Below are positions 1 to 64,000 of a DNA stretch of 64,000 nt, piece after piece. The position numbers and the translations under genes were made by a program. Each line of letters opens with the position of its first letter. Positions within the stretch are counted from its first letter, which is position 1. Location of the stretch: the sequence record PQ464595.1, one strand, 5' to 3'. Under the pieces are notes generated by a model that saw nothing but the letters and a program-made list of their open reading frames with translations, was not told the DNA's origin and ran no database searches.

Positions 1-413
1 TCTTCAGTTTCATAGTAACGGTACTTTTTATAGGTAACATGTTTTTTAGGTTCACCAATTAATAATGTTAACTGGTTTCTAACCATAGATGCCATAACCG
101 AACGAATAGAAGGATCAGTTTGTTCATCTAATGTTGAATTGAGAATTTCTGCATAATGAGCGTACTGTACTTTTCGTTGTTCATATTCAAGTTGTGATAA
201 TGAATCGTTTAACGCATCACCATAAATGTCACGAACTTCAATTTCTGTATCAGTAATTCCTAAACAATATCCTTCATTAGAACTAAGGCGTATAGTTCCA
301 TCTGGATCAATTTCGTATTGATACAAATCAAAAGATGTATTCAGCAATTCACCTAAACCAGAAAGTACTGCTATTGTAAATTCTTCATTATTAGTAACCG
401 TAGTTTCTTCCAT
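1..413 (-). CDS. hypothetical protein (runs off the window start)
   Basis: Manual translation: ATG at 413, open to position 1 (MEETTVTNNEEF...). Confidence 0.7.
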   Translation of the reverse strand, partial: MEETTVTNNEEFTIAVLSGLGELLNTSFDLYQYEIDPDGTIRLSSNEGYCLGITDTEIEVRDIYGDALNDSLSQLEYEQRKVQYAHYAEILNSTLDEQTDPSIRSVMASMVRNQLTLLIGEPKKHVTYKKYRYYETE

Positions 414-458
414 ATTGTACCTATAAAAATAGGGAGCAATTTGCTCCCTTCATAATCA

Positions 459-647
459 TTAATTAGATTGGTTTTGACTTGGGTCTACTGGAGCATCAGG
501 TTGAACAGCAGATTCGTCAGTACTTGGTGCGTCAATGCCATTAGGATCGGCAGGGATACCAACATCGAGAACTGAATTTTCAGGCTCTTTGTTGAGTGCG
601 GCAAATACTGATTTGATCCAAGACCAAATTTTACTTAATAGATTCAT
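459..647 (-). CDS. small hypothetical protein, acidic Pro-rich tail
   Basis: ORF track; GGAG SD upstream. Confidence 0.7.
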   Translation of the reverse strand: MNLLSKIWSWIKSVFAALNKEPENSVLDVGIPADPNGIDAPSTDESAVQPDAPVDPSQNQSN

Positions 648-723
648 GTAAGTACTCCTAAAATGAACAGAACTTTGTTCTGCTAATTATTTAATTCAAG
701 AGTACTTACACAGAAGGTAAATT

Positions 724-1302
724 TTATTTTCCAGTTGTAACAGTTGTAACAGGAGGCACTTGTTCCTTCTTCATATGTACATTAACTGCTGGAACACAGC
801 TTACGGATGTATCCCAAGTTACACTATTGGAAACCACGTAACAATTAGCATCCGGTTGTTCTACTTTTTTCATATAGTAAACATCTTTGCCCGAAGTACC
901 GATAATCTGAAGCTTACCAGCATTAGGAGCCAGTTGAGGTGAATCATCTTCTGATTCCTCTTGCTGAACTTCTGCTGGTTCAGGTTCTTCCGGTTTAGCT
1001 ACTGGAGTATTCTCAGAACTGGTGCTTTGAACTTCCTTTTGCTCAACAACCGGAGCTTCGTCTACTGAAGTACTAGTTGTAGTACTTGTCGTAGGTGACG
1101 CATCAGACTGTTTCTCCGTACCAGATGTGGTAGGAGTATTAACCGCTGGAGCTTTCGCTTGTTCAGGTGTTTTAGTCGGTTTATCAGCAGCAGGTGATGA
1201 TACCGGAACATCTGAAGGAAACGGTTCACAACCGGATAGCAGTACTGAAGTTGTTGCTACTACGAGTGTCATAACTATTGCTAAACGTTTCATTATATAC
1301 AT
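724..1302 (-). CDS. putative lipoprotein with Pro/Thr/Glu-rich linker
   Basis: Basic N-terminus, hydrophobic stretch, lipobox LSG-C. Confidence 0.7.
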   Translation of the reverse strand: MYIMKRLAIVMTLVVATTSVLLSGCEPFPSDVPVSSPAADKPTKTPEQAKAPAVNTPTTSGTEKQSDASPTTSTTTSTSVDEAPVVEQKEVQSTSSENTPVAKPEEPEPAEVQQEESEDDSPQLAPNAGKLQIIGTSGKDVYYMKKVEQPDANCYVVSNSVTWDTSVSCVPAVNVHMKKEQVPPVTTVTTGK

Positions 1303-1504
1303 ATACCCTGTTAGTGTTTGTAATCACCTGGTACTTCTTACATTTCACCTAAGTAGCGAGCTACAATATAGTAATCTGGAGTTTCTTCAGGTAAATCTTT
1401 ATTACATTCAGTTACAGCAGCATTGGCTTCTTCAATGGTATCAAAACCACGATGCCAAATTTCACCCCAACCACGTTCTGATTCAATATACTTAACGATG
1501 TGTT

Positions 1505-2401
1505 TCATACAATATCCTTCATAAAGTCAAACCATTTAAGATGTTTACTAAGAACACTTGTTCGTTGATCATCACTATCACGTTCAACCGCAGGTATTAT
1601 TTCTTCATCATAATTTCCGTCTTTAACTAATTCAATAAAAATTGAACCTTCATCATAACCAATGATAAGTTCTTGGTTATCATAATCGGATGGCAATTTT
1701 TTGTTCAGTTTATTTTTCATAAAACATGAAGATAAACTTAAAGCTTTTTTAAAATTTTCATATGATTTTTCACTTTTAAAATCATCACGATGAATTAATG
1801 ATTCATCGGCAACATTAAAATATCGCTGCTCAGCACCTGTTACTTTGTGTACAGGTTTATCCCAGCGACTGTACATAACTATTGTTAATTGTTTAATATC
1901 AACAACAGAGTCGTCATCTTCAAAGCTAAATCCCCACAATCCAGTGTACGGATTACGTTCAATTCGTGATACGGTATTGCATAGATTTCCACTTTTGAAT
2001 GGGTTTCCTGATTTTTTAATAACTAATGATCCTGACAAATTACAGTGTTCACGCCAAACTTGATAATCTTCTTGACGCATATATTCGCGACGATCTTCAG
2101 ATTTGGCAACAAACCATTTTGGAATGTCATATGAATTATAATTACGAATAACATCAGCGTAATATACTTCATCACAATCAAAAGTTGGAGTAATTAAAAT
2201 ATCAACTTCTGCTGGAATCTTATCAAGTTTCCCTTCATAATGCATCCAACGTGCTACTTCAGAACCTTCATGGAACACCTCACCGTTCTCTTTACCCATT
2301 TCATAATCTGTCGCAATGATTTCCAGCATTTTGCTGGTTAACATACGAGAAGAAGGGCTGATACAGATAAGAACAGAACGCATAGGCTTGATAGTTGGCA
2401 T
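1505..2401 (-). CDS. hypothetical protein
   Basis: 298-aa ORF on the coding strand; no family recognised. Confidence 0.75.
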   Translation of the reverse strand: MPTIKPMRSVLICISPSSRMLTSKMLEIIATDYEMGKENGEVFHEGSEVARWMHYEGKLDKIPAEVDILITPTFDCDEVYYADVIRNYNSYDIPKWFVAKSEDRREYMRQEDYQVWREHCNLSGSLVIKKSGNPFKSGNLCNTVSRIERNPYTGLWGFSFEDDDSVVDIKQLTIVMYSRWDKPVHKVTGAEQRYFNVADESLIHRDDFKSEKSYENFKKALSLSSCFMKNKLNKKLPSDYDNQELIIGYDEGSIFIELVKDGNYDEEIIPAVERDSDDQRTSVLSKHLKWFDFMKDIV

Positions 2402-2422
2402 GATATTCTCTCTTTATTAAAA

Positions 2423-2505
2423 GTTGAGTATAATAGGGGTTTCACCTACACTGACGACCAGCATTACCTGTTAAAATCGCTGCTCTATAATTAAGCTATA
2501 TACTC
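2423..2505 (-). ncRNA. tRNA-like RNA with 17-nt expanded anticodon loop and atypical T loop
   Basis: Acceptor GAGTATA/TATACTC, D arm GCTT..GAGC, stem GCGAT/GTCGT, T-like arm with TGAAAC loop. Confidence 0.6.
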
Positions 2506-2510
2506 TAAAT

Positions 2511-2598
2511 TGGTGGTACGGGTAGGATTCGAACCTACGTAGCCCTTTAGGACGCCTGATTTACAGTCAGGTGGTTTTAGCCACTCACCCACCATACC
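2511..2598 (-). tRNA. tRNA-Tyr(GTA)
   Basis: Full cloverleaf, loop CTGTAAA, long variable arm, CCA. Confidence 0.95.
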
Positions 2599-3284
2599 AG
2601 TTATATGATAGTACTACATCGTGTCAGTACTATCAAGTTTTTTCGTTAAAAGTCTGGATGTTCATCTTTCATTTAACGTACTCCACGTGGTTTACAGAAT
2701 AGCAGTACTCATGATCGTAATAAGAACTACCGAACGCACCTTTAAGAATTTGAATATTGTTCTTTAAACAATATTCTTCGAACACGCTAATGTTCGCAAA
2801 TACTTTAAACGGTACTTTATGAGAACTATCTTCATAGCGATGATAGTAATCAACTGCTACTACTTGAGTCGTCATGTTTACGCTCCGCTTCAGATTTTCG
2901 AATATGCTCTATCGCATCTTTAAACCGATTATACATGGCTGGATTGTTCAAGTCAAGCCCATTGTTAGCTGAGTTTTCACCCATACATGCGTGAATCCCT
3001 TCGCAGCCACAATGAGGGCATTTGCCAAGCTTTACCATATTCGTTTGCCGATTAGGAACGCACCTGAAATGATAGTCATCGCAATCGCAGTTACCCATGC
3101 CGCAAATTTTACCACACCTAATACAAAGAATCCAAAGGTCATTGCTGCTGGCCCGATTGTAAATAGCTGCCAAAGAGCAACAAGAACCGCACCGGTACAC
3201 AATGAACCGAAGAATACTTGTACTGTTGTTATGATAAATGCGACAATCGCAAAGAACACAACACCAATAGAATCTTTCATGATT

Positions 3285-4249
3285 TTACCTTATTTTAGTT
3301 TTCCTGAATCCTTGAACTCCTTCGAGTTTGTTGATCTCACGAACAACTTCTTCTACTGAGTCGAAGATTCGGGATTTATTACCACTGTACATCACTTCAC
3401 CATTTTTAGTGATACAGTATCCCCAGCCACCAGAACCATGTTCACGAGAAACCCCATAAGGACTCGGTGGTAATGCAGCTTCAGGGTTGACTACCTGGTT
3501 GAATAACCGTGCGGAAGTCTTTTTATTCATTACGTAAACAATACAAATGGTAATAAACGCAATGAGACAACAGAATAGCAATACTTGAATATCACTCATG
3601 ATATTAATCCAATGTTGTTACACGAACACGATCAAGTTTTTCATAAACATTCATCTGGTTTAAAGCGGATTTTAAATCCAGATAAACATCAAAAGCACCT
3701 TGAGTTCCGGCAATATTGATATACTTATCATTTTTCAAAATAGTATACCCGTATTGACCATTATTACTTTTAGCACGTTTTAGTGTATATGGGCTTTCTG
3801 GTAAATCAGATTCTGGATTATCATGAACCCGTACCGTTTTTATATAAATGTCTGCGGCAATTCGCTTCACATTAAAATAAGTGAGACAAGCAGCACAGAA
3901 CATAACGATTGCGGCAATTAATAGAGGATGCATATTACACCACCTTAGTATGTGTATAACCTTCCAACTGCTCTAGCTCATTCAGTGATGTTTGAGCTTC
4001 TTTCGCAGTACTGAAACGCCGATCCACATGCATTGTATTACCTTTATAGATGTAATACAGGTCTTTGTTTTGATATGTATTCCAGTATCGTGCGATACGA
4101 TACGGAGACTGTTTGAGTTCACCAGGTTTAGGTTCTTCTACTAAACGAACATAAAGAATACTGGCAATCCTAAGATAGCCAAAGTACGAAAGCATCGCAG
4201 CCAACAAAAGCATAGTAGATACGATAAGCAAAACAATATTAGTCGTCAT
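3285..4249 (-). CDS. three tandem paralogous membrane-anchored proteins (3935-4249, 3604-3933, 3285-3599)
   Basis: Each 104-109 aa, N-terminal TM helix, shared SPY motif and A..(S/E)(L/I)N..E.(L) tail. Confidence 0.75.
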
Positions 4250-4554
4250 ATTATGCTTTCCCGTTCAGTACTGAACAATACCACTGAAGTAATTCAAGGT
4301 ACGCTTGTTCTTCGTAATTACGTTCTTTGATAGAACGCATCGCTCGCATATCATCAATGATCCATTGTTCCGGTTTCATCTTCATCGTCCTCTATAGGTG
4401 AATCCAAATCAACTTCAACACCAGCAGTGAGTTCTTTAATGTGATTCCACATTTCAGTACTGACTGGTACGAGGTTTTCAGGATGTTCATCAATATCTTT
4501 GGATAAAAAATCCAAGAATTTTTCTTCGGTGCTTTTCATATGTACCTTAAAAGT

Positions 4555-4631
4555 TAGTACCCCGTCCGAGACTCGAACTCGGAACCTTCCGATTAAAAGT
4601 CGGATATTCTAACCAATTGAATTAACGAGGC
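4555..4631 (-). tRNA. tRNA-Lys(TTT)
   Basis: Cloverleaf, loop CTTTTAA; 3' end A-CTA. Confidence 0.95.
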
Positions 4632-5326
4632 ATTGAAAAGGCAATTACTTGCCTTTATTTTCGTCCAATTTCTTGAACATATCCAGAAGTTTATCTGCTT
4701 TTTCATCAACAGTACCTTCTAGATGGATAGTCTTAGCGTTTAGATTCAATAACGCAGCAACTTGTTCAGGATCAACATTATCGAATTCGTCAATAATGAT
4801 AACACCTTTAGGGTCGCCGTGAATTGTTCCACGTTGAATGAAATCATCATCAACATTCATTGACTGCTCAATGAAGTCTTCAAGACCTTTATTCTTTTGT
4901 GGTTCCATCTTTACCATCCTGAGTGAGTGTTTTAACTCGACTTGTTCCTAACTTCTTTCCGCAATCCTTACAGATGCGTTGATATTCAAGTACTGTAAGA
5001 TTCGGTTTATAATGAATTTTACAAACTTCCATACTGACATAATGCCCACAAAATAGCTGTTTGAAAAAGTTCATTATTAATTAAGGCTCAAGTATATCCA
5101 TAATTTCATCTGGATATTCATAGCTACATGCTACGATACCATTGATAACTTCACCATTTTCAGGATCAACTAAGTTACCATTGAATAATTGGAATTCTTC
5201 TTCTGGTTCAGAACCAGAAATATCTTTTACTTCATAACCTGCCATTCTAGCAAGTTGTTCGATTTGTTTACGATTGAGAATCATAACTTTCCTTATTAGG
5301 GGAACCGGAGTTCCCCACGTAGACGA

Positions 5327-5794
5327 TTATTCCGCGTCTTTAGATTCCTTTACAGGAGCATTCAGATGTTGATGAATGGCATCCTGTACGGACATACCTT
5401 GATAGCGACGCTTGCCTACATACACGTCATGGGTAACATAACTGGCTGGCTCACCAGTACTGGTTTCCCAATTCAACGGTGTTGGAACTAAACGTACACC
5501 ATTGGTAATGATGAAGTCCAGAATCGCAGCAGGGTTTAGCTGTTGGGAAGCAGTTGACATGTCAAAGATTTTCGCTTCGTAGATTTCAGTTTTCTCTACG
5601 CTTTTACAGTAACACTGGAAAGTAACTTCACCTTCAGCATTACGAGTCGTTGTAGTTTGTGCCGCCAGAATAGCAGAGACTTGTTCAGTCGCTTCTTTCT
5701 GAGAGGCCGAGAGAATCGTAACGGGCGTGTCTTCCACACGATTCTCAAGAGGCCACAGACTTACTAAGTTGATAGTACTTTTAATCTTGCTCAT
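5327..5794 (-). CDS. hypothetical protein
   Basis: 155-aa ORF downstream of the sigma70-like promoter at 5826-5855. Confidence 0.75.
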   Translation of the reverse strand: MSKIKSTINLVSLWPLENRVEDTPVTILSASQKEATEQVSAILAAQTTTTRNAEGEVTFQCYCKSVEKTEIYEAKIFDMSTASQQLNPAAILDFIITNGVRLVPTPLNWETSTGEPASYVTHDVYVGKRRYQGMSVQDAIHQHLNAPVKESKDAE

Positions 5795-5825
5795 TTCCGG
5801 TTTCCCATTCTGATTTAAGGATAAT

Positions 5826-5855
5826 AGTGTAACACACAGGCAAAGCCCTCGTCAA
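5826..5855 (-). promoter_or_regulatory. sigma70-like promoter
   Basis: TTGACG-N18-TACACT. Confidence 0.6.
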
Positions 5856-5863
5856 GTACTTTT

Positions 5864-5940
5864 TGGTGGGACGGGCGAGATTCGAACTCGCGACCACTAC
5901 ATTTTCAGTGTAGCACTCTGACCAACTGAGTTACCGACCC
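5864..5940 (-). tRNA. tRNA-Phe(GAA)
   Basis: Cloverleaf, loop CTGAAAA, CCA. Confidence 0.95.
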
Positions 5941-5977
5941 ATAGTAGCACAATTTTAAACGTTGTGCAACCGTTTTG

Positions 5978-6052
5978 TGTGGCTGGCGAGACTCGAACTC
6001 GCGTCATCTGCGTCACAAGCAGGAACGTTAACCAACTACGCTCACAACCACC
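5978..6052 (-). tRNA. tRNA-His(GTG)
   Basis: Cloverleaf, loop TTGTGAC, G-1 present; discriminator A, no encoded CCA. Confidence 0.85.
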
Positions 6053-6770
6053 ACTGACTTATTCGATTATTTCAGCATATGGCAAGAACGGATGTTCAGT
6101 ACCATCATCTAAATGATGTGCTTCTTTTTCAGTACTTCCCCAATCGTAAAGGAACATACCATCAACCCACATTGCTCGTTCAACAGTACCGAATACTTTA
6201 TACCAACGAGCTTGTTTCATTTGATGCTTAGGTATTACTCGGAAAGTAGTATCTTCAGCAATTGGTTCAAATACATCATGAACATTATCATCTTCTGGAT
6301 GCTTAATAGTCATGTTGTGTTCATCACCGTACCATTCAGTTTGTACGAAATGGAATTTGTATCCATCCCATACAGCTTCAGTAGTACTTCTAGATTTTCC
6401 GATATACTTTACACCAGGAACTAAATGACTTTTAGGAATCATTTCTTCTTAGCCTTATGCTTAGCGATATTGTTTTGAATATCGTTATAGTAAAGTACTT
6501 TACCACGTGGACCACCATCTTGATTATGACGTTTACGTGCTGAGCTAGTATGTTGATTACCAGCACCAAGTTTATCACACCAACGCATCATCTCACGACA
6601 TATCCATCCAATATCTGAACGGAGTTCACAAGCCATTTCATCACTGAATTTACCATTAACAAATAGTCTTGCATGCCATTGATTCTTAATCTTAGTTACT
6701 TTAATGTCTGTTTCTGATTCAGTACTTAAAAGCATTTGTCGATTACGTTTCATCTTGGTTCCTTAATATT

Positions 6771-6847
6771 TGTCTGCGTGAGAGGATTCGAACCTCTGAC
6801 CCGATGCATCCAAAGCACCCACTCTGACCAGGCTGAGCTACACACAG
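6771..6847 (-). tRNA. tRNA-Pro(TGG)
   Basis: Cloverleaf, loop TTTGGAT, C1-G72, A73. Confidence 0.95.
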
Positions 6848-6855
6848 AATTTGTT

Positions 6856-6931
6856 TGTCCTTGTTACAAGATTCGAACTTGTGACTTCCACCGTGTAAAG
6901 ATGGCACTCTAACCAACTGAGTTAAACAAGG
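6856..6931 (-). tRNA. tRNA-Val(TAC)
   Basis: Cloverleaf, loop TTTACAC. Confidence 0.93.
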
Positions 6932-6933
6932 TT

Positions 6934-7009
6934 TGTCCGTGTGGAAGGATTTGAACCTTCGACCCCTCCGCCCCAAACGGAGTACTCTACCAAACTGAGC
7001 CACACACGG
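6934..7009 (-). tRNA. tRNA-Pro(TGG), second copy
   Basis: Cloverleaf, loop TTTGGGG. Confidence 0.93.
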
Positions 7010-7026
7010 AATGTGTTACTAAGAAC

Positions 7027-7055
7027 ATTATACCACATTTTTTGATGCCGTTTCA
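7027..7055 (-). promoter_or_regulatory. TGAAACG-class promoter
   Basis: TGAAACG-N16-TATAAT, with TGG immediately before the -10; same spacing at 8 other sites. Confidence 0.75.
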
Positions 7056-7073
7056 TGTTCTTAGTGTGATTTT

Positions 7074-7508
7074 TTAAGCTGTTTCTTCAGCTTCTTCTTC
7101 AGTACCGTACAACTCATTAAGTTTAGCAAGGTACTTAATATAGCGGTGTTCTAAGAATCCCAAATCATATTGAGTACTAATCTGGAACATCCACTCTGGA
7201 GTAATATCATAATTGATATTGAACTCATATTCAGAACCCCAATTGGATTCCGTCAGGTTTTTCTTTTCTCTGTAATGGCGACCAACCCAAACACTCATAT
7301 GTTCTGGATGACAAGTCACAATAGTTCTTGAATCATCCTGGTGTACAGTAATAGCCAACTGGTCTATCATATTTGCTTCAATAGATAGTGTATTACCTTG
7401 AAATAGTACTGCTTTCTTGACGAACAAGAAGTCATATATAGTACTTCTGTCCAGTTCATTTACTTCAGTATAGACTTTAAATTTCTGTACTAATGTCTTT
7501 GCTGCCAT
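7074..7508 (-). CDS. hypothetical protein, EEWxFQxST paralog family
   Basis: C-terminal ITPEWMFQISTQ motif. Confidence 0.7.
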   Translation of the reverse strand: MAAKTLVQKFKVYTEVNELDRSTIYDFLFVKKAVLFQGNTLSIEANMIDQLAITVHQDDSRTIVTCHPEHMSVWVGRHYREKKNLTESNWGSEYEFNINYDITPEWMFQISTQYDLGFLEHRYIKYLAKLNELYGTEEEAEETA

Positions 7509-7538
7509 TTACTGCTCCAATAAAAAAGGAGAGCACCC

Positions 7539-7907
7539 TTATGGGAACTCTCCTATTAGAAATTCATAGATTTGTTTAAGTAGCATGATTTCATCGAATG
7601 TTAGATCGTAATAATCATGTACAGTACTTTGCTGAAAGAATGATTCTTCTGAATGTACTTTATCTATGTATCGGGGAGTTCCGTCGAAATACACATATAG
7701 TGTGTTAAAACAAAACCCCGTATCATGGATATAAGCGTACTTTCGGAAGTACTCATATGTGAAGTACGATGTACAGTACTCAATGCCTACTTTCTGACAT
7801 ATTTCAAGTACGTAATGTATCTTCGTCCATTGTTCGGAGGAAGGAAAATCTCTTTTATCAGGATAATCCTTCCAACTTTCATCATGCATTCTCTTTCTCG
7901 GTAGCAA
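7539..7907 (-). CDS. hypothetical protein, EEWxFQxST paralog family
   Basis: C-terminal SEESFFQQSTVH motif. Confidence 0.65.
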   Translation of the reverse strand: MLPRKRMHDESWKDYPDKRDFPSSEQWTKIHYVLEICQKVGIEYCTSYFTYEYFRKYAYIHDTGFCFNTLYVYFDGTPRYIDKVHSEESFFQQSTVHDYYDLTFDEIMLLKQIYEFLIGEFP

Positions 7908-8119
7908 TCATTTCTAAGTGCTTACGAATCCAACGCATGAAGAACGTGGCTTTGTCTTCATTTTTAAATTCTGCGTTACCAGTATCAGCTACGGGAACGG
8001 GGAACATAAAGCCACATTCAGTAGTATACCATAACTCATTTTCTTTATAATGGCTAAAATAGACTTTTTTGTCTTTAACCATAGATACCAATGTTTTCAT
8101 TTCGTTTAATCCTTAGATT

Positions 8120-8198
8120 TAGTGTTCATGGCAGGACTCGAACCTGCGACCCTTTGTTTCGTAGACAAATGCTCTAATTCCAACTGAGCTACACAAAC
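8120..8198 (-). tRNA. tRNA-Arg(ACG)
   Basis: Cloverleaf, loop CTACGAA; 3' A-CTA. Confidence 0.93.
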
Positions 8199-8215
8199 AT
8201 TTTATATTTAATTTA

Positions 8216-8440
8216 ATAGCCCTTCAGGGCTATTCGGTAAAGCGGTACTTTGTTATAGATCGTATCGTTAGACATTGGTTTCTATAACCATACCCATTTG
8301 CTTCTTATCGGTGTACTTTCGTACTCAACACCCTTTCGGGTCTGCCCGTCCTAGAACGGGGGCTTGACGTTTTACAGTACTGGACTAACCTTTTTAAAGG
8401 AAACGGAGGGCGATATTTCTATCCAAGTAACCCCTCTTTT
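8216..8440 (-). ncRNA. candidate multi-hairpin structured RNA (~220 nt)
   Basis: ORF-free; hairpins CCCGTT/GACGGG, ACCC-GAAA-GGGT, GTAC-GAAA-GTAC, GGTT/AACC, terminal AATAGCCC/GGGCTATT. Confidence 0.55.
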
Positions 8441-9106
8441 TTTTATTTATACAATTTCGGTTATTTCAATGTAATCGGAATGACTAATAGTACCCATTAC
8501 CTGATATTTCTTTCCATTGTACAAATAGACTTCATCCCAAAGATGAAGCGAAGAACCTGATGAAATCATTTCACCGTGTTCTTGTAACTCTTGATACGAT
8601 ACCATTTATTTAGTCTCAAAGGTATCAGTACTTTTCAGTACACAACTATGAGTCATCAAACCGAAATCGCCATATTGAGTTGTTACCTTATTACGGCACT
8701 CTTTCTCAATGAGATGGTTCAGTACTGCTTGATTGTCGGCTGTCAGTACTACAGTGTCTTCACGAGAAGATTCACCATCGTATGAATACCAAGTATGTTC
8801 AAAAATTAATACTGCTTTATGCATTCTTATTTCCACACATTAAACCTACACTTTGTTCTAAGCGTATGTCTTCTGCTAATTGTTCAGGTGTTCGTTGCCA
8901 GCGTTTTGCTTCTTCTGGATCATGTGAAAGGTCTGCTATAATCCTAGCTTCCGACCTTCGAGTATACTTACTCTTAGTAACCAGAAGAATATGTTTTTTA
9001 ATCATATGTTTAAACTTTGGCGTTTGACAATGTTCAGGCATAGTAGCCATTACAGTATCAAAGATACGCTTCTTAGCTTTCTTGTTCATATTGTACCTTT
9101 TTAATT

Positions 9107-9180
9107 TGCGGAACCAGCGGGAATCGAACCCGCCCCACTCCCGTGACAGGGGAGTATCCTAACCGATAAACGATGGCTCC
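9107..9180 (-). tRNA. tRNA-Asp(GTC)
   Basis: Cloverleaf, loop CTGTCAC, G73. Confidence 0.95.
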
Positions 9181-9397
9181 AACAGATATTATAACCTGTT
9201 CATGGCAATAATATCAAAATATGTTTCTGGCATTTTATGTAGTTCTTTTAAGATATTCTGAACTTCATAAATGTCATCTAACTCTTTATCAGTACTGATA
9301 ATATGTGAATCAGTTTCTTCAGTATGCCCTGAACCTTCTGAATCCCAGCTTACATGACGATAATAAGTGTACTGATAGCGTACAAAGTACTTGAACA

Positions 9398-9907
9398 TCA
9401 TTTCCCCTTAAACACGTCACGTGTTGCGTCGCGTTCGTCGTTTACTACGATGTGTGTCTTTGTAGCCATTACACCCTGAATATAACCTAACCAACGATGT
9501 TTCTTTGTTTCAGACATATCGGGGTTAGACAATTCAGTTAACATCCACGCTAAGTGACTATCAGTAAGTGCTTCATTTGAATTTTCAATTGGAGCACAAT
9601 TTAACAGGTCAAAGTAACGTTGACGCAATTCAGGATAAAAGTCACCATGAATTGGTTTACTTTCTTCCTTTACTTTTTTTAATACATCAATCGCAACCAG
9701 AACTGAATTGGAGTACAAAGAAGTATCTAAACTATCTAATGTACCATTCAAGTACTGTTCAATTACAAATTTAGCACCGCTATGAATCTGTAATTTATCA
9801 CGCTTCAGTAAGTCTATAATGCGTTCTTTATCTCGAATGAGTATATCGAACGCAATTCGTGCTTGAGAAATCTCCGATGAATTCATATTACCCGCCGAAG
9901 CGTTCAT
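9398..9907 (-). CDS. hypothetical protein
   Basis: 169-aa ORF on the coding strand. Confidence 0.7.
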   Translation of the reverse strand: MNASAGNMNSSEISQARIAFDILIRDKERIIDLLKRDKLQIHSGAKFVIEQYLNGTLDSLDTSLYSNSVLVAIDVLKKVKEESKPIHGDFYPELRQRYFDLLNCAPIENSNEALTDSHLAWMLTELSNPDMSETKKHRWLGYIQGVMATKTHIVVNDERDATRDVFKGK

Positions 9908-10168
9908 TCAGACGACGCATAACTTCGTCGATGAATTCTACTGCTTTTTCTGGTGGTAAATTTTCAGGCAGTGTCATACGAAACATACCTTCATCTTCAC
10001 CAGCATCAATCATCTTCTGAACGATTTCTTCAATTTGATTGGTGAAATCGTCAATTGATACAGGTTTAATACCAGCTTTCGCTTGTTCCATTTTCTGTAC
10101 TTCTTTGAAGTACGCGAAGTGCATAAACTCACGTGCCATATCAGTGTTCCTCAGTTGAGAATAAAGAC

Positions 10169-10229
10169 TAGAATCTATTTTCTGTTTTTTCGATAAAAGT
10201 GAATAGAGTGTGGTTGCTGTTAGATTCTA
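10169..10229 (-). ncRNA. CAGCAA module E1 (free hairpin)
   Basis: TAGAATCTA-ACAGCAA-(variable)-AAACAGAAAA-TAGATTCTA. Confidence 0.75.
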
Positions 10230-10235
10230 AAATTG

Positions 10236-10562
10236 TTATTTGGTCTTAAGTTCTGCTACTACAGCAGCAACTAAGTCCGGTGTAAAATCAATGCCGAAAA
10301 CTTCGGAATAATGTTTTACTGTACCTTCATAACCATGACGCTTGTCATTCAAGCGGTAACGCAATTCAAGAATCGCATTGTCAAAGTTAAACCAAGGATT
10401 GTTTTGACTCGCATGTAAGCGACCCCAATCAGTCAATGGTACGAAACCTTCATCAGCAGACTTACCCCGAAGAATATTATAGATAATATGCTCGTGTACA
10501 GTGTGCTCTTTCTCAAGTTTCCAGGTTGTTGTTACAGTAATGAATTGTTCTTTGGTCAACAT
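10236..10562 (-). CDS. hypothetical protein
   Basis: 108-aa ORF with SD. Confidence 0.7.
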   Translation of the reverse strand: MLTKEQFITVTTTWKLEKEHTVHEHIIYNILRGKSADEGFVPLTDWGRLHASQNNPWFNFDNAILELRYRLNDKRHGYEGTVKHYSEVFGIDFTPDLVAAVVAELKTK

Positions 10563-10682
10563 AGTATGTTCCTTTTGGATAGTAATTAATTTAGTGTTTT
10601 GTTCTGAATTAACTTTATCCGGTGGACCAGTACTGAATTTCTATAGCATCATAGGATTTACCTTTTTGTTTGTTTACTTAAT

Positions 10683-10758
10683 TAGAGCGAGTAATCGGAT
10701 TCGAACCGATGTGACCGACTTGGAAGGACAGCATATTAAGCCTCTATATGATACTCGC
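10683..10758 (-). tRNA. tRNA-Gly(TCC)
   Basis: Cloverleaf, loop CTTCCAA, U73; 3' CTA. Confidence 0.9.
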
Positions 10759-10761
10759 AGG

Positions 10762-10895
10762 TTGTACTGCCGCTCTCAGTACTGTACATACTTGTTCTTT
10801 ACGAACTGACCTGTACAGGTGCTACGCGGTTCCCGTCATATAATTTTACAAGCTGGGGGAATCATACAAGCTTGTTTCACACAGGAAGTGAATGA
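10762..10895 (-). ncRNA. candidate pseudoknotted RNA between tRNA-Gln and tRNA-Gly
   Basis: Hairpins TTCAC/GTGAA, ACAAGCT/AGCTTGT (loop TTCCC can pair with downstream GGGAA), TGTAC/GTACA, GTACTG/CAGTAC. Confidence 0.5.
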
Positions 10896-10906
10896 AATCT
10901 TTAAAT

Positions 10907-10982
10907 TAGCAGGCCCACAAGGACTCGAACCCTGAACGCGAGAATCAAAATCTCGTGTGTTAACCAATTACACCATGAGCCT
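10907..10982 (-). tRNA. tRNA-Gln(TTG)
   Basis: Cloverleaf, loop TTTTGAT, G73; 3' CTA. Confidence 0.92.
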
Positions 10983-10986
10983 AATC

Positions 10987-11030
10987 AAGAATCTATATAT
11001 TATTAACCGTGTTAATGCAGAAAGATTCTT
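10987..11030 (-). ncRNA. CAGCAA module E2 (minimal variant, CTGCAT)
   Basis: AAGAATCT-TTCTGCA-TTAAC ACG GTTAA-TAATATAT-AGATTCTT. Confidence 0.55.
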
Positions 11031-11079
11031 TGTTCTGTTCAGAATTTTTATTCATATCAAACCTGCCTGAACATCACTT

Positions 11080-11155
11080 TGCGGTCGTGCTTGGACTCGA
11101 ACCAAGATAAAAGAGTTAACAGCTCTCCGTAATTAAACCTTTATACGACACAACC
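11080..11155 (-). tRNA. tRNA-Asn(GTT)
   Basis: Cloverleaf, loop CTGTTAA, G73. Confidence 0.92.
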
Positions 11156-11174
11156 TTTTGTTTTTCTTACTTAT

Positions 11175-11203
11175 ATTATACCACATTATTTTGTGGCGTT
11201 TCA
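11175..11203 (-). promoter_or_regulatory. TGAAACG-class promoter
   Basis: TGAAACG-N16-TATAAT. Confidence 0.75.
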
Positions 11204-11212
11204 TCTTTTTTC

Positions 11213-11713
11213 TTAATTTTCTAAATTAAGTTCTTCATGAATTTCTCGATGACAGTTAGCACAGACTAACATACATTTATCTAATTCACTTTGAATCAGT
11301 TCCCATGAACGAGTAATACCTTCATCTGAAATACCAAAATCTTTTTGATTTGGGTCTTTATGATGGAAGTCTAACGCAGCTATTGATTTGTCATAACCAC
11401 ATCGTTCACATTTACCGCCAAGATATTCAACGGCTTTTATCTTTAATCGTTTACGATGTTCTGTAACTCCTTCAGAATTACATTTCATACATACACGCTT
11501 ACCGTCGGTTCTTTGTGAAAATTCAACATTGTGTTTTAAACATATTGAAGACTCACGTTGAATCATTATATGAGTTTTTAAACTCAAATCTTTGAAATAC
11601 TTCTTCATTGTAGTTGCTGATACATTACAAGTATTAGCAATCTGTTGAATAGTACTTCCACGTGAAATCATTTCCTGAACTACACGATTATCAATTTCAA
11701 GTTTTCTGCTCAT
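11213..11713 (-). CDS. HNH endonuclease (probable free-standing homing endonuclease) with N-terminal HTH
   Basis: CERCGY...LDFHH..P...C..VCANCHREIH motif. Confidence 0.9.
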   Translation of the reverse strand: MSRKLEIDNRVVQEMISRGSTIQQIANTCNVSATTMKKYFKDLSLKTHIMIQRESSICLKHNVEFSQRTDGKRVCMKCNSEGVTEHRKRLKIKAVEYLGGKCERCGYDKSIAALDFHHKDPNQKDFGISDEGITRSWELIQSELDKCMLVCANCHREIHEELNLEN

Positions 11714-11730
11714 AATTCACTTAAAAATAC

Positions 11731-11792
11731 TGGAATCCATTTTGATTTTTCAATTAACAGTTGATTTCATTTATGGTTGCTGCTGGATTCCA
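11731..11792 (-). ncRNA. CAGCAA module E3 (free hairpin)
   Basis: TGGAATCC-AGCAGCAACC...AAAAATCAAAAT-GGATTCCA. Confidence 0.75.
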
Positions 11793-11816
11793 AATCCGGT
11801 TTTGTTCAATTAAAGC

Positions 11817-11871
11817 TAGAATCTATTTTTGTTTTCTATATCCGAGAAGTTTTAATTGCTGGTAGATTCTA
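11817..11871 (-). ncRNA. CAGCAA module E4 (free hairpin)
   Basis: TAGAATCTA-CCAGCAA...AAAACAAAAA-TAGATTCTA. Confidence 0.75.
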
Positions 11872-11879
11872 AATGAGTA

Positions 11880-11987
11880 CAAATTGAGTTTACAGAAGTC
11901 CTTCCAAGGGACTAATACGTATTCTATTCTGACCTTAATAGGATAACATGCTATCCGTGTCACACCATAGTACGCCTGGTGAATTTG
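11880..11987 (-). ncRNA. candidate multi-way-junction RNA
   Basis: Closing CAAATT/AATTTG with hairpins CACCA/TGGTG, GGATA/TATCC, CTATT/AATAG, AGTCC/GGACT. Confidence 0.5.
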
Positions 11988-11995
11988 ATTAATAC

Positions 11996-12110
11996 TGGAA
12001 TTTATTTCGTTTTAGGCGGCTGCTCTCCCAACTGAGCTACAGTACTAGTACTGACAGGACTCGAACCTGCGACATGCTGCGTGATAGAAGTTAGTTGCTG
12101 TTAAATTCCA
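11996..12110 (-). ncRNA. CAGCAA module E5 carrying a circularly permuted tRNA domain
   Basis: Order: stem, ACAGCAA, anticodon 3' half, T arm (GCAGG TTCGAGT CCTGT), closed acceptor CAGTACT-AGTACTG, D arm (GCTC AGTTGGGA GAGC), stem. Confidence 0.8.
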
Positions 12111-12392
12111 AATTTTGTTTTAAAGATACGGATTATAGTTCGGATCACTAAAAATATTGTACTCTTTATGTTTACCATCCACAATAGTGTAGAAAGTAAA
12201 GTTCACAGAGTTATATGATTTACGGTCATTTTCTAAGTATATTGAAGTACTAGAACCGCCGATATTCACACGACTCACAACATAATAATGATCAGAATCT
12301 AACGCTAATGCGTTTATTCTATCACTTTCGTAACCAGCTTTAAGCTCAGTTACTTTAGCATATAAAATATCCATATCTTTCCTAATTAATAC

Positions 12393-12529
12393 AAGAATTC
12401 ATCGTTTATTGGATAGCCGTGTCTACCTATTTCACCATCACTATTCAGTACTGACATAGTTCGTAGGACTCGAACCTACACGCCATAAGGCCGCTATTTG
12501 GGTTAACATTTAGTTGCTGTTGAATTCTT
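12393..12529 (-). ncRNA. CAGCAA module E6 carrying a circularly permuted class-II (Leu-like) tRNA domain
   Basis: Variable arm, T arm GTAGG TTCGAGT CCTAC, acceptor closed by a TCAGTACTGA hairpin, D arm GTG AAATAGGTAGA CAC, GCTAT/ATAGC stem. Confidence 0.78.
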
Positions 12530-12541
12530 TAATTTACTACT

Positions 12542-12617
12542 TAGTGGGAATAGCTGGACTCGAACCAGCGGCGACTCGATTATCGGTCGAGCATTCTACC
12601 AACTGAATTATATTCCC
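12542..12617 (-). tRNA. tRNA-Ile(GAT)
   Basis: Cloverleaf; loop CCGATAA (C33 instead of U33); 3' CTA. Confidence 0.88.
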
Positions 12618-12870
12618 ATTTAATGCCTGTTACCAGGCATAATCACCAGTGCCGATGTAACATGCTTTGTTACAATGACCACTCATTGCGTCAAGTACAT
12701 CGTTCAGTTCTTCAAAGCGAGGATCTTTTTCATCCATTTCAAAGAACACATAAGTCAGTGCTTGGTACAAATCAATGTTATTTGGACGTTCGTTTGCGTC
12801 AACAAACTTACGAACCGCTTCGTGCATATTAGCACTATTCAGAATTTCATCTACGATGGTTTCCATAATA

Positions 12871-13329
12871 TCACCTAAAAGGATATGGTACAATGTTATG
12901 ATGTTCCCTAAGAAATTCTATGCTATGATTAACTTTCATCATATCTTCAAAGTACTTAACGAACTCGCGTAACCGTGTTACAAATTCGTAACTGAACGGA
13001 ACTTCTTTTAACGTACTTAACTGGAAGTGCCATTCCTCACTTATACTGTAAGGAAAACCATTGACTTTTAATATATCTTTATCGTCTTTATCCCAATAAT
13101 GTACGTTGAACCTGTTTGATAACAAGTCAACTACTATTGAAAGGGTGTTATCCTTTTCGTCCGACAAATAAAAATGAATTATCCCATCTCGTGAAGAATA
13201 ATGATCATTGTCATTAAAAACCACAGTATTAGATAATCCATCAATATTCGATCTACATCGTTCCGGTACATGTAATAACGAAAGGAAATATTCTTCTCCA
13301 ATTTCGTACAACACATTGTATTTGCTCAT
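12871..13329 (-). CDS. hypothetical protein, EEWxFQxST paralog family
   Basis: ISEEWHFQLSTL motif. Confidence 0.7.
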   Translation of the reverse strand: MSKYNVLYEIGEEYFLSLLHVPERCRSNIDGLSNTVVFNDNDHYSSRDGIIHFYLSDEKDNTLSIVVDLLSNRFNVHYWDKDDKDILKVNGFPYSISEEWHFQLSTLKEVPFSYEFVTRLREFVKYFEDMMKVNHSIEFLREHHNIVPYPFR

Positions 13330-13560
13330 TTAGAATGAATCCGGTTTTGCTACGCTCCGTACTGCCGACATGAAACCTTTTTGGAGGTCAGTCTTGGCAA
13401 TCGCCAGCCAACGTTTATCAATATCAGGATGATCTTCAAGTGCTTCGATCATATCTCCGACTTTAGCAGCTAAGTCCTTAATTGCGTTCATTGCATTAAT
13501 TTCTTGCTGATTAAGATCTCGATACCCTTTAATTTGTTTGTGTTGATTATCCATAATCAT
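13330..13560 (-). CDS. acb2: anti-CBASS cyclic-oligonucleotide sponge Acb2
   Basis: MDNQHKQIKGYRDL...RWLAIAKTDLQKGFM.AVR.VAKPDSF closely follows the Acb2 sequence as recalled. Confidence 0.92.
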   Translation of the reverse strand: MIMDNQHKQIKGYRDLNQQEINAMNAIKDLAAKVGDMIEALEDHPDIDKRWLAIAKTDLQKGFMSAVRSVAKPDSF

Positions 13561-13578
13561 TATCTCTCAATTAAATGC

Positions 13579-13636
13579 TGGAATCCACAAGGTCAAAGTA
13601 AAAGTTTGATTTTTGTGTGGTTGCTGGAGGATTCCA
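13579..13636 (-). ncRNA. CAGCAA module E7 (free hairpin)
   Basis: TGGAATCC-TCCAGCAACCACAC...GGATTCCA. Confidence 0.75.
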
Positions 13637-13878
13637 AATTCTTTATTCTACGTAGCCAATAAAGCCAACGTGTTCTTTAACAGTACTTTTCTTCTTAGTT
13701 TCTTCGTCATGAACTTCACGTTCAAAAACTACTGGTTCCAAAAGAACAACTGCTTTTTGTGCTCCGAAGATATTGCTAACTTGCTCGTCATTCAATTCTT
13801 CAGCACTAGTATGACGACGCAAAGCACCATCTACTTTGTAGTAGTAATCGTAAAACATTTTTTTCTTCCTTGTGTGAT

Positions 13879-13975
13879 TGGCGGTAAAGAGAGGATTTGA
13901 ACCTCCGAGGCTAGGGATTACCTAACCTGGCCGCTTTCCAGGCGACTGCATTAAGCCAAGCTCTGCCACTTTACC
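13879..13975 (-). tRNA. tRNA-Ser(GGA)
   Basis: Class II cloverleaf, loop CTGGAAA, G73, CCA. Confidence 0.95.
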
Positions 13976-14152
13976 TTTTAATATATTCCAAGTATTTATC
14001 ATTTAATACTTTATGTCTATAGCCACCCTTCTTTCTCAAGGACTTGATATAAAAGGTAGCTTTAGGATCTAATCCTTTGCTAATAAGATAATCTTTTTCA
14101 AATTCATCTTGTAGTTTAGACATGTATGACTCACTTGAGTAAATTAAAAAGC

Positions 14153-14212
14153 TAGAATCTATAATCTTTGTTTTCACCAATTGAATAAGAGTATGTTTGC
14201 TGTTAGATTCTA
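14153..14212 (-). ncRNA. CAGCAA module E8 (free hairpin)
   Basis: TAGAATCTA-ACAGCAA-ACATAC...AAAACAAAGATTA-TAGATTCTA. Confidence 0.75.
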
Positions 14213-14336
14213 TGCGAGAAAGGTTGGACTCGAACCAACGACCAGGCCATTAAAAGTGGATGAAGTATGGTTGCTGAGAAATTACATTACAGTAATTTTT
14301 GGGTTCTACCTGCTCTACCAACTGAGCTACTTTCTC
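14213..14336 (-). tRNA. tRNA-Lys(TTT) interrupted by a 49-nt CAGCAA insert (14260-14308) in the anticodon stem
   Basis: Deleting the insert gives the perfect arm GGCCA-CTTTTAA-TGGCC; acceptor, D and T arms are intact. Confidence 0.75.
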
Positions 14337-14344
14337 ATAAATTT

Positions 14345-14448
14345 TGGGGCAAGGAATGGAGTTGAACCATTTCCAGGATCAGTGGCATCTCCAGTGTTTT
14401 ATCACTCAGAAGACAATGCCCATTGGGTAATTAAGTTCCTCAAGCCTC
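14345..14448 (-). ncRNA. tRNA-like RNA: T arm plus acceptor-like stem and a long hairpin in place of the anticodon arm
   Basis: AATGG TTCAACT CCATT; GGCA/TGCC, TCTTC/GGAGA, AGTG ATAAAA CACT. Confidence 0.5.
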
Positions 14449-14524
14449 TACTAAGTTATAGTTCCCTATAGATGAATATAACGTTCGCTTTCTGCGGCCT
14501 CTAATGTGCCTATCCTTAATTACT

Positions 14525-14617
14525 TGGAGGAAGATGTGGGATTCGAACCCACGGAGGGCTATTAACCCCCGCCTGATTTCAAGTCAGGTACAATAAGCCA
14601 AACTCTGCCAATCTTCC
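14525..14617 (-). tRNA. tRNA-Ser(TGA)
   Basis: Class II cloverleaf, loop CTTGAAA, CCA; discriminator U. Confidence 0.93.
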
Positions 14618-14647
14618 AAAAAAGTACTTCACAGTACTTTGTACGCT

Positions 14648-14802
14648 GGATTCTCATTAATTGAGCAACTATCTAGCACGGCTCAATATAACTAATTACT
14701 ATCTCCCTAGTTACCAGGTGGACACGAAGGGAGTTTTACGTCCGAGTATCCAATCTCATTTATGATTGATTTTTAAGATTTTATGTGTTGCTGTCAGAAT
14801 CC
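14648..14802 (-). ncRNA. CAGCAA module E10 with a ~135-nt structured payload
   Basis: GGATTCT-GACAGCAA...AGAATCC; inner CTCCCT/AGGGAG, GGAC/GTCC (pseudoknot), ATTGAGC/GCTCAAT. Confidence 0.65.
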
Positions 14803-14831
14803 GAGTGCTAATTCGGTTTTAATTAAAAGAC

Positions 14832-14937
14832 AAGAATCGTTGTTTTCTGTCCCCACAACCAGTGGTAAATCGGAATTGAACCGAAGGTGTTTTTCGCCAA
14901 ATGAAATATAAAGAGTTATGTTTGCTGGACGATTCTT
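14832..14937 (-). ncRNA. CAGCAA module E11 with T arm and closed acceptor-like hairpin
   Basis: AAGAATCGT-CCAGCAA...TCGG TTCAATT CCGA...CCAC/GTGG...AAAACA-ACGATTCTT. Confidence 0.7.
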
Positions 14938-14938
14938 T

Positions 14939-15012
14939 TAGCGTTCCCAACGGGGTTCGAACCCGTGTTGCCTGAGTGAAAGTCAGGTATCCTACCGCTA
15001 GATGATGGGAAC
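14939..15012 (-). tRNA. tRNA-Glu(TTC)
   Basis: Cloverleaf, loop CTTTCAC, G73; 3' CTA. Confidence 0.95.
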
Positions 15013-15195
15013 AATTTTTATTCAGATTCTTTCAATGACCATTCTGTACTTTTATCGGTACTTTTGGTTACTTCAAAACCTAATTCGGACATTACTTCAG
15101 GAAGGTTATTGTTATCAATACCACTAAGGATATGACGAACGATTACCATGTTTTCTTCAGATGATGCCATTTTACTATCCTTTGTTGAAGGAACT

Positions 15196-15311
15196 GAAAT
15201 CTTTGTTTTTCTGGCCCCAAGCACAGCCTACATAGCAACGTGGCTGCTGCGGATTCGAACCGCACCGTTTTTTTCGCATAAAAAATATTGTTTTGTTTGC
15301 TGTAAGATTTC
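15196..15311 (-). ncRNA. CAGCAA module E12 with T arm, closed acceptor and mini D arm
   Basis: GAAATCTT-ACAGCAA...TGCGG TTCGAAT CCGCA-GCAGCC/GGCTGT-GC TTGGG GC-AAAAACA-AAGATTTC. Confidence 0.72.
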
Positions 15312-15328
15312 GTGTTGCTAATACTTTT

Positions 15329-15357
15329 ATTATACCACAAATATTTGATTCGTTTCA
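15329..15357 (-). promoter_or_regulatory. TGAAACG-class promoter
   Basis: TGAAACG-N16-TATAAT, directly upstream of E12. Confidence 0.75.
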
Positions 15358-15378
15358 AATATTTCTTAATTAAATTCA

Positions 15379-15500
15379 GGAATCTCGTTTTATCCAGCAC
15401 CAAGCTCCCACTATTTGAATAAGGCAGATGTTCGTGGGTGGGGAATTGAACCCCGTCGTTTTGTTTTCATCAAAAGGTTTAATTTTTGCTGTAAGATTCC
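15379..15500 (-). ncRNA. CAGCAA module E13 with T arm, closed acceptor and mini D arm
   Basis: GGAATCT-TACAGCAA...GGGG TTCAATT CCCC-CCCAC/GTGGG-AGC TTGGT GCT-AAAACG-AGATTCC. Confidence 0.72.
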
Positions 15501-15517
15501 GCTGCCTTATGTACTAC

Positions 15518-15546
15518 ATTATACCAGATTTTTTTGAGTCGTTTCA
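15518..15546 (-). promoter_or_regulatory. TGAAACG-class promoter
   Basis: TGAAACG-N16-TATAAT, directly upstream of E13. Confidence 0.75.
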
Positions 15547-15572
15547 AATTTTTCTGTATAATTTTCAGAAAC

Positions 15573-16259
15573 TTAATCACTTACATAAGTTTCTAATTTG
15601 TTCCTGAACTGTACACCATCTTGGCTGTACTGTTGTGTTAATTTCGGGTTTTGCGTGTTGTTCACATCGTTGATCATGATTGGTACAAAGGACACACGAA
15701 TGAACGTGCGTACCTGACCAGTACTAACCACAGGACGACGATGAAGAATGTACGGGTCTAAACAGTACACGACATTCTCTTTACAACGTTTTACTTCAGA
15801 CGTGATGTTCTGTTCCAGGAAATGGTTCACGTTATGTTTCAGTGGGTCAAAATCATCAGGAAACTTCACAGAAACATTGGTGTATTCTGTCGGAATACGA
15901 TTAGTCCAAATGTAGTTCTGTTCAGGAACGTGAGCGACCTTAGTACTGAAACCGTCAACATGCCATTCGTCATCAGTTACAGATTTAACAACACCGTGTC
16001 GTACAGTAATGTAGCAGTACTGCTTGTCACCGTCAACAGCATTTTTCTGATGATTAAGCGACTCTATCAATACTGGAGATAACCAACGGAGTTCATCTGG
16101 TATTAACAGATTCTCACCGTCAGCACATACACACATACGCAGAATGTATTGTTCATCGAAAGGACATACTACATCAACTTTCGATAACTCAATTGGTTCA
16201 ACATTGTTTTCAAATTCACTTACAGAAACATTACGCTTTGCTCGTTCAATGATACCCAT
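15573..16259 (-). CDS. putative 2OG-Fe(II) oxygenase-like protein
   Basis: WHVDG (HxD) ... ILHRRP (H) ... RTFIRVSF (R) spacing typical of the double-stranded beta-helix fold. Confidence 0.55.
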   Translation of the reverse strand: MGIIERAKRNVSVSEFENNVEPIELSKVDVVCPFDEQYILRMCVCADGENLLIPDELRWLSPVLIESLNHQKNAVDGDKQYCYITVRHGVVKSVTDDEWHVDGFSTKVAHVPEQNYIWTNRIPTEYTNVSVKFPDDFDPLKHNVNHFLEQNITSEVKRCKENVVYCLDPYILHRRPVVSTGQVRTFIRVSFVPIMINDVNNTQNPKLTQQYSQDGVQFRNKLETYVSD

Positions 16260-16295
16260 GATGTACCTCTCATTTAAAATAGGGCATTGCTGCCC

Positions 16296-16772
16296 TTAGT
16301 CCAGAACCACTTCTTCATCTGAGCTACGTTTAGTAGCCTGTTTCGGTGCGTCAGGAGATACCTGATTACCGGAAGTGCTGTCCAGTGATTTCTCAAGCTT
16401 GATAATACGCTTGAAGGTTTTAATGTCAGGTTTGTTACAAGCCCAATCTTTGCTATCATTCGCACCATAACGGTACAGATTGCCATAAGAGTAGTACTTG
16501 TTACCAACCCAAATTACACCTGCTCGTTGACCAGTTTCCTTATCGGTGAAGATAAGTTCCTTAGTTTCCCGGCGTACAGTCAGAAGACCAGCTTCGTACT
16601 TATCCATCAGAAGGTTCAACTTGATAGTTGCTTCTTCATTATAAGACAAAGATGACATTAAGAACTGAGCGGTTTTAAGACGTTCAGTACCCATAGATGA
16701 TGTAACAACCAACATCCACAGAATGAACAGTACTAAAGCTCCCAGCAAACCATACAATGCTATAGCAGCCAT
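16296..16772 (-). CDS. membrane-anchored hypothetical protein
   Basis: N-terminal TM helix. Confidence 0.7.
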   Translation of the reverse strand: MAAIALYGLLGALVLFILWMLVVTSSMGTERLKTAQFLMSSLSYNEEATIKLNLLMDKYEAGLLTVRRETKELIFTDKETGQRAGVIWVGNKYYSYGNLYRYGANDSKDWACNKPDIKTFKRIIKLEKSLDSTSGNQVSPDAPKQATKRSSDEEVVLD

Positions 16773-17396
16773 TTTTTCTCTCCAGTTAAGAGTTGATGAT
16801 TTCAGAAATAACCACTTCTTTCAAATCGTTGAAGTCCAACTGACGACCACGAATATCATAGATTAGGTTCGTTTGTAACTGACGCAACTTAGCGAGGTGC
16901 TTCGTTTCGTCTTTCGTTTTGTTCTCTTTCGAGTCCAGTTGATTGATTTCGGTGTTAACCATCATCAATTGACCTTTCAAGAGTTCAATACGTTTGTGTA
17001 GGTTTTTCAGTTCTGTAGCACTTTTCATGATACGTCTTCCCTATTACTTACTTAAAGATGCCGCTAACATCGTTAACGGCATAGGCTGGCAATTACTTGT
17101 GGTAACGTGCCTTTTGCTGAGCCTTACGGATTTCGTGAAGCTCAGTCTGTAACGACTTCTTCCAGTCCAGGAGATGTGCGTAGCAGATCTTTGGCTTATC
17201 GCTGTTAGCGAAAGGAGCCAGCAGTGCTTCTGCCTGAGCAATCTGGAACTGAATGTAGTTCACGTTGCGTTCTACTTCGCCAATATCAGTAATAGTGTTT
17301 TTAGCCATGTTTTGTAATGCCCTTTTCTTTATTCATAAGATAAGTACCTTCGACATGAAGTGTACCCGAAACGTTTTACATCCGTCGATGTGGTAC

Positions 17397-17425
17397 ATAG
17401 TACCGGAATCGTTAAGCCCTGTCAA
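17397..17425 (-). promoter_or_regulatory. sigma70-like promoter
   Basis: TTGACA-N17-TACTAT. Confidence 0.7.
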
Positions 17426-17443
17426 GGACTTTTTTTGAACTTT

Positions 17444-17944
17444 TTAATCTTGTAGACCGTAGTCCAGGATAACGAGTTCACCGTTGGCGTCTTCGCCCAT
17501 GTTCTCGAACCCTACGTCATACAGTATCTCAGAAATTTCGTCCTGAGTCAAGCCACTTTCTTTAAATTTTTTCGCAAAATTGTCGAATTTGACATTTTTG
17601 TGAATTTCGAGGAATTGTTCAAGGTTCTCTGGATAGTACTGAATAGCACATACCAGTTCGTTGATCAAATCTTCATATTCATCAGTAATGTTATCCATAA
17701 GGTTATATGGCTTAACACGTTCCATGATTATACGCTTTTCATTGCTGCTGTCAACCAGAATTTTACACAACGGTAGTTTAGCACCGTACTTAATGTAAGT
17801 TTCCAGTTCTACACGGCATTGTTCAACGCCCCACGAAGCCATTTCATTTTGGTCCTTCGCGATCTTGATTACCAGGTTATCATTGATTTCGTACACGGTA
17901 CGTGCCGCACCTTCATCAATGTACTTAAACGGAACATCACTCAT
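17444..17944 (-). CDS. protein-kinase-like fold protein
   Basis: GAARTVY, VIKIA (K), E helix, D...N (YDVGFENMG), DYG motifs. Confidence 0.6.
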   Translation of the reverse strand: MSDVPFKYIDEGAARTVYEINDNLVIKIAKDQNEMASWGVEQCRVELETYIKYGAKLPLCKILVDSSNEKRIIMERVKPYNLMDNITDEYEDLINELVCAIQYYPENLEQFLEIHKNVKFDNFAKKFKESGLTQDEISEILYDVGFENMGEDANGELVILDYGLQD

Positions 17945-17967
17945 TGGATTACCCTTTTAGCTCAATT

Positions 17968-17990
17968 AAAAAGGGGAACTAAGTTCCCCT
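17968..17990 (-). terminator. intrinsic terminator after the adhesin gene
   Basis: AGGGGAAC/GTTCCCCT hairpin followed by a U tract on the - strand. Confidence 0.75.
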
Positions 17991-18006
17991 GTTACGTATT
18001 ATGGTA

Positions 18007-20544
18007 TTACCACTCTACGCCTACACCAGCACCCCACAGTACTTCAGACTGAGTGTTAGTACTGACAGATACCTTAGTGGTGACACTTTCGCTTACACGA
18101 GCACTGAAGCCCACAGCTACTGCTTGTTCACCATCATAACCACCAATACCCGCACCTACAGATACGTTGCCGTTCTGAGTTACCTGTGGGATGTTTGCCA
18201 TCGCACCAGCACCAGCGATACCAGCACTTGCTACCTTACGATTATCACCAATACGTTTATCAATGTCTGAGAAACGGCGGTTCGTTTGGTTTTCGAAGTT
18301 AGATACACGCTTTTCAACAGAACCAATACGGTTAGTATTGCTGGTGATACGTTCATCGTGTTGTACTAACGTAGCATCGTTAGAATCGATCCGGCTGGAC
18401 AACTTAGCATCAGCAGATTTGCGTGACGCAGTTTCACTTGCCAGTTCTTTCTTACTCGCCTTAGTTGCGATAACCTTATCCTGATTGGAATCAGTTACAG
18501 CCTGGTCAGATTTGTTTTTGTCGATATTAGCTTTCAGGGCATTATCCGCATTGGCACGAGTACTAGACTCAGTATCAATGTTCGCCTGAAGGTTTTTATC
18601 GGCGTTCTGACGTGCCACGGTTTCACTTGCCAGTTCTTTCTTACTTGCCTTAGTTGCGATAACCTTATCCTGATCGGAATCGGTTACTGCTTGGTCGGCT
18701 TTGTTCTTGGCGATGTTTGCTTTCAGGGCAGTGTCACCAGCGATACGGTTATCAGTTTCAGCACTGAGAGCCTTATCTTGTGTAGCATCAGTTACAGCTT
18801 GATCCGCTTTGTTCTGATCAATATTGTTCTTCAACGCAGTATCGGCGGTAGCACGAGTTTGGGCTTCAGAATCAATATTGGATTGAAGTACTTTGTCAGC
18901 ATCTTTACGGGCTGCTACTTCTTTATTCAGATCAGCTTTGTCAGCTTTAGTTACAGCAAGACCAACAATCGCAGCATCCTGAACGGCATCGTGAACAGCT
19001 TGCTTAGCTTTATCAACAGCGTAGGTAGATTTATCTACTTTACTGTCAATTGCGGCATTTTGCTTCGCGTCGGTTTTTGCTTGGTCAGATTTGTTTTTGT
19101 CGATATTAGCCTGTAACTGTTTATCAGCATCAGAACGAGTCTTTGCTTCATCACTCAATGCTTTGTCTTGCTTAGCATCAGTTTTGGCTTGAGCCGCTTT
19201 GTTCTGATCGATATTGTTCTTCAACGCAGTATCAGCTTTTTGACGATCAGTTACTTCTTTACCAATCGCAGCGTTTTGTGCGTTATCAGTACTGGCCTGG
19301 TCTGATACTGCTTTATTGATCTTGTCATCCAGTGCTTTATCACCTTTGACACGATCCGCAGTTTCTTTGTTCAGATCGGACTTATCAGCTTTTGATACTT
19401 CAAGGCCAATAATCGCACCATCTTGTAATGCGTCATGGATACCTTGAACTGCCTTATCAACAGCATAGGTAGACTTGTCTACTTTACCATTGATCGCCTT
19501 ATCTTGTTTGGAATCAGTTACAGCTTGTCCCGCTTTGTTCTGATCAATATTGTTCTTCAACGCAGTATCGGCATTCTGACGATCAGTTACTTCTTTATCC
19601 AATGCTGATTGGTCAGCTTTACCAGCGATAGCGGTATCTTGCTCAGCGTTTTTGGCTTCTACACCATCTAAACGTTCAGCATTGTTAATACTGCGAGAAT
19701 CAGTTACTTCCAACTGTTTGTTGGTTTCACGAATAGCACCTTCAGTTGAATCGGCACGATGTTCCAGATCAGTAGCACGGTTATTGGCAGTTTGGGCTGC
19801 GTCTTGTACCGCATTGATATGTTCATCTTGACCTGAATCACGAGTGGCCTGGGTATCTTTGTCAACTTTGGTATTCAGGCTGGCATCAGTTTCAGCTTTA
19901 TTAGCATCAACTTTATTGTCAACATCAGTGATCTTCTTGCCATTATCAAGTACTTGTGGGATTAACCCATAAACAGTACTTAACGCATTGTTGGCAGTCG
20001 CACGACCTTCAACCGCAATATCAAACGCATGATCAGTTTTCACTGAAACATCATTTAACGCAGTTTTATCAGCTTTAGAGTCAATAGCTGTATCCTGGGC
20101 AGAGTCACGTGCGGCCTGAGTATCTTTGTTGACCAGGTTAGAGGTATCGGCATCTTTACCATCTGCCCCATCTTTACCCGGATCACCTTTATCGCCTTTG
20201 TCACCTTTATCACCCTTATCACCTTTGGTTGGTGAAGTATTGCCACCACCAGTACTGATAGAGTTATTAAAGTCGTCCAAGGACGAAGGAACATTACCAG
20301 TTTTTAACGAATCTAGCAAAGCTTTTGCTTCTTCTGCTGTACCATTGAAACGGTTGTTGAACGTGGAAATGAAACGTGCGTCGTTCCAATTTCCGTTTTC
20401 TTTGGCGTTCATCAAGTCCTGAACAGCCGGACCCCATTGATCGCCAGATGATTTCAACGATACGGCGGCGTTAGCCATATTAACCGTCATCACAGAAACC
20501 ATTAAGGCTACTGCCAGCATAATCTTTTTCATTTTGTCACCCAA
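18007..20544 (-). CDS. YadA-like trimeric autotransporter adhesin (signal peptide, collagen-like GXY repeats, repetitive coiled-coil stalk, C-terminal anchor)
   Basis: GDKGDKGDKGDKGDPGKDGADGKD; tandem stalk repeats; C-terminal GIAGAGAMA..PQ..GAGIGGY.GEQAVAVG...GAGVGVEW beta-barrel anchor. Confidence 0.9.
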   Translation of the reverse strand: MGDKMKKIMLAVALMVSVMTVNMANAAVSLKSSGDQWGPAVQDLMNAKENGNWNDARFISTFNNRFNGTAEEAKALLDSLKTGNVPSSLDDFNNSISTGGGNTSPTKGDKGDKGDKGDKGDPGKDGADGKDADTSNLVNKDTQAARDSAQDTAIDSKADKTALNDVSVKTDHAFDIAVEGRATANNALSTVYGLIPQVLDNGKKITDVDNKVDANKAETDASLNTKVDKDTQATRDSGQDEHINAVQDAAQTANNRATDLEHRADSTEGAIRETNKQLEVTDSRSINNAERLDGVEAKNAEQDTAIAGKADQSALDKEVTDRQNADTALKNNIDQNKAGQAVTDSKQDKAINGKVDKSTYAVDKAVQGIHDALQDGAIIGLEVSKADKSDLNKETADRVKGDKALDDKINKAVSDQASTDNAQNAAIGKEVTDRQKADTALKNNIDQNKAAQAKTDAKQDKALSDEAKTRSDADKQLQANIDKNKSDQAKTDAKQNAAIDSKVDKSTYAVDKAKQAVHDAVQDAAIVGLAVTKADKADLNKEVAARKDADKVLQSNIDSEAQTRATADTALKNNIDQNKADQAVTDATQDKALSAETDNRIAGDTALKANIAKNKADQAVTDSDQDKVIATKASKKELASETVARQNADKNLQANIDTESSTRANADNALKANIDKNKSDQAVTDSNQDKVIATKASKKELASETASRKSADAKLSSRIDSNDATLVQHDERITSNTNRIGSVEKRVSNFENQTNRRFSDIDKRIGDNRKVASAGIAGAGAMANIPQVTQNGNVSVGAGIGGYDGEQAVAVGFSARVSESVTTKVSVSTNTQSEVLWGAGVGVEW

Positions 20545-20597
20545 AAGGTAATTGAAGTTTGAACTACATTTAGGCCGACTCGCTGGCCTTGAACAAC

Positions 20598-20626
20598 ATA
20601 ATACAGTACTGAAACTATTCCGTCAA
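20598..20626 (-). promoter_or_regulatory. sigma70-like promoter of the adhesin gene
   Basis: TTGACG-N17-TATTAT. Confidence 0.65.
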
Positions 20627-20644
20627 GGACTTTTTAGAATTATT

Positions 20645-20731
20645 TGGTGGGGATAGTCGGACTCGAACCGACACGCCATTTCTGGCAAGGGATTTTGAAT
20701 CCCCCGCATCTACCAATTACACCATATCCCC
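20645..20731 (-). tRNA. tRNA-Leu(CAA)
   Basis: Class II cloverleaf, loop TTCAAAA, CCA. Confidence 0.95.
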
Positions 20732-20736
20732 AAATT

Positions 20737-20762
20737 AAAAAGCCCTTAAATAAGGGCTTTTT
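20737..20762. terminator. bidirectional terminator-like hairpin
   Basis: AAAAAGCCCTT/AAGGGCTTTTT. Confidence 0.65.
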
Positions 20763-21316
20763 ATTAAAACATTTTTAATTACACTGCCTGGATCTTAATG
20801 ATGTGAAGGCGATTTGCCTCAATCGGAATACCAGTGTGTTCAGTAACATACTCAGCCAGTTTAGGCAGAATGGCTTCTTCAGTCAGCGGGCCATTTGAGT
20901 AATGGTACAGATTAGCAGTGAACTTCTCTGCTGGTTCAGATACGAAGTTGTATTCAACGTAAACTGAATGAGTTCCAGAAGGGGCAGTACCTTCCGCTTC
21001 GGCAATGATCTCCTGAACCGTTTTGTACTTACGATTCGGAGCGATCCACACAATCACAGTGAGAGCACCAGCAAAGATTGCCAATGGAATCTGACCGAAC
21101 GCGAACAGAAGAATAGTTACAGCGACTAACAGTACTTCGAAGAAATGTTTCATGTTTTTGTCCTATTAATTAGGTATTCAATAAAGCATCCAGTGATGAA
21201 CACTCCGATGCCGACAAATGCGATTATAGCACTCTTGATGACTACTGTCAATAACGCAATGAGAATTACAATCGCGATTAGTATTTCGTAGAAGTATTTC
21301 ATACCTCAACCCCCAT

Positions 21317-21345
21317 ATGATAGCGGAGTTTTGGCATTATGTCAA
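21317..21345 (-). promoter_or_regulatory. sigma70-like promoter
   Basis: TTGACA-N17-TATCAT. Confidence 0.7.
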
Positions 21346-21365
21346 GCGTTCCCGCTGTTTTTTAC

Positions 21366-21995
21366 TTAGTAACCTGAGACATTGAACAGTGTACCGTTCT
21401 CGTCGAAGTACGTGACTTCATCAATACTACCAGACGCGGCAACTTGATGATCGCAGGTGTGATCACCCTGCCCTTCAAAACGAATTTCAGTACCTTCAAT
21501 GGTGAAGCGACATTGATAACCATTAACAACAATAGGAATCGCTGCTTCAGGAGCAATATTATCTTCACCGCTCGGTATTTCGTATTTAGTACCGTCACAT
21601 TCCAGGATCGTAACGTCTTCGTTCGCTTCAACAACTGTGCCGAACTTCATCTGACGCTCGATATAGTACTTGTGATGTACTTCATTAACGAAGTGTAACT
21701 TAGCACCCACAATTGGAATACCAGTATCTTCATTGATGTTAGTACTGTTCCAGTCTTCATCGTTCATGATGAATGGTGCTGGATGATAACTATCATCATC
21801 CATCCAATCCAGACCAGTACTGATACCTTCCATAATACGGTCAATCAGTTCTTCTTTGTTCTGAGATTCTGGAAGTGTAAAGCTGTATGTTTCGTTTGTG
21901 TATCCATCAGCATCACCATGCATGAATTCCAGTTTAACACGTAAGGTGTTTTTAGGATTAGATGACGGTACTGCTGGTGTGAGTTTAACTGCCAT
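21366..21995 (-). CDS. hypothetical protein (FMHGDAD family; paralog of 32360-32767)
   Basis: Shared KxxFMHGDADxY motif and VTYFD.NG C-terminus. Confidence 0.75.
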   Translation of the reverse strand: MAVKLTPAVPSSNPKNTLRVKLEFMHGDADGYTNETYSFTLPESQNKEELIDRIMEGISTGLDWMDDDSYHPAPFIMNDEDWNSTNINEDTGIPIVGAKLHFVNEVHHKYYIERQMKFGTVVEANEDVTILECDGTKYEIPSGEDNIAPEAAIPIVVNGYQCRFTIEGTEIRFEGQGDHTCDHQVAASGSIDEVTYFDENGTLFNVSGY

Positions 21996-22285
21996 TCGGG
22001 AGTACCTTCTTAACAGAGTTAATTATGGTTTCAACAGTGTCGCCAATTACTTTGTCCAGTTTAGACATTTCACCAGCTTCATAATGATACTTTGGTTTAC
22101 CATCTTTGCCAAGTACTGTGTAACGATCATACGCAGTCGGGTTAATCGACTTAGACGATTGTTCACGAGCAACAGCAGGGTCAACCATAGTTACACCAGT
22201 ATAGGTGTAATCTTTCAGTTCTTGTACTTTCTGTTTAAAGTACTTTTTCAGTTCTTCGACAATATACATAATATATCCTCAAGTA

Positions 22286-22404
22286 TGCGGTGAGTACAGG
22301 AATCGAACCTGTGACTTCGGCGTGAAAGGCAATTGTTTGATTGCTGTTAGATTCAGTACTGGAATCCATTTTTTTACGCTATTTTACCACTAAACTAACT
22401 CACC
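22286..22404 (-). tRNA. tRNA-Glu(TTC) interrupted by a 46-nt CAGCAA insert (22331-22376) at 29/30
   Basis: Deleting the insert gives GCGGC-CTTTCAC-GCCGA; acceptor GGTGAGT/ACTCACC, G73. Confidence 0.75.
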
Positions 22405-22410
22405 AGATTT

Positions 22411-22767
22411 TTAAGTGCGATTAGGACGTGAGTTTTTGATCAACTCAACACCCGCAGCAGTACAACGTTCAATTTGACCGTCATACAATTTCTCTACAAC
22501 GTCTTTATCAGAACTATGTAGATATATTTGTTTCAGTTTCGGGAAAGCATTACGCTTCAGACGGTGAGTTACCATCATCAGCAAATCAGCCCCCGTATGG
22601 GTACGATCACCCAGGAAGTTATCAAAGTGAAGTACTTCAATTTCTTCACTATTAGCGAAGATGAAGTTCTTTGCTTCCCACCACTCTTTCAGCCAAACAA
22701 TACCTTCTGATTGTTCAGCCGTTAAATGATTTTCAGGATTGCGAATATCGTCTACGTAAATTTTCAT
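22411..22767 (-). CDS. cyclic-phosphate-processing receiver (cREC)-like domain protein
   Basis: IYVDDIRNP...LHFDNFLG..TGADL...IYLHS pattern. Confidence 0.7.
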   Translation of the reverse strand: MKIYVDDIRNPENHLTAEQSEGIVWLKEWWEAKNFIFANSEEIEVLHFDNFLGDRTHTGADLLMMVTHRLKRNAFPKLKQIYLHSSDKDVVEKLYDGQIERCTAAGVELIKNSRPNRT

Positions 22768-23159
22768 TAGTAGTTATTCTCCTGACTATTGTTAATCAGT
22801 TCAACCCCAGCTTTAGCCAGTTCTTCCTTATAGTCTTCGATCATTTCTTCGACCATATCAGAATCAGAGGAATGAAGATAAATCTGTTTCAGATTTTTCC
22901 ATTCTTCTTTATCTCCCCACATACAATCACCAGCAACCATAAAGAACAAGTCTTTACCAGTTAGCGTTGGTTCATCCATGTAGTGATCGAAGTGAATCAC
23001 TTCCAGGGTGGCAGCATTTTCGATCAGGAAACGTTTTGCTTCCCACCATTCTTTGATCCAAACAATACCTTCGGCTTGTTCCGCATTCAGATAACGTGCT
23101 GGATCACGAATGTCGTCAATGTAAACTTTCGTGTTAGACATATTAACGCCCACCCTCAA
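22767..23159 (-). CDS. cyclic-phosphate-processing receiver (cREC)-like domain protein, tandem paralog
   Basis: VYIDDIRDP...IHFDHYM..TGKDL...IYLHS. Confidence 0.7.
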   Translation of the reverse strand: MRVGVNMSNTKVYIDDIRDPARYLNAEQAEGIVWIKEWWEAKRFLIENAATLEVIHFDHYMDEPTLTGKDLFFMVAGDCMWGDKEEWKNLKQIYLHSSDSDMVEEMIEDYKEELAKAGVELINNSQENNY

Positions 23160-23441
23160 CAGTTAAATGATGACCACCAGCAGTGGCAATGAAACGGTCA
23201 ACACCACAACCACGCGGATCAATTTCGGAAACTTTGAAATCAGCTTCACCGAGATCTACGTAAGTAGTAGTACCGAAAGTTCGGTCAACCCGTAATTCGT
23301 ATACGTGGTCTTCCTGAAGTTCCTGAACACCATTCGCTGGATGTGACTCTGGAACGATGTGACCGATAATGATACCGCCAGGCATAACCTGGATACGTGC
23401 TGTCATAGCCATTTCTGTACCCTCATTGATTAAGAGGTAGT

Positions 23442-23470
23442 ACTATATCATGCCACGTTAGGGCTGTCAA
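23442..23470 (-). promoter_or_regulatory. sigma70-like promoter upstream of the cREC/tRNA-Glu unit
   Basis: TTGACA-N17-TATAGT. Confidence 0.7.
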
Positions 23471-23627
23471 GGACGTTTTAACGGTTTAGGACGAATGCTA
23501 TCATTGTACAACCCACGGATGTACAAATATGTACTAAAACGACATACTCCGAGTTTGTACATTTCTTCAGTATCTTTCATGATACCATATAGTCTAGAAT
23601 TCAAACGTTTCATTCGGTTTCCTTAAT

Positions 23628-23707
23628 TAGTGCGAGGGGATGGACTTGAACCACCGACACGGAGTTACCCTAAGATAATCTTGCTCTACCATCTGAGCTA
23701 CCCTCGC
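23628..23707 (-). tRNA. tRNA-like gene with aberrant anticodon arm (anticodon not assignable)
   Basis: Perfect acceptor GCGAGGG/CCCTCGC, D and T arms; anticodon/variable region about 5 nt too long with irregular pairing (AGATTATCTTAGGGTAACTCCG). Confidence 0.6.
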
Positions 23708-24244
23708 GAAAAGTTATGAGTAATTCACATAACCTTCATATTTGATATTGATCGCTGGACGTAACCCGCCTTCAGGAATCATGAAGTAATCATAAAGCTC
23801 AGGTACAGATAACTGTAACTTATGCATCATACCTAAATCATTCCTGATAGTACTGGCATCATGAAGTTCAATACCTACATGAAAGTACGGGTCTAATTCA
23901 GACTTCAGTTGTTCAACCGCCGCTTCATCTGTAATACGACTTTGGTTACAGAAGCGAACTATTGTACGCCATCCTTCACCAGTTGCGGCGTATTCAAAGA
24001 ATAATACGCTTTGCATGTTATACCTCGACTTCTTCCAGACACTCCATTTCTTCTTCGCTGAAGAAACAGCTATCTGAAACAGGTTTGCCATTTTTGGCGA
24101 TGTAATAGAATTCATCATCTTTGATCAATTCTACACCAGTAGTATTCAGTTCTGGAAAGTACTTCAGAAGATCATCAGCACCGAATACTGTACTTTTAAA
24201 TAAGTCTAAGTTTTTAATCTTACACTTCATGGTATATCCTAATT

Positions 24245-24359
24245 TGTGGAGAGGGGTGGATTCGAACCACCGTACCGTTCTTATGAATGAAATTTATGGA
24301 TGCCGTAAGATTCCATCTGGAATCGCTTTTCGTGTCCTGGGCCGCTAGACGACCTCTCC
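24245..24359 (-). tRNA. tRNA-CAT-like gene interrupted by a 39-nt CAGCAA-family insert (24292-24330; core CGGCAT)
   Basis: Deleting the insert gives CGTTC-ATTCATAA-GAACG (8-nt loop); the insert has a GATTCC AGAT GGAATC stem. Confidence 0.6.
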
Positions 24360-24994
24360 AGTTTTAATTAGTCACTAATAGTGACTGTCATTGGTTTAAA
24401 TTCTGTATAACCATGTGATTTTAAAATCTTCACCATTTCATTATACAGTTTTTCTTCTTCATTGCTTGGATATGCTGGACGGTTAATACCTTCCAGTTCC
24501 ATACGTACAGAAGTGGGATCAGTTGAATTCTCATTACCCGCAAATAGGGTATCATAAGTCGTCCAATCCCCGTAACGCTCAATACAAATGAGTTTCACAC
24601 ATAGTCCTTAGTCATGTCATAGACCGCAGAGTTAATATCGGCGAACTTCACTTTCCACGGTGCGTAGTACTGCTGAAGAATTTGATCCTTCTTGAACAGT
24701 GATTCTAACGCAGTAATAGCGAATTTCGCATCTTCAAGAAACTTATCTTTAACTTTCTTGATGTACTCAGGTTTCATACCATCGAAGCCCATCTTATAGG
24801 CAACTTCTAATTCACGGTATGAAGCACCGAGATCACCCAATGGGTTTTTAACGTTCTCAGGGAAACAGAAGCGATAGACTTCTTCGCATGTTTCCTTGAG
24901 GCGTTCTTCCGCTTTCGCTTCTTTGCCGTACTTCTCGAAGAAGATTTCAGCAGGTGGATAAGTCTTTACATTCTTCATCCACGTTACGATTAAC

Positions 24995-25822
24995 TCATTC
25001 ATAGCATTTCTCCGCAAATCCAGGTACAGAAGCGATGTTTTCAACTTCTTGAGTCATGTCAAGAATTTCAGCACCACGAATCGGTGAAGTTACCGGAATA
25101 TTAGCCAAAGAATGAAGTACTGCCATCATTTCATGCCAAGATTCTTCTTTAGCGATGTAATAGGAATGACTCTGACGATAACGGTTAATATACTCGTTAC
25201 ACAACGCCATGAACTCACCTTTCCAGAACACCAGAATGGTAGCATCACCATACTTACGATCTTGATCTGTATCATCATAAACAATACGAAGTTCAAGTTC
25301 TTCAGGTTTCTTTTCTGGATAGCAGAACAGTTCGTGTAAGTTACACGTCAGTTCATAGTTATCATCAATGCCGTGATATTCTTCAAATGTTTCTTGGAGA
25401 ATATCAAGTTCAGCATCTCCCAGCTTAGGAGCTTTCAGTAAATCATCCCAAGTTGGCATAACCAATTCAATAGGACTGAATGCAGAAGTTTCAATGTAAC
25501 GGGTTTCTGGTAAGAAGTCTACCATTTCGTCATCACTGAATCCAGTACTGAGGAATGTATGCCATCCCTGTTCCTGAATGTGTTGAAACACTTCATGCTG
25601 AAGATCGTCACCCGCCGGATAAACAAATGTATTAGTATCAGAAAAGCTTACTAATACATCAGTTTTAGAATTCGGAAGAACAATCGGATGTACACATAAG
25701 AATTTTTTCTCTGCGATCATACGATTATAGAATTTAGAGTTCTGGCGACTTTTGCTGTAATACTCTTTGAATCCAGTGATGAACTTCTCAAGTACTGTCA
25801 TGATACAATCCTTAATAATCAA
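24995..25822 (-). CDS. hypothetical protein
   Basis: 275-aa ORF on the coding strand. Confidence 0.75.
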   Translation of the reverse strand: MIIKDCIMTVLEKFITGFKEYYSKSRQNSKFYNRMIAEKKFLCVHPIVLPNSKTDVLVSFSDTNTFVYPAGDDLQHEVFQHIQEQGWHTFLSTGFSDDEMVDFLPETRYIETSAFSPIELVMPTWDDLLKAPKLGDAELDILQETFEEYHGIDDNYELTCNLHELFCYPEKKPEELELRIVYDDTDQDRKYGDATILVFWKGEFMALCNEYINRYRQSHSYYIAKEESWHEMMAVLHSLANIPVTSPIRGAEILDMTQEVENIASVPGFAEKCYE

Positions 25823-26060
25823 CAGATTTTGCGAAAAGAATTCCCCAAATTACAAGAACGAGAACCCAAAGGAAACATAACCCACCAGCAGAAATGCTAT
25901 ACCACAAACGCTGGTCTTCAGACATATAGTACCAATGTCCAACTGGCTGATGAACAACAATTAAGATGGTTATGATTATTGCTGCCAAAAATGTAGCTAA
26001 CGCAGTAATTACAGCATGAATGGGTTTCATTTGTTTTTTCCTATTCAATTAAGATACAGT

Positions 26061-26089
26061 ACTGTACCACATAGGCTCAGTACTGTCAA
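26061..26089 (-). promoter_or_regulatory. sigma70-like promoter
   Basis: TTGACA-N17-TACAGT. Confidence 0.6.
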
Positions 26090-27709
26090 GCAGTTTTTAC
26101 TGGTCAAGTAATTCCAAATCATAGAGGTCTTTCGCTAATTCTGCGAAATCAGAATGATCATTAATTACATGAGTGAATACTAACTGTCCTTTCGGCGTTA
26201 CTCGCCAGCATTGCCCTGGGTGAGAAGTGAGATAACGATTTTCTTCTCCATCAGGCCATGACAGATTCATAGTACGTACAGAGTAGTCATCGTAGACAAA
26301 ATCCACAATAGTAATATCAGTACGGTTCTTCCAGTCGAATGAGAATGCTTGTGTTTCTTCCACCAGTAATTCAGTATTACTAGCAAAGCAAAGGCACAAC
26401 ATCTCATTTGTATCTTCTTCGTATGGGAAACGAATTTCCTGATTCTTTGAATAATCGATCCATGTCAGATGCTTAGCATCGAATGTAAAGATTTCGCAGT
26501 TTTCAGTTACGAGAGATACGGTTTTTAGTACTTTTGACATGATTAATCCTCTTGGGTAACAATTAAGGGCATCATGTGATGCCCTTCTTTAATAGAGGTT
26601 AGAAATCGTCGATGATGCGAAGACTATCAATATTTGGATTATCTGTGAAGATCTTTTCAAAGATGGCAGTGATCATTTCATTTTCGAAAGTCGTAGAGCG
26701 ACTAACTGAGCAATAACCCGAACCATCTTCACCGTACAACCCTTCTTCTTGACATGCGTCGCAGACCGTATTCCAGTCGAACCCCAGCAATTCACCAACA
26801 ACATTAATGTCGCTGTTATCAATGCTGTACGATGGTTCAATAATGAATGGTTCAGCCATTATTTCACCTTAACAGCAGTACGAGCCGCATCGTAGTACTT
26901 GTTGACTTTGTTGCGATACGCAATAGCCGCATCAAATTCAGTACTATCAACATCATCTTTCATCGAACGAACACCTTCGGCATCGTACTGATAAAAGTTA
27001 GAATTGATCTGTGCCAGTACTGAGGTACGATGGTTTTTCAAACGCTGAAGATTCATTTTCTTCAGTACTTCGTCTTCTACAATCTTCATGGTTTCACCAT
27101 ATTAATTTTACAATCGGTATTAACGATTTGAACCCATTCGCCATCATCGTTAATCATCGTAAGTTCTTTTTTGTCCTTAGACAAAGTATACTCTTTCGTG
27201 TAAACATAGTCGAAGCGACCGCAGTTCAGACGGAAGTACTTATATCCAGGTTTGATGGTGTAGGTAGTACCTACATCAGTAGGAGCAACTTCAGCAGTAG
27301 CAGTTTTATCTTCTGCCAGTACTGAAGCAGAGAGCACTGTTAACAGTGCTCCGAGGATGAATTTATTCAACTTCTTCATCGTCATCTTCCGCTTCTTCGG
27401 CTTCAGCCTTTTCGTGATTACGCTGTACTGCGAGTTTGAATTCTTCAGTCTCCAGTACTGCGTCATCGCCATATACCAGTTCCCACTGTCCAGCACCATA
27501 CGCTTCATCGTAGTTGCTGTGTTTCCAGTCAGAACCGATACCCATATCGTGCTTGCCCCAGCTTTCGTTGCTACTGAGATGACTGGCAACAACATCACCG
27601 TCTTCAGTAAGAGCCAGCATTTGAACGCCGAAAGCATGTGAAGCATAAGGTAATACAAAGATCTTTTTCATGATTTGTACCTTCAGTTTGTTGTAGCCAT
27701 TATATTAAT

Positions 27710-27800
27710 TGGTACGGGTGACGAGATTCGAACTCGTAGAACCATCAAAGGTTCGAGGGATTTTAAATCCCTTGTGTACTGCCAATACCACCACACCCGC
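27710..27800 (-). tRNA. tRNA-Leu(TAA)
   Basis: Class II cloverleaf, loop TTTAAAA, CCA. Confidence 0.95.
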
Positions 27801-27808
27801 ATTATACA

Positions 27809-28255
27809 TTAACCAGCGTCTAATTCAAGGTACTGGTTAGAATTTTCTTCGTGTAAATTGCTCATTTTATCCCAAAAGGTTAATGAACCAAGTACACCGC
27901 ATCCAGCTTCGAATGAACCATCAAAGCCTTTCGTAATAAGACGCTTATTCATTTCTGTATAAAGCATCTTACCATAGCCTTTTAGACGATGTTCTTCTTT
28001 GATGAACGCCTGAATATTTGTTCCCCAATAACGATGACCGAATTCATCGTTGTGGAACATTGCCCCAATATACTTACCGAAGTTACTCTTTAAAAGAATG
28101 AGTTCAGAAGTTTCTGCTACGTTAATATCATTAATAATATCACGGTAGCAAGTAATGATTGTCCACGATGGTGAGTGGTACAATTCGGAATCCAGTGCTA
28201 TCTGAGCTAATTCCGAAATAGGAAGGTCATCAGGCGTTATGATTTTCATTACCAA
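27809..28255 (-). CDS. GNAT-family acetyltransferase-like protein
   Basis: Motif A: FIKEEHRLKGYGKML. Confidence 0.65.
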   Translation of the reverse strand: MVMKIITPDDLPISELAQIALDSELYHSPSWTIITCYRDIINDINVAETSELILLKSNFGKYIGAMFHNDEFGHRYWGTNIQAFIKEEHRLKGYGKMLYTEMNKRLITKGFDGSFEAGCGVLGSLTFWDKMSNLHEENSNQYLELDAG

Positions 28256-29043
28256 AGTCCTGTGTGGTTCACCGAGAAGATACGAAGGAACGCATCAATC
28301 CAAACAATTGCGAAAGGTATAAACATACCAGTCGCAGACCAAAACTTTTTCACATTCCAGGATATTGCTGCTTTAATCGAATTACTCAGATGGTAAACCG
28401 AAAACAGTAATGCCCAAAGACATATCAATGCCAGAACTGGACTCATTTTTCGAGATCCTTAATGTTTTCAGTACTTGAAGTTTCCACACCGTCTAAGCGA
28501 TGATAGAATTCACCAAATACCTTACCGATAAGAAAAGTACTGATCATAATTATCGTCAGACCAATACTACCGATAGAACCACCAATAATCGCACCGTACA
28601 TCAAACTCGCAATGAAACCGATTATAACAGAGATGACCATTTGAATCAAGAAAGAAAGCTTCATGGTACGATTTCCCAATCATTTACTTCAGTTTCGCGA
28701 CGAGTCAGTTCAACAATCCAAACTTTACCATTCTGACAGTGATATGACATACCAGCTTTATTGATATAGATTTCAATATCTAATTCAACGAATGATGGAC
28801 GACGAATATAAAATCCGTTCTTAAATGAAGTTCTTAGTACTTTCTGAATTTCCGCTATAGTCATAGGTGTCTCACTTGTGGATGCGATATGTTTCATCGA
28901 TCATCTGCTGTGTAACAATACGACCGATACCTTCAGCGACTGCGTTAATCACAATCGCACTTACGATTACAAGAAGTAATCCGAACAAGATAAAACAAGC
29001 ATTGTCTTTTAAGTACTTAATCATATCTCGTTCCTCAATTAAA

Positions 29044-29380
29044 GCCGCATAGGGGATTCGAACCCCTTCAGATTATACGCGGAACCACCCCGCTCAGGTA
29101 TATCTACCCGTAATCCTATCACAATACCATTATTGATACTAGTACTTTCTTGTGCACCTTCCAGTACTTTCTCTCAGTGATTGATAAGGAGTCGAACCCT
29201 ACCACGGCATATTCTCAATTAATATATGGTTGGGGGTCGTGACCTTCTCAGAGTTACCTCTCCAGCCCCATCCCATTCTTGCCACGTCAAGATATGAGTA
29301 CTCTCATATTAGAGCTTATTTTACCACGATTAACTGGCTACATTCGAGGATAGCAATTCCCCTAGCTACTAATCAAGTAG
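29044..29380 (-). ncRNA. candidate large structured RNA(s) ending in tRNA T arms
   Basis: T arms TAGGG TTCGACT CCTTA and AGGGG TTCGAAT CCCCT; hairpins ATATGAG/CTCATAT, TCTTG/CAAGA, AGAG GTAA CTCT, GGTA/TACC, GCGG/CCGC; no ORF. Confidence 0.55.
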
Positions 29381-29731
29381 CGTGTATCTTAATTTACCAG
29401 CATTACGTAGTAGCCATCAACGTAATCAACATCATCATCCGATGGTGTATCTTCGTCGTCTTCGTCCATATGCTGATCGTATTCGTCTTCCTGGATAACG
29501 CGAATCCACGGAACCCCATCAACTTCAACGTCGATAGTATGATCCCAATTACCATTGAAGACATACTTTTCAATATCTTCAGCAATCGCATTTAAATGCG
29601 GAGAGAAGTCGAATTTATCTTTGAAGTGATCAACGAATGTTTGAGCCAGATCAATTGATTCTTCTGCGATAGTTTTGCCTTGATATGGCATCATGAAATT
29701 CTGATTCATGGTCAGTACTCCAGGTTTTAAA

Positions 29732-29821
29732 TGGTGATCCCGGCTGGATTCGAACCAGCGATGTGTCATTAACTGTATTCAATTATGAGTTGAGTGCCTT
29801 CGGCCTCTAGGCAACGGGACC
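29732..29821 (-). tRNA. tRNA with CAT anticodon (Met/Ile2) and a long variable arm
   Basis: Cloverleaf, loop CTCATAA, 18-nt variable region, A73, CCA. Confidence 0.85.
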
Positions 29822-30607
29822 AGTTTTAGGTTTCTCTTTACCGCAGTACTCACACTGTACTACTACGGTAGGTTCTCCACCTTCTTCACCAGTAATGAAC
29901 TCAGAAGGGATTGATTGTTTTTGGTAATTATGACCAGCACCGCTGGCTACGCATTCATCATACGGTTGAGACATTTTGTACCTCACTTATTACGACGCAA
30001 TAGCTTACGCAACATTAAAGTTGGCATAGCTGGTTTTTTCAATTCTTCTTGTACTTTGCTGAATGATTCTTCGGACAGTACTTTACGATTTCCAGTACTG
30101 TTACAAGGCATACATTCATATACCATACCGTCACCAGCATAGTGATAACCAGTACCTGAACAAGATTCACATTCTGACATAATGTAATCTCCCTTAAAAA
30201 TTTAAACCAATACTAAAGACATTACCCAATAGTATTTGTTGTTTTCATTAAGCACTGTGACGTTCGATAATACAGAGAACATCGGAGTTCCGTCCGTGTT
30301 ATGAACATTAACAGTACTTTGACCTTTAGTGAAAGGGCAAAACTTATCAATATGTTTAGGAAGAACACAACTGCGATCATATGTTCCAGCTTTTTTAACA
30401 TCAATGACATTATCATTGTCATCAAGTTCAGGAACATCATAAAGACTTGGACCGTGAACACGGTACATATCTTTATAGAAACCCTCAGTTACAAACTCAA
30501 ATACATCATAACCTTGAACTTCAACTTTCAGTGTTAAACGTTGAGTGTCAACTAACTCTTTCATTTCAACAGCATTCAGTACTATCATGATGTTCTCCAA
30601 TTAAAAA

Positions 30608-30718
30608 GGTGCTAAGAACAGGATTCGAACCTGTAAGGAAACCTCGCGGTACTTCCCACGTCCTATTGTCGCTTTCGCTATCGTCAGACGCTACGTTTAC
30701 CAATTCCGTCATCTCAGC
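30608..30718 (-). ncRNA. class-II tRNA scaffold with a 24-nt expanded anticodon loop
   Basis: GCTGAGA/TCTTAGC, Leu-like D arm, GCGTC/GACGT stem, loop contains GC-GAAA-GC, long variable hairpin, T arm. Confidence 0.7.
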
Positions 30719-30855
30719 GTGGCGGGGATATTCCGCACCCTACCATGCGTTGGAAGCCAAAGGGTGTTATCGGCTATATGCCCCATAATATGGTCGCCAA
30801 TATAAGGTAGTTTCATCTACGCACGACCCGACAGGTACTCGCCCTGTAACGCCGC
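30719..30855 (-). ncRNA. candidate pseudoknotted RNA between the suppressor tRNA and the tRNA scaffold
   Basis: CAGG/CCTG, GGTCG/CGACC, GTAG/CTAC, AGCC/GGCT with loop CACCCT pairing to downstream AGGGTG, GCGG/CCGC. Confidence 0.55.
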
Positions 30856-30881
30856 TTCGAATAAGCCTTTATACTAGCATT

Positions 30882-30956
30882 TGTGGCTCATACCAGATTC
30901 GAACTGGTGTGGACAGAGATTTAGAGTCTCCCGCTACGCCTCTCAGCTAATGAGCC
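30882..30956 (-). tRNA. amber suppressor tRNA (anticodon CTA)
   Basis: Cloverleaf GGCTCAT/ATGAGCC, arm GGAGA-CTCTAAA-TCTCT, A73. Confidence 0.9.
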
Positions 30957-30977
30957 ATTGATTCATTTGATACGTTT

Positions 30978-31006
30978 ATTATACCAGAGTTTTTTAAGTC
31001 GTTCCA
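30978..31006 (-). promoter_or_regulatory. TGAAACG-class promoter (TGGAACG variant) driving the suppressor tRNA
   Basis: TGGAACG-N16-TATAAT. Confidence 0.7.
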
Positions 31007-31461
31007 TCTTTTTCTCAAAAAATTTCACGACTTCAATCACTTAGGCGTCGCAATCGTCGTAAGTAAGAAAACGATTACGAAGTACGCAGAACAGATGTGT
31101 CCACACGTCACCGTCTTCGAGTTCAGCCGAACAGATGAATACACCTTCTTCTGTATCGCTTTTCCAAATACCTTCAGACATATAAGGTTTCTGAAACCAT
31201 GCCTGAACAGTACCATACATGTTTATGGATACTATTGGCATTCCAGAAGGAATATCCAATACACATCCGTTAACATTGACCTGTACTTTATTTGTGTTTC
31301 GACGAAGTTTCAAAATTACTTCCTCAAGAAGTTCACAAATACGACATTGCTATCTTTATTAATCATAGCCATAAGTCGTGCCTTTTGTTCATCACTCATT
31401 GGTGTGACATGACCACGTGTAGGTAAATCTTTCATTTCGTACCTCTCGTTGGTAGGAGTAC

Positions 31462-31490
31462 ATAATACGCTGTAACGCACTGGCTGTCAA
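31462..31490 (-). promoter_or_regulatory. sigma70-like promoter
   Basis: TTGACA-N17-TATTAT. Confidence 0.7.
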
Positions 31491-31667
31491 GGACTTTTTT
31501 TGTCTTTTTTCGCTGGTAACTCATGAACAGGCATGGTTGGCGTTTTAAGAACATCCTTCAAACGATCCAGGGGATTTTCTTTCTTAGGCTCTTTACTCAT
31601 AATGCCCTCCCTAATCAGTACAGCTATTATATCAAAGCCCCGCCCTAAACGCAAGGATTTCATGCAA

Positions 31668-31694
31668 TAAAAAACCCAGCGTTAAGCTGGGTTT
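31668..31694 (-). terminator. intrinsic terminator after tRNA-Arg
   Basis: AAACCCAGC/GCTGGGTTT hairpin plus U tract. Confidence 0.75.
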
Positions 31695-31700
31695 GTTGAG

Positions 31701-31772
31701 CCTCCAGTATAGGAATCGAACCTATATCAATAGCTTAGAAGGCTACTGCTCTATCCATTGAGCTAACCGGAG
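31701..31772 (-). tRNA. tRNA-Arg(TCT)
   Basis: Cloverleaf, loop CTTCTAA; no encoded CCA. Confidence 0.93.
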
Positions 31773-31795
31773 AAAAGTACTAATTACAGTACTAT

Positions 31796-32149
31796 TTATT
31801 CTTCGAGGGCAGATTCATCGAAAGGAGTATAAGTGATTTCAGCCTTTTGAGTCTTACCACCATAATAGTAATGGCAGGTTGAATCACCAGGTTCTTCACC
31901 ATGTACCTGTACTGTGAATAACACACCTTCGTACATAGCCGAAAGCTGTTTCATATGATCTGCGTAATCGTACCAGTATGTTTCATCAATACTGACAATT
32001 CCATCAGAGCCGCTTACAGAGAAAGATTCATTTGGTTCAAGTTTCTTCAGATCGTCGATGACAGATTTAATGTCAACACGACCACCAGTAATACCACGTG
32101 GAGCTTTGTGCAATTTAGCACGAATGTCAAAAGTCGATTGATAACCCAT
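31796..32149 (-). CDS. conserved phage hypothetical protein
   Basis: MGY...WY...M..LS..Y..VLF.V..HGEE pattern seen in phage proteins of unknown function. Confidence 0.7.
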   Translation of the reverse strand: MGYQSTFDIRAKLHKAPRGITGGRVDIKSVIDDLKKLEPNESFSVSGSDGIVSIDETYWYDYADHMKQLSAMYEGVLFTVQVHGEEPGDSTCHYYYGGKTQKAEITYTPFDESALEE

Positions 32150-32359
32150 GTTATGCCTCGGTAGTTTCTTCTTGTTCGTCGATAATATAATCTAAATCAG
32201 AATCTTCGCAATCCTGTACCCAGGAATCACGTTCTTCTTGTGTATCGAACACAAATACAAATCCACGATATGTGAATCCGAATTTCGATCCATAAGATGG
32301 ATTTAGATTATCGTTAATAGTAACTTTATTTGTAACCATGTTGCTTTCCTTAGCGTACA

Positions 32360-32767
32360 CTAATTAGTGTACTTAACTTTTACTTCGTGTTCGATACCAT
32401 TAGCATCGAAATAAGTTACTGTTACACCAGTTAATGATGACCAGCAACCTTCATTACAAGGCCAATTCAGACTGTCGAGTTCTTCGAAATCTTCAGGGGC
32501 TTCGTCATAATCATACATGTCGAAGAATATCCAGAAACCTTCAGCTTTATCGTAATTATCATAACCACCTTTACCGCGAGGATACAGGTTTTGACAATTT
32601 TTCAATACTTCAAGGAGCTTTTTAACGATTTCTGGATCTTCGTATACCGCTTCTTCAGTATCATAGAAATCAGCATCACCATGCATGAAATCCATTTTTA
32701 CCACATATTTGTTTTTATATGGTGCTGGAGGAACGATAGGGTTCAGTACTGTTAATTCAACATTCAT
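32360..32767 (-). CDS. hypothetical protein (FMHGDAD family)
   Basis: KMDFMHGDADFY motif. Confidence 0.75.
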   Translation of the reverse strand: MNVELTVLNPIVPPAPYKNKYVVKMDFMHGDADFYDTEEAVYEDPEIVKKLLEVLKNCQNLYPRGKGGYDNYDKAEGFWIFFDMYDYDEAPEDFEELDSLNWPCNEGCWSSLTGVTVTYFDANGIEHEVKVKYTN

Positions 32768-33260
32768 AATTTACTCACTCAGTGCATTAAACTTCTTCAT
32801 TAGTAATTCATAATCATCAATTACCGGATGAACTTTATTTTCTGGTGTAGCATAAGCCGAGAAGTCCAGAATAAAAGTACAACCAGTACAGTCACCGTAA
32901 CCACTAAAGGTAACTACCAAATGATCGTTTGGTCCATAATTCCCATTTTGGGCAATTGCTTTTGCCATAGAGAAAATATAACCCATATTACCCTTTTCAG
33001 TACTGAAAAGAACTTTATGAGCATCTTCACGGCAATTCTTTTCACCGATCTTACGATACAAATGTGCATCATAACGTTTAATGTACTCATGCTCAAACAA
33101 GTCATATGTTTGTTCAGGAGTGAAGTACTGTAACTGTAAAGTACAGAGATCGTGAAGACCGGAGTTTTCACCTTCATAGATAAACGTTTGGAATTTCAGA
33201 GTTGGTTCTTTCATAAGGATATTACCTTAAAAAAGCACTTCCGAAGAAGTGCTATTCTTT

Positions 33261-33827
33261 TTATTTAGGTAAAGAGTTTAAGTACCTCTTACCCGCCTGG
33301 ATAAGTTTCTTCTTCTTGATTTTAAAAGAAGTACTATCCTGTCCACCAAACATTGTACAGTTCGCAAGGATTTCAGCCCATGCAGTTATATACAGAGTAG
33401 GTGCTAAAGGATCAGTCCAGATGGTATCAAAGTCCTCGGACTTAGCCATGTGGAATGTCATATCTTTACGCATCAATTCTGAAATAACTGATTCTTCTGG
33501 AAATAGGTTCATCCATACATCAGCACTAACATTAGCGTGATCAGGGAAGTGAACTTTACCTTCATCATCAACAGTACGACACAATGGTTTACCACAATCA
33601 TGATATTCTTGATAACGCAGTACAATATCATCAGGCAGAATCTTATCTTTAATTTTGCCGTATACTTCAAGCAGTACAGGATCGCCCTATCCAGTGTCAA
33701 GTTCAGAGATCAGTACTTTATACTGTTCTTGAACCATCAGACCATGTGCGTGAACACTAAGCCCTTTCATCTGTTCAGTACTTTGCATTACATGAAGTAG
33801 TTCTTCGAAAGTGTTAGGATAAATCAT
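33261..33827 (-). CDS. HD-domain phosphohydrolase with an in-frame TAG at codon 47 (33687-33689)
   Basis: Manual translation from ATG 33827: ...SVHAHG...ELDTG*GDP...YHDCGKP...HFPDHA; the HD motifs lie on both sides of the stop in one frame. Confidence 0.8.
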
Positions 33828-34162
33828 TTAGCACCTCCGCGAAATAGTTGATATTTCTTAAAGATACTACGCTGTTCAGCAGTTACTGGAGCACTGGCAA
33901 AGGCAGTGAAGCCATAATCCCAATCAGGTTCATGGAACTGGACAAATCCAATACCAGAATCTTTGAGTTCATCAAATGCTTTTTGTAACTTATGTTTATT
34001 CTTACATGAAATAACGATAAGAGAACTAGTCTCAGTACTGTTATTTTCGAAGGCCAAGCCGCTTTCATAAGCTGCGTGGTTTGATTGTACCACAATCTGT
34101 TCTAACGGTAAGTCCGTGCGAACAAATACGTAGATCCAAGTTTTTTCATTCTAGTGAGCCAT
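33824..34162 (-). CDS. PTH2-like peptidyl-tRNA hydrolase with an in-frame TAG at codon 4 (34151-34153)
   Basis: GAGG SD, then ATG GCT CAC TAG AAT...WIYVFVRTDLPLEQIVVQSNHAA; the PTH2 N-terminal strand lies upstream of the GTG start used by the ORF track. Confidence 0.75.
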
Positions 34163-34401
34163 TTTTATTTCCTCTATTTTGGTTTACTTAATTAATTCCC
34201 AATGCCATAAATTCCCACGTATTGGCATGGTTTCACCAGCATCCAGATAGGTTTCCCCATCAAAAATTACTGGTTGTGAAAGTTCGAATCGTTCTTGGTT
34301 AGTTAACATATAACTACCCTCGATTTCTGTACCTAATGGGATTCGAGCACTATCAGAATATACGCATACAAATTTACCCATATATTTCTCCTTAATTAAA
34401 A

Positions 34402-34655
34402 GGCCGTTGATGGTGTGCTATTACGCCAAAGTCTCTAAGGGTCTATATTAGCATCTACTACAGAAGTCGCACCACACGCCCTTCTTATAATATCAGATAC
34501 ACGCCGCCCGTGTGTAACAAACTAATATAACTGTATCCGGTCTTTTCTTCCCCTGAGCTTATACGTTGGTACTAAGTGGTGTGTTTTCCCATACGGATCG
34601 CTCTCGACACTCATTATATGGTGGCTGCCTCTAAGCCAACATCCCAACAACGGTC
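34402..34655 (-). ncRNA. 23S rRNA GTPase-associated-centre (H42-H44) mimic with a 181-nt insert
   Basis: GGATGTTGGCTTAGAGGCAGCCACCATATAATGAGTG matches recalled E. coli 23S 1055-1091 at 31/37; GCGTAATAGCACAC matches 1091-1104 at 13/14; compensatory pair changes; self-closing stem CCGTT/AACGG. Confidence 0.85.
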
Positions 34656-35202
34656 AGTGTTTGTTACATATGAACCAGTTTGATTTCAACTAGTTCTACT
34701 TTGAAGTCAGGATTTTCATCTTCCCAATCTTCGCCGTATAGACGCACCATTTCATCACGTGCGTCACCTTTATATTTGAACATAGTAGTGAGGAACAGAT
34801 CCGTTGTACGTGAATCGTGTCCAGCCCAATACTTAGTACTGTATTCTTGATCTAATTTCATGCTTGTACCTTGTGCTTTTCATCCATCGCATCGAGGAAT
34901 TGAGCATGAGTATAATACTGCTTAAAATTGTTATACTCGTACTCAAAGTGTTCTTTGTAAATGGCCTTAACACGTTCATCAGTACTACTGATGTAGTTGT
35001 AAGCCGTTTGTATCAGGGCTTTGATCATGGAACTTTTGATATGGAAATAAATCAAATCCTGACCATGTTCACAAATGTACGTTTCAGTACGTTTCATTTC
35101 CTGAATTTTATTATCACGCAGGATGAACTGACGCCCATTCATTTCAAGAGCATTGCCAAGTTCAATCAATGTGTTTACACCGATTTCCATGATCTTCACC
35201 TT

Positions 35203-35904
35203 TTAGTAGCTATCGTAATTGTCAGGATGTAAGATTACAATCTCAATTACATCGTTAACATGATTTTCGTTCTCATAGAACACAATAACCTTACCATGAT
35301 TGACCGAATCAATCAAGTACCGCAAGATACCTTTTTTCGTATAAACCCGCTCAATCACACCAGTATCTTCAACTACGATACCGTCGATGGTAGTACTGAA
35401 TTGTACTTCATCAAGGTAATTGGGTTTATCTTTCAGGAAGTTTTTCAGTTCTTCCTGTTTACGCCAGGCAGATTCACGCTTTAAGCGTGAAGCATTACGT
35501 ACCATATATTCTACAGTACTGTAATCGAATTCTTCAACCGTAGTCAAAGTACCCTGACCGTATACATGAGTAATGCGAATGCCGAAGCGTGGCAACTCAA
35601 TGTGACTCGTCGGAAAGATAGCTGTTGGATCGTCATAATTAGAACGAGCCGTCTTGCGAGTGTAGTTCCAGAACAGATTAGACAATTCCGGCACTACTTC
35701 ACCTTCAAATGGTGGATGGAAGGTATAACTTCCATTCTCAAAAAATGTACGCAGATGTTCCAGTTCAACTAAGAACTGTTCTTCAGTGTATGCCTTTTCC
35801 TGTTCAGGAGTATAGCCATACAAAGAGGTAAAGAACTCTTCTGGAGACATTTTATCAATAGATTCCAAAGCGGCATCTAATGCTTTTTTCATTTTCTCGT
35901 TCAT
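35203..35904 (-). CDS. hypothetical protein
   Basis: 233-aa ORF; its C-terminal domain resembles that of 36221-36796. Confidence 0.7.
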   Translation of the reverse strand: MNEKMKKALDAALESIDKMSPEEFFTSLYGYTPEQEKAYTEEQFLVELEHLRTFFENGSYTFHPPFEGEVVPELSNLFWNYTRKTARSNYDDPTAIFPTSHIELPRFGIRITHVYGQGTLTTVEEFDYSTVEYMVRNASRLKRESAWRKQEELKNFLKDKPNYLDEVQFSTTIDGIVVEDTGVIERVYTKKGILRYLIDSVNHGKVIVFYENENHVNDVIEIVILHPDNYDSY

Positions 35905-36220
35905 TTGAATATCTCCATTAAGTCATTTACAATGGCTTCAATTTCTTCAGGAGTCTTGCGTTTAACATTAGGATCACGATATTTGAGCCTGAAGTTAGAA
36001 AACGCACGTTTACCTAAGTAACCAACACGCCACGTGAATACCACGTTCAGTACTAGATCTTTATGTTGCTGTACTGGAAAGTTAGTAATAGGGAATTCAA
36101 TTACATCAACGAATTCATGATGTTTAGCATCGTATAAACGAGCCTGGATTTCACCATCATCACGAATTTCATCAATCACCCCGTACCAGTCAGCATGAAT
36201 AGTTACTTTCTGTTTCATGG

Positions 36221-36796
36221 TTACATCCCGAATTCGTCTTCAGCACGTTCAACAACTTGAATAGAGTCATTGTGCCATGCTGGATTATTAATGAATACGT
36301 GGTATTCCCAATCCAGTGTGCCAGATTGTTTAATTCGGTACATAACAATACCTTCATCCATGTCTTTAATTTCGACACGATTGATTACACCATTCGCAGT
36401 GAATACAGTACCGTTATCATCAGTGGTAGTGAAAGATACAGTATCACCAAGACGTGGCTTATCTTCAAGGAAAGCCATTTCTTGCTGGAACTGAGTTAGT
36501 TCAGGGCGACATACTGATGTTTCACACGGCGTACCCAGGAAAGGTTTAAAGTTTTCCTCAACATGATTGATAGCATCAATCACGGATTCAACTACCACGT
36601 CTGGAGCATGACCGGACATTGCGAAACGAACATCACTAATCAGTGAGTTAATGAAACTGATCTTCGCGTTACACAGTACGAAACAGTACTGAGCACCTGA
36701 TTCCAACGATTCGTTAGAACGGTTACGAAGATTCATGACCTGCGTGAAAAGGTCATCTTCGGCTTTCTTTAAAAAGGCTAATTGTTCAGTATTCAT
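36221..36796 (-). CDS. hypothetical protein
   Basis: 191-aa ORF. Confidence 0.7.
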   Translation of the reverse strand: MNTEQLAFLKKAEDDLFTQVMNLRNRSNESLESGAQYCFVLCNAKISFINSLISDVRFAMSGHAPDVVVESVIDAINHVEENFKPFLGTPCETSVCRPELTQFQQEMAFLEDKPRLGDTVSFTTTDDNGTVFTANGVINRVEIKDMDEGIVMYRIKQSGTLDWEYHVFINNPAWHNDSIQVVERAEDEFGM

Positions 36797-36916
36797 TAAT
36801 AGTGCCTCACGGTTAGAACTTGATTTTGGTTTAGAGTTCCGATAACACCAGTACTTGAAATGTAATGGTATTGTACCATGTTATTCAGTACTTCTTTTCG
36901 CACAACATTCAGTACT

Positions 36917-37801
36917 TCACGAGTCTGACTGTTTAGATAGGTTAACATCGAATATCTCTCTTAATAGATGTTCAATTACTGGTACTGTCCAACCATTACC
37001 AAGCATTTTGTATGCTTGTGTGTTAGAGGACACTTTAAAGAAGTCATCAGGAACTCCCTGAAGACGACAACATTCTACCACGCTGAGCTTCCTGTAGTCA
37101 ACCCCATTTTTGCCATTTTCAATCAAAAATGCCTTTGAGATATTTGGATTAGAAAACACAAGCTGTCTACGGGATTTGTTAAAGTACTGATTACAATCAC
37201 CACCTTTGAAATAGTTCGCATCTATACAATAAGATTTCGATCTATCTGTATGTCCTGATTCTAAGATAGTACTTAAATCTGGAGATAACATTAATGCTGG
37301 TGGTACAATGTAGTTGTCAGTACTAACCCAATAGTAACGTTGTCTAAAATGGGCAGTATAATGTTGAGAGTTAATTAGATGTGGTGTTCTTCCAATAATA
37401 CCAGAACAGTATTCTTCGAAGTCCTTCTTCATCTTAACATTCTCGAACAAGTACTTCACATCTGGATTAACACTCTTGATGTGATTAAAAATATCAACCA
37501 TCGTATGGAATAGCATTCCACGAGGATCAGTTGTTCCACCTTGCTTACCAGCTACAGACCAAGCCTGGCAGGGGAATCCACCCATCAGTAAGTCTATTGA
37601 ACTCCAGTCAATATCCCATTCTTCCCATTTCGTAACATCGCCCAATTGAACAATGTCGGGGAAGTTCTCTTGACTTTCCGCAATTGCGTACTTATCAATC
37701 TCTGACGAGTAATATGTTTGTACTGGTACACCAGCATTCTGTAATGCCATGTACCCACAAGACATGCCGTTGAATAACGACAGTACTGTAATTGGTTCCA
37801 T
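36917..37801 (-). CDS. DNA (cytosine-5)-methyltransferase
   Basis: Motif I LSLFNG, motif IV GGFPCQ, motif VI ENV, motif X GNGW. Confidence 0.93.
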   Translation of the reverse strand: MEPITVLSLFNGMSCGYMALQNAGVPVQTYYSSEIDKYAIAESQENFPDIVQLGDVTKWEEWDIDWSSIDLLMGGFPCQAWSVAGKQGGTTDPRGMLFHTMVDIFNHIKSVNPDVKYLFENVKMKKDFEEYCSGIIGRTPHLINSQHYTAHFRQRYYWVSTDNYIVPPALMLSPDLSTILESGHTDRSKSYCIDANYFKGGDCNQYFNKSRRQLVFSNPNISKAFLIENGKNGVDYRKLSVVECCRLQGVPDDFFKVSSNTQAYKMLGNGWTVPVIEHLLREIFDVNLSKQSDS

Positions 37802-39139
37802 AGAAATCCTTTTCTATTAGATTATTCTTCGTTTTGTTCATCCATGTAAGCATCGTCGGGATCAATACCACCGTACCGTGCTTCGTACTCTTTAGCAACT
37901 ACTGATTCAGCACCAGGATTATGAGTACTGCGATCCAGAAGATTATATACTGAGGTTTTACCTTCCAGTACAAAATTAACGGATTCCAACATACGCTCAA
38001 GTTCAGCTTTCAGTTCGAGAATAGCTTCTCGTTCAGTTTCACCAGTTCCCATTGGTGCGATTTCACTAGTACTACCAACAGCATTAGGTTCATAATAAAC
38101 CTCAATGATACTGGCACTGAATTCAGTGTAATCATCCATTTCAGTTTTGGTTACTTCTACACGATTATTCCACATATTTGTACCTTATTTAAAGACAGTG
38201 AATTCATGCTGGTCTTCTGGCAGTTCATCAATAGTGATAACCTTCAAAAGACCACGTTTCATGTAAAGATTGAAAACGGGAAAGTAGTTCCCGAAAATTG
38301 TTTCCGGTTCAACATGAATTTCAGTGACAACGACTTGTTCTTCACCTTTACACAAACGTTTGAATAGCTGACGATGTATTTCAAGGGTTTTAAATTCATC
38401 AGTATCCAGTACTCGGCGTTTACGAACTACTTTAGTCATTTGAATCTCACATCTTACGAATTTGAATTGTGCTATAGAATAGCAGAGTATTACCGTTGCT
38501 GTCAACCTGTTTTACAGGGTTTTCGAACACTACGAGTGTTTTAGGCTCGTAGCTGGTAATCATGAATGTACGACCGTTACGGGTACTTACTAGAAAGACA
38601 GGTTTGTTCATTAGTATACATCGTCTGGATGCCCGTAAATCATAATGAGTTTACCAGCAGGGTTATACTCGCGAGTCACTACACCTTTACGGTCAGTACC
38701 ACGAGTCCATTTAATCATACTAACTTTAGTACCGTCAGCACAAGTGTAGAAAGTGTTATTCTCTGGATCAGTACTAGCAGTACATTGTTCATTCTTGACT
38801 TTAGCAAGAAGACTGATGTACTTAGGCTCGTTCTGACGAATAGGATCATGTAATGCTTTCTGTTCTTCTTCGTACTTCAGTTGTGGCTTAACCTGATAGA
38901 TGTACAAATTCAAACAAGTAAACAGAATCCAAAACACGAGAAAGCAATTAAGATTGGTGTTACTCATAGATTGTTTCATTTACTTTTCTCCAGAAATAAA
39001 AAAAGCTGCGTTAAGCAGCTTGAATTCTTAACACGACCATTATTACATAATAAGGGCTGTGTGTCAAGGAAAATGTGAAAGGCGTGTAAATTAGGATTTA
39101 ACCTAAAGGACTCCAAAAATAAAAGGACACTATTAAAAA

Positions 39140-39224
39140 TGGTGGGGATGGTCGGACTCGAACCGACACGGATTGCTCCGCCAGAACCTAAATCTGGTGC
39201 GTCTACCAATTTCGCCACATCCCC
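39140..39224 (-). tRNA. tRNA-Leu(TAG)
   Basis: Class II cloverleaf, loop TTTAGGT, CCA. Confidence 0.95.
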
Positions 39225-39243
39225 GTTCTGTTTATTTATCTAT

Positions 39244-39272
39244 ATTATAGCACAAAAAAGCGTTCCGTTTCA
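39244..39272 (-). promoter_or_regulatory. TGAAACG-class promoter
   Basis: TGAAACG-N16-TATAAT. Confidence 0.75.
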
Positions 39273-39275
39273 TCT

Positions 39276-39644
39276 TTATGCTAAAATATTTAAAATATTT
39301 TTCACCATCTGAATATGATCAAAGCTTATCAGTGGATCAATAGTACTTAACTGGAAATGCCATTCTTCTGAAATATCCAAATTATGAGTGACGATAATAC
39401 CGCCAATCATGTACTCTATGTTTTTATTTATGAAATCAACATCCAGTACTGGTTTATCATCTACCAGAAAACGATGTAAATCTTTATTTTTATTTGATGC
39501 TACCGTATGAATATAGGTAAACTCAGTTCCTTGATGGAAGTATGAATAAAGAGGGGTTTTCATCATCCCCTCTTTAACAGAGTCTGAGCATTCTAATACA
39601 CGTTCAATAACACTTTCAACTTCAAGTATATCCACTACCAGCAC
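39276..39644 (-). CDS. hypothetical protein, EEWxFQxST paralog family
   Basis: ISEEWHFQLSTI motif. Confidence 0.7.
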   Translation of the reverse strand: MLVVDILEVESVIERVLECSDSVKEGMMKTPLYSYFHQGTEFTYIHTVASNKNKDLHRFLVDDKPVLDVDFINKNIEYMIGGIIVTHNLDISEEWHFQLSTIDPLISFDHIQMVKNILNILA

Positions 39645-40063
39645 CGTAAACGTTTGACCGCCTTAATTTCATCCTTATTAGGATAGATGATTAACCCTGT
39701 TTGAGTTAAACCATCAAAGAAGTTAAAGCCGTAATCCTGAATGTCATGCACAAAGAAACCAGGATGATAATCGTGTGCGTCGATTTCTGCTTGTATCTTA
39801 GCTTTGACCGTATTCATATGGTCTTCATCTTTGATACGCAGAACAATCTTCCTGCGGCCTTCGGTCAACCAACCTTCAAAGTTTGCCACTGGCATGATCA
39901 GGTCTTCATTGTCCTCTGTACGACGACGCTCTTTGAACGTATTGTACTGACCCCATACCTGGTCTAAACCATGACCAACTTGTACTGCGAACTTACCTAA
40001 TGGCATGTTCAGGTCTTCACGAAGAAGAACATAGCACTTATACTGTAGTACTGGCTTTTCCAT
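39635..40063 (-). CDS. peptidyl-tRNA hydrolase, PTH2 family
   Basis: YVLLREDLNMPLGKFAVQVGHG...KIVLR...D.G...T.T.L.I.P. Confidence 0.88.
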   Translation of the reverse strand: MEKPVLQYKCYVLLREDLNMPLGKFAVQVGHGLDQVWGQYNTFKERRRTEDNEDLIMPVANFEGWLTEGRRKIVLRIKDEDHMNTVKAKIQAEIDAHDYHPGFFVHDIQDYGFNFFDGLTQTGLIIYPNKDEIKAVKRLRCW

Positions 40064-42051
40064 TTCTAATTCTCCGAGTAGCTTCTAAAATATTATCACA
40101 AAATTCAATGTGAGCGATTATAGCATCCATCGGGAGTTCCGTCAAGTCCTGTCGGGTCATTTCCATGAAATATCCTTCCTCAGTACAAATCTTCCTACAA
40201 CGGGTGAAGTTAATAATTCCATCCGGTGCTGAATGACTATAATGACCACTATAACGATTAGTATAATACATCGTTAGGGTATCATTCCGAGAATCATAAT
40301 TCATGTAAAACGTTCTACCCGTATGAGGCTTATAGATTACTTCTACAAGCCCTTCATCGTTACATTTAATCGTGTAGTTTTCAGAAACATGAGTAAATGT
40401 AAAATAACAATGATCAGCACGGTTGACAGTCTTATAGACAGTACTAGCTCGTTTTGCGACCCTGCCTAATATGTCGCTTATTGGGTTGGCTTTCCAACTC
40501 ATTCAAAATTCCTTCTAAGTAGTCAGAACCTTCTGAGTAATCATTACGTTCCAACCATTCTTTAAGGAATTTTACCGCAAAACTTTGATCTTCTGTAGAC
40601 ATAATCCGATTCCGTACAACACGCACAAAAAAGCGTACATAGTCCAGATAATCAGATGAAACAGAACCTTTTTCTTCACAAAATTCGATACACGACTGAA
40701 CATAATGCCTCGTTAGATCCATAGTTCGTTCAACTTCACTCGAACGTTCCCATGCGTTAATCCACACTTTATAACGTTCGAACCCCGCTTTAAAGATATA
40801 TTCCTCTGGTACGTAACCAGACCATACATCATTGATATAAACGCAGTACTCACTAACTGACGGATGCCAATGTACGTATGTAGTACTCCACATAACCTCT
40901 GGAAATTCATCAGCAAGATAATCAATGAAATCTTCATTCAGATTAGGATCTTTTCGTTCAAATTTATATCCACGTTGCCAGTTAGCGTTGTCTGTCATTT
41001 TATCAGGTCATCCATAAAAGAGCAATCATCTTTTTTCGGTGTTTCAACGATGACGATACCACCGTTATAATCTGGATGTTCTTCATTCCAGTATTCTTCT
41101 AACCAATCTTCATCTTCATAGCAGTTATGAACATCAAATTCAATATCAATGCCACGATCTGCCAGAATCTTATTAACTTGACTAAGAACGTATTCAGCAC
41201 TATCCCATACAGAACGTGCGTAATCCATTTCTTCATCAGTTACATTAAATGTTACCTTAGTACTCATTTAGTTTCACCTTTGTAATCTTCTTCTTCGTGC
41301 CATGAACAGCCGACTTCACAATCACCATCTACTAGTGACCATTGAATGCCATGAAGAATATTACCCTGTAATACATATGATTCACCCCAAGCTTCTTCTG
41401 AGCCAATATTAAGGCTTTCAATGAAACGCTCGAACGCAATTTCTAGATCAACCTGATCACCTTCAGGTAATGTCAAACAAATAGTTTTATTCATTTTCAT
41501 CCGTTGGATAGTTATAGAACCCGTAGCCACTAACTTCTTCATACAGTTGTCGCATAATACGACGATTTGCTTCTTGGCGGCGTTGATGTTCTTCAGTGGT
41601 TTCTAATTCAAATTTTCCATCACGCACAATCATACCACGTAAACCGTGACCATGATCATAACGCATACACATACTTTCAATCAAACGAGCATCTGGCTCT
41701 TTTGGTAAATTTGGTTTCATTACTTGTCCTTTATTCCGTTAAGTACTTCCATGAACTTCTCTACATCAGTACTTTCAAAGAATAAATGTTCCCATTGAGT
41801 CATTTTCTGAAAGTGCCAAGCTTCATCAGCAAGACGAGAGAAGTTAGGATATTTATAACGGCGTTTTGAACCCATCCAATCTTCAACTACAAGAAAGTCA
41901 CTACCAGGAAAATAACGAAAATTCCAGCACTTGTTGTACAAGAATGTTAAATCAATTTCAATCATCTGAACACCATCTTCTTTCTTACAGCGTTCAGTTA
42001 ATTCATATGCCAAGTTTTCTGAGCATTCGAAGTACTGTTCAATGAAATTCA

Positions 42052-42873
42052 TCATAAGGACAACATAGCCTCAACGATTGATGGAATATCACATTCGTAG
42101 AATCCAGCACAATTGATATTATTAACTTCCAGTACTTTATACCCTTCAGACGTTTCAGCAAAATCCATTACAAAGGCATCTGCTGGAACCCATTTTTTAC
42201 ATAGTTCTTCAGCTTTATCAACTATATACTTAGGTGCAGTTTGTGCAAGACGAACTTCACCATGTAATTTATAAAGTGACCAAGCTACGACTTCACCTTT
42301 TACAATAAAGAGACGATATTCAGAAATAATATCTTTACATGAAGAAACCATTATTTCAAAATCATCAGATACAGTTTCTTTAAATTGGTTAATAGCATAT
42401 TCAAAATTATCACGTTCAATAACAGTAGCTATCATCTTTTTAGTATCATGTACTGGACGAATAAAGACTTTATCAGTCCAGATAGGATTTAACCTTTCTG
42501 TAATATTGGATACAGTACCGAAAGATGCATCCCCATTAAGAAAATTAGGTCTTCCCCAATATGTAGTCATTTGTTCAAATATGTTGAAGTTTTCATTTAT
42601 AAATCCACCAGGAGTATAACCTTCTTCAACAAGTTGATTAGCTAATGCATAACTTCCAAATGACATAGTGGGTACTGATTTATCAAAGTACTTTTCATAT
42701 GAAGCATCAGTATAATCAGTAACATCTTCAGGAACAAATATATTCAAAAATGGAACTGGTTTAACTGAAGTGTGAGATATGTTATTCTGTACCATATATT
42801 CTTTCATGATACGAAAACCATCTTCATTGAAATACTTATCCATTATTAGAAAGTGCATGTATATCCTTAGCAA
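42052..42873 (-). CDS. ATP-grasp domain protein (DUF4343/R2K-like)
   Basis: VFIRP..D.K, EYR.F, FVMD, VLEVN.IN.AGFY. Confidence 0.85.
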   Translation of the reverse strand: MLRIYMHFLIMDKYFNEDGFRIMKEYMVQNNISHTSVKPVPFLNIFVPEDVTDYTDASYEKYFDKSVPTMSFGSYALANQLVEEGYTPGGFINENFNIFEQMTTYWGRPNFLNGDASFGTVSNITERLNPIWTDKVFIRPVHDTKKMIATVIERDNFEYAINQFKETVSDDFEIMVSSCKDIISEYRLFIVKGEVVAWSLYKLHGEVRLAQTAPKYIVDKAEELCKKWVPADAFVMDFAETSEGYKVLEVNNINCAGFYECDIPSIVEAMLSL

Positions 42874-43141
42874 TTAGCGTGAAAATAATCCAAGTACTCT
42901 CGTGGTATTTCAAAACCACCATCAACGAGCGTACCATGACGTTCAGAAGTTAGTTCAAGTACTAAAAATTCATCACCAACTTTGATACCATCACGTAACG
43001 CCCAGCCATATACTTCAAGAAATTCTGGATCAACTAATTTCAGTTTATCATATCCAGGTCGTAAATCAGACCATGTATAACACCATGTGAAGTTATTTGA
43101 TTCATTAACAGAATTAGAACTCATGTAGTACTCCAGAAATG

Positions 43142-43165
43142 AAAAAACCAGCAGGAAGCTGGTTT
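43142..43165 (-). terminator. intrinsic terminator
   Basis: AAACCAGC/GCTGGTTT hairpin plus U tract. Confidence 0.7.
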
Positions 43166-43172
43166 AGTTAAT

Positions 43173-43294
43173 TAGTCGGGAATTGTGGACTCGAACCACA
43201 TCTCACGGCTCCCTATGCAATTGTATTGGTTGCTGTGAAATTCCATTACAAGAATTTATGTTATACGGTGTGCTAACCCTTACACTAATTCCCG
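43173..43294 (-). tRNA. tRNA-Pro(AGG)-like gene interrupted by a 47-nt CAGCAA insert (43219-43265) at 29/30
   Basis: Deleting the insert gives CCGGC-ATAGGGA-GCCGT; C1-G72, A73 and G37 fit Pro identity. Confidence 0.7.
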
Positions 43295-43491
43295 ATAAGT
43301 ACCTTTCGGTACTATTTATTGTCATTCTGTTTCTTGGCTGACGAGCCTCAGAAATAATTCGAGGACAGCGTTTGCTGTGTCTGAGCTTTAATAACAGCGG
43401 ATTATAGTCTAGCTGTGACGACTCATGATAAAAATAAAACAAATGAAAAAAATCTGGAAAGATTTATTCACCTACAACACGCCTACAGGGA

Positions 43492-43833
43492 TTACCAGGA
43501 GGAATTCTTTTTATTGTAACCTTGACGGGTTACATATTGCATAAACAAGTCGAATGAACCGATTTCTTCTTCATCCCACTGACCTTCTAAACCATAACAT
43601 GAACAGTGACCACCGTGTACTTCGTAGTATGTATCGTTTAGATTATTATAGAAGAAAACAGTAGCTGAACCGGAGTAATCTTCGTACTCGTAAAATGCGT
43701 AAATGATTTGTTTATCGTTCAGTACTTCAATGTCAATACTAAACTGATCAGCAATATCTTGCTTACAGCTAAACAATTCATTGTAGATATTTGGAAAGAT
43801 TTCTAAAACTTTAATACGTTGGTCTTCAGTCAT
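43492..43833 (-). CDS. conserved phage hypothetical protein (likely start MTEDQ at 43833)
   Basis: YSG.A..FF...YYEVHGGHCSCYGLEGQW motif; the longer ORF call overlaps tRNA-Thr. Confidence 0.7.
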   Translation of the reverse strand: MTEDQRIKVLEIFPNIYNELFSCKQDIADQFSIDIEVLNDKQIIYAFYEYEDYSGSATVFFYNNLNDTYYEVHGGHCSCYGLEGQWDEEEIGSFDLFMQYVTRQGYNKKNSSW

Positions 43834-43853
43834 TTTATATCTCTTACAATAAT

Positions 43854-43929
43854 TAGTGCTCCAAGTAGGATTTGAACCCACGGCTTCCTCATTACAAGTG
43901 AGGCACTCTACCAACTGAGTTATTGGAGC
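43854..43929 (-). tRNA. tRNA-Thr(TGT)
   Basis: Cloverleaf, loop CTTGTAA; 3' CTA. Confidence 0.95.
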
Positions 43930-43976
43930 AGTGGTACATTTTTATTTATCAATATAAAAACGACCAAAAAGATTGT

Positions 43977-44226
43977 GTTGAAGAAGCGAAGCAACCAGGC
44001 AACCTGACAACCCAGCAACCTTACAATCAAGTTGAATGCCGTTTCCACAACCAAGCAAGTTATAATAACTGTTCAGTATAAACGGAGCAAACTCTTTAAT
44101 AGTAGATTACATAAATTGTAATTGACCATTCTTCATATGAGAAGATAAAAGCGTTGAAATTCATCAACGTGCTTCTTCAACAAGGGGAGTTAGAGAGAGT
44201 AAGTTAAGCGACTACACTCTAACTCC
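43977..44226 (-). ncRNA. candidate structured RNA with tandem 8-nt GGTTG(C/T) repeats
   Basis: 11-bp closing stem GTTGAAGAAGC/GCTTCTTCAAC, inner hairpins, five 8-nt-period repeats at 43991-44030, upstream 10-bp hairpin GGAGTTAGAG/CTCTAACTCC. Confidence 0.6.
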
Positions 44227-44234
44227 AATTTTGA

Positions 44235-44813
44235 TTAAAGAACCTGAAGTTCTTTAAACAGTACTGCGAACTTGTCATCAATTTCGATTTCAAGTTTGTT
44301 GTTGATGTAAGCGAGTTTGTCGCTCACACTTTCTTGTTCTTGCTTCAACTCGACATACAGGGTATTCAAGTTGTTGTGCATCACTTCAGAGATGCCACCT
44401 ACACGAGTGTAAGTACTGCGATACTCTGAAGAACTCTCATGCATATCCTGTACTTCACGTACAGTTTTAGCTAGGAGTTCGGCATCCGTGGTTTTCATTT
44501 TCTCACGGAACGAAGCCAGTACTTTCATCTGACCTTCAATAAGAACCTTACGGCTCAGAAGGGTATCAACGGAATTACCGTCGATTTCGGTTCCATTTGC
44601 TTTCTGTAAAGCGGCACGAATGACGTTAATCGCTTCGTGGACATTCAACGCAGTTTCCACTGCTTTGAAATTGCTGCTGTTAACAGCTACGATAGCTGCT
44701 TTTACTTCTTCAGGTGTTGCTGAATGGTGTACGTCTTTTTGTTCAAAACGCAAACCGGACTTTTGGCCTAAATCTTTAACCAGGCGATGTGCCTTACGCA
44801 ATGTCAATTTCAT
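44235..44813 (-). CDS. coiled-coil hypothetical protein
   Basis: 192-aa helical ORF with its own TGAAACG promoter. Confidence 0.75.
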   Translation of the reverse strand: MKLTLRKAHRLVKDLGQKSGLRFEQKDVHHSATPEEVKAAIVAVNSSNFKAVETALNVHEAINVIRAALQKANGTEIDGNSVDTLLSRKVLIEGQMKVLASFREKMKTTDAELLAKTVREVQDMHESSSEYRSTYTRVGGISEVMHNNLNTLYVELKQEQESVSDKLAYINNKLEIEIDDKFAVLFKELQVL

Positions 44814-44854
44814 ATTTGATTCTCCACAATTCGTTCAATTTCTTTCATGTCTAC

Positions 44855-44883
44855 ATTATACCACAAAATTTTGAACCGTTTCA
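44855..44883 (-). promoter_or_regulatory. TGAAACG-class promoter
   Basis: TGAAACG-N16-TATAAT. Confidence 0.75.
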
Positions 44884-45490
44884 AAATTCTTCACTTAATA
44901 GTGGACATTTTTCAACATCCACATTTGAACTTATTCTACCGCAGGACGAGCTTTTTCAACTTCGTCAAAGAATTCGTTATTCATTGCGATTAAGTCAGCG
45001 TACCAGAAAATACCAGTTTCACCAGGAGTGATAGGTAAATCATTTACAGCAGCGAACAATAGTTCAGCTTTAGTAATATCACAACGAGTCCAAGTACCAT
45101 TAGTAAAACCAGTTAGGATAGTAAACTCTCCACGGCAATCTTCAGCAAGTTTCTCAGTCAAATATACAGTATTAACCATGTCATCCTGATAGGATCGAAG
45201 CATGATATTAGTACTGTTAATGTAAGACATGAGATTGAAGTTCGCTTCAGTTGTTACTAAGAAACGTTCAAATCCTTCAGACTTATCTAGTTTGAAATCT
45301 AGAGTAAATCCAAGTTTTTGGACTACTTTCTCCATGAGATATAGTTCATAACCATGATAAATGGTTGGATCGCCATCACGAGCAAATACACGGATAGCTA
45401 AGTAATCGTCTTCAATTACAGTTTCGAAATTATCGTTATCAGCTAAAAACGCTTCAATGCGTTTGATAACATCTTGTACTTCTTGTAACA

Positions 45491-46072
45491 TTAAATTCCC
45501 TCTATATGTTTTAGTACTTCATCCCAGGTCGGAAATTCTTCTGAACCGAAATGAATGAATGTACCTTCAAATGATTCACAGTTCGCTTTATGCGGCCTGT
45601 CATCAATTAGTACATCACCACGCAGACAACCCTTGTCTGGTGTAATAATTGTTTTATCAAGTAACTCTGGAATATACTCATTAATCCAGTGTTTCTTCTC
45701 AGAATCAGCTAACAGATTATGAGTAGGAGTTTTCGTTGCTATCCAAACATCATGACCAGAAGCAATTAATGTACGAACTGCTTCTAGAGCACCTTGAATT
45801 GGGTCTAAACGAATATATGTACCAGGCATCAGTTTTACTGATTTAGGATTACGACCTTTGAGATTAGCCTCAAAGTCAGCAATCACTCCGTCCATATCTA
45901 CATAGATACGCAATGAACGTTTAGCACCTGATAGTACTGGTAATGGTTCTGGTGTAGTCTGACGTTGTGCGTGTGGATATTCATGTCCATTAGCACAAAT
46001 TGTTGGGCCGACAGGATTACGGGCAGCATTCACACCTTCAGCACCACATTTAGGGCAATAGCCGTATGGCAT
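45491..46072 (-). CDS. 5'(3')-deoxyribonucleotidase (HAD, NT5C-like) with an N-terminal Zn-ribbon
   Basis: IYVDMDGVIADF (DxD) ... DKG..RGDVLIDDRP; CPKC..C..GH N-terminus. Confidence 0.88.
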   Translation of the reverse strand: MPYGYCPKCGAEGVNAARNPVGPTICANGHEYPHAQRQTTPEPLPVLSGAKRSLRIYVDMDGVIADFEANLKGRNPKSVKLMPGTYIRLDPIQGALEAVRTLIASGHDVWIATKTPTHNLLADSEKKHWINEYIPELLDKTIITPDKGCLRGDVLIDDRPHKANCESFEGTFIHFGSEEFPTWDEVLKHIEGI

Positions 46073-46431
46073 AGTTAGTCCTCTTTTGGTTCTTCTGGAG
46101 GGGTTGGATTAAACATAGGTGGAATAGTACCGCGAGGTTTCTTTCCCTTATGTATGTCGTACCGTATCCAGTCATGCTCACGAATACATTTACTGAATTC
46201 GCCCATTTGGTACGTATTTAGTTGTATCAAATTGGCCTCTGGCATGATGAATATCTTACCACGATCCCAATCAGTACCACGATACGCACCAGTAATGTTA
46301 GTACTAGGACGTGGACCGGCTGTAATAAAGGTACAACTAGCAGGTATTACTACCTCTGTATCTAAGTCGTATCTTAATAATTGTTCAATTAATTCTTGTA
46401 CTGTCATTGTTATACCAATAAAAAAGACGCA

Positions 46432-46911
46432 TTAAGCGTCTTTTTCTAAAATTGTTTCATCCCAAATAAGAGCATGTTTGCTCCAGAACTCATTAGCTTC
46501 ATGAGCTTCTTCATATTCAAGATGTGGGTCATGTACTTCTTTTGTTGCTAAACCACCAACATAAGCAGTCAGCAACGTATAACCGTAGTTCTCACTATTA
46601 GGAGTACGTTTCATGATAACCGTAACAGTACTACATGGTTCTGGTTCACGGTTCTTAACGAAACGAGTTGGGTATTTCCTTCCAATGCGTTTAGCGTACT
46701 GGAATTCATCACCTTCACGTACTGTAACGCAAGTACTAACACCGATTTGTTTACCGAAGTCAATACATACTTTGATGAAACGTTCATCCTTAGAGTCGAT
46801 GCGATGAACCGCTTCTTCTAAGAGATCAATTACGTCAGCATGTACCTTCAAGTGGTACTTACTGTAGTAAACTTTATGACCATCGTTCGTTACCAGTTTC
46901 AATGGTTTCAT
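46432..46911 (-). CDS. conserved phage hypothetical protein
   Basis: 159-aa ORF with LLTAYVG...E..DP...FW..HAL pattern. Confidence 0.7.
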   Translation of the reverse strand: MKPLKLVTNDGHKVYYSKYHLKVHADVIDLLEEAVHRIDSKDERFIKVCIDFGKQIGVSTCVTVREGDEFQYAKRIGRKYPTRFVKNREPEPCSTVTVIMKRTPNSENYGYTLLTAYVGGLATKEVHDPHLEYEEAHEANEFWSKHALIWDETILEKDA

Positions 46912-46941
46912 AGAAAAAGCCCTTTCGATTAAGATAGGGCT

Positions 46942-46970
46942 ATTCTACACGCACGGTCATGGGATGTCAA
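46942..46970 (-). promoter_or_regulatory. sigma70-like promoter
   Basis: TTGACA-N17-TAGAAT. Confidence 0.72.
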
Positions 46971-46977
46971 ATTTATT

Positions 46978-47052
46978 TGGCGGGAGCACAAGGAATCGAA
47001 CCCTGATCTTGTGGTTTGGAGCCACACATAATCGCCGTTATACTATACTCCC
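46978..47052 (-). tRNA. tRNA-Trp(CCA)
   Basis: Cloverleaf, loop CTCCAAA, G73, CCA. Confidence 0.95.
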
Positions 47053-47084
47053 AAATGAGAGGTCTTTTGAACCTCTCTTATTTA

Positions 47085-48278
47085 TTACTTACCGTCGAAC
47101 ATGGTTTCAATCACGTCCGGTGACTCAGCTTTGCTGAACTTCACGTGTAGACGGTGTTCACCGAATTCACGGTTGATAACAATACTAGTACTGTTAACAA
47201 TGGTGTCAGACTTGCTGAACTCCAGGTTCACGAAGTACTGAATCTCTTTGATTGGTGTTTCAACTTCTTCACCATCAACATCGACTTCAGTTCCTTCTTC
47301 TTCGTCATCCCAATCCATGTCGTATACACGAGCATCAATTGCCTTCATCTCTTTCTCAAGAGTACCTTCATCTGCGAAGATGTAAGCACGAAGGGTATCG
47401 TACTTCGCCATGAATGAGAAGCTGGTCATACGATTCATTGCTTTATCGTCGAACTTCACTTCTTTACCATCAATGGTGAACTCAGATACTACGAAGGAGT
47501 TACCTTCACGAGCTTCTACTTCAACGTTCAGTTCACGGAAGGTTTCAGTGAAAGTCTGAGTTGGGTAGCGGTTCAGTTCTTCGATCAGACACTGGATCAT
47601 ATCGAAGCTGATAGTTTCTGCCACTTCCCACAGTGTTTCGAACTGAGGAATGTAGCTCTTGTTAACCAGCTTGTCGTTCAGCAGTTCAATCATAACCTGC
47701 TTAGCCAGTTTCTTGTACTCGAAGTGGTAGAAGATACGGCTTGGACGGTTACGAAGGAACTCGGAAACGTTGCGGTTGTTCGAGGTCAGGATGTACAACT
47801 TGTTGTAAGAACCAGTACCATCAAGCAGGGTCAGGATCGCTTCCTGATGCTCACGTTCTGCGTAAACCTTCTCGAATTCATCAAACAGAATCAGAGCTTT
47901 GTCTTCAATAGCTTTGATGAAGTTAATGAAACCACCATCAGTATAACAGTTCTGAATGATAATGGTTGGAATACCCATTTCAGCCAGAGCAAGACTTACA
48001 TCTTTAGCAAGCTGAGTTTTACCAGCACCTTTAGTACCGCTCAGAAGCACACCAGTATTCTTACCTTCACGTTCCAGGTAAGTGTTGATCACTTTGTTGT
48101 TACGTGAAGCCATTTCACCGTAAACTTTCGCAGGGCGAGTAAACGGAGTGGACTTCAGTAGGTAGTACTGCCCATTTTGTGGATTATATTCCACGGTATA
48201 AGTACCCGCAGGAATAGTTTCAATTTTGTTACCGAATTCACGAGCAATCGTGATAATATCACCGCTTTGATTGTACAT
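47085..48278 (-). CDS. AAA+ ATPase
   Basis: Walker A GTKGAGKT, Walker B LILFDEFEK, sensor TSN, RPSR. Confidence 0.9.
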   Translation of the reverse strand: MYNQSGDIITIAREFGNKIETIPAGTYTVEYNPQNGQYYLLKSTPFTRPAKVYGEMASRNNKVINTYLEREGKNTGVLLSGTKGAGKTQLAKDVSLALAEMGIPTIIIQNCYTDGGFINFIKAIEDKALILFDEFEKVYAEREHQEAILTLLDGTGSYNKLYILTSNNRNVSEFLRNRPSRIFYHFEYKKLAKQVMIELLNDKLVNKSYIPQFETLWEVAETISFDMIQCLIEELNRYPTQTFTETFRELNVEVEAREGNSFVVSEFTIDGKEVKFDDKAMNRMTSFSFMAKYDTLRAYIFADEGTLEKEMKAIDARVYDMDWDDEEEGTEVDVDGEEVETPIKEIQYFVNLEFSKSDTIVNSTSIVINREFGEHRLHVKFSKAESPDVIETMFDGK

Positions 48279-48354
48279 CTTAGTTCCTGTTCTATTGGCT
48301 TCTTTGTTACTTGTTACTTAAAAGAAAGCCCACATTACTGAGCTTTCGTAAATC

Positions 48355-49626
48355 TTATTTTGCTTTCAGATGAAGATCTAAAGTTTTATTCCAGATTAAG
48401 CTACGGAGGAATTTATTTTCCTCTTTCTCTAAATCATCTTTAGTGAATACTACTACATCGTTATCACCAATTAGGTTATTGATGTAAGTAATATGTTCTT
48501 CTAAATCATCTTCACCTTCGTACCATTCAGTTACACGTTCCACGATTTGCGGTACTGTTACTTCCTGCCATGAGGTGGAGAACTTTTGAGTTACAACATG
48601 TTCATCTTCTTCCCACGGAGCAGCCAACGCACCTACAGCAGCAGCAACTTTGTGTAAGAATACACTATCTGCCGCACGATCATGTACTTGACCAGAAATG
48701 ATGATTGGACGATACATAAGATTACGTTCTTGCATACGACTGTTGAAGTACATTGCTTCGAACTCAAGAGCACGAATAGCATTCAAATCCAGTTCAACAG
48801 AACGGTCAGGATTCTTTTCATTGAACCGTGTTACTGATTCTACTACTTCCCGATAGATGCTGCCAGTACTGTAAGCATATTGCATCTTATGTGAATCACG
48901 ATCCATCAGACGCATTTCAGCCATACGATTACAACGGTCATGCATCTGATCTTCGGTCATCACACCGCTTTTCAGATCTTCCTGATACATAGAATAGAAC
49001 TCTTTAGCAATAATAGCTTTTTCGACTTCTAAATCACGTGTCATTTCTTTCTGTAAAGAAATTTGGAAATTGCGATTTTCATAAGGATGGAAATCACTAT
49101 CATACCCAACACCTTCAGGATAACCAATATATACTTCGTGGTCTTCTTCCAGAATCAGTTGATATACACTTTCGTGAATAGCCATGATACCGAGATACGG
49201 AGTATTGTAGTTACCATAACCCTGAAGCCAGAAACATTCACGATGATGCATGTCAAATACTAACGGCCAGGTAAGGTCAGCAGCAGGAATATCAAGGAAA
49301 TCTTCTTCCCATCCATTATACTCCTTACCTTCTTCGCGAGTTTGCATCAGATAGTTTTGACGCAGTTTCATCATAATGAAACGAGCTTCAATACTTGATT
49401 CGTCAACTGTATAGTCGTCGTAATCAGCGTACTTAGCTTTCAGTGGGAATCCACCGATTACCTGAAAATCATCCCAAGGATAACACTGACAGCCATGAGC
49501 TAAGCCAGTTTTCTTTACGTCTTTTTCAACATAAAGCTTATTTGATGCTAAAAGAAAAAGGCGAACTTCATCGCCTTCAAGAATTGGCGTATTAGAAACC
49601 GCACAAGTGGTATTGAACGAACCCAT
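48355..49626 (-). CDS. conserved jumbo-phage hypothetical protein
   Basis: 423-aa ORF beginning MGSFNTTCAVS.TPI..GD.V. Confidence 0.75.
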   Translation of the reverse strand: MGSFNTTCAVSNTPILEGDEVRLFLLASNKLYVEKDVKKTGLAHGCQCYPWDDFQVIGGFPLKAKYADYDDYTVDESSIEARFIMMKLRQNYLMQTREEGKEYNGWEEDFLDIPAADLTWPLVFDMHHRECFWLQGYGNYNTPYLGIMAIHESVYQLILEEDHEVYIGYPEGVGYDSDFHPYENRNFQISLQKEMTRDLEVEKAIIAKEFYSMYQEDLKSGVMTEDQMHDRCNRMAEMRLMDRDSHKMQYAYSTGSIYREVVESVTRFNEKNPDRSVELDLNAIRALEFEAMYFNSRMQERNLMYRPIIISGQVHDRAADSVFLHKVAAAVGALAAPWEEDEHVVTQKFSTSWQEVTVPQIVERVTEWYEGEDDLEEHITYINNLIGDNDVVVFTKDDLEKEENKFLRSLIWNKTLDLHLKAK

Positions 49627-49631
49627 TAAAG

Positions 49632-50450
49632 TTAACCTTCATAGTAGGCTTGAACAGTACTAAACAACTTCATGGTATCCATGTGGTAAAGTCCAGAACA
49701 GTTCCAGCAATTATATTCAACAATCTTAATGCCATTTGGAGTTTCAGCCAAATCCATAGTATAGAACTGAGCAGGAATATACAGTTTAGCGTATTCATGT
49801 GAAGCAGCTAATACTTGTTCGGGAATTTCAGAACTATAGATAGTACTGTTATTCCGGCGATACTGCGAACCGCTAATAGGTTCACCATTCTGACAGATGA
49901 AACGATATTCAGCGTCAATCTGAACAACATCGTTTATCAGTACTGTTTCTTCCTGATAATTCTCACGATGGAAGTTCGATTCGATGAAGTATTTCAGTAC
50001 TTCACCAGCTTCCATAACTCCAGCAGTAAATGCTTTCAGGTCGGAGCTTGGTTTTACAAATTTATCAACCCCAAAGGATGCGAACAAATCACGGTCATCT
50101 TTGAGATTCAAAAACTCAGGTGTTCCGTTCAACAATGGTAATCCTAAAGTTGAATAAAACGCCTGATCGAAATTACGAATGTCATAAGACAAGCCTTGAC
50201 GCATTTTGGCAATCAGTTCAGGTGGCAGATTATCAGAAGTACCTGACTCCAGGATTTCTACCATCTTAGTACCGCCACGCATGATGAATGTATCATTCAC
50301 ATCCAAATCATCTAAGCCAGTAATAGTCTTAGTGAAAGGAATAACACCGAATGGTACAATCTCATAGCCTAACTTCTGGAGAGGAATGAATTCATCTTCA
50401 AGAGCTTGGTACATACGAGCAGTATCTTGTACTAACCATTTAATAGCCAT
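49632..50450 (-). CDS. ATP-grasp domain protein (DUF4343/R2K-like), paralog of 42052-42873
   Basis: FVKPSSDLK.F, EYRF, YTMD, IVEYN..NCSGLY. Confidence 0.85.
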   Translation of the reverse strand: MAIKWLVQDTARMYQALEDEFIPLQKLGYEIVPFGVIPFTKTITGLDDLDVNDTFIMRGGTKMVEILESGTSDNLPPELIAKMRQGLSYDIRNFDQAFYSTLGLPLLNGTPEFLNLKDDRDLFASFGVDKFVKPSSDLKAFTAGVMEAGEVLKYFIESNFHRENYQEETVLINDVVQIDAEYRFICQNGEPISGSQYRRNNSTIYSSEIPEQVLAASHEYAKLYIPAQFYTMDLAETPNGIKIVEYNCWNCSGLYHMDTMKLFSTVQAYYEG

Positions 50451-50791
50451 AAATGCCTCAATTAGCCGTTACAGAAGAAAACACCAATAGAATTTTCTTT
50501 ATAATCTTCTGGAAGATGCTTTTTAATTACTGCGATGTAATCAATGATTTCTTCATCTGGATCACCCTCAGTTGGGTCTTCCAAAAACAGAGTTCCAGAC
50601 AAATGGAATACAGCAGTGAAATCACCATCCATATAATCATACATGTTTTCCATTTCCATACAGTGATGTGATAGATCTTGTAACTGATCTTCTGATAAGC
50701 CAAGGTCATCAGCATCAATTTTAAATGGAGCAGGTTGTTTCCAAGGTGTTACATTAGCAATTGTCATTTTGATTTTCTCACATGTTAAATG

Positions 50792-50880
50792 TGCGGAAGG
50801 TGTGGGATTCGAACCCACAAGCCGATTCTCACCGACCGAAGGATTAGCAATCCTCTCCAATACCGTTATGGGAACCTTCC
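50792..50880 (-). tRNA. tRNA-Ser(GCT)
   Basis: Class II cloverleaf, loop TTGCTAA, G73. Confidence 0.95.
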
Positions 50881-50889
50881 AATACTTAC

Positions 50890-50918
50890 ATTATAGCACA
50901 ACTTTTTTTATCGTTTCA
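50890..50918 (-). promoter_or_regulatory. TGAAACG-class promoter
   Basis: TGAAACG-N16-TATAAT. Confidence 0.75.
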
Positions 50919-51626
50919 TCTTTTTTCAAGATTTTTAACAATTCGTTGTGCAAGTTATAGAGAACAAACACATTCTCACGAGTGAGACGGTATTTCTCCA
51001 GGTGTTCGTCAGTAATATCATCCATAGATGGAAATAGTACTAAACAGTCTTCATCACTTAGGCGAGTATTATCGAAGAATTGAACAAACCCTTCTGGATC
51101 ATTGTCAGTGAAGATAACATTGGTAAGCTCATAACCATGAAGGTCAAAGAACTGAACATGATAGTTATACTGATTGATAGACACAGATGCTACCAAATCT
51201 TCACCTAACCGCATAGTACTGTTAAAGCACATATATGGTTCATGAACAACAGATGGATATTCATAAAATTCGTCAAATGTACGCTTAGCGTCATTAGCAT
51301 CGAATGCTACCAGTTGATTGTACTTGTTCATTGTAGACTCCGATAATGACTTAAGATTGCGTTAACATCATCTTTGGTAATACCAAAGACTTCATCTTTA
51401 TCACCTTCAAGGAAGACATGATAATCAATGGATGCGATGGTTTCACGATTAAAAGGAATACCATGATGTGGATTAACTAAGTTCATATTGAACTGTACTT
51501 TATCCAGCTTCATGTATGTAGGGGTCACTTTTACTTCATAATCTGTAGTACTAATGACCAGTACGTTATTAATACCGTCATAGCGTTCATAACGGTCAGT
51601 GCCTAATAGGGATTCAAAGGTTGAAC

Positions 51627-52010
51627 TTAACATGGTTTCTCTCCTGTACATAAGTTTTTGAAAACATCTTTAACGAATTCAATATCAGAGTACCGCAAAG
51701 AGCCAAAATCATGAATAGTACTTAATTGAAAGAACCATTCTTCAGTGATATTGGTATCAAGCATCTTCCTAGCTACTGTATCATCTCTGAGCCAGAAACG
51801 CAAGCCAGATTCAGACATTTTTAACGAAAAATCAGCCCCGCTCAATGAGGCGTAAGATAATATTGGCATTAAAATGCCGTTATTAATATTGAGAATCTTA
51901 TTTTCACCATCGAGGGTTATTTCAGATGAAAATAGTCCAACATCAGGTTTAACTATAATATCAGAGTGCGTCGAAACGCACTCATTGTTTTCAAGGTATT
52001 TAGATAGCAT
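51627..52010 (-). CDS. hypothetical protein, EEWxFQxST paralog family
   Basis: ITEEWFFQLSTIH motif. Confidence 0.7.
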   Translation of the reverse strand: MLSKYLENNECVSTHSDIIVKPDVGLFSSEITLDGENKILNINNGILMPILSYASLSGADFSLKMSESGLRFWLRDDTVARKMLDTNITEEWFFQLSTIHDFGSLRYSDIEFVKDVFKNLCTGEKPC

Positions 52011-52543
52011 TACAGTACTTCGTATTCTGTCCAGTTGCGTTGTTCTTTCGCAGCAGCTTTTTGTTCTGGAGTACGGGTATCTTCAAGACGACTTACAGCA
52101 TCTTTCAGTACTTCCACGTCTACCATAGTTTCCATATAATGCATATGGTCAGTATAGCCGAACATGTACTTAATTCCAGTCCAAACACGCTTATACCACG
52201 CCTGGCGAATCTCCATACAAAGATTGATATTACACATTCCTAAATGCTTATCATCGTGTTCATCACCAGTATTGTACTGACCAATATGAATGGAATGTTC
52301 ACGAACATCTCCGCAATGACAACGGACGATGATTACTTTGCTTTCAGAACTCATAAAGTTCTCCTTAGTTATTTTACCGACATTATCGGTTTGTACTGCT
52401 GTTAACTCAGCTTAGTGTACAAACCGTATATCGGGATAGAACTAATAATCATTATTGACCTCCATCACAATTACATAAATGCCTTGGGCCTAAACAATAA
52501 GGACACCAACCATACGGTGCTTCTTCATTGATTTTATAGATAA

Positions 52544-53196
52544 TCATAGCAGAGGCATCAAAATGTCACCAATCAAATCTGGAAGATTGGTATAATCACT
52601 GAAACGATATTTATCGTTCAATGTAATACGCTGAAGATTATGTTCATCAAGAACAATATCAACTACCAGGTTTTGGTGATCAACATTCATTTGGCACATG
52701 GCTGAACGAATGGCTGACATAAACAATTCCTGACCAACTTCAAAGTAATGAAATTCGTCAGTACTGCCATGTTCCTGTACAATCTTGTCAGCGATTTTAA
52801 GAATAGCACCATCATTGAAAGCGATTGGACAGTTCGGATTATACTTGACATGAATCATTAGAATAATTCCATCAGCATTTTAGTACTGTAGTCTGGATAG
52901 TCAAAGCGACCTTCAAGACCATAGTCTAGGTTATAAGTTTCTTCCACCAGCACAGTTGTTTTTCCTTCCTCACCATTAATAATAGAAGGAACTACAAACA
53001 CGATACGGGAAGCATCAATTTGGTTCTGTTTCAACGCATAGCGAAATGCGGTCATCATGAATTCGCTACCAACAGTAATGTCAAAACGTTCAGTTTTAAC
53101 CATTTTGTCAGCATATGCCATTGATGATTTATCAGGAAGAACCATGCCCATAGTATCATCGTAACGAACTATGAAGTCAAATTGTTCGAGATTCAT
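52544..53196 (-). CDS. two tandem paralogous small proteins (52858-53196, 52544-52858)
   Basis: Shared VG(Q/S)E(L/F).M.A.R motif and similar C-termini. Confidence 0.65.
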
Positions 53197-53894
53197 AATA
53201 ACCTCTTAACAGTACTGCGGTGGAGGTGGTAAATCACCAAGGCGATCCGCCCAATAATGATATACAAAAATGAATGTACCCTCAGAGTTTACTTTGTAAA
53301 CACTATGGTAATTCGGATGCCCGATACGGACATAACCTGATTTATGATCACGTTTAGCAAACATATCTGCCATAACACGTGTCGGGAACAGGTTATAGAA
53401 GCGGCGACGTTTGTCAGCTTCATGTTTATTCTGGAACAGTTTGTTAAACAGAAGACCAGTTTTGTATTGGGCTTCAGTAATCTGTTCAGCACGATTGCGG
53501 CGGCAATCCATGTTGAATACCCAGCTATTGTTCTCTTCAAATAAAGAGATAGCTTCATCCAGTAGATCTTCGTCGGACATTGAGTATTCTTCTAATGCGA
53601 AGTACTCCCAAAAATCCCAACCATGACCGGATGCATCAGTTTCATTAACACGAAAGAATTTCATTTTTAATCCTTCAGGAATCCGATGATTCCACATACT
53701 AATTGAACAGCGACGAGTACTCCACCGATTACATTACCGTAAAATCCACCAATAGTATACATCAATGGCATTTGAAGCAATGGCATGAACATACCAACTA
53801 AACTGAACCCGTTAGAACTAACACGGTCACGAAGCTGTTCATTGATGAATTTCCAATATAACCCATACATAGGATACTCCCTCTCGATTAATAT

Positions 53895-53914
53895 GTCCAG
53901 TACTAGTACTGGAC
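53895..53914. repeat. perfect 20-bp palindrome GTCCAGTACTAGTACTGGAC (terminator-like)
   Basis: Intergenic, followed by a T tract on the + strand; contains two AGTACT. Confidence 0.7.
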
Positions 53915-54160
53915 TTTTTTGTTACAGCTCAACCAGAGTTTCAGTCCAGTGAGTACCTTCCAGGTCGAACGTACCAACTTCGTACATATCGTCACCGTTA
54001 GGATCTTCCCACCAGTCGAATTCAACGTCTGGATGTGGTAGACCTTCGAATCCGATAGTTTTACCGGATTTATCAGTCGCGATGAAGTTGATGTTCTCAG
54101 GAACATGGACTTCAGTACCGTGATAATTTACGGCTTTCATTTTTAGTAGTTCAATTGCTT

Positions 54161-54967
54161 TCATACATTACCCTTACGCCATTGATACCAACCATACACC
54201 GAGTTCATCCAGAATGTTACCCACATTGCCAGTACTGCGAAGCCCTGGTTCTGATGATGCATAACTGCGATGACCCACATAATTACTGCTACCGTGTTTA
54301 CCAGAATCCAGATAAGCCACTGTTCAGCGTAACGCATAACCATCAATGTAGTTGCTACGATACTCAGAATAGCTGTCGCTGAATCTAAACCAGGTGTTGC
54401 CCCTTCAAGGTAACGTAAGAACAAAGCATATGCGGCAATCGCAATACCAGTACCGACGAACAGAAGGACACGCTGTTTAGTACTCATTACCTTACGGATA
54501 ACGTCAGTATTCTCTACCTTGCTATTACGAATCCAGTAGTAATAACCGGACACTTGCATCGGGAGGAACAACAGAGCATACGTAATTGTTTCACCGTACA
54601 GTTTATACTTATACGAGATAAGAATGTATAGACCAGTACCGACGAATCCCCAAACATAAGAGCTAATCTTACCTTTAGCGACCAGAATCGCACCGACAAT
54701 ACTCGTGAATGAACAGATGAATTCAATCCATCCACCACCCATGATAACTGATGTTGCCAGAATAATGGAAGGAGCGATAAGCACCCACGCATATTCTTTG
54801 GCTGACCAGCCTTGGAAATCCGTTACGCAAGTACTGAATACCTGCGAGAATTTCAGATCAGTTTTCGCAATACGGAGTACATAGAAACCGCATACGAAGA
54901 ACAGGAATGCTGCGTAGCTCCACAGTAAGTGTGGAGAGAGATTAAGACTCGTCACCAGTGTGTTCAT
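54161..54967 (-). CDS. pnuC: nicotinamide riboside transporter PnuC
   Basis: Multi-TM protein with GYYYW, P..DS, W..W..VN and YQW motifs; adjacent to NadR; start reassigned to ATG 54967. Confidence 0.9.
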   Translation of the reverse strand: MNTLVTSLNLSPHLLWSYAAFLFFVCGFYVLRIAKTDLKFSQVFSTCVTDFQGWSAKEYAWVLIAPSIILATSVIMGGGWIEFICSFTSIVGAILVAKGKISSYVWGFVGTGLYILISYKYKLYGETITYALLFLPMQVSGYYYWIRNSKVENTDVIRKVMSTKQRVLLFVGTGIAIAAYALFLRYLEGATPGLDSATAILSIVATTLMVMRYAEQWLIWILVNTVAVIMWVIAVMHHQNQGFAVLAMWVTFWMNSVYGWYQWRKGNV

Positions 54968-56018
54968 TGGTTGTTCCTTGAAGTAAGTTTTGAACCATTT
55001 GTACTGCTGTTTTAAAACGTTCGTCATAGTCCGACCCACTAATGAGGTGGTACTTGACACCATGTGCTTTACAGAGGAACTTCAACAGATCATGCGTTGT
55101 ACTGCGACGTTCTGGTGAATCGTTCAGCCTAAGTGGATCATACACCCACGGCACGTCTATGTCAAGCATAATTACGAGATCATAGTCTTCCGCGTGTGCC
55201 ATCTGGCTCAGTACTGTGCTGGTTTTACCCATACATTCCGCTGCGAACAGAGTAATCAGATTGTTAGTATCGCTGAACATCACTTTGTTAGCGGTCTTAG
55301 CAACCTTGTGTTCTTTTACTTTATGCTCCATTGCGACGTACTCATAATCTTCGATATTCATCATATCTTCAGACCAATGGTATTCATCTTCGCAAATGGT
55401 GCGACCAACTTCTTCCACGTACTGAGTACTGAAATGGTTGGCGAGGTTAATGGTTAAAGTACTTTTACCAGTACTCTCAACCCCAATGATACAAACCTTC
55501 TTCACGAAGTGTTTGTGTGCCGCTGGTGCTAACTTATCCCAATGTTCATATGGGTTAGCACGTACACGTGTCGCACTAATATCCACGAATTCACGTGGAG
55601 GATCAATTAGCACGTGTTCAGCTTCAGGCCAGTACTTTTGGAAGTACTCGCTGTATTCGGTTTCTGAACTGAATACTTTATCCATGTCTGGTGATTCACG
55701 ACTTCCAGTACTATGAAAGATTTCATTACGTACTAGGTTAGTGAAATCTTCACTACCATCTGGATAGGACTGAATCGGAGATTCATCTACGCACAACACA
55801 CGAATTTTAGACATGTGCTTGAAAGTATCTTTCAGCCACATCATGCGGTTGCGTTTAGTCATGACCTTTTGTAATTCAGGCGTCAATGTATTCTGGAATT
55901 TTTGATCCCAGCACATTACTACAAATAGTTCATCAACTAATGTAGCTGCTTTCTGAATTGCCGCGATATGTCCAGTCGTTAATGGGGCGAACTTACCAAA
56001 GAATAAGCCACGTGACAT
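54942..56018 (-). CDS. nadR: NadR-like NMN adenylyltransferase / ribosylnicotinamide kinase
   Basis: FFGKFAPLTTGH, ISAT.VR, Walker A GVESTGKST, DTN; start reassigned to ATG 56018. Confidence 0.92.
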   Translation of the reverse strand: MSRGLFFGKFAPLTTGHIAAIQKAATLVDELFVVMCWDQKFQNTLTPELQKVMTKRNRMMWLKDTFKHMSKIRVLCVDESPIQSYPDGSEDFTNLVRNEIFHSTGSRESPDMDKVFSSETEYSEYFQKYWPEAEHVLIDPPREFVDISATRVRANPYEHWDKLAPAAHKHFVKKVCIIGVESTGKSTLTINLANHFSTQYVEEVGRTICEDEYHWSEDMMNIEDYEYVAMEHKVKEHKVAKTANKVMFSDTNNLITLFAAECMGKTSTVLSQMAHAEDYDLVIMLDIDVPWVYDPLRLNDSPERRSTTHDLLKFLCKAHGVKYHLISGSDYDERFKTAVQMVQNLLQGTTNEHTGDES

Positions 56019-56272
56019 GTTATTTCCCCAATACTGAAGTTTGAACGTAGACTTTATGCTGACTACGTTTCTGTAGTGTTGCTTTGAATTCTTCGCAAGC
56101 TTTATCAGCTTTAGCTTTGTCAAAGTATACACCAATTACACCATCTACGTCATGGTGAGAACTGCTGATACGCATAACACAATATACCGGAATATCAATA
56201 TTCGATACATCAGCGTTAGCCAACAGTTTATTCAGTTCTAACAGCAGGTTAGGAGCACTCATAGTATTCTCC

Positions 56273-56578
56273 TTACTGGCATTCGTAAACTTGCGAAACG
56301 CGAGTTACGGACTTTTTGGTAGGGTTGATGGTTGAACCCTGATACCAACGGGATTCAGAACTCAGAACATTCCCAACATGGGCTTCCGTTTGAGGAATAA
56401 CCGCATCAAAGCAGGTTTCGCCCATGCTGTCTTTCATATGCTTCCAGATACTCAGAGAGAAGCGTTCAAGTTTATTACAAACCTGAACACGGCAAAGTGG
56501 TTCCTGCTTCATTTCAGCATGAGCAGAGGTTGACAGTACTGCGAGTGCTACCAAACAAACCATCATTACTTTTTTCAT
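56273..56578 (-). CDS. small secreted Cys-containing protein
   Basis: Signal peptide (AHA cleavage), 4 Cys in the mature part. Confidence 0.65.
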   Translation of the reverse strand: MKKVMMVCLVALAVLSTSAHAEMKQEPLCRVQVCNKLERFSLSIWKHMKDSMGETCFDAVIPQTEAHVGNVLSSESRWYQGSTINPTKKSVTRVSQVYECQ

Positions 56579-56611
56579 TTTTGTTACCCGTCTTCATTAA
56601 ATTAGGCAATC

Positions 56612-56640
56612 ATTATCGCTGATTGCCGTCTGTAAGTCAA
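56612..56640 (-). promoter_or_regulatory. sigma70-like promoter
   Basis: TTGACT-N17-GATAAT. Confidence 0.6.
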
Positions 56641-57095
56641 GGACTTTTTAGTTAATTTCGAAATCCTGTACATCACCGTAGGCACGGTAAATGTCAGCCA
56701 ACTCGTTACGAGTCATGTTTGGAAATTGAACCTGAAGAACAGTCAATGCTTCTTCTTCTGAACCGTTGAAACCTTTACGGTCTAAACCACGAATCGCACG
56801 TTGTACGCATTCGAGCGGTTCATCAAAGTTGAAACTCTCGTTTTCTGGAGTTGACATAATTCACCTCGGAATGTATAGGAACTCATAAAACTGAACAGTA
56901 CAATCCTCATAGAGCGGATTATCTTTCAAAATCTGATCTATGATTTGTGCGTGTGAATTACACTGCCAGGCTTTTGATGGCTTATAGCGTAGTACTGAAC
57001 CTTCGTGAATAATCCAGTACCGCTTCATGTACACTATACTACCTTCGCTCGGTACTGTCAACGAATCCAGAGGATATTTTTCAAATAATTCCTCG

Positions 57096-57800
57096 TTAAA
57101 TGCCACGCTGTTCAGCCTCGAACTCTTTACCACGTTTCAGGTATTCATTTGCCTTAGTTACGGCTTCGTACAATGTACGACCGAAGAAGGTGTGATGCCA
57201 AATTCCGTCTTCATCCATACCTTGATATGGTGCTTCACGATGACGAATGCTCCAACGTACACGAGCATTATATGCGTCAGTCATACGCTTGTCATCAGTG
57301 TTGTACTGTACTAACCATTCTTCATTGATAGCCATTACTTCATCAATGGAACAACCAAAGTACTTGAATACTTTATCACCATCAGAAATAGCAGGTTCAT
57401 TTTCATCTTTGGTTTCGAATCCTAGTACTTCAGATACTACAGCATCTTCTAGGTCATAACCACTTACGATCCATTTTTCACCATCCCATACGTATGCGTA
57501 TTCTTCATCGTAACGAACTTTATCACGAATCTGCATCTCAGTACCTTCTTCACCACGATCACGACCGTAGTATACAGTATATCCTGGCACTGGATCATCA
57601 AAGGTATGACCTTCTGGTTTATCACATGATTCATATACTGAACTCATGTCACCATTGGATACCAGCTTTTCAGCAAGTTCCTGGGAGTTATAATTCAGTA
57701 CTAAAGTTTTACCAACACCTTCAGGATAACCATCCCAATGAGTATAAACAGTTTGGTATACATCACCAACTTTAACATTGATATTACTACGAGTACCCAT
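57096..57800 (-). CDS. conserved phage hypothetical protein (HWDGY family)
   Basis: MGTRS...YTHWDGYP.GVG..L motif. Confidence 0.75.
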   Translation of the reverse strand: MGTRSNINVKVGDVYQTVYTHWDGYPEGVGKTLVLNYNSQELAEKLVSNGDMSSVYESCDKPEGHTFDDPVPGYTVYYGRDRGEEGTEMQIRDKVRYDEEYAYVWDGEKWIVSGYDLEDAVVSEVLGFETKDENEPAISDGDKVFKYFGCSIDEVMAINEEWLVQYNTDDKRMTDAYNARVRWSIRHREAPYQGMDEDGIWHHTFFGRTLYEAVTKANEYLKRGKEFEAEQRGI

Positions 57801-58818
57801 TTGTTACTTCCTTATAGTTTAGAGAGATAATCAGTTATCTCTTCTTGATATTTTTTGACAGTTTCTTTTAGATCATTATATGCGGCAGTTACAGATTCTT
57901 TACTGTAACCCTGTAAGTTTGAATCATCATTAATTGTAATATAAAGATGACTAAACATATATGAAGTTTGTTCGTTATATACAGAATATTCCATCATTAC
58001 AGTTCCGTCTTCATTAGAAAACCTAATAAAGTTATTACTATGCTTATAGGTCATAGACCAATTAGGCTTCAATGAATTTAGTTCATCTAAAATATTTGTA
58101 ATGAGTTCATCCATTTGGCCTGTATTTTCAACGAATTCGTAACATTCACAGTACTTACAACCTACTGGAGCCATATCTTCATATGAATCAAAATGACGAT
58201 GATACTGATGGCCACATTGACATTCACGTTCATCACCAAAGTTCGGATTATATGATTGTACTTCAATGATACGAGTTATATAAGGTTCATTGCTCATTAT
58301 TGTTCTTCTTCCTTCTGAGCTTTACCCCAATCAAACCCACGCTTGAATTGCTGGTGGAGTTTATCTTCTTTCATTGCTTCAGCACCGCCAATACCAGAAA
58401 TAAATGATAAATGTGGATTATCATATTCTTCATTTTCATAACCACTACGTTTACCTTCGTAAAACGCATTAAGTTCATCTTCACTAAACATTATTAATCT
58501 CCATCATTAGGGTGGAAGAAAAAGTCTTCATCAGCCCTGTCTTTTCCTACGATTGCTTTATGCATCTCGTATTCTTCTAATCGTGCTTCTTCTGCTTCTT
58601 CAGCAGCATAACGTTCTTCTTCTTCGTTCTGAAGCATTTCTTCAATTTCTTCTAAACGATCATTCATTGTTTGTAATTGATCATACAAAGCATCGTAAAA
58701 TCGACGTTCAGTTTTAGACAAATTATCAGGATGAAAATCTTCCTCATACATTTTGTCAATAATATCTTGCATGTCCTTTGAAGTATTCTCAAACATACAA
58801 TATTCCATATTCGGCATA

Positions 58819-59748
58819 TCAGTTATTCCAGTCGTAAAGTCTTTCAGCTAAAGATACAATCCCTTCGGAATTGGTAAGCTTCTGTACCCATTCTTCAGGA
58901 ATAGATTTAATACCATAGAAAGCTCCAGCCAACTGACCAGTAATAGCAGCTACAGTATCTGCGTCATCTCCTAAATTAGCAGCTAACAGTACTGCCTCTT
59001 GGAATGACGATGTTTTTGCGAAGCACCATAAAGCAGCTTCTAATGAGTCAATGACGTATCCAGTACTCTTAATTTCAGAACGTTCTTTCCAGAGATAGTT
59101 TTCAATATCAATGGTACTCTTTACTACATCATTAGTGATACCAAACTTTTCTGGTTCACGAATTTCAAGAATATCAAGTTTATCTGAACCATGAATAGCA
59201 CGGTTAATCATAATAGAAAAAGCAATACATGATTGTACTGGTACTTCATTGGCATGAGTTGTCGTTGAACTCAATGCGGCATAACGAATCAGATCAACGA
59301 AAGCGTCTGAATACATTTCAGGAGTATTATAGAAAATTGGAATAGGAGCTAAACGCATTAGACTTCCATTACCCGCATCCATGAAATGTGTGTTATGTTC
59401 TAAAGTTTTATTCTGTAGGAATCCACGAATAGCAATACGTGTAGTTGCTCCAATATCGAAACATACTCCAGTACTACTCATATATCCATAATTCATCCAG
59501 TTAGCATAACGTGTTAACTGGTCTTCAGAATCAAAACCATAACGAGCTAACAGACTAGTACCTAAGCATAACGCCATACTGGTATCATCAGTCCATTCGC
59601 CAGGTTGTAAATCAAATGGCCCACCACCAACCATATCAGTGATGTGTTCATAGGTATCACGCTCATGGAATTCCAGTACTGTACCTAATGCGTCACCAAC
59701 TGCTAATCCTACTAGAGCACCAATAGCTCTTTCTCGGTTGTCACTCAT
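58819..59748 (-). CDS. ADP-ribosylglycohydrolase (DraG/ARH family)
   Basis: GLAVGDALG, WTDDT, GNGSLMR, TH, GDDADT motifs. Confidence 0.93.
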   Translation of the reverse strand: MSDNRERAIGALVGLAVGDALGTVLEFHERDTYEHITDMVGGGPFDLQPGEWTDDTSMALCLGTSLLARYGFDSEDQLTRYANWMNYGYMSSTGVCFDIGATTRIAIRGFLQNKTLEHNTHFMDAGNGSLMRLAPIPIFYNTPEMYSDAFVDLIRYAALSSTTTHANEVPVQSCIAFSIMINRAIHGSDKLDILEIREPEKFGITNDVVKSTIDIENYLWKERSEIKSTGYVIDSLEAALWCFAKTSSFQEAVLLAANLGDDADTVAAITGQLAGAFYGIKSIPEEWVQKLTNSEGIVSLAERLYDWNN

Positions 59749-59756
59749 AATATTCC

Positions 59757-60227
59757 TTAGTGAAACTTAACCGCACCATTATTGGATGCGAGTTCAAACA
59801 TTGTTTTCCATTCGTAGTACTTTGTGAGATTATATCCTTCCAGATGTAAACAAGCATGTTCTTCAAAATCAGTGAAGTCCTTAGCCAGTTTAGTACTACA
59901 CATAGTACCGATTACTCCTTCACAATCAGAGTAATTAATCAGTTCATAGAATGGATAATAACCATTTTCATCAAGAGGTAAACGAGTGGCTAACTGACGT
60001 AAAGTACTACGCCATGAATTATATCCACCATAGGAACCTGCCCTCATATGATTACTGTCATCATAACTGTACAAATATGAGGCATCAACATCTATATGTT
60101 GATAGCAATCTTGATCGTTGTGAATATAGAAATATGTCCAGCCATGATCATATGCTTCATCTACATCCATATTTTCGCGTTGTGTTTCTTTCTTGAGATT
60201 ACTGTACGCGGTAATATCTAAACCCAT
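59757..60227 (-). CDS. conserved phage hypothetical protein (MGLD family)
   Basis: MGLDI...LINYSDCEG. Confidence 0.72.
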   Translation of the reverse strand: MGLDITAYSNLKKETQRENMDVDEAYDHGWTYFYIHNDQDCYQHIDVDASYLYSYDDSNHMRAGSYGGYNSWRSTLRQLATRLPLDENGYYPFYELINYSDCEGVIGTMCSTKLAKDFTDFEEHACLHLEGYNLTKYYEWKTMFELASNNGAVKFH

Positions 60228-60269
60228 TTGAAAATTTACCTTATGTGATTTGCCATTCTTCGAATGTCA

Positions 60270-60640
60270 AAGAATTATCGTCAGTACTCACTCTCGTTCG
60301 TACTAGACTCAATTCTATTTCTAAATTAAACATTATTCACTGACGAGATTTGGGGAGGACATTTTCATCCCCCCACAGGGGAATGAAGACGTAAAAAAAG
60401 TACACGTGTAGGTGTACTGAATTGTCTGACGATGATAGTCGTCGGAATCTATCGAATAGTGAATTTCTCTGAATTTTAGATACAACTTCTCTGTACTAGA
60501 ATTAGAGAGCGAAAGCGGGTTGCTCGGTTTCTCTCATATCACTGTCATATGCAACGGTCGGAGTTTTATACATTGCTCCACTCAGTACTGATCTATTCGA
60601 CCAAACCTGTACTGTGCCATAAATGGCTCCCTTAGCGTAT
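60270..60640 (+). ncRNA. candidate large structured non-coding element
   Basis: ORF-free; TCGTCAGT/ACTGACGA, TTCAT-CCCC/GGGG-ATGAA, AGTACAC/GTGTACT, CTGACGA/TCGTCGG, GAGAG/CTCTC; G-U pairs favour the + strand. Confidence 0.45.
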
Positions 60641-60893
60641 TGGTAAGTGACCTTATATGTCTATCTAGGAAGTGTCTTATATGCTTATCACACTTCTTTA
60701 TACAGCCGCATTGCCGTGATTCATAGTCTTATATCGTGTTGGATTGACTGCTATTACTCTAACGGGTTTCTTTTGCTGTTCGTACTGATTGAACTACTCA
60801 ACTATCCAATTACGTTTTCATCGGATCAGGGTTCACTCGTCAAGGACTATCCTTGTCAATCAGAGTTGTATCTAAAAATATTGTTGTACCATC

Positions 60894-60922
60894 ATTATAC
60901 CAGATAAAAACGGCACGATCCA
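60894..60922 (-). promoter_or_regulatory. TGAAACG-class promoter (TGGATCG variant)
   Basis: TGGATCG-N16-TATAAT with TGG before the -10. Confidence 0.55.
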
Positions 60923-60934
60923 AAAATCTCAATT

Positions 60935-60963
60935 AAAAAAATACCAGCACAAGGCTGGTATTT
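60935..60963 (-). terminator. intrinsic terminator
   Basis: AAATACCAGC/GCTGGTATTT hairpin plus U tract. Confidence 0.8.
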
Positions 60964-60970
60964 GTGGTTC

Positions 60971-63151
60971 TTATAGGTCGGTTTTCTCAATGAGCATAAC
61001 GTGACCATTTACAGGTACTTCATAGAATGCGAAGTTTGGTACATGTTCAATGTAATAGTAATAATCATCTAATTCATAATTAGAACGAATTTCATCAGTT
61101 ACTAAAGATAGTGGAATGAAGAAATCACCTTTTCCATCATTTATAATTACTTTTACTAATGAATAGCTGTTGTTGTTTTCAACATCTAGTTTTACACCTT
61201 TCTTTACACCGGAAATACGGGTTTCAGTACGTTCCTTACGGGAAGCATGAGCCGTCAAATCTTCCCAATCAATGATTAGGTTAACTTCGTCTTTTAGTGC
61301 GTTGAAATCTTGTTCCATATCAAGTAGAGCTTTGCGAATCTTAGCAGTACTTTCGCGTACAAAGGTATTGTGCTTCTGAACACGATTCAAGAACTCTTGA
61401 ACAACGTCACGGTCTAGTACTTGATTCAGTTCAGATACGAACTTAGCAGTAATAGCAGGTTGTTCTGGTTTTTCAATCCAACCAGTGTCAAGACTGTTCA
61501 TCATATCGTGGAACTTCTGAATCTTCTCAATAGGAGTATTTGAACCTTCCATGTACTTGATTAGTACTGTAGTCGGTGTGAACAAATCCCATCCAACGAT
61601 ATTGTGAGAAGCAGCATATTCATCAAATGAACCGAAGCTGATTAGAGCTACTTTAAGTTCAATGGTTTCAATTACTGTATCACCAATACTGAATTGAGCA
61701 AGTTCTTCTTCAGATAGTTCTTCATGCCCTTCAGCATCTGGTGCTGTAGCAGTATATGTGTTGTTGTCTGATACTTCGAAATCAACATCAGCTAGACGGA
61801 TCTTAGAACCACCTAAAATAGTTGCTTCACCATCAACTTTCATAACATCTAGTAGTTTTTGCATTTCAGCAATATCACGTTCACGTCCTGTCAACAGTGA
61901 CAAAGTACGTTCTGGTAGTTTGTATGGTTTATCATTAGCAATAGCATCTAAATCTGAAATCAGATTAGCTATGTCTTGAGATGTGCGATCAGTTGGTTGA
62001 CCATCAATGAACTTTAGCCAATCTTCATGACCTGGGTGACGTGGACTACCTGGATGTGTAGGTTCTGACGCACCTTGCACAACAGGGATTTCAGTACCTT
62101 CAAGATCCATACGTAGTGCTTCATCCATAGTTAGGTTCTCACCTAGTACTTCACGAACTGAAATCATTAGTTCTTTTAGAATGTCTTGTTCAGTACGATC
62201 AGATTTCTGAAGTTCAGTTAGGCTTTCTTGAAGATCGAAATCAAATACAAATTCAGCAAGATTCTGATCTTCGATATTATATGTTTCCATAACTGCTTTG
62301 ATAGCTTCTAGGTATTCACCTTCACTAATCTTAATGTTATCAACTAAGAAAACATCATCAGACATGAATCGTGCTACCTCGGCTTCTAGTTCTTCAAATG
62401 CCTGAACAATATCCGCATAGTTTTCATCAGAAAATGCATCAAGTATATTACGCATTTCTTGTACTTCTTTTTCATGACGTGCCGCAGCATCAATTTTAGC
62501 ATTTTTCTCTGCGTCGATAGTCAGTTCACGTACTGCTTTCAGATTATCACGAATTTCCTGAATTTGTTCTTCAGTTAGTTCATCATCTGGTATGATAGTT
62601 TCAGGTTCTTCTGAACGAGAAGTTTGTAGCAGACGGACAGTACCGGTAGCTTGATTATAAGTACTGTAATCAATAACAACGTTACATTGTTTCTCAATGA
62701 GTACTAGACCATTTTCAGTACTGATAGATACTAGACCATCGTAAGTACTAAGTTGACCTAGTTTGAATTCTTTAGTTAAAAGATAATCAATTTGTGGGTC
62801 ACGGTCAAAGATGATTGCCATTGCTGCTAGTGGTTCATCAGATTTTTGTTCAGCAAATGCTTCCTGTACTGAACCTTCAGTGTAAGAAGAATTTTCCTTA
62901 ACAATATCTTCAACGACATTAATTAGGCTGAATTCTTTACCATCAACTTCTAGTTCAAACGTTACTAGACCTTTGGTTGGAATAACTTCAATGTACATGA
63001 TAGCATGTTTTGGAGTTACCGAGTAACGAACGATACTAACATTACCGATAGCTGACTGTAGCTTGTCCTTTAGGACTTGAACAGACGTAATGCCTTCGAT
63101 GTTAACTAGTACTTGAATGACGGATTTAGTATTAATCATATAACACTCCAT
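60971..63151 (-). CDS. large acidic hypothetical protein, possibly late/virion-associated
   Basis: 726 aa, Glu/Asp-rich, coiled-coil segments; TATAAATA 23 nt upstream. Confidence 0.75.
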   Translation of the reverse strand: MECYMINTKSVIQVLVNIEGITSVQVLKDKLQSAIGNVSIVRYSVTPKHAIMYIEVIPTKGLVTFELEVDGKEFSLINVVEDIVKENSSYTEGSVQEAFAEQKSDEPLAAMAIIFDRDPQIDYLLTKEFKLGQLSTYDGLVSISTENGLVLIEKQCNVVIDYSTYNQATGTVRLLQTSRSEEPETIIPDDELTEEQIQEIRDNLKAVRELTIDAEKNAKIDAAARHEKEVQEMRNILDAFSDENYADIVQAFEELEAEVARFMSDDVFLVDNIKISEGEYLEAIKAVMETYNIEDQNLAEFVFDFDLQESLTELQKSDRTEQDILKELMISVREVLGENLTMDEALRMDLEGTEIPVVQGASEPTHPGSPRHPGHEDWLKFIDGQPTDRTSQDIANLISDLDAIANDKPYKLPERTLSLLTGRERDIAEMQKLLDVMKVDGEATILGGSKIRLADVDFEVSDNNTYTATAPDAEGHEELSEEELAQFSIGDTVIETIELKVALISFGSFDEYAASHNIVGWDLFTPTTVLIKYMEGSNTPIEKIQKFHDMMNSLDTGWIEKPEQPAITAKFVSELNQVLDRDVVQEFLNRVQKHNTFVRESTAKIRKALLDMEQDFNALKDEVNLIIDWEDLTAHASRKERTETRISGVKKGVKLDVENNNSYSLVKVIINDGKGDFFIPLSLVTDEIRSNYELDDYYYYIEHVPNFAFYEVPVNGHVMLIEKTDL

Positions 63152-63173
63152 GTTGTATAAAAAAAGGTAGAAC

Positions 63174-63181
63174 TATTTATA
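63174..63181 (-). promoter_or_regulatory. T4-type late promoter motif TATAAATA
   Basis: Exact TATAAATA in the intergenic gap upstream of the 726-aa gene. Confidence 0.55.
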
Positions 63182-63199
63182 AAATTGATCATTCTTTGA

Positions 63200-63712
63200 T
63201 CAGTTCGATTCTTTGAGGACAGTTCTAATATCCTCGTAACTTGCACTGAGCCAGTCGAATCCTTCTGGCATTATAACTCTACCATGATACTCATAGTAAT
63301 GAACAAATGGTAAAGTACTTTCTTGTAATAATTTGGCTATAGCTGGATTATGAGCAATCTTAGTTACTAACATATTCTCCATGATTTCTAAATCTTCATG
63401 AGATAATCCGAGAACGTCCAGCCTGTCGTCTCTATATTTACGTCCAGCTTTTTTGGCTTCGAAACCATGTAGTTCTCTGAGATCGTCATGTTGTTGACCT
63501 GTAAGATACCAGTACCAGAACCCTTCAGCACTGGTAAAGTACCCATAAGGTTCATAGACGAATGGAGAACGGGCGAAGTTTGATAGTAGTCTGCCTAATT
63601 CAGTTCTGGCTTGACTATAGATGTTGATGTGCGTTACGCCATCTTCTTCGGGGTCGTAAATGGGGGTTATATCGAATTCAAACATTTTACTTCCATGTGA
63701 AAAACCCCTCAC
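63200..63712 (-). CDS. NADAR-like protein
   Basis: LGRLLSNF...F.SAEG.W...AK..GR...K pattern as in phage NADAR (T4 gp30.3-like) proteins. Confidence 0.6.
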   Translation of the reverse strand: MRGFSHGSKMFEFDITPIYDPEEDGVTHINIYSQARTELGRLLSNFARSPFVYEPYGYFTSAEGFWYWYLTGQQHDDLRELHGFEAKKAGRKYRDDRLDVLGLSHEDLEIMENMLVTKIAHNPAIAKLLQESTLPFVHYYEYHGRVIMPEGFDWLSASYEDIRTVLKESN

Positions 63713-63729
63713 TAGGAGGGGTTCAGGTA

Positions 63730-63966
63730 TTAATATGGGTCTGAGTTGTGGGTATCATCACCTGGATTGCCACGAGTACGGTTAATGTCAATATAGACAC
63801 CAGCAGCGTTCTTGGCCTGACACTGATCCATCCACCACGAGTACTGCGTTTGAGCATTCGTGATCATACCTTGCGTGGAGCAAGAACCCATTTTGTACAG
63901 TTTAACTGAACATAACAGTGTAGCGATAATAACTGCTGCCAGCATAGTTTTTAGGAAGCGTTTCAT
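63730..63966 (-). CDS. small membrane-anchored hypothetical protein
   Basis: N-terminal hydrophobic helix. Confidence 0.65.
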   Translation of the reverse strand: MKRFLKTMLAAVIIATLLCSVKLYKMGSCSTQGMITNAQTQYSWWMDQCQAKNAAGVYIDINRTRGNPGDDTHNSDPY

Positions 63967-64000
63967 GTTATCACCGATAACGAGAACCCAATCATCCTTT

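Follow-up and report, generated by a model that had tools for sequence, protein, structure and literature searches.

The analyzed window is a stretch of 64,000 bases from the Erwinia jumbo phage Kaldavass (record PQ464595.1, positions 62001-126000) with a GC content of 38.9%. The palindromic hexamer AGTACT occurs in it 208 times, that is, about once per 307 bases or 3.4 times per kb. The individual sites, their local clusters, and a methyltransferase gene considered as a possible partner of the word are listed in Table 1.

Table 1. AGTACT sites and related features of the window (window coordinates)
Feature	Position	Strand	Basis or details
AGTACT, dispersed copies (n = 208)	1..64000	.	Counts, shuffles, Markov model
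AGTACT inside tRNA-Pro (6935-7009)	6981..6986	-	One of two copies in ~2.2 kb of tRNA genes
Two abutting AGTACT in permuted tRNA-like element	12041..12052	.	Sequence context read directly
AGTACT as CAGTACTG, hairpin tip in ~40-base insert	22355..22360	-	Sequence and minimum-free-energy fold
C5 cytosine DNA methyltransferase, PF00145	36917..37801	-	Pfam/PDB searches
Five AGTACT in ~1 kb	42031..42963	.	Positions 42031, 42131, 42687, 42893, 42958
Perfect 20-base palindrome GTCC-AGTACT-AGTACT-GGAC, intergenic	53895..53914	.	Sequence equals its own reverse complement
Seven AGTACT in ~1 kb, ADP-ribosylglycohydrolase gene and neighbor, local maximum	58988..60008	.	Positions 58988, 59062, 59470, 59675, 59816, 59892, 60003

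An earlier note on this DNA had counted seven copies in 58988-60008 and five in 42001-43000, and both counts are exact. It had also drawn attention to several structured sites. The palindrome at 53895 is indeed perfect and consists of two abutting copies with short arms; a T6 run follows on the plus strand, and the flanking coding sequences are 11 and 28 bases away. The proposed AGTACT in closed acceptor loops is borne out at 12041-12052: in a permuted tRNA-like element with the order T-arm, double AGTACT, D-arm, the halves of the double copy, CAGTACT and AGTACTG, make up the 3' and the 5' acceptor strand, respectively. For the supposed tRNA-Glu insert, the hairpin tip at 22355 stands; the tRNA-Glu identity of the long tRNA-like gene that hosts it (22288-22404) was not confirmed, and the tRNA-Glu predicted by ARAGORN at 14941-15012 is free of AGTACT.

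The expected number of copies in the window is 20.8 by base composition, 18.1 by a first-order Markov model, and 19.1±4.6 (maximum 31) in 100 dinucleotide-preserving shuffles. At a GC content of 38.9% the previous rough expectation of 0.3 per kb is therefore right, and the window-wide over-representation is confirmed. It also survives codon-preserving shuffles: the 182 copies counted in coding sequences compare with 49.5±6.0 (maximum 68; z=22) when synonymous codons are shuffled within genes, and with 20.8±4.5 (z=36) when whole codons are shuffled. Like HIP-type words, AGTACT is thus a palindrome many-fold above composition, Markov, and codon-preserving nulls. Among the 64 palindromic hexamers it is the only one strongly enriched in the window. 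GTAC in other flanking contexts either reaches no more than 2x or is missing (CGTACG and GGTACC have zero copies), and none of the words that differ from AGTACT at one position is depleted (0.91-3.3x). Avoidance of palindromes by phages, which the earlier note mentioned, is textbook knowledge, and Kaldavass is an extreme case, with 28 of the 64 palindromic hexamers having zero copies in the window and all GCGC missing. An 11-fold excess of a single palindrome, 45-fold for its 8-base form, is therefore unexpected.

The copies are not tied to one class of sequence: 180 are wholly in coding sequences, 26 are intergenic, and two are in tRNA genes, with a density of 4.7 per kb in intergenic DNA vs 3.2 per kb in coding DNA. 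As in HIP-type signals, all three reading frames are used in addition to non-coding DNA (AGT-ACT in 83-85 cases, xxA-GTA-CTx in 61-62, and xAG-TAC-Txx in 35-36). Peptide contexts able to encode AGTACT do so in 56-68% of cases vs 10-14% expected. Codon usage favors AGT, ACT, GTA, and TAC, largely because of the sites themselves, as 85 of the 308 AGT codons are inside AGTACT. The dipeptides Ser-Thr (1.88x) and Val-Leu (1.41x) are favored over their reverses, Thr-Ser standing at only 1.05x; the signal is so strong that it even alters amino-acid sequences.

AGTACT occurs preferentially within the 8-base palindrome CAGTACTG, with 43 copies in the window; this longer form was observed 110 times vs 2.4 expected (45x), and GAGTACTC 4 times vs 2.1. 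On the sense strand, the base at -1 is C with frequency 0.40 and G with 0.08, and the base at +1 is G with 0.48 and C with 0.04. These preferences are two-fold symmetric, and the word with its preferred flanks is palindromic, not asymmetric and orientation-biased as the polar signals Chi, DUS, and KOPS are. Spacing in the window is near-random and slightly regular (CV 0.88 vs 0.99±0.07; variance/mean 0.64 in 1-kb bins), and in 7/7 phage samples the CV is 0.79-0.97, always under the random value of 0.99. No helical periodicity of about 10.5 bases was observed in the spacing, only a 3-base coding preference. The near-random spacing and the location of 180/208 copies inside genes do not match promoters, operators, or terminators, and the predicted promoters of the clade are words other than AGTACT (PMC5259590).

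Counts outside the window rest on samples of relatives taken as 25-50 kb pieces. A genome-wide 9-13x excess was observed in all seven phages sampled from four genera of the enterobacterial RaK2-like clade: Kaldavass, XbC2, GAP32, CBB, BF, RaK2, and 121Q, the genera being Mimasvirus (which includes Kaldavass), Eneladusvirus, Alcyoneusvirus, and Asteriusvirus. In Serratia phage BF, for example, 130 copies compare with 11.7 expected. Phages outside the clade, related or not, show either no excess or a deficit (PA5oct, Atu_ph07, XacN1, T4, T5, and phi92). T5 and phi92, which infect enterobacteria but are unrelated to the clade, have too few copies (1 vs 9.0 expected in phi92), and T4 is neutral. 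Among the phages sampled, the signal is confined to those of Enterobacterales. An E. coli sample contains 0.22 AGTACT per kb vs 3.4 in the phage, and 7 GCGC per kb vs 0; the AGTACT excess and the absence of GCGC share the same sharp phylogenetic boundary. Chi (GCTGGTGG) is also enriched in Kaldavass, with 19 copies vs 1.6 expected in 164 kb.

IMG/VR was scanned for three clustered AGTACT. Among the matches listed and examined closely, dispersed copies were found in L034 (RaK2 itself), L107 (a GAP32-identical fragment), L069, and L078, the last two being judged RaK2-like from their C...G flanks, GC content of 0.37, and lack of GCGC alone. Most of the remaining high-count loci among those examined proved to be coding or tandem repeats whose period was regular (for example, 9, 18, 27, or 30 bases). 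A tblastx comparison with a partial reference set confirmed L107 and, weakly, L022, and no others among the matches listed.

The sites are retained at the DNA level. Of the frequent hexamers, AGTACT is the most conserved between Kaldavass and XbC2 (retention of about 0.81 vs 0.55). Third codon positions diverge by 5.2% (11/212) inside the word vs 20.8% (1996/9587) outside (p=3e-10), and codon matching leaves 11 observed changes vs 36.2 expected (z=-5.0). Across genera, positional retention is 0.39-0.46 vs 0.14-0.17 for hexamers generally, and 0.71-0.81 vs 0.35-0.38 where the peptide is identical. Since the split of Kaldavass and XbC2, 20 sites were gained and 11 lost, and 57 also occur in outgroup genera; gains are faster and losses slower than the neutral expectation. 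Sharing among related genomes with conservation above background is again a HIP-type property. AGTACT sites are under DNA-level purifying selection in the enterobacterial RaK2-like jumbo phages, although sequence alone does not separate selection from very strong context-specific biased repair. Such a repair drive is disfavored because no one-off neighbor of AGTACT is depleted.

The best, though tentative, explanation is that AGTACT, with its optimum CAGTACTG, is a selected, highly iterated, unmodified duplex-DNA mark that is intrinsic to the clade and read by a two-fold symmetric factor. The earlier proposal of an over-represented signal on DNA similar to HIP1, Chi, or DUS is supported, and of its two variants, a protein-binding or a modification mark, the former remains the best reading. 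A palindrome with symmetric flanks points to a dimeric binder of duplex DNA; since a palindrome can have no strand bias, reading as DNA and reading as RNA are told apart only by the flank symmetry and the intergenic excess. The factor would be encoded in the core genome of the clade and would most likely be a dimeric DNA-binding protein. Sites spaced at about 300 bases would let it coat or tag the phage chromosome from end to end; coverage of this kind could distinguish phage from host DNA (3.4 vs 0.22 copies per kb) and could serve protection, compaction, or recruitment of machinery acting on phage DNA. No reader was found among the proteins checked. The one small HTH protein considered, with an HTH_37 domain (record 49199-49420), was rejected: it occurs in Mimasvirus only, a distribution different from that of the signal. 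Four small proteins encoded downstream of intergenic double AGTACT sites have no Pfam match.

An extension of this reading, speculative and unlikely, is that the enterobacterial RaK2-like phages mark self by sequence, AGTACT being the positive and GCGC the negative mark, in place of the hydroxymethylcytosine of T-even phages. A phage factor on AGTACT/CAGTACTG would then protect or organize phage DNA or recruit machinery to it, and a phage nuclease that targets DNA containing GCGC could freely degrade the chromosome of the host.

Another scenario is that a sequence-specific endonuclease encoded by the clade cuts or nicks AGTACT during infection, the breaks seeding recombination-dependent replication, loading the sliding clamp of late transcription, or serving strand discrimination similar to that in mismatch repair. 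Dimeric nucleases similar to type II enzymes typically recognize a palindrome of 6-8 bases with symmetric flanks, and slightly regular spacing fits a function that needs one site per stretch. Recombination and replication genes of the T4 type also occur in the clade, as do many uncharacterized nucleases, among them proteins annotated as endonucleases that contain CapR-domain repeats plus a Zn finger; the RaK2 and 121Q "endonuclease" proteins are of this kind, and the others checked are of the HNH homing type. However, no ScaI-like enzyme was identified, and an enzyme cutting both strands would have to be tightly controlled, as the phage's own genome offers it about 1,200 targets. A nanopore study that screened for drops in coverage on individual strands reported nicks in a different phage only (PMC11780129), so that virion DNA is not nicked at about one site per 300 bases. 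We consider this scenario unlikely.

Less probable still is that a phage enzyme, for example the C5 methyltransferase at 36917-37801, methylates or otherwise modifies AGTACT and that the abundance of the word follows from this, as proposed for HIP1 and its cognate methyltransferases in cyanobacteria. HIP1-type palindromes are linked to methyltransferases, and this enzyme is conserved in Mimasvirus, Asteriusvirus, Alcyoneusvirus, and Hallingskeid. Yet the comparison of native and amplified Kaldavass virion DNA by nanopore sequencing, a single published, manually inspected Tombo analysis on which the no-modification reading rests, yielded only the motifs GATC, CCWGG, and TGCAT, which match the three methyltransferases of this phage; in Hallingskeid, which has the same C5 enzyme, the motifs are GATC and CCWGG (PMC11780129). 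At about 3.4 sites per kb, modification of AGTACT would be hard to miss in such data, although a transient modification inside cells would escape them. Phylogenetic distribution also argues against the enzyme. BF has the full excess and no C5 methyltransferase at the syntenic locus, and the organism tallies of a tblastn search with this protein contain no Eneladusvirus phages; in turn, phi92 carries a 50%-identical homolog and is depleted in AGTACT. PDB and Pfam searches describe the protein as a generic small C5 methylase and are silent on its specificity, and CCWGG is not avoided in Kaldavass (233 vs 126 expected), which fits a Dcm-like CCWGG methylase. Thus, the C5 methyltransferase is probably neither reader nor writer of AGTACT, and the two earlier suggestions, a modification mark and a link to this enzyme, are left unsupported. 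The cognate methylation of HIP-type words has no reported counterpart here, and a word that is enriched with no modification reported does not behave as a restriction-modification site. The deamination products AGTATT/AATACT are not depleted (66 vs 55.8, 1.18x), and therefore there is no signature of very-short-patch repair; a drive of the Dcm/Vsr type was rejected, as no neighboring word falls below 0.91x.

It is quite improbable that AGTACT is a priming signal, an extended site within (C)AGTAC(TG) used by the gp61-like primase of the clade. The T4 gp61 primase starts its primers with pppAC, and 5'-GT on both strands of the palindrome would template the same start, allowing priming on both strands of a genome replicated in either direction. 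A primase-helicase pair is present, and the spacing is compatible with selection acting on coverage or density. However, known phage primases use trinucleotides, which makes enrichment unnecessary; T4, with a homologous primase, has no excess; and loss of one priming site should be near-neutral, yet individual sites are retained across genera.

Very improbable, too, is a by-product without function, caused by codon or dipeptide usage, by avoidance of other words, or by a bias peculiar to the polymerase or repair enzymes of the clade. The favored AGT, ACT, GTA, and TAC codons, the many words forbidden in the Kaldavass genome, and the ability of biased repair to mimic conservation speak for it. 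A codon-, dipeptide-, or tRNA-driven origin is nevertheless ruled out by both codon shuffles, the spread over all frames, and the greater excess in non-coding DNA; the codon preference is largely a consequence of the sites, and amino-acid order itself is shifted. Words one step away are undepleted, and GTAC in other flanks reaches 2x at most. The least probable explanation is that the sites attract a DNA-binding protein of the enterobacterial host, through which the phage could manipulate cell division or the organization of the nucleoid. An example is SlmA, a nucleoid-occlusion factor that binds GTGAGTACTCAC, with AGTACT at its core (PMC3020112), and confinement of the signal to Enterobacterales phages is in line with a host factor. 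However, the SlmA half-site needs G1, T2, purine 3, A4, and G5 (PMC3020112), whereas phage sites at the position-3 flank prefer C (0.42-0.44) and disfavor G (0.07), GT...AC arms occur in only 3/208 sites (5/554), and depletion in T5 and phi92 with neutrality in T4 shows no general host-driven pressure.

No publication pairing AGTACT with jumbo phages was found in the literature, and the CBB paper is silent on the word; the excess points to a previously undescribed genome-wide DNA signal. Its synonymous-site conservation over four genera and its strength in bending amino-acid sequences are also unexpected. The signal implies that in these giant phages, a widespread group, a protein-DNA system operates along the entire 366-kb chromosome; this system could concern protection from host defense, chromosome organization, replication, or packaging. 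Experimental handles are cheap, as pull-downs can use a CAGTACTG oligonucleotide and digests the enzyme ScaI, and the signature could be used to recognize the RaK2-like clade in metagenomes. In phage engineering and therapy, codon "optimization" or recoding would erase hundreds of selected sites, and hosts with a restriction enzyme of the ScaI/Eco255I type should be highly resistant to these phages.

Several known systems share some of these characteristics. HIP1 (GCGATCGC) of cyanobacteria is likewise a short palindrome, many-fold enriched in all frames and non-coding DNA and conserved among relatives; however, HIP1 is found in bacteria at about one copy per kb and is a substrate of cognate orphan methyltransferases, whereas AGTACT is viral and reaches about 3.4 copies per kb; no modification of it is reported, and it is kept in BF, where the syntenic locus lacks the candidate methyltransferase. 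Chi, DUS/USS, and KOPS are selected dense short words, read by a machine anywhere on DNA and marking self, but they are asymmetric, depend on orientation, and have about one copy in 1-5 kb; AGTACT is palindromic, its flank preferences are symmetric, and it is 3-15 times denser. The ScaI/Eco255I target is the identical hexamer, recognized by a symmetric dimer. Restriction targets are purged from phages such as T5 and phi92, whereas AGTACT is enriched 11-fold here, and no cognate enzyme or modification of this type was found. SlmA, Noc/NBS, MatP/matS, and SeqA/GATC are examples of dimeric proteins that organize or mark DNA through scattered palindromic sites; they differ in having tens of sites per chromosome, and in the phage sites the arms of the SlmA site are missing and the flank is a disfavored one. 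Finally, hydroxymethylcytosine of T-even phages offers a possible analogy from the related T4-like lineage, as a genome-wide property that distinguishes own from host DNA. In T4 this mark is a chemical modification of the base; here, the mark would be the sequence itself, rich in AGTACT and free of GCGC.

The window corresponds to positions 62001-126000 (100% identity) of the genome of Erwinia phage Kaldavass (PQ464595.1, 366,556 bp), a jumbo myovirus of the genus Mimasvirus that belongs to the RaK2/GAP32/121Q-like group and is distantly related to T4 (PMC11780129). It is made up of small genes of early type together with some 30 tRNA genes, nearly all on the minus strand. The palindrome AGTACT occurs in it 208 times and is over-represented more strongly than any other hexamer: dinucleotide-preserving shuffles yield 19.1±4.6 copies (maximum 31), whereas base composition predicts 20.8 and a first-order Markov model 18.1. 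The words GTAC (2.6x) and AGTAC (5x) are also elevated because both are nested in AGTACT. The local counts given in the earlier note (7 copies in 58988-60008 and 5 in 42001-43000) are exact, and the excess that it described withstands shuffling of synonymous codons within each gene, with 182 in-gene copies (by the deposited CDS coordinates) vs 49.5±6.0 (z=22). This null is already inflated, since the sites themselves partly create the codon usage; 85 of the 308 AGT codons lie inside AGTACT. Shuffling of whole codons yields 20.8±4.5 copies (z=36).

The sites occupy all three reading frames (AGT-ACT, 83-85; xxA-GTA-CTx, 61-62; xAG-TAC-Txx, 35-36), reach 4.7 per kb in intergenic regions compared with 3.2 per kb in CDS, and are scarce in tRNA genes (2 copies). 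The shuffles, the spread over frames, and the intergenic density rule out a translational or codon origin. A promoter or operator motif was also rejected: 87% of copies are intragenic, and the predicted promoters of the clade are different words. AGTACT is written in 56-68% of the peptide contexts that could encode it, compared with 10-14% predicted from codon usage. Among dipeptides, Ser-Thr (1.88x) and Val-Leu (1.41x) are in excess, whereas the reverse orders are not enriched; thus, the signal has moulded protein sequences.

On the sense strand, the bases flanking AGTACT show two-fold symmetry (C 0.40 and G 0.08 at position -1; G 0.48 and C 0.04 at +1). In 164 kb of Kaldavass, the 8-base palindrome CAGTACTG occurs 110 times vs 2.4 expected (45x), AAGTACTT and TAGTACTA are each enriched about 10x, and GAGTACTC is found 4 times vs 2.1 expected. 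The C...G form predominates among intergenic copies, and the rare G-flanked ones coincide with Shine-Dalgarno sequences (GGAGTACT...ATG). Words differing from AGTACT at one position occur at 0.91-3.3x and none is depleted, the outer-position variants NGTACT being at 2-3.3x; CGTACG and GGTACC have zero copies in the window. Neither hot spots along the DNA nor helical periodicity of spacing was seen. Spacing is near random but slightly more even in seven of seven samples (CV 0.79-0.97 vs 0.99), with P≤0.05 in four of these partly homologous and hence not independent samples; the variance/mean ratio in 1-kb bins has a minimum of 0.48. The leftmost part of the record (1-25 kb, sample L003) has the densest sites (5.6 per kb vs 2.6-3.3 per kb elsewhere) and the most regular spacing of all samples (CV 0.81; variance/mean 0.48). 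By analogy with CBB, which has a 22-kb terminal repeat, this may be a terminal or first-entering region.

The excess spans the Kaldavass genome, as judged from the window and the sampled pieces; at 3.4 per kb, the whole genome would by extrapolation hold about 1,200 sites. It recurs, flank bias included, in all sampled enterobacterial RaK2-like phages. It was not found in T4 or in the samples of distant relatives on other hosts (PA5oct, Atu_ph07, XacN1). In the unrelated enterobacterial phages phi92 and T5, AGTACT is depleted, which is the usual pattern for a restriction-type palindrome. Therefore, the signal belongs to the phage clade and not to the host lineage. A scan of IMG/VR for clustered AGTACT returned, among the matches listed, RaK2, a fragment identical to GAP32, and two more that we judged to be RaK2-like by their flanks and base composition; the other high-count loci examined among the matches listed were mostly coding or tandem repeats.

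AGTACT counts in Kaldavass outside the window and in other phages (relatives and Kaldavass sampled as 25-50 kb pieces)
Sample	Observed	Expected
Kaldavass 1-50 kb	218	16.7
Kaldavass 126-176 kb (replication, structural genes)	128	15.5
XbC2	149	13.3
GAP32	126	11.5
CBB	161	13.0
BF	130	11.7
RaK2	73	6.4
121Q	91	9.9
PA5oct	1	8.8
Atu_ph07	1	3.6
XacN1	0	5.2
T4	4	5.8
phi92	1	9.0
T5	2	6.7

The sites are retained in evolution. Among frequent hexamers, AGTACT is conserved best in the 38.6 kb aligned between Kaldavass and XbC2 (about 88% identity), with 104/129, or 0.81, vs 0.55 for all hexamers. Where the first two bases of a codon are unchanged, divergence at the third is 11/212 (5.2%) inside AGTACT and 1996/9587 (20.8%) outside (Fisher p=2.7e-10); codon matching predicts 36.2 changes instead of the 11 observed (z=-5.0). 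Protein-guided codon alignments across genera (nucleotide identity 67-69%) show AGTACT retained in place in GAP32, CBB, or BF for 39-46% of Kaldavass sites, compared with 14-17% for general hexamers, and where the peptide is identical, these values rise to 71-81% vs 35-38%. With outgroups, we distinguish 57 ancient sites, 30 shared by Kaldavass and XbC2 only, 20 lineage-specific gains, and 11 losses. By our own rough arithmetic, about 45 losses and about 6 gains would be expected under neutral turnover; thus, losses are suppressed and gains favoured. Selection maintains AGTACT as a signal at the DNA level that is intrinsic to the clade, is two-fold symmetric, and has a coverage-like distribution.

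The most natural explanation would be that a symmetric factor encoded in the core genome of the clade, most simply a DNA-binding protein acting as a dimer, recognises AGTACT sequence-specifically in duplex DNA that carries no modification there. With a site about every 300 bases, such a factor would decorate or survey the entire chromosome. AGTACT discriminates phage from host DNA well (3.4 per kb vs 0.22 per kb in a 50-kb sample of E. coli K-12). The sole annotated small HTH protein checked as a reader of AGTACT was rejected for its mismatched phyletic distribution. The "endonuclease" proteins of RaK2 (8257-9405 of sample L009) and 121Q (10900-12363 of sample L010) contain CapR-homology repeats and a treble-clef zinc finger (PF21817, PF14311); no functional description of them was found. 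These clade-conserved, multi-repeat, possibly DNA-binding proteins are candidate readers.

Several rival explanations were considered. One is an enzyme that nicks or cuts at AGTACT. Nicks at these sites in virion DNA are ruled out by a published nanopore search for strand-specific coverage drops, which were found solely in another phage (PMC11780129). A second is a primase signal. A third is a host factor reading AGTACT. SlmA was considered, its consensus GTGAGTACTCAC having an AGTACT core and requiring G1, T2, and a purine at position 3 (PMC3020112); it was rejected, as the phage copies lack the arms and prefer C at position 3.

A fourth rival is an undetected modification. The earlier note took AGTACT for a modification or protein-binding mark. 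A modification target it probably is not: comparison of native and amplified Kaldavass DNA by nanopore, as given in the published summary table, yielded GATC (6mA), CCWGG (5mC), and TGCAT (unknown), along with three methyltransferases, and no AGTACT (PMC11780129). The proposed link to the gene at 36917-37801 (minus strand) is also improbable. This gene encodes a small C5 methylase with homologs through most of the clade, among the matches listed. However, BF has the AGTACT excess without a homolog, an absence inferred from its syntenic locus and from the organism tallies, where no Eneladusvirus occurs among the matches listed. Conversely, phi92 has a homolog and no excess. CCWGG is not avoided in Kaldavass, consistent with the enzyme acting like Dcm. 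A fifth rival is biased repair: a very-short-patch-type drive is excluded because no donor word is depleted, while selection and an exotic biased-conversion process are incompletely separated by sequence data.

Other words are also biased. Kaldavass otherwise shuns palindromes to an extreme (28 of the 64 palindromic hexamers have zero copies in the window), and AGTACT is the lone exception. GCGC is absent from the window (67 expected), from 164 kb of Kaldavass, and from all enterobacterial RaK2-like samples (XbC2, GAP32, CBB, BF, RaK2, 121Q; 11-71 expected per sample), whereas observed/expected counts are normal in PA5oct (28/31), Atu_ph07 (42/44), and T4 (40/43). Its absence, which has the same phylogenetic boundary as the AGTACT excess, may result from a clade-encoded GCGC-specific nuclease or from a shared host defence. 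This common boundary and the GCGC density in the E. coli sample (7.1 per kb) suggest, as a rather improbable reading, that the clade tells its own DNA from host DNA by sequence. TGCA is depleted in the window (56 vs 257 expected), strongly so only in Kaldavass and XbC2 and not in GAP32, CBB, BF, RaK2, or 121Q. Residual copies in the window, two other Kaldavass pieces (L003, L004), and XbC2 (L005) are mainly TGCAT/ATGCA (165/398), with 24/210, 22/141, and 12/127 for TGCA followed by A, C, or G. TGCAT is reported to carry an unidentified modification in Kaldavass (PMC11780129), and the pattern looks like one context protected and the others purged. XbC2 (OP292654.1) has Xanthomonas as its recorded host, yet is about 88% identical to Kaldavass and shows the full signature set of the enterobacterial clade (AGTACT excess, zero GCGC, TGCA depletion); all three are missing from XacN1, a genuine Xanthomonas jumbo phage. 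The most enriched 8-mer free of GTAC in 164 kb of Kaldavass is E. coli Chi, GCTGGTGG (19 copies, 7 plus and 12 minus, vs 1.6), with 13 of the 19 in record positions 1-50 kb; Chi is also in excess in the 121Q and T5 samples (4 vs 0.3 each). Two non-palindromic words are nearly absent from both strands of the window (GATGTC/GACATC, 1 vs 36; GAAGAG/CTCTTC, 3 vs 29), a pattern suggesting that type IIS-like or type III-like targets are avoided.

Individual sites lie in structured elements. The palindrome noted earlier at 53895 is perfect over 20 bases (53895-53914) and carries AGTACT; it is directly followed on the plus strand by T6, all genes there being on the minus strand, so that 53895-53920 looks like an intrinsic terminator for antisense transcription. 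The double site at 12041-12052 does close the acceptor stem of a permuted tRNA-like element (about 11990-12110, minus strand), in which the T-arm and 3' acceptor strand immediately precede the 5' acceptor strand and D-arm, with AGTACTAGTACT as the joiner. A similar T-arm near 12447 is followed by CAGTACTG; ARAGORN calls neither. The copy ascribed to a tRNA insert loop (22355) indeed tops a hairpin insert, although that of a long tRNA-like gene. Four such genes are 109-122 bases long, with inserts of roughly 35-45 bases after the anticodon-stem region, and two of them (22288-22404 and 24247-24359) share a GATTCC...GGAATC-type hairpin in the insert. The other two tRNAs tabulated are conserved, by annotation, in XbC2, GAP32, BF, and CBB.

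Unusual tRNA and tRNA-like genes in the window
Feature	Position	Strand	Remark
Long tRNA-like gene	14215-14336	-	Record annotation; no ARAGORN call
Long tRNA-like gene	22288-22404	-	Record annotation; no ARAGORN call
Long tRNA-like gene	24247-24359	-	Record annotation; no ARAGORN call
Long tRNA-like gene	30610-30718	-	Record annotation; no ARAGORN call
Suppressor-type tRNA	30883-30956	-	Anticodon CTA (reads UAG)
tRNA with 8-base anticodon loop	23630-23707	-	ttag

Our literature search found no earlier report of the AGTACT signal. Nearest to it in kind are cyanobacterial HIP1, Chi, DUS/USS, and KOPS. Phage AGTACT answers to the description of a highly iterated palindrome, but lacks the methyltransferase link; unlike Chi, DUS, and KOPS, it is palindromic and several-fold denser.

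Follow-up and report, generated by a model that had tools for sequence, protein, structure and literature searches.

Organisation of the CAGCAA elements

The window analysed here, a 64,000-nt stretch of record PQ464595.1, belongs to the Rak2-like jumbo phage Kaldavass, a phage of Erwinia. A stem-aware scan, together with a covariance model, identifies 16 copies of a repeated CAGCAA module in it, all on the minus strand, the same number as in a first-pass annotation of this DNA. The string GAATN{2,6}CAGCAA occurs 12 times in the window against 0.84 expected, each time on the minus (gene) strand, and 11 and 13 times in the homologous regions of phages XbC2 and CBB, respectively, where about 0.75 would be expected. 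The module consists of a helix, P1 (core GAAUC/GAUUC), one strand of which is joined to ACAGCAA and the other to an A-rich run of the GAAAAC type. The strand order is A-rich strand, GAUUC arm, GAAUC arm and N-CAGCAA, and the far end of P1 is open in some copies and loop-capped in others. The base of P1 is conserved (U·G/A-U/G-C) and is joined to an internal loop whose strands are (N)ACAGCAA and the A-rich run. The copies also have conserved flanks (5', AUUU; 3', YWG-Y-UUUAAUU), which may merely mark the ends of the putative Y-like RNAs described below.

Four groups of copies can be distinguished: six have a short payload, five a tRNA-elbow payload, one a large payload with swapped arms, and four, with P1 capped by a loop, are embedded in tRNAs. 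The three topologies first described, namely free, fused to a permuted tRNA and inserted in a tRNA, were all found. The circular permutation proposed to relate the permuted-tRNA fusion and the tRNA-insert forms is correct; both have the same strand order, with the helix open or loop-capped. The copies with a short payload are the following.

10168..10230, minus strand: putative Y-like RNA, UUAGAAUCUA-A-CAGCAA ... AAAACAGAAAA-UAGAUUCUAG (covariance model R1, 64.9 bits)
10986..11031, minus strand: degenerate short copy, AAGAAUCU-UU-CUGCAU ... AGAUUCUU, just upstream of tRNA-Gln
11730..11793, minus strand: putative Y-like RNA (R1, 70 bits)
11816..11872, minus strand: putative Y-like RNA (structure reading and covariance model)
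13578..13637, minus strand: putative Y-like RNA, payload CAAA-CUUUUAC-UUUG with a Lys-like loop
14153..14212, minus strand: putative Y-like RNA, beginning 3 nt past a tRNA-Lys gene

The orthologues of the degenerate copy in XbC2 and GAP32 have CAGCAA or CAGCAU. As for the copy at 11730..11793, its payload is a hairpin, UCAA-CUGUUAA-UUGA, whose loop resembles the anticodon loop of tRNA-Asn. Larger payloads are found in the next set of copies, two of which are preceded by promoters.

11995..12111, minus strand: putative YrlA-type Y-like RNA (Rfam YrlA, 41.9 bits at 12019-12077)
12393..12529, minus strand: putative Y-like RNA, permuted class-II (long variable arm) tRNA-like body with closed acceptor
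14648..14804, minus strand: swapped-arm copy (GGAUUCU ... AGAAUCC), structured payload of about 130 nt
14832..14937, minus strand: putative Y-like RNA, T-arm/elbow payload, beginning 4 nt past a tRNA-Glu gene (14941-15012, ARAGORN)
15196..15311, minus strand: putative Y-like RNA, elbow payload; leader UAGCAAC complementary to the internal loop GUUGCUA
15329..15358, minus strand: sigma-70-type promoter, TTGAAA-18-TATAAT with TG (11/12 matches), ahead of the 15311 RNA
15379..15500, minus strand: putative Y-like RNA, elbow payload; leader AUAAGGCAG complementary to the internal loop CUGCCUUAU
15518..15547, minus strand: sigma-70-type promoter (11/12 matches), ahead of the 15500 RNA

A tRNA-like domain (T arm, acceptor-like hairpin and D arm) is present in 11995..12111 and 12393..12529; three further copies have the T arm/elbow only, and the domain is absent from six. 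In 11995..12111, P1 and CAGCAA lead into the 3' strand of an anticodon stem, followed by the T arm, the closed acceptor and the D arm; the stem is then completed by its 5' strand, after which come AAAAC and the other arm of P1. Its anticodon stem covaries among orthologues, and its acceptor is capped by UUCG in GAP32 or by a longer insert in CBB. Across the permuted copies the acceptor is sealed by loops of 0-4 nt (CUAG in Kaldavass, UUCG in GAP32), so that the closed acceptor had been read correctly in the first pass. P1 of 12393..12529 is GAAUUCA/UGAAUUC versus GAAUCUA/UAGAUUC in GAP32, a compensatory difference, and the stem of 14832..14937 is AAGAAUCG/CGAUUCUU in Kaldavass versus AGGAUUCG/CGAAUCCU in phage BF. 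The swapped-arm copy is conserved in XbC2, CBB and BF.

The remaining four copies lie inside tRNA genes.

14215..14336, minus strand: tRNA-Lys(UUU) gene, interrupted at nucleotides 28|29 by a 49-nt module (14260-14308)
22288..22404, minus strand: tRNA-Glu(UUC) gene, 46-nt module (22331-22376) inserted in the anticodon stem, 5' strand
24247..24359, minus strand: Glu-type tRNA body with a 39-nt module (24292-24330), ACGGCAU variant
43173..43294, minus strand: tRNA gene interrupted by a 47-nt module (43219-43265); called as tRNA-Pro(AGG) by ARAGORN once the insert is removed

In the tRNA-Lys gene, P1 is loop-capped and the module sits in the anticodon stem; the Rfam tRNA model matches with 46.1 bits and a 64-nt insertion. 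The part of 43173..43294 located 3' of the module resembles an Enterococcus phage YrlA-like RNA.

Covariation of P1

Among 18 short copies taken from four phages, 97.7% of the P1 cells are paired, with three pairs that change on both sides. A second set, 12 copies from unrelated phages, has 91% of its cells paired and two-sided changes at seven of the ten pairs. None of 500 shuffles reached the observed value in either set. The arms can be entirely different between phages while remaining complementary, and the compensatory changes and the G·U pairs are compatible with pairing of the transcribed strand only. The module is an RNA-level structure, as its stem changes had initially suggested.

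Genomic linkage to Ro-like genes

Modules are found next to Ro-like genes in other phages. In Enterococcus phage EfV12-phi1, four tandem RNAs (AAGAAnnn-NA-CAGCAA ... nnnUUCUU) lie just upstream of a gene for a 510-aa DUF2828+DUF7788+vWA protein, and Listeria phage A511 has three module RNAs upstream of gp57. Three modules directly follow the gene of a 'Ro-like RNA binding protein' in mycobacteriophage Kingsolomon, and four are found among tRNAs after gp047 in the FelixO1-like phage wV8. We also selected 80 IMG/VR metagenomic loci by the Ro-like protein alone. At least one module is present in 61 of them, with 137 modules on the gene strand versus 18 on the opposite strand (13-28 in shuffles). 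Sixty-one modules are located less than 1 kb upstream of the Ro-like gene, and some of these lie in the leader of the mRNA, at about 30 nt from the ribosome-binding site that follows. A covariance model built from Rak2-like copies only gave 12 matches (E < 0.1) in non-Rak2 loci, each on the same strand as the Ro-like gene, and P1 of these matches covaries at seven of ten pairs. The module is thus genomically linked to Ro-like genes across phage families.

Kaldavass, GAP32, CBB, XbC2, BF and fHe-Yen9 all encode a Ro-like protein (6/6). The Kaldavass gene (PQ464595.1, 278662-280176) lies about 150 kb outside the window and adjoins an RNA ligase gene. In Rak2-like phages, no module was found beside the Ro-like gene, the module RNAs being 150-185 kb away. 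The AlphaFold model of the protein (pLDDT 82.8) has full-length Foldseek matches in the PDB only to Ro60/TROVE structures (9KOP, 2I91, 1YVP, 2NVO, 9NEP; E 7e-10 to 2e-7). The best six matches are all Ro60 structures, with 520-575 aligned columns, and later ones cover the vWA domain only. Pfam identifies DUF2828, DUF7788 and VWA_2 in the protein and gives no match to TROVE, and a phmmer search against PDB chains, solved Ro60 structures included, returned nothing at E <= 1. According to the model, the protein has the Ro60 fold, a HEAT-repeat ring with a vWA domain.

Matches to Rfam families

No Rfam family reaches threshold on the module. The best match in the window to YrlA of bacteria and phages (RF02553; Chen et al. 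2014, PMC4201824) has 41.9 bits and covers model positions 24-84 only; the gathering score is 69. For sister RNAs encoded next to Ro-like genes, the scores are 45.2, 34.3 and 37.9 bits, all below the gathering score. A terminal stem and an adjacent conserved motif are present; this motif is CAGCAA (ACGGCA in one copy), and Infernal left CAGCAA unaligned with the 5' motif of YrlA. The first-pass annotation recognised no described riboswitch, ribozyme or CRISPR repeat. The sub-threshold YrlA matches nevertheless argue against an orphan class, because the module appears to be of the Y RNA/YrlA kind.

Discussion

We propose that the 16 elements are probably phage Y-RNA-like noncoding RNAs, with P1/CAGCAA as the putative docking site of the phage's Ro60-like ring protein. 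As docking is the most likely function of P1/CAGCAA, the region would therefore encode a large family of Y-RNA-like small RNAs. Several observations support this proposal. The module adjoins Ro-like genes in unrelated phages, and the model built from Rak2-like copies finds modules on the Ro-like strand elsewhere, where P1 covaries. The only full-length structural matches of the protein are Ro60/TROVE, and the tRNA-like members give partial, sub-threshold YrlA matches. The architecture is like that of published phage Yrl RNAs, in which a stem formed by the 5' and 3' ends flanks an internal loop with a short conserved motif (PMC12135203; PMC4201824). An RNA ligase gene lies beside the Ro-like gene, as in the bacterial rsr-yrlBA-rtcBA operon (PMC7790460). 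Finally, strong promoters precede two of the copies. The proposal is weakened by the 150-185 kb between the RNAs and the Ro-like gene in Rak2-like phages, by the difference between CAGCAA and the GNCGAA/CGAA reported for bacterial and Thermus-phage Y RNAs, by YrlA scores that never attain the gathering score, by the protein's lack of both a sequence match to solved Ro60 and Pfam TROVE, and by the four tRNA-embedded copies, which like introns give perfect tRNAs on removal.

From these data we infer physical binding, partner enzymes and a biological role. The constant part, P1 and the internal loop, would dock the Ro60-like ring protein (DUF2828 + DUF7788/vWA), which would thus be the likely partner for the protein-binding tag initially envisaged. 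The variable part would act as an effector or a tether, as in bacterial YrlA and YrlB, whether it is a whole tRNA, a tRNA elbow with closed acceptor or only a small hairpin that resembles an anticodon stem-loop. If Ro60/Y RNA/PNPase particles are a guide, the RNAs would recruit or gate the Ro-like ring, thereby coupling it to tRNA-binding or RNA decay/repair enzymes during infection. Their role would probably be RNA quality control or counter-defence.

Alternatively, and in line with the processing/splicing signal that the first-pass annotation had also envisaged, the module might be a new protein-dependent intervening sequence, cut as an intron from the anticodon stem of four tRNA genes and resealed by a phage RNA ligase, with the open-stem copies as permuted intron-exon genes or solo introns. 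We consider this unlikely, although part of the evidence is in its favour. ARAGORN misses the insert-bearing genes in the native window sequence, and in silico removal of 39-49 nt gives back a cloverleaf with an anticodon stem of 5 bp, called as Lys(UUU), Glu(UUC) and Pro(AGG), and as Lys, Glu and Tyr(GUA) in relatives (7/7 cases, two of them with 4-base or A34 anticodons). Pairs 27-28/42-43 and 29-31/39-41 covary between orthologues (GG+CCA/UGGCC versus CG+UGC/GCACG), and these phages carry two RNA ligases (PMC5259590). However, a stable three-way junction would be expected to covary in the same way. The point of insertion is not constant (28|29, 29|30, 31|32), and the distances from the splice point to P1 or CAGCAA vary (6-12 and 8-11 nt, respectively). 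Inspection by eye of the junctions of nine insert-bearing tRNAs revealed neither a bulge-helix-bulge, with no consistent exon-intron pairing, nor a conserved junction sequence, and ten large ORFs of the window yielded no endonuclease candidate. No catalytic RNA family, group I introns and small self-cleaving ribozymes included, reaches the Rfam gathering score, and the inserts measure only 39-49 nt. The sole intron match listed in a relaxed search of 10000-16000, RF02001 (group II; 16.8 bits versus 32, E 4.7), lies at 15520-15586, over a promoter region and outside all modules. Two 'spliced' products would have 8-nt anticodon loops, among them that of 24247..24359 (UCAU). The permuted copies have sealed acceptors and lack an anticodon loop, and therefore cannot mature into tRNAs. 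Moreover, an intron leaves unexplained why the module is found beside Ro-like genes, outside tRNAs.

Less probable still is that the elements are processing or stability punctuation of mixed tRNA/mRNA transcripts. Terminal hairpins with AU-rich RNase E sites on either side, or else weak terminators, would then act without a dedicated protein partner. The location of copies between tRNAs and small ORFs, the conserved flanks and the terminator-like succession of P1 and a U-rich run would fit such a role, but it does not account for the invariant unpaired CAGCAA and the tRNA-like payloads, for the copies inside tRNAs and the dedicated promoters, or for the tight linkage to Ro-like genes in other phages. 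As for DNA-level repeats (MITE-like inverted repeats, recombination or homing sites) spread by a nearby HNH endonuclease, we regard them as very improbable. The inverted-repeat ends, the many dispersed copies and an HNH gene at 11213-11713, within the module cluster, speak for them. Nevertheless, all 16 copies are on the transcribed strand, each G·U pair would become an A·C mismatch on the opposite strand, and wholly different arms remain complementary. The loop-capped form in tRNAs cannot be derived from the open form by simple insertion, and no target-site duplication was seen. The prospect, raised in the first-pass annotation, of DNA-level elements devoid of RNA-type covariation is contradicted by the behaviour of P1.

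Comparison with known systems

If the elements are indeed Y-RNA-like, YrlA is their closest point of reference. In both, the 5' and 3' ends pair as a terminal stem next to a short conserved motif, the tRNA-mimic body has the order T arm, closed acceptor, D arm, and a Ro60-type protein is encoded too, with an RNA ligase nearby. The Ro-binding motif of Y RNAs and YrlA is GNCGAA or GGUCCGA, whereas the (N)ACAGCAA of Kaldavass faces GAAAAC in an internal loop rather than having the GNCGAA of YrlA. The CAGCAA RNAs reach 34-45 bits where the gathering score is 69, a tRNA-like body is absent from most copies, and the 16 Kaldavass copies are in a tRNA cluster, a long way from the gene of the protein. 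Salmonella YrlB and Yrl1/Yrl2 of Thermus phage phiLo (PMC12135203) are similarly small RNAs with a stem and a motif-bearing internal loop but no tRNA domain, and their location upstream of a phage Ro60 gene is shared by the Enterococcus, Listeria and metagenomic loci. They differ in motif sequence, and the partner in module phages belongs to Pfam DUF2828/DUF7788, not TROVE. Yrl binding and PNPase recruitment have been demonstrated for phiLo (PMC12135203); for the CAGCAA family, binding is predicted.

The tRNA-embedded copies invite other comparisons. Like archaeal and eukaryal tRNA introns, the inserts interrupt the anticodon arm, and their exact removal restores a tRNA. In a bulge-helix-bulge, a 4-bp helix lies between two 3-nt bulges that hold the splice sites; by eye the module inserts lack it, unlike those introns, and no splicing endonuclease was found. 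The permuted copies have their 3' half ahead of the 5' half, an order known from the permuted tRNA genes of Cyanidioschyzon, but their acceptors are sealed and the module replaces the anticodon loop. Engineered tRNA scaffolds for RNA expression similarly carry a foreign RNA module grafted into the anticodon arm of an intact tRNA; the phage case is natural, with the graft at 28|29 and a small anticodon-like hairpin retained beside it. What looks new is the CAGCAA module itself, together with four complete tRNAs that carry it in their anticodon stem.

A repeated CAGCAA module on the transcribed strand

The window is 100% identical to bases 62001-126000 of PQ464595.1, the genome of Kaldavass, a 366-kb Rak2-like jumbo phage with relatives in the genera Mimasvirus (XbC2, GAP32 and CBB) and Eneladusvirus (BF and fHe-Yen9-04). 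Most window genes and all 26-27 tRNA genes are on the minus strand. CAGCAA is found 67 times (29 expected) and the composite GAATN{2,6}CAGCAA 12 times (0.84 expected), the latter on the gene strand in every case and with a comparable excess in XbC2 and CBB. The first-pass annotation had described a repeated stem-plus-CAGCAA module, which is borne out by this excess and by the 16 copies found in the window by minus-strand reading, stem scanning and a covariance model. The module is real, structured and specific to the transcribed strand. R1, the covariance model trained on Rak2-like copies, does not span long payloads, and long-payload copies hence score only 15-19 bits.

All copies share a single design. 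The 5' arm of helix P1 (consensus UUAGAAUCUA / UAGAUUCUAG or UUGGAAUCC / GGAUUCCAG) runs on into N-CAGCAA and a G-poor linker, and a GAAAAC-type A-rich run precedes the 3' arm. In the 12 copies of the open form, the two ends of the element pair as P1 around an enclosed payload. In the other four, a loop caps P1 to make it a hairpin, and the place of the 'payload' is taken by a whole tRNA closing via its anticodon stem. The proposal that these topologies are circular permutations of one architecture, made from the sequence at first reading, is correct.

Pairing in P1 reaches 97.7% among 18 short copies drawn from four phages, and three pairs are altered on both sides. Orthologues show compensatory changes (GAAUUCA/UGAAUUC versus GAAUCUA/UAGAUUC, GAAUUUA/UAAAUUC versus GAAUUCA/UGAAUUC, and AAGAAUCG/CGAUUCUU versus AGGAUUCG/CGAAUCCU), and several P1 pairs are G·U only when read on the transcribed strand. 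The module is an RNA-level structure. The copies at 15196-15311 and 15379-15500 each have their own strong promoter, TTGAAA-18-TATAAT with an extended -10. AU-rich flanks are conserved (5' AUUU and 3' UUUAAUU), which suggests the release of discrete, P1-bounded RNAs.

Elsewhere in the window, ~400 nt of noncoding sequence (60500-60905, minus strand) follow a TG-TATAAT promoter-like site and include a stem and CAGCAA arrangement at 60582-60788 (UCAGUAC-GAA-CAGCAA ... GUACUGA). This stretch has no Rfam match and an ordinary folding energy (z = -0.58).

Graded payloads in the open copies

Six open copies enclose only a hairpin of 3-5 bp. The 7-nt loop of some of these hairpins is identical to a canonical anticodon loop (CUGUUAA, CUUUUAC); such loops, present in only some payloads, also include CUUUUAA, CUUUCAC and CUGUAAA. 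The payload of the copy at 11995-12111 comprises a T arm, a self-sealed acceptor of 7 bp, a D arm and an anticodon stem of 5 bp, which is the domain order of bacterial YrlA. In its GAP32 orthologue, UUCG caps the acceptor and the anticodon stem covaries. The YrlA family of Rfam aligns to this copy with 41.9 bits, below its gathering score of 69. The same arrangement is found on a class-II tRNA body at 12393-12529, and the T arm/elbow is kept in three further copies. True permuted tRNAs were rejected because the acceptors are sealed.

At gathering scores, Rfam returned tRNAs only. A relaxed search of 10000-16000 gave sub-threshold YrlA matches and a few chance-level ones, with no ribozyme or riboswitch family; a weak sub-threshold group II fragment (16.8 bits, E 4.7) overlaps a promoter and none of the modules.

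The module accompanies Ro-like genes in unrelated phages

An exact 14-mer scan of IMG/VR gave mostly chance matches, and filtering for real modules left copies in contigs other than Rak2-like ones, including Enterococcus phage EfV12-phi1 (Herelleviridae). Restriction of the family to Rak2-like phages is ruled out by copies in Enterococcus, Listeria, mycobacterial and FelixO1-like phages. In EfV12-phi1, four RNAs in tandem share the form AAGAAnnn-NA-CAGCAA ... payload ... nnnUUCUU, and their upper P1 covaries fully (GAACGCC, GAAGCA, GAAUCUA, GAACC). Three of the four have tRNA-like payloads, and YrlA aligns to two (45.2 and 34.3 bits). They are directly upstream of the gene for a 510-aa 'RNA-binding protein' (Pfam DUF2828, DUF7788 and vWA), here called Ro-like. 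With this protein, tblastn matched 712 phage records, including mycobacteriophage 'Ro-like RNA binding proteins', Listeria A511 gp57, FelixO1-like phages and all Rak2-like phages. Modules adjoin the Ro-like gene in further phages, the middle Kingsolomon copy being a YrlA-like RNA (37.9 bits). Related Enterococcus phage records annotate the RNA-array region as 'tmRNA', 'SsrA' or pseudo-tRNA.

Modules adjoining Ro-like genes, and unannotated noncoding gaps beside such genes that hold 3-4 tandem module RNAs
Listeria A511: three copies, arms AGGAAUC, AGAGAGC, AGGAAGC
Mycobacteriophage Kingsolomon: three copies, arms GGACAC, GGACCCC, GGACGG
wV8: four copies, among tRNAs
7470-8090 of locus L133 (Enterococcus phage EfV12-phi1): gap
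3760-4060 of locus L134 (Listeria A511): gap
3800-4080 of locus L136 (mycobacteriophage Kingsolomon): gap

A census of 80 IMG/VR loci fetched by protein alignment only, in which a module was a stem with CAGCAA and an A-rich run, yielded 137 modules on the gene strand; the opposite strand had 18, and shuffled sequence 13-28. At least one module was present in 61 of the 80 loci, and 61 modules were less than 1 kb upstream of the Ro-like gene. At some loci the module is in the mRNA leader, ~30 nt before the ribosome-binding site, a placement that would also allow autoregulation. Although trained only on Rak2-like copies, R1 had 12 matches (E < 0.1) in non-Rak2 loci, every one of them on the Ro-like gene's strand; seven of ten P1 pairs are altered on both sides among them, and the closing U·G pair is invariant. 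Copies embedded in tRNAs occur outside the Rak2 group at two loci, L042 and L187, the latter ~650 nt after the Ro-like gene.

The DUF2828 protein has a predicted Ro60-like fold

Sequence searches (Pfam; phmmer against PDB) gave no link from the Ro-like protein to TROVE or solved structures. An AlphaFold model was built with 32 homologues (pLDDT 82.8, pTM 0.79). Its top six Foldseek matches comprise Thermus phage phiLo Ro60, Xenopus Ro60 with and without RNA, Deinococcus Rsr and a Ro60/pre-5S complex; these alignments span essentially all of the chain (E 7e-10 to 2e-7), and lower matches cover the vWA domain only. By its modelled fold, the phage DUF2828 protein is Ro60-like. In many records it is called 'hypothetical' or 'structural'.

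The Kaldavass gene is at PQ464595.1 278662-280176, and its product (XPP60324.1) is 83.7% identical to GAP32_176. No module is found beside the Ro-like gene in Kaldavass or GAP32; in the Rak2-like lineage, the RNAs are relocated to the tRNA cluster. We consider it likely that the 16 copies form a family of phage Y-RNA-like RNAs, with the constant module as putative docking site for the Ro60-like protein.

Several other identities were considered. A MITE or DNA repeat was rejected on the strand bias and the G·U pairs. An Hfq (A-R-N) sponge, an idea raised by the A-rich strand, and a CsrA sponge, raised by GGA in some arms, both leave CAGCAA and the gene linkage unexplained.

Four tRNA genes interrupted by the module

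The tRNA-form copies are in the following genes, each designated by its last coordinate.

14215-14336 (-), tRNA-Lys gene with module
22288-22404 (-), tRNA gene with module
24247-24359 (-), tRNA gene with module, 4-base anticodon once the insert is removed
43173-43294 (-), tRNA gene with module

According to the orthologue alignment, the insert interrupts the anticodon stem in its 5' strand, in most cases at 28|29. Five nucleotides, two immediately before the insert and three immediately after it, jointly pair with positions 39-43.

Anticodon-stem pairing across the insert
14336: GG+CCA / UGGCC
CBB and GAP32 orthologues of 22404: CG+AGC / GCUCG
24359 family: CG+UUC / GAACG
CBB orthologue of 14336: CG+UGC / GCACG

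Might the module be an intron of these genes? In-silico deletion of 39-49 nt leaves cloverleaves of 71-75 nt, which ARAGORN reads as tRNA-Lys(UUU), tRNA-Glu(UUC), a tRNA with the 4-base anticodon UCAU and tRNA-Pro(AGG) in the window, and as Lys, Glu and Tyr(GUA) in relatives. This restoration fits an intron and is equally compatible with a stable three-way junction, and a conventional intron fits poorly with the varying junction distances and insertion points. Bulge-helix-bulge splicing was rejected on these varying distances and the lack of consistent junction pairing, no such motif being seen when the junctions were read by eye. Furthermore, every ribozyme and intron family stayed below its Rfam gathering score, and ten large window ORFs, searched with Pfam for a processing enzyme, gave only NAD-salvage, ATP-grasp and AAA proteins. 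The intron hypothesis is a live but minority alternative.

A further proposal, which we hold to be rather improbable, is that these four genes and the similar ones beside Ro-like genes in unrelated metagenomic phages (L042 and L187) are natural tRNA/Y-RNA chimeras, i.e. complete tRNAs processable by RNase P that would carry a putative docking site for the Ro60-like ring in the anticodon stem. In one version, they could be tRNA introns that depend on a protein, the first of this type in bacterial viruses, with removal aided by the Ro-like protein and the neighbouring RNA ligase. Alternatively, the ring could be loaded onto tRNA-shaped and anticodon-loop-shaped RNAs (Lys, Glu, Asn and Tyr loops), so that damage done by host defences against tRNAs might be intercepted or repaired. 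Because only some payload loops are canonical, the idea of an anticodon-loop decoy is kept only as part of the chimera proposal.

Other features of the window deserve mention. At 23630-23707 (-), ARAGORN predicts a tRNA whose anticodon loop has 8 nt and whose anticodon, UUAG, has four bases, and loops of 8 nt also result from insert removal in the 24247-24359 (-) gene (UCAU) and the CBB orthologue of 14336 (AUAUGAAA); these tRNAs could be quadruplet-decoding or decaying. An amber-suppressor-type tRNA at 30883-30956 (-) (anticodon CUA, labelled 'Pyl' by ARAGORN) is conserved in XbC2, GAP32, CBB and BF. The record's 109-nt 'tRNA-Arg' at 30610-30718 (-) has no CAGCAA module and is reported by neither ARAGORN nor Rfam; just upstream of it is a GC-rich noncoding stretch that looks structured (30720-30870, minus strand). 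Between tRNA-Ser and the interrupted tRNA-Lys, ~190 noncoding nt (14337-14524, minus strand), absent in XbC2, end in an orphan T arm (GGAAAUGGUUCAACUCCAUUCC). A weak YrlA match (14283-14395) runs from this stretch into the 5' part of the tRNA-Lys gene, and a weak sX4 match (14509-14633), mostly over tRNA-Ser, reaches the edge of the stretch. The window also harbours an NAD-related set (a PnuC-like NMN transporter, a NadR-like cytidylyltransferase+AAA_28 protein and an ADP-ribosylglycohydrolase) and two R2K-clade ATP-grasp proteins, together at 54161-56135, 58819-59748, 42052-42858 and 49632-50450 (all minus strand).

Relation to known Ro60-Y RNA systems

Conservation of Ro60 and Y RNAs extends from bacteria to humans. 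To our knowledge, no role has been assigned to the tRNA-like part of bacterial Y RNAs, and the phage versions have received very little study. The 16 copies of this one jumbo phage, whose payloads range from bare hairpin to elbow to full tRNA, form a natural series in which to ask which partners a payload recruits. Any result would also improve annotation, since 'tRNA-OTHER', 'pseudo-tRNA' and several small ORF calls in these genomes overlap these RNAs. Several short 'hypothetical protein' CDSs of the deposited record overlap Y-like RNAs or promoters on either strand (15479-15580, 15143-15403, 14193-14471, 14661-14911 and 11823-11963) and are probably not genes.

Phage Ro60 homologues with Y-like RNAs are already described, in 22 phages, mainly mycobacteriophages (Chen et al. 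2014, PMC4201824). Neither the CAGCAA/GAAAAC module as a shared signature of DUF2828-linked RNAs, nor the 16-copy expansion, nor complete tRNAs with the module were found in Rfam 15 or the searched literature. The module provides a simple sequence-plus-structure signature, for which no Rfam family reaches threshold. With it, Y-like RNAs are recognised in phages whose hosts are Gram-positive, Gram-negative or mycobacterial, always together with a DUF2828 protein. The ACGGCA variant of the 24359 copy (P1 at 24324) resembles the YrlA consensus 'acggCgaAU', but the two were not aligned by Infernal, and any homology of CAGCAA to GNCGAA is putative.

By analogy with relatives, the RNAs may act in RNA surveillance or repair, or in counter-defence, possibly against tRNA-directed attack. 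The FelixO1-type homologue is reported, from a knockout screen, to counter the Ppl defence system (PMC11482910), so that an anti-defence particle may have its missing half in the RNAs. In the PhageMaP preprint, the Ro60-like gp130 of Bas63, encoded just upstream of the tRNA genes, counters Ppl, and its authors' guess was that Y RNAs are among the annotated tRNAs. The CBB orthologue, CBB_183 (KU574722.1 102737-104251, outside the window), owes its annotation as 'structural protein' to mass spectrometry of purified virions, in which 8 unique peptides of it were detected (PMC5259590). The Ro-like protein, with or without its RNAs, may thus be packaged, and the particle might even be delivered with the DNA. 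Finally, an RNA ligase gene is two small ORFs upstream of the Ro-like gene in Kaldavass, and adjacent or one gene away in GAP32 and CBB, an arrangement like that of the bacterial rsr-yrlBA-rtcBA RNA-repair operon (PMC4201824; PMC7790460).

What the first reader, a model, noticed from the sequence alone, without database searches (positions are those of the whole stretch)
11996..12529. Circularly permuted tRNA domains with acceptor stems sealed by AGTACT hairpins (E5, E6)
Seen: T arm, then closed acceptor, then D arm, hung from the CAGCAA stem. E5 retains a CT-ATC-AC loop remnant; E6 is class-II/Leu-like. Known: this order is the topology of bacterial YrlA Y RNAs, which mimic the tRNA elbow and bind Ro60/Rsr. 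The terminal stem here lacks the Ro60-binding GNCGA motif. Inference: non-aminoacylatable tRNA mimics that tether elbow-recognising proteins or act as decoys, possibly with a non-Ro partner.
Basis: partly seen in the sequence, partly recalled or inferred. Interest (0 to 1): 0.8.

Follow-up and report, generated by a model that had tools for sequence, protein, structure and literature searches.

The report
Phage Y-RNA-like tRNA mimics
Two unannotated small RNA genes in a giant Erwinia phage fold as back-to-front tRNAs on a conserved stem, and they look like the RNA partners of a divergent Ro60-type protein that this phage and hundreds of others encode, which points to a widespread unrecognised branch of the Ro/Y-RNA system.

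Summary
On the minus strand, E5 (12110-11996) and E6 (12529-12393) each fold as a 9-bp terminal stem, an internal loop with an invariant CAGCAA, and a permuted tRNA body (T arm, closed acceptor, D arm). Orthologues in 8-9 related jumbo phages keep 94-99% of pairs, with 11-12 compensatory pairs. E5 hits Rfam YrlA at 41.9 bits, below the threshold of 69 but equal to genuine Ro60-adjacent phage Y RNAs.

They are 2 of 11 clustered paralogues sharing the stem/CAGCAA/A-rich module. Three or four ordinary-order tRNA-like genes carry the same module in place of the anticodon loop.

The window is Erwinia phage Kaldavass. It has no Pfam-TROVE gene. It does encode a 504-aa DUF2828+DUF7788 protein whose model matches only Ro60 structures over its full length. 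It lies about 204 kb from the RNAs, next to an RNA ligase.

In unrelated phages the same CAGCAA module lies directly beside DUF2828 genes (63 on the gene strand, 5 on the opposite strand; p about 1e-13).

Best reading: these are Y-RNA-like partners of a divergent Ro60, a new variant of a known kind. AGTACT is a genome-wide signature, not specific to these RNAs.

The parts
11996..12110 (-). E5: a complete Y-RNA-like element (P1 stem, CAGCAA loop, permuted class-I tRNA-like body, A-rich strand, P1')
   Evidence: Sequence; Rfam YrlA 41.9 bits; covariation in 9 orthologues
12095..12100 (-). E5 invariant CAGCAA in the 5' strand of the internal loop
   Evidence: Invariant in all 9 orthologues and in all paralogues
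12016..12080 (-). E5 tRNA-like domain: anticodon-like stem, variable loop, T arm, closed acceptor (two abutting AGTACT), D arm
   Evidence: The anticodon-like stem covaries: GCCGC/GCAGC, GCCAC/GUAGC, GUCGC/GCAAC, and GCAGC/GCUGC in CBB
12393..12529 (-). E6: a complete Y-RNA-like element with a class-II (Leu-like) permuted tRNA body; starts 14 nt after tRNA-Ile
   Evidence: Sequence; covariation in 8 orthologues
12514..12519 (-). E6 invariant CAGCAA
10169..10229 (-). Paralogue, module only (UAGAAUCUA-A-CAGCAAC...A-rich-UAGAUUCUA)
11731..11792 (-). Paralogue, module only (UGGAAUCCA arms)
11817..11871 (-). Paralogue, module only
13579..13636 (-). Paralogue, module only
14153..14212 (-). Paralogue, module only
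14648..14802 (-). Paralogue with a 140-nt insert that is not tRNA-like
14832..14937 (-). Paralogue with a T arm and a reduced tRNA-like body
15196..15321 (-). Paralogue with a T arm. It has its own promoter, and its 5' leader (UAGCAAC) pairs with the loop of the closed acceptor (GUUGCUA)
15379..15510 (-). Paralogue with a T arm. It has its own promoter, and its 5' leader (AUAAGGCAG) pairs with the acceptor loop (CUGCCUUAU); this pairing covaries in Yen9-04
15329..15358 (-). Sigma-70 promoter TTGAAA-18-TGgTATAAT for the 15311 element
   Evidence: 11 of 12 matches plus TG
15518..15547 (-). Sigma-70 promoter for the 15500 element
14214..14336 (-). Normal-order tRNA-like gene with the module (closed P1 hairpin plus CAGCAAC) in place of the anticodon loop
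22287..22404 (-). Normal-order tRNA-like gene carrying the module (GGAUUC-CAGUACU-GAAUCU-AA-CAGCAAU)
43175..43294 (-). Normal-order tRNA-like gene carrying the module. It aligns through the module with a permuted element from another contig (L022)
24247..24359 (-). Normal-order tRNA-like gene with a variant module (CGGCAU)

Best explanation
E5 and E6 are two members of a family of phage-encoded Y-RNA-like noncoding RNAs. Each is transcribed from the minus strand within the tRNA cluster. E6 lies 14 nt after tRNA-Ile and E5 follows an 81-codon ORF, so both are probably cut out of a polycistronic transcript. The paired 5' and 3' ends (P1, 9 bp), together with the adjoining internal loop (invariant CAGCAA on the 5' strand, an A-rich run on the 3' strand), form the docking site for the phage's Ro60-fold protein. 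That protein is Kaldavass CDS0476 (DUF2828 + DUF7788/vWA), at record 278662-280176, outside the window. The permuted tRNA body keeps the D-loop/T-loop elbow, has a sealed acceptor and has no anticodon loop. It therefore presents a tRNA shape that can neither be charged nor decode. By analogy with YrlA-type Y RNAs, it would bring tRNA-recognising enzymes or substrates to the Ro-like ring, or gate access to it. Genes for an RNA ligase, a CCA-adding enzyme and a Thg1-like enzyme suggest RNA (tRNA) repair or quality control during infection. What is shown: the fold and its covariation, the paralogue family, the Ro60 fold of the protein, and the cross-lineage linkage of the CAGCAA module to DUF2828 genes. 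What is inferred: physical binding, which surface is bound, and the biological role.
For: Fold and covariation. YrlA similarity: 41.9 bits. Bona fide Ro60/TROVE-adjacent Y-like RNAs of Rhizobium phage RHph_Y65 score only 34-37 bits, and LeBron's scores 39.8. Family: 11 clustered paralogues, all on the transcribed strand, confined to 5.4 kb, with none elsewhere in the 341 kb of genome scanned; two have strong promoters of their own. Protein: Pfam DUF2828+DUF7788 with a weak vWA match; DxSxS invariant; AF2 pLDDT 86.8; the top six Foldseek PDB hits are all Ro60, full length, E 2e-9 to 6e-7, and the next hits are vWA-only. Linkage: the same stem/CAGCAA/A-rich module lies directly beside DUF2828 genes in mycobacteriophage LeBron (3 copies, one a tRNA-like YrlA hit), Felix O1-like BPS17L1 (4 copies, one tRNA-like), Listeria LMTA-148 (3), Campylobacter CP81 (2), Bacillus FADO, Sinorhizobium phiM19, and two contigs recovered from metagenome assemblies. 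Systematic test on 80 IMG/VR loci: 63 modules on the gene strand against 5 on the opposite strand within 600 nt outside the ORF, 40 of 80 loci against 5 of 80, p=7.7e-14. Specificity control: the TROVE-type phage RHph_Y65 has GUUGCGA(A) units instead of CAGCAA. Context: RNA ligase 650 nt from CDS0476 and a CCA-adding enzyme 4 kb away; RtcB or T4 Rnl1-type ligases lie near DUF2828 genes elsewhere.
Against: In Kaldavass and its close relatives the RNAs are about 204 kb from the protein gene, and no module is adjacent to it. For this clade the link therefore rests on co-occurrence and on other lineages. No binding, expression or end-mapping data exist. The defining YrlA motif GNCGAA is absent. 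DUF2828 genes usually sit beside tRNA clusters, so part of the association could reflect a shared tRNA-cluster neighbourhood, although the strand bias, the median distance of 83 nt and the low density in far flanks argue against this. I detected the module with a regular expression that demands a closing stem, not with an independently trained covariance model.
Confidence: 0.7

Rival explanations
1. Stand-alone tRNA decoys. The sealed, anticodon-less tRNA bodies soak up host tRNA-targeting defence nucleases or other tRNA-binding proteins, independently of the Ro-like protein. In this reading P1 and CAGCAA serve only stability or processing.
For: The tRNA elbow is preserved and covaries. Several tRNA identities are represented: a class-I body in E5, a Leu-like class-II body in E6, and reduced bodies in three paralogues. 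The phage invests heavily in tRNAs and tRNA enzymes.
Against: Five paralogues have no tRNA body yet keep P1, CAGCAA and the A-rich strand, so the module is the conserved core. The module tracks DUF2828 genes across unrelated phages. The anticodon loop, the usual target of anticodon nucleases, is missing.
Confidence: 0.12
2. Circularly permuted tRNA genes, as in Cyanidioschyzon merolae. These would be matured by circularisation and re-cutting into working tRNAs.
For: The 3' half precedes the 5' half, and the terminal stem could bring the ends together. The phage has an RNA ligase and a CCA-adding enzyme. The same module occurs in normal-order tRNA-like genes like an intron.
Against: There is no 7-nt anticodon loop to restore, and the CUAUCAC remnant is not conserved. 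Only 0-4 nt link the acceptor strands, with no discriminator or CCA. No bulge-helix-bulge can be drawn, because CAGCAA has no complement on the other strand. Module-only paralogues cannot be tRNAs.
Confidence: 0.03
3. Cis-acting processing or regulatory signals of the tRNA/ORF polycistron (RNase sites, attenuators, 5'-UTR elements of the downstream small ORFs), not trans-acting RNAs.
For: Most copies lie just upstream of small ORFs or just after tRNAs. In other phages the module is often about 25 nt upstream of the DUF2828 start codon, which would suit autoregulation.
Against: Two copies have dedicated strong promoters and are not followed directly by an ORF. tRNA-like inserts are unnecessary for a cleavage site. 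The downstream genes are unrelated to one another.
Confidence: 0.1
4. DNA-level repeats (miniature inverted-repeat elements, recombination or homing sites), or false positives from tandem-tRNA junctions.
For: The elements have terminal inverted repeats, an HNH endonuclease gene lies nearby, and Rfam YrlA can be fooled by dimeric tRNAs.
Against: All copies are on the transcribed strand. The arms covary while their sequence differs. G-U pairs occur. Internal helices covary. There is no upstream 5' tRNA half or downstream 3' half. The same module occurs in AT-rich and GC-rich phages.
Confidence: 0.03

Closest known systems
YrlA-type bacterial Y RNAs (Rfam RF02553; Salmonella Typhimurium, Mycobacterium smegmatis; Chen et al. 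2014, PMC4201824)
   Same: The 5' and 3' ends are paired in a stem next to an internal loop. The second module is a tRNA mimic in the order T arm, closed acceptor, D arm (plus a variable arm). Several paralogues occur per genome, some without a full tRNA body (compare YrlB). A Ro60-fold protein and an RNA ligase are encoded in the same genome.
   Different: CAGCAA(C/U) replaces the GNCGAAN0-1G motif. The Rfam score is below the gathering threshold and covers only the tRNA-like part. The protein partner belongs to Pfam DUF2828/DUF7788, not TROVE. In this phage the RNAs are 204 kb from the protein gene, and there are 11-15 copies rather than 1-4.
Phage Ro60 with Y-RNA-like RNAs (Thermus phage phiLo phiRo60-Yrl1/Yrl2, PMC12135203; Rhizobium phage RHph_Y65 array seen here)
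   Same: Both are phage-encoded Ro60-fold proteins with several stem/internal-loop RNAs. RHph_Y65 has about 8 tandem units, most with a T arm, inside a tRNA cluster.
   Different: Those proteins are canonical TROVE, and their RNAs carry CGAA/GUUGCGA motifs and lie directly upstream of the gene.
Circularly permuted tRNA genes (Cyanidioschyzon merolae and others)
   Same: The 3' half is encoded before the 5' half, and both circular permutations of one RNA exist.
   Different: There is no anticodon loop, no spacer with discriminator/CCA and no bulge-helix-bulge, so the product is not a tRNA.
DUF2828 'Ro-like RNA binding protein' of actinobacteriophages (SEA-PHAGES annotation; PHROG 850 'RNA-binding protein')
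   Same: It is the same protein family as Kaldavass CDS0476 (32% identity to LeBron gp53).
   Different: I found only genome announcements naming the protein. No description of its RNA partner or of the CAGCAA motif turned up in the searchable literature or in Rfam 15.

Membership tests
YrlA / bacterial Y RNA (RF02553) | tRNA-like domain in the order T arm, closed acceptor stem-loop, D arm, with elbow nucleotides | tested here: met
   The Rfam alignment covers model positions 24-84. All helices are supported by covariation. The GG of the D loop and the UUCGA of the T loop are invariant.
YrlA / bacterial Y RNA (RF02553) | 5' and 3' ends paired in a stem flanking an internal loop | tested here: met
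   P1 has 9 bp, 99-100% paired, with 4 pairs changed on both sides in each alignment.
YrlA / bacterial Y RNA (RF02553) | GNCGAAN0-1G motif on the 5' strand of the Ro-binding stem (PMC4201824) | tested here: not met
   No such motif in E5, E6 or any paralogue. An invariant CAGCAA stands in that place.
YrlA / bacterial Y RNA (RF02553) | Score at or above the Rfam gathering threshold (69 bits) | tested here: not met
   E5 scores 41.9 bits and E6 has no hit at E<=10. Note that Ro60-adjacent phage examples also score only 34-44 bits.
YrlA / bacterial Y RNA (RF02553) | Encoded next to a Ro60 (TROVE) gene | tested here: not met
   No TROVE or vWA ORF in the window. No canonical TROVE by tblastn. The Ro60-fold DUF2828 gene is 204 kb away. 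The same RNA module is adjacent to DUF2828 genes in other phages.
YrlA / bacterial Y RNA (RF02553) | Bound by Ro60 in vivo; carries tRNA-type modifications (pseudouridine 55, D) | not testable with these tools
   Needs RIP or EMSA and modification mapping.
Ro60 protein family (for the proposed partner CDS0476) | Ring of HEAT-like helical repeats followed by a vWA domain with a MIDAS DxSxS motif | tested here: met
   AF2 pLDDT 86.8, pTM 0.85. The top six Foldseek hits are 1yvr, 9kop, 9nf8, 2nvo and 9l5y (two chains), TM 0.43-0.58 over the full length. D303, S305 and S307 are invariant.
Ro60 protein family (for the proposed partner CDS0476) | Match to Pfam TROVE (PF05731) | tested here: not met
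   Pfam gives DUF2828 + DUF7788 only. BLASTP against a phage TROVE protein finds nothing. A profile search against PDB sequences gives E about 0.1 to phiLo Ro60, at the start of the vWA domain.
Circularly permuted tRNA genes | Processing can restore a 7-nt anticodon loop and a free acceptor end with discriminator/CCA | tested here: not met
   The anticodon loop is replaced by P1 and CAGCAA. The acceptor strands are joined by 0-4 nt.

The most novel reading that the evidence does not exclude
DUF2828/DUF7788 proteins (at least 7,700 in public data and 712 phage genomes) are a second, sequence-unrecognisable branch of Ro60. In this reading the stem/CAGCAA/A-rich RNA is their cognate Y RNA. tRNA bodies can be plugged into this module in either circular permutation, either as a normal tRNA with the module in place of the anticodon loop or as a permuted tRNA hanging from it. 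The permuted forms place their RNA ends exactly where an anticodon nuclease would cut. They may therefore mimic nicked tRNA and organise a phage tRNA-repair or anti-defence particle together with the neighbouring RNA ligases.
Probability: 0.35. Interest if true: 0.8.

Novelty: new variant of a known kind. Interest (0 to 1): 0.62.

Why it matters
Ro60/Y-RNA particles are conserved from bacteria to humans, but their function in bacteria and phages is poorly understood. The bacterial and phage Y RNAs described so far are the ones found by looking next to TROVE genes. This locus leads to a different sequence family of Ro60-fold proteins that is common in tRNA-rich phages, including Felix O1-like, KVP40-like, Listeria, Staphylococcus, Campylobacter and mycobacterial phages. 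It also gives a simple RNA signature for their partners (closing stem, CAGCAA, A-rich strand). That signature provides a searchable definition and laboratory-tractable models such as Felix O1-type phages and mycobacteriophage LeBron. The jumbo phage is an extreme case, with 11-15 such RNAs carrying different tRNA-like heads. It also suggests that several 'hypothetical proteins' and 'intron-containing tRNAs' in these genome annotations may really be RNA genes of this family.

Tried and rejected
- Known ribozymes, riboswitches and sRNA families: Rfam 15 at E<=1 over the window, and at E<=0.1 or 0.05 over 13 related loci, gives only tRNA and sub-threshold YrlA hits.
- Canonical Ro60: tblastn with a phage TROVE protein found 95 phage records, none listed from this clade (only part of the list was shown). 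A local tblastn found no hit in the 291 kb of Kaldavass tested. I first took this as 'no Ro', which the annotation and the fold search then overturned.
- RtcB: absent from the 291 kb of Kaldavass tested. The ligase beside CDS0476 has the Pfam RNA_ligase (PF09414) domain, not RtcB.
- Bulge-helix-bulge or intron reading of the tRNA-embedded modules: no complementary strand for CAGCAA exists, and ARAGORN's intron and anticodon calls are inconsistent with one another.
- Hfq (AAC-AGC-AAC as ARN triplets) and CsrA (GGA in the P2 loop of module-only copies) sponge ideas: the motifs fit loosely. The invariance of the 'N' positions and the linkage to DUF2828 genes make them secondary, and I did not test them further.
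- Homology of the E5 stem with the RHph_Y65 units: the similarity is limited to tRNA-derived parts, and the conserved motifs differ.
- Covariance model of the module trained only on DUF2828-adjacent copies: not built. MAFFT left the 3' arms ragged, and a hand-made alignment could not be submitted.
- Hits in L136 and L137 proved to be coding sequence (Ser-Pro-Ala-Ile gives CCAGCAAT). The statistics were therefore recomputed with true ORF ends.
- Genome coverage: Kaldavass record 50001-53699 and 344641-366556 (7%) were not scanned.
Full report
**Identity of the window.** The window is 100% identical to Erwinia phage Kaldavass (PQ464595.1, 366,556 bp), record 62001-126000. This is a RaK2/GAP32/CBB-like jumbo phage. 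The region is a tRNA cluster transcribed from the minus strand, with 26-30 tRNA genes interleaved with small ORFs. Neither E5 nor E6 is annotated in Kaldavass or in any relative.

**The observation.**
- Both start and end with a perfectly complementary 9-nt arm: UGGAAUUUA/UAAAUUCCA in E5 and AAGAAUUCA/UGAAUUCUU in E6.
- After the 5' arm comes A-CAGCAAC, then a spacer, then the 3' strand of a 5-bp anticodon-like stem and a variable loop (a class-II variable arm in E6).
- Next come a canonical T arm (GGUUCGAGUCC), an acceptor stem closed on itself, U8-A9 in E5, a D arm with the GG of the elbow, and the 5' strand of the anticodon-like stem.
- The element ends with an A-rich strand and the 3' arm.
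- Rfam's YrlA model matches E5 at 41.9 bits (E=1.2e-7) over model positions 24-84, the tRNA-like module. E6 is not matched, presumably because of its class-II arm and longer acceptor.

**Is the fold real?** I collected orthologues from XbC2, three IMG/VR contigs of 355-371 kb, Yen9-03/04, GAP32, BF, CBB and one 45-kb contig.
- For E5 (9 sequences) the permuted cloverleaf has 94.3% of cells paired, against 21-44% when partners are slid. Twelve pairs change on both sides, and 0 of 500 shuffles reach the observed values.
- For E6 (8 sequences) the figures are 98.7% against 31-37%, with 11 such pairs.
- The anticodon-like stem of E5 is instructive. It reads GCCGC/GCAGC, GCCAC/GUAGC and GUCGC/GCAAC, keeping a central C-A mismatch that becomes A-U in CBB.
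- The acceptor of E5 is a 7-bp CAGUACU/AGUACUG helix closed by UUCG (GAP32), AUCG (BF) or UAAU (Yen9-04).
- AGTACT is not special to these RNAs. It occurs 208 times in the window against 19 expected, and CAGTACTG occurs 43 times against 0.85 expected. It is 7-13-fold enriched throughout Kaldavass and its relatives, but not in unrelated phages.
- The CUAUCAC 'loop remnant' of E5 is not conserved.

**E5 and E6 belong to a larger family.** A structural scan (CAGCAA preceded within 3 nt by an arm of at least 7 nt whose reverse complement follows within 200 nt) finds 11 clean members in the window. All are on the minus strand within 10169-15500.
- In the 341 kb of Kaldavass scanned (93%) there are no others, and the background is about 0.05 per kb.
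- Five members are module-only (55-62 nt): P1, A-CAGCAA(C/U), a short P2 hairpin, an A-rich strand and P1'.
- One member has a 140-nt insert that is not tRNA-like.
- Five members (E5, E6, 14937, 15311, 15500) carry a T arm and a more or less complete permuted tRNA body.
- The 15311 and 15500 elements have strong promoters of their own (TTGAAA-18-TGgTATAAT). Their 5' leaders pair with the loop of the closed acceptor. This pairing covaries between copies and in Yen9-04.
- Three or four ordinary-order tRNA-like genes (14214-14336, 22287-22404, 43175-43294, and 24247-24359 as a variant) carry the same module as a closed hairpin in place of the anticodon loop. Annotators called these 'tRNA-OTHER' or intron-containing tRNAs.
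- A permuted element from another contig (L022), when rotated, aligns with the normal-order gene at 43175 through the module and its flanks. The same RNA therefore exists in both circular permutations. What matters appears to be the folded object, not where the chain ends lie.

**Looking for the partner.** The defining features of YrlA are the tRNA-like domain, the GNCGAAN0-1G motif and adjacency to a Ro60/TROVE gene (PMC4201824).
- The window has no TROVE or vWA ORF.
- A BLAST hit of E5 led to Rhizobium phage RHph_Y65. There, an array of about eight Y-like units lies between a tRNA and a TROVE gene. Each unit starts with GUUGCGA(A) and most have a T arm. Rfam YrlA scores these units at only 34-37 bits. 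E5's sub-threshold score is thus typical of real phage Y RNAs.
- tblastn with that TROVE protein detects 95 phage records down to 22% identity. None of the listed records or most frequent host genera belongs to this clade, although only part of the list was shown, and a local search of Kaldavass is negative.
- The Kaldavass annotation lists a 504-aa 'RNA-binding protein', CDS0476, at record 278662-280176.
- This protein belongs to PHROG 850 and is Pfam DUF2828 + DUF7788 with a weak vWA match. It has no BLASTP similarity to the TROVE protein.
- With a 27-sequence alignment its AlphaFold model has pLDDT 86.8 and pTM 0.85.
- Foldseek against the PDB returns Ro60 structures as the six best hits: Xenopus 1yvr, phiLo 9kop and 9l5y (two chains), human 9nf8 and Deinococcus 2nvo. 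E-values run from 2e-9 to 6e-7 and TM-scores from 0.43 to 0.58 over the full length. All further hits are isolated vWA domains with E>1e-3.
- The MIDAS DxSxS motif is invariant.
- An RNA ligase lies 650 nt away and a CCA-adding enzyme 4 kb away. The genome also has a Thg1-like enzyme, a TyrRS and a second small ligase-like gene.

**Linking RNA and protein.** The family of CDS0476 is found in 712 phage records.
- In mycobacteriophage LeBron, the 360-nt gap after gp53 (annotated 'Ro-like RNA binding protein') contains three RNAs with a GC-rich P1, then CAGCAAU, then an A-rich strand. The middle one has a T arm, a 7-bp closed acceptor and a D arm, and is a YrlA hit at 39.8 bits.
- In Felix O1-like BPS17L1, four modules (P1 AGACCNN/NNGGUCU; one with a tRNA-like body) follow the gene inside the tRNA cluster.
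- Listeria phage LMTA-148 has a promoter and three tandem modules just upstream of the gene, with RtcB downstream.
- Campylobacter CP81 has two modules just upstream. Bacillus FADO and Sinorhizobium phiM19 also have them.
- Two contigs recovered from metagenome assemblies, one assigned to a Fischerella genome bin, have a module 13-80 nt upstream of the gene.
- Systematic test: in 80 IMG/VR loci with a homologue, and counting only sequence within 600 nt outside the true ORF, there are 63 modules on the gene strand (44 upstream, 19 downstream) against 5 on the opposite strand. That is 40 of 80 loci against 5 of 80 (binomial p=7.7e-14). The median distance is 83 nt, and 43 of the 63 are at least 70 nt long.
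- P1 differs in sequence from lineage to lineage, while CAGCAA and the A-rich strand stay the same.
- Rfam has no family for the module. Only sub-threshold YrlA hits fall inside the tRNA-bearing copies.
- In the jumbo-phage clade itself no module is adjacent to the gene. There the RNAs have multiplied in the tRNA cluster.

**Mechanism.** The best-supported reading is that E5 and E6 are Y-RNA-like partners of the Ro60-fold DUF2828 protein.
- P1 plus the CAGCAA/A-rich loop would be the protein-binding module, in the place where TROVE-type Y RNAs have GNCGAA.
- The sealed, anticodon-less tRNA body would be the effector module. Established Ro60 biology, as summarised in PMC4201824 and PMC12135203, is that Y RNAs gate the Ro ring and tether it to partners such as PNPase, and that YrlA is handled by tRNA enzymes.
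- The recurrent neighbourhood of RNA ligases (PF09414-type here, RtcB in Listeria phage, Rnl1 in a metagenomic contig) and tRNA clusters points to RNA or tRNA repair or surveillance during infection.
- One observation is worth testing. The chain ends of E5 and E6 lie exactly where an anticodon nuclease would nick a tRNA, so they resemble a nicked tRNA held together by a helix.
- All of this paragraph beyond fold, family and linkage is inference.

**Rivals.** Four alternatives are weighed in the Rival explanations section, each with evidence for and against:
- free-standing tRNA decoys;
- true permuted tRNA genes;
- cis-acting processing or regulatory signals;
- DNA repeats or tandem-tRNA artefacts.

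**Novelty.** Ro60/Y RNA, YrlA tRNA mimicry and phage Ro60 are all known. 'Ro-like RNA binding protein' is an existing annotation for DUF2828 proteins in actinophages.
- I found no paper or Rfam family describing the CAGCAA module, its link to DUF2828 proteins, the multi-copy arrays in jumbo phages, or the tRNA-embedded and permuted pairs (Rfam calls above). The literature search covers only the held open-access library.
- I therefore rate it a new variant of a known kind.

Noticed in passing
whole window, e.g. 12041-12052, 12447-12452, 22355-22360; also loci L116-L119, L210, L002, L003, L027, L048, L111: The palindrome AGTACT is 7-13-fold over-represented genome-wide (208 against 19 expected in the window; CAGTACTG 43 against 0.85). 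This holds in Kaldavass and all its relatives but not in unrelated phages. AGCGCT is completely absent from the 341 kb scanned. This is a clade-wide sequence signature of unknown cause (modification target, protein-binding site?).
   Followed up: partly
window 11872-11985, minus strand: A three-hairpin element of about 105 nt lies between E5 and the next module. It is conserved in XbC2, Yen9-04 and GAP32 (92% identity), with compensatory changes in the third hairpin (AGUCC/GGACU, AGUCU/AGACU, AGUUCC/GGAACU). It is annotated as a 46-aa ORF (CDS0176) that overlaps the neighbouring RNA. It is probably another unannotated structured RNA, and it has no Rfam match.
   Followed up: partly
window 15379-15510 and 15196-15321, minus strand: The two promoter-driven paralogues start with a leader (AUAAGGCAG / UAGCAAC) that is complementary to the loop of their closed acceptor hairpin (CUGCCUUAU / GUUGCUA). 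The pairing covaries between copies and in Yen9-04 (CAA/UUG), which suggests a pseudoknot or an alternative acceptor helix.
   Followed up: partly
window 14214-14336, 22287-22404, 43175-43294, 24247-24359, minus strand: These 'intron-containing' or 'tRNA-OTHER' genes are ordinary-order tRNA bodies whose anticodon loop is replaced by the CAGCAA module closed as a hairpin. They could be processed and given a CCA end like tRNAs, yet they cannot decode.
   Followed up: partly
window 42052-42873 and 49632-50450, minus strand: Two paralogous R2K-clade ATP-grasp proteins (Pfam R2K_2/R2K_3, E about 1e-17). Each lies immediately downstream of a tRNA-type gene, and the first follows the module-bearing tRNA at 43175. 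An AAA ATPase (47085-48278) and a 423-aa protein with no Pfam match lie between them.
   Followed up: no
L114 91-1290 (Rhizobium phage RHph_Y65, MN988525.1 138390-139589): An array of about eight tandem Y-like RNA units lies between tRNA-Leu and a TROVE gene. Each unit begins GUUGCGA(A) and most have a T arm. None is annotated, and only two are seen by Rfam YrlA, both below threshold.
   Followed up: partly
L127 1305-1454 (Campylobacter phage CP81) and window 11823-11963: Small annotated ORFs (CP81 ORF140; Kaldavass CDS0176) coincide with conserved RNA elements and are probably mis-annotations.
   Followed up: no
window 23630-23707 and 30883-30956, minus strand: The cluster includes a tRNA with a four-base anticodon (UUAG by ARAGORN) and an amber-suppressor tRNA (CUA).
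   Followed up: no
Kaldavass record 297191-297940, 315533-316801, 273209-274324, 324291-324737 (outside the window): The phage carries a large tRNA toolkit: a Thg1-like tRNA-His guanylyltransferase, a tyrosyl-tRNA synthetase, a CCA-adding enzyme and a second small 'RNA ligase' gene, besides the ligase next to the Ro-like gene.
   Followed up: no
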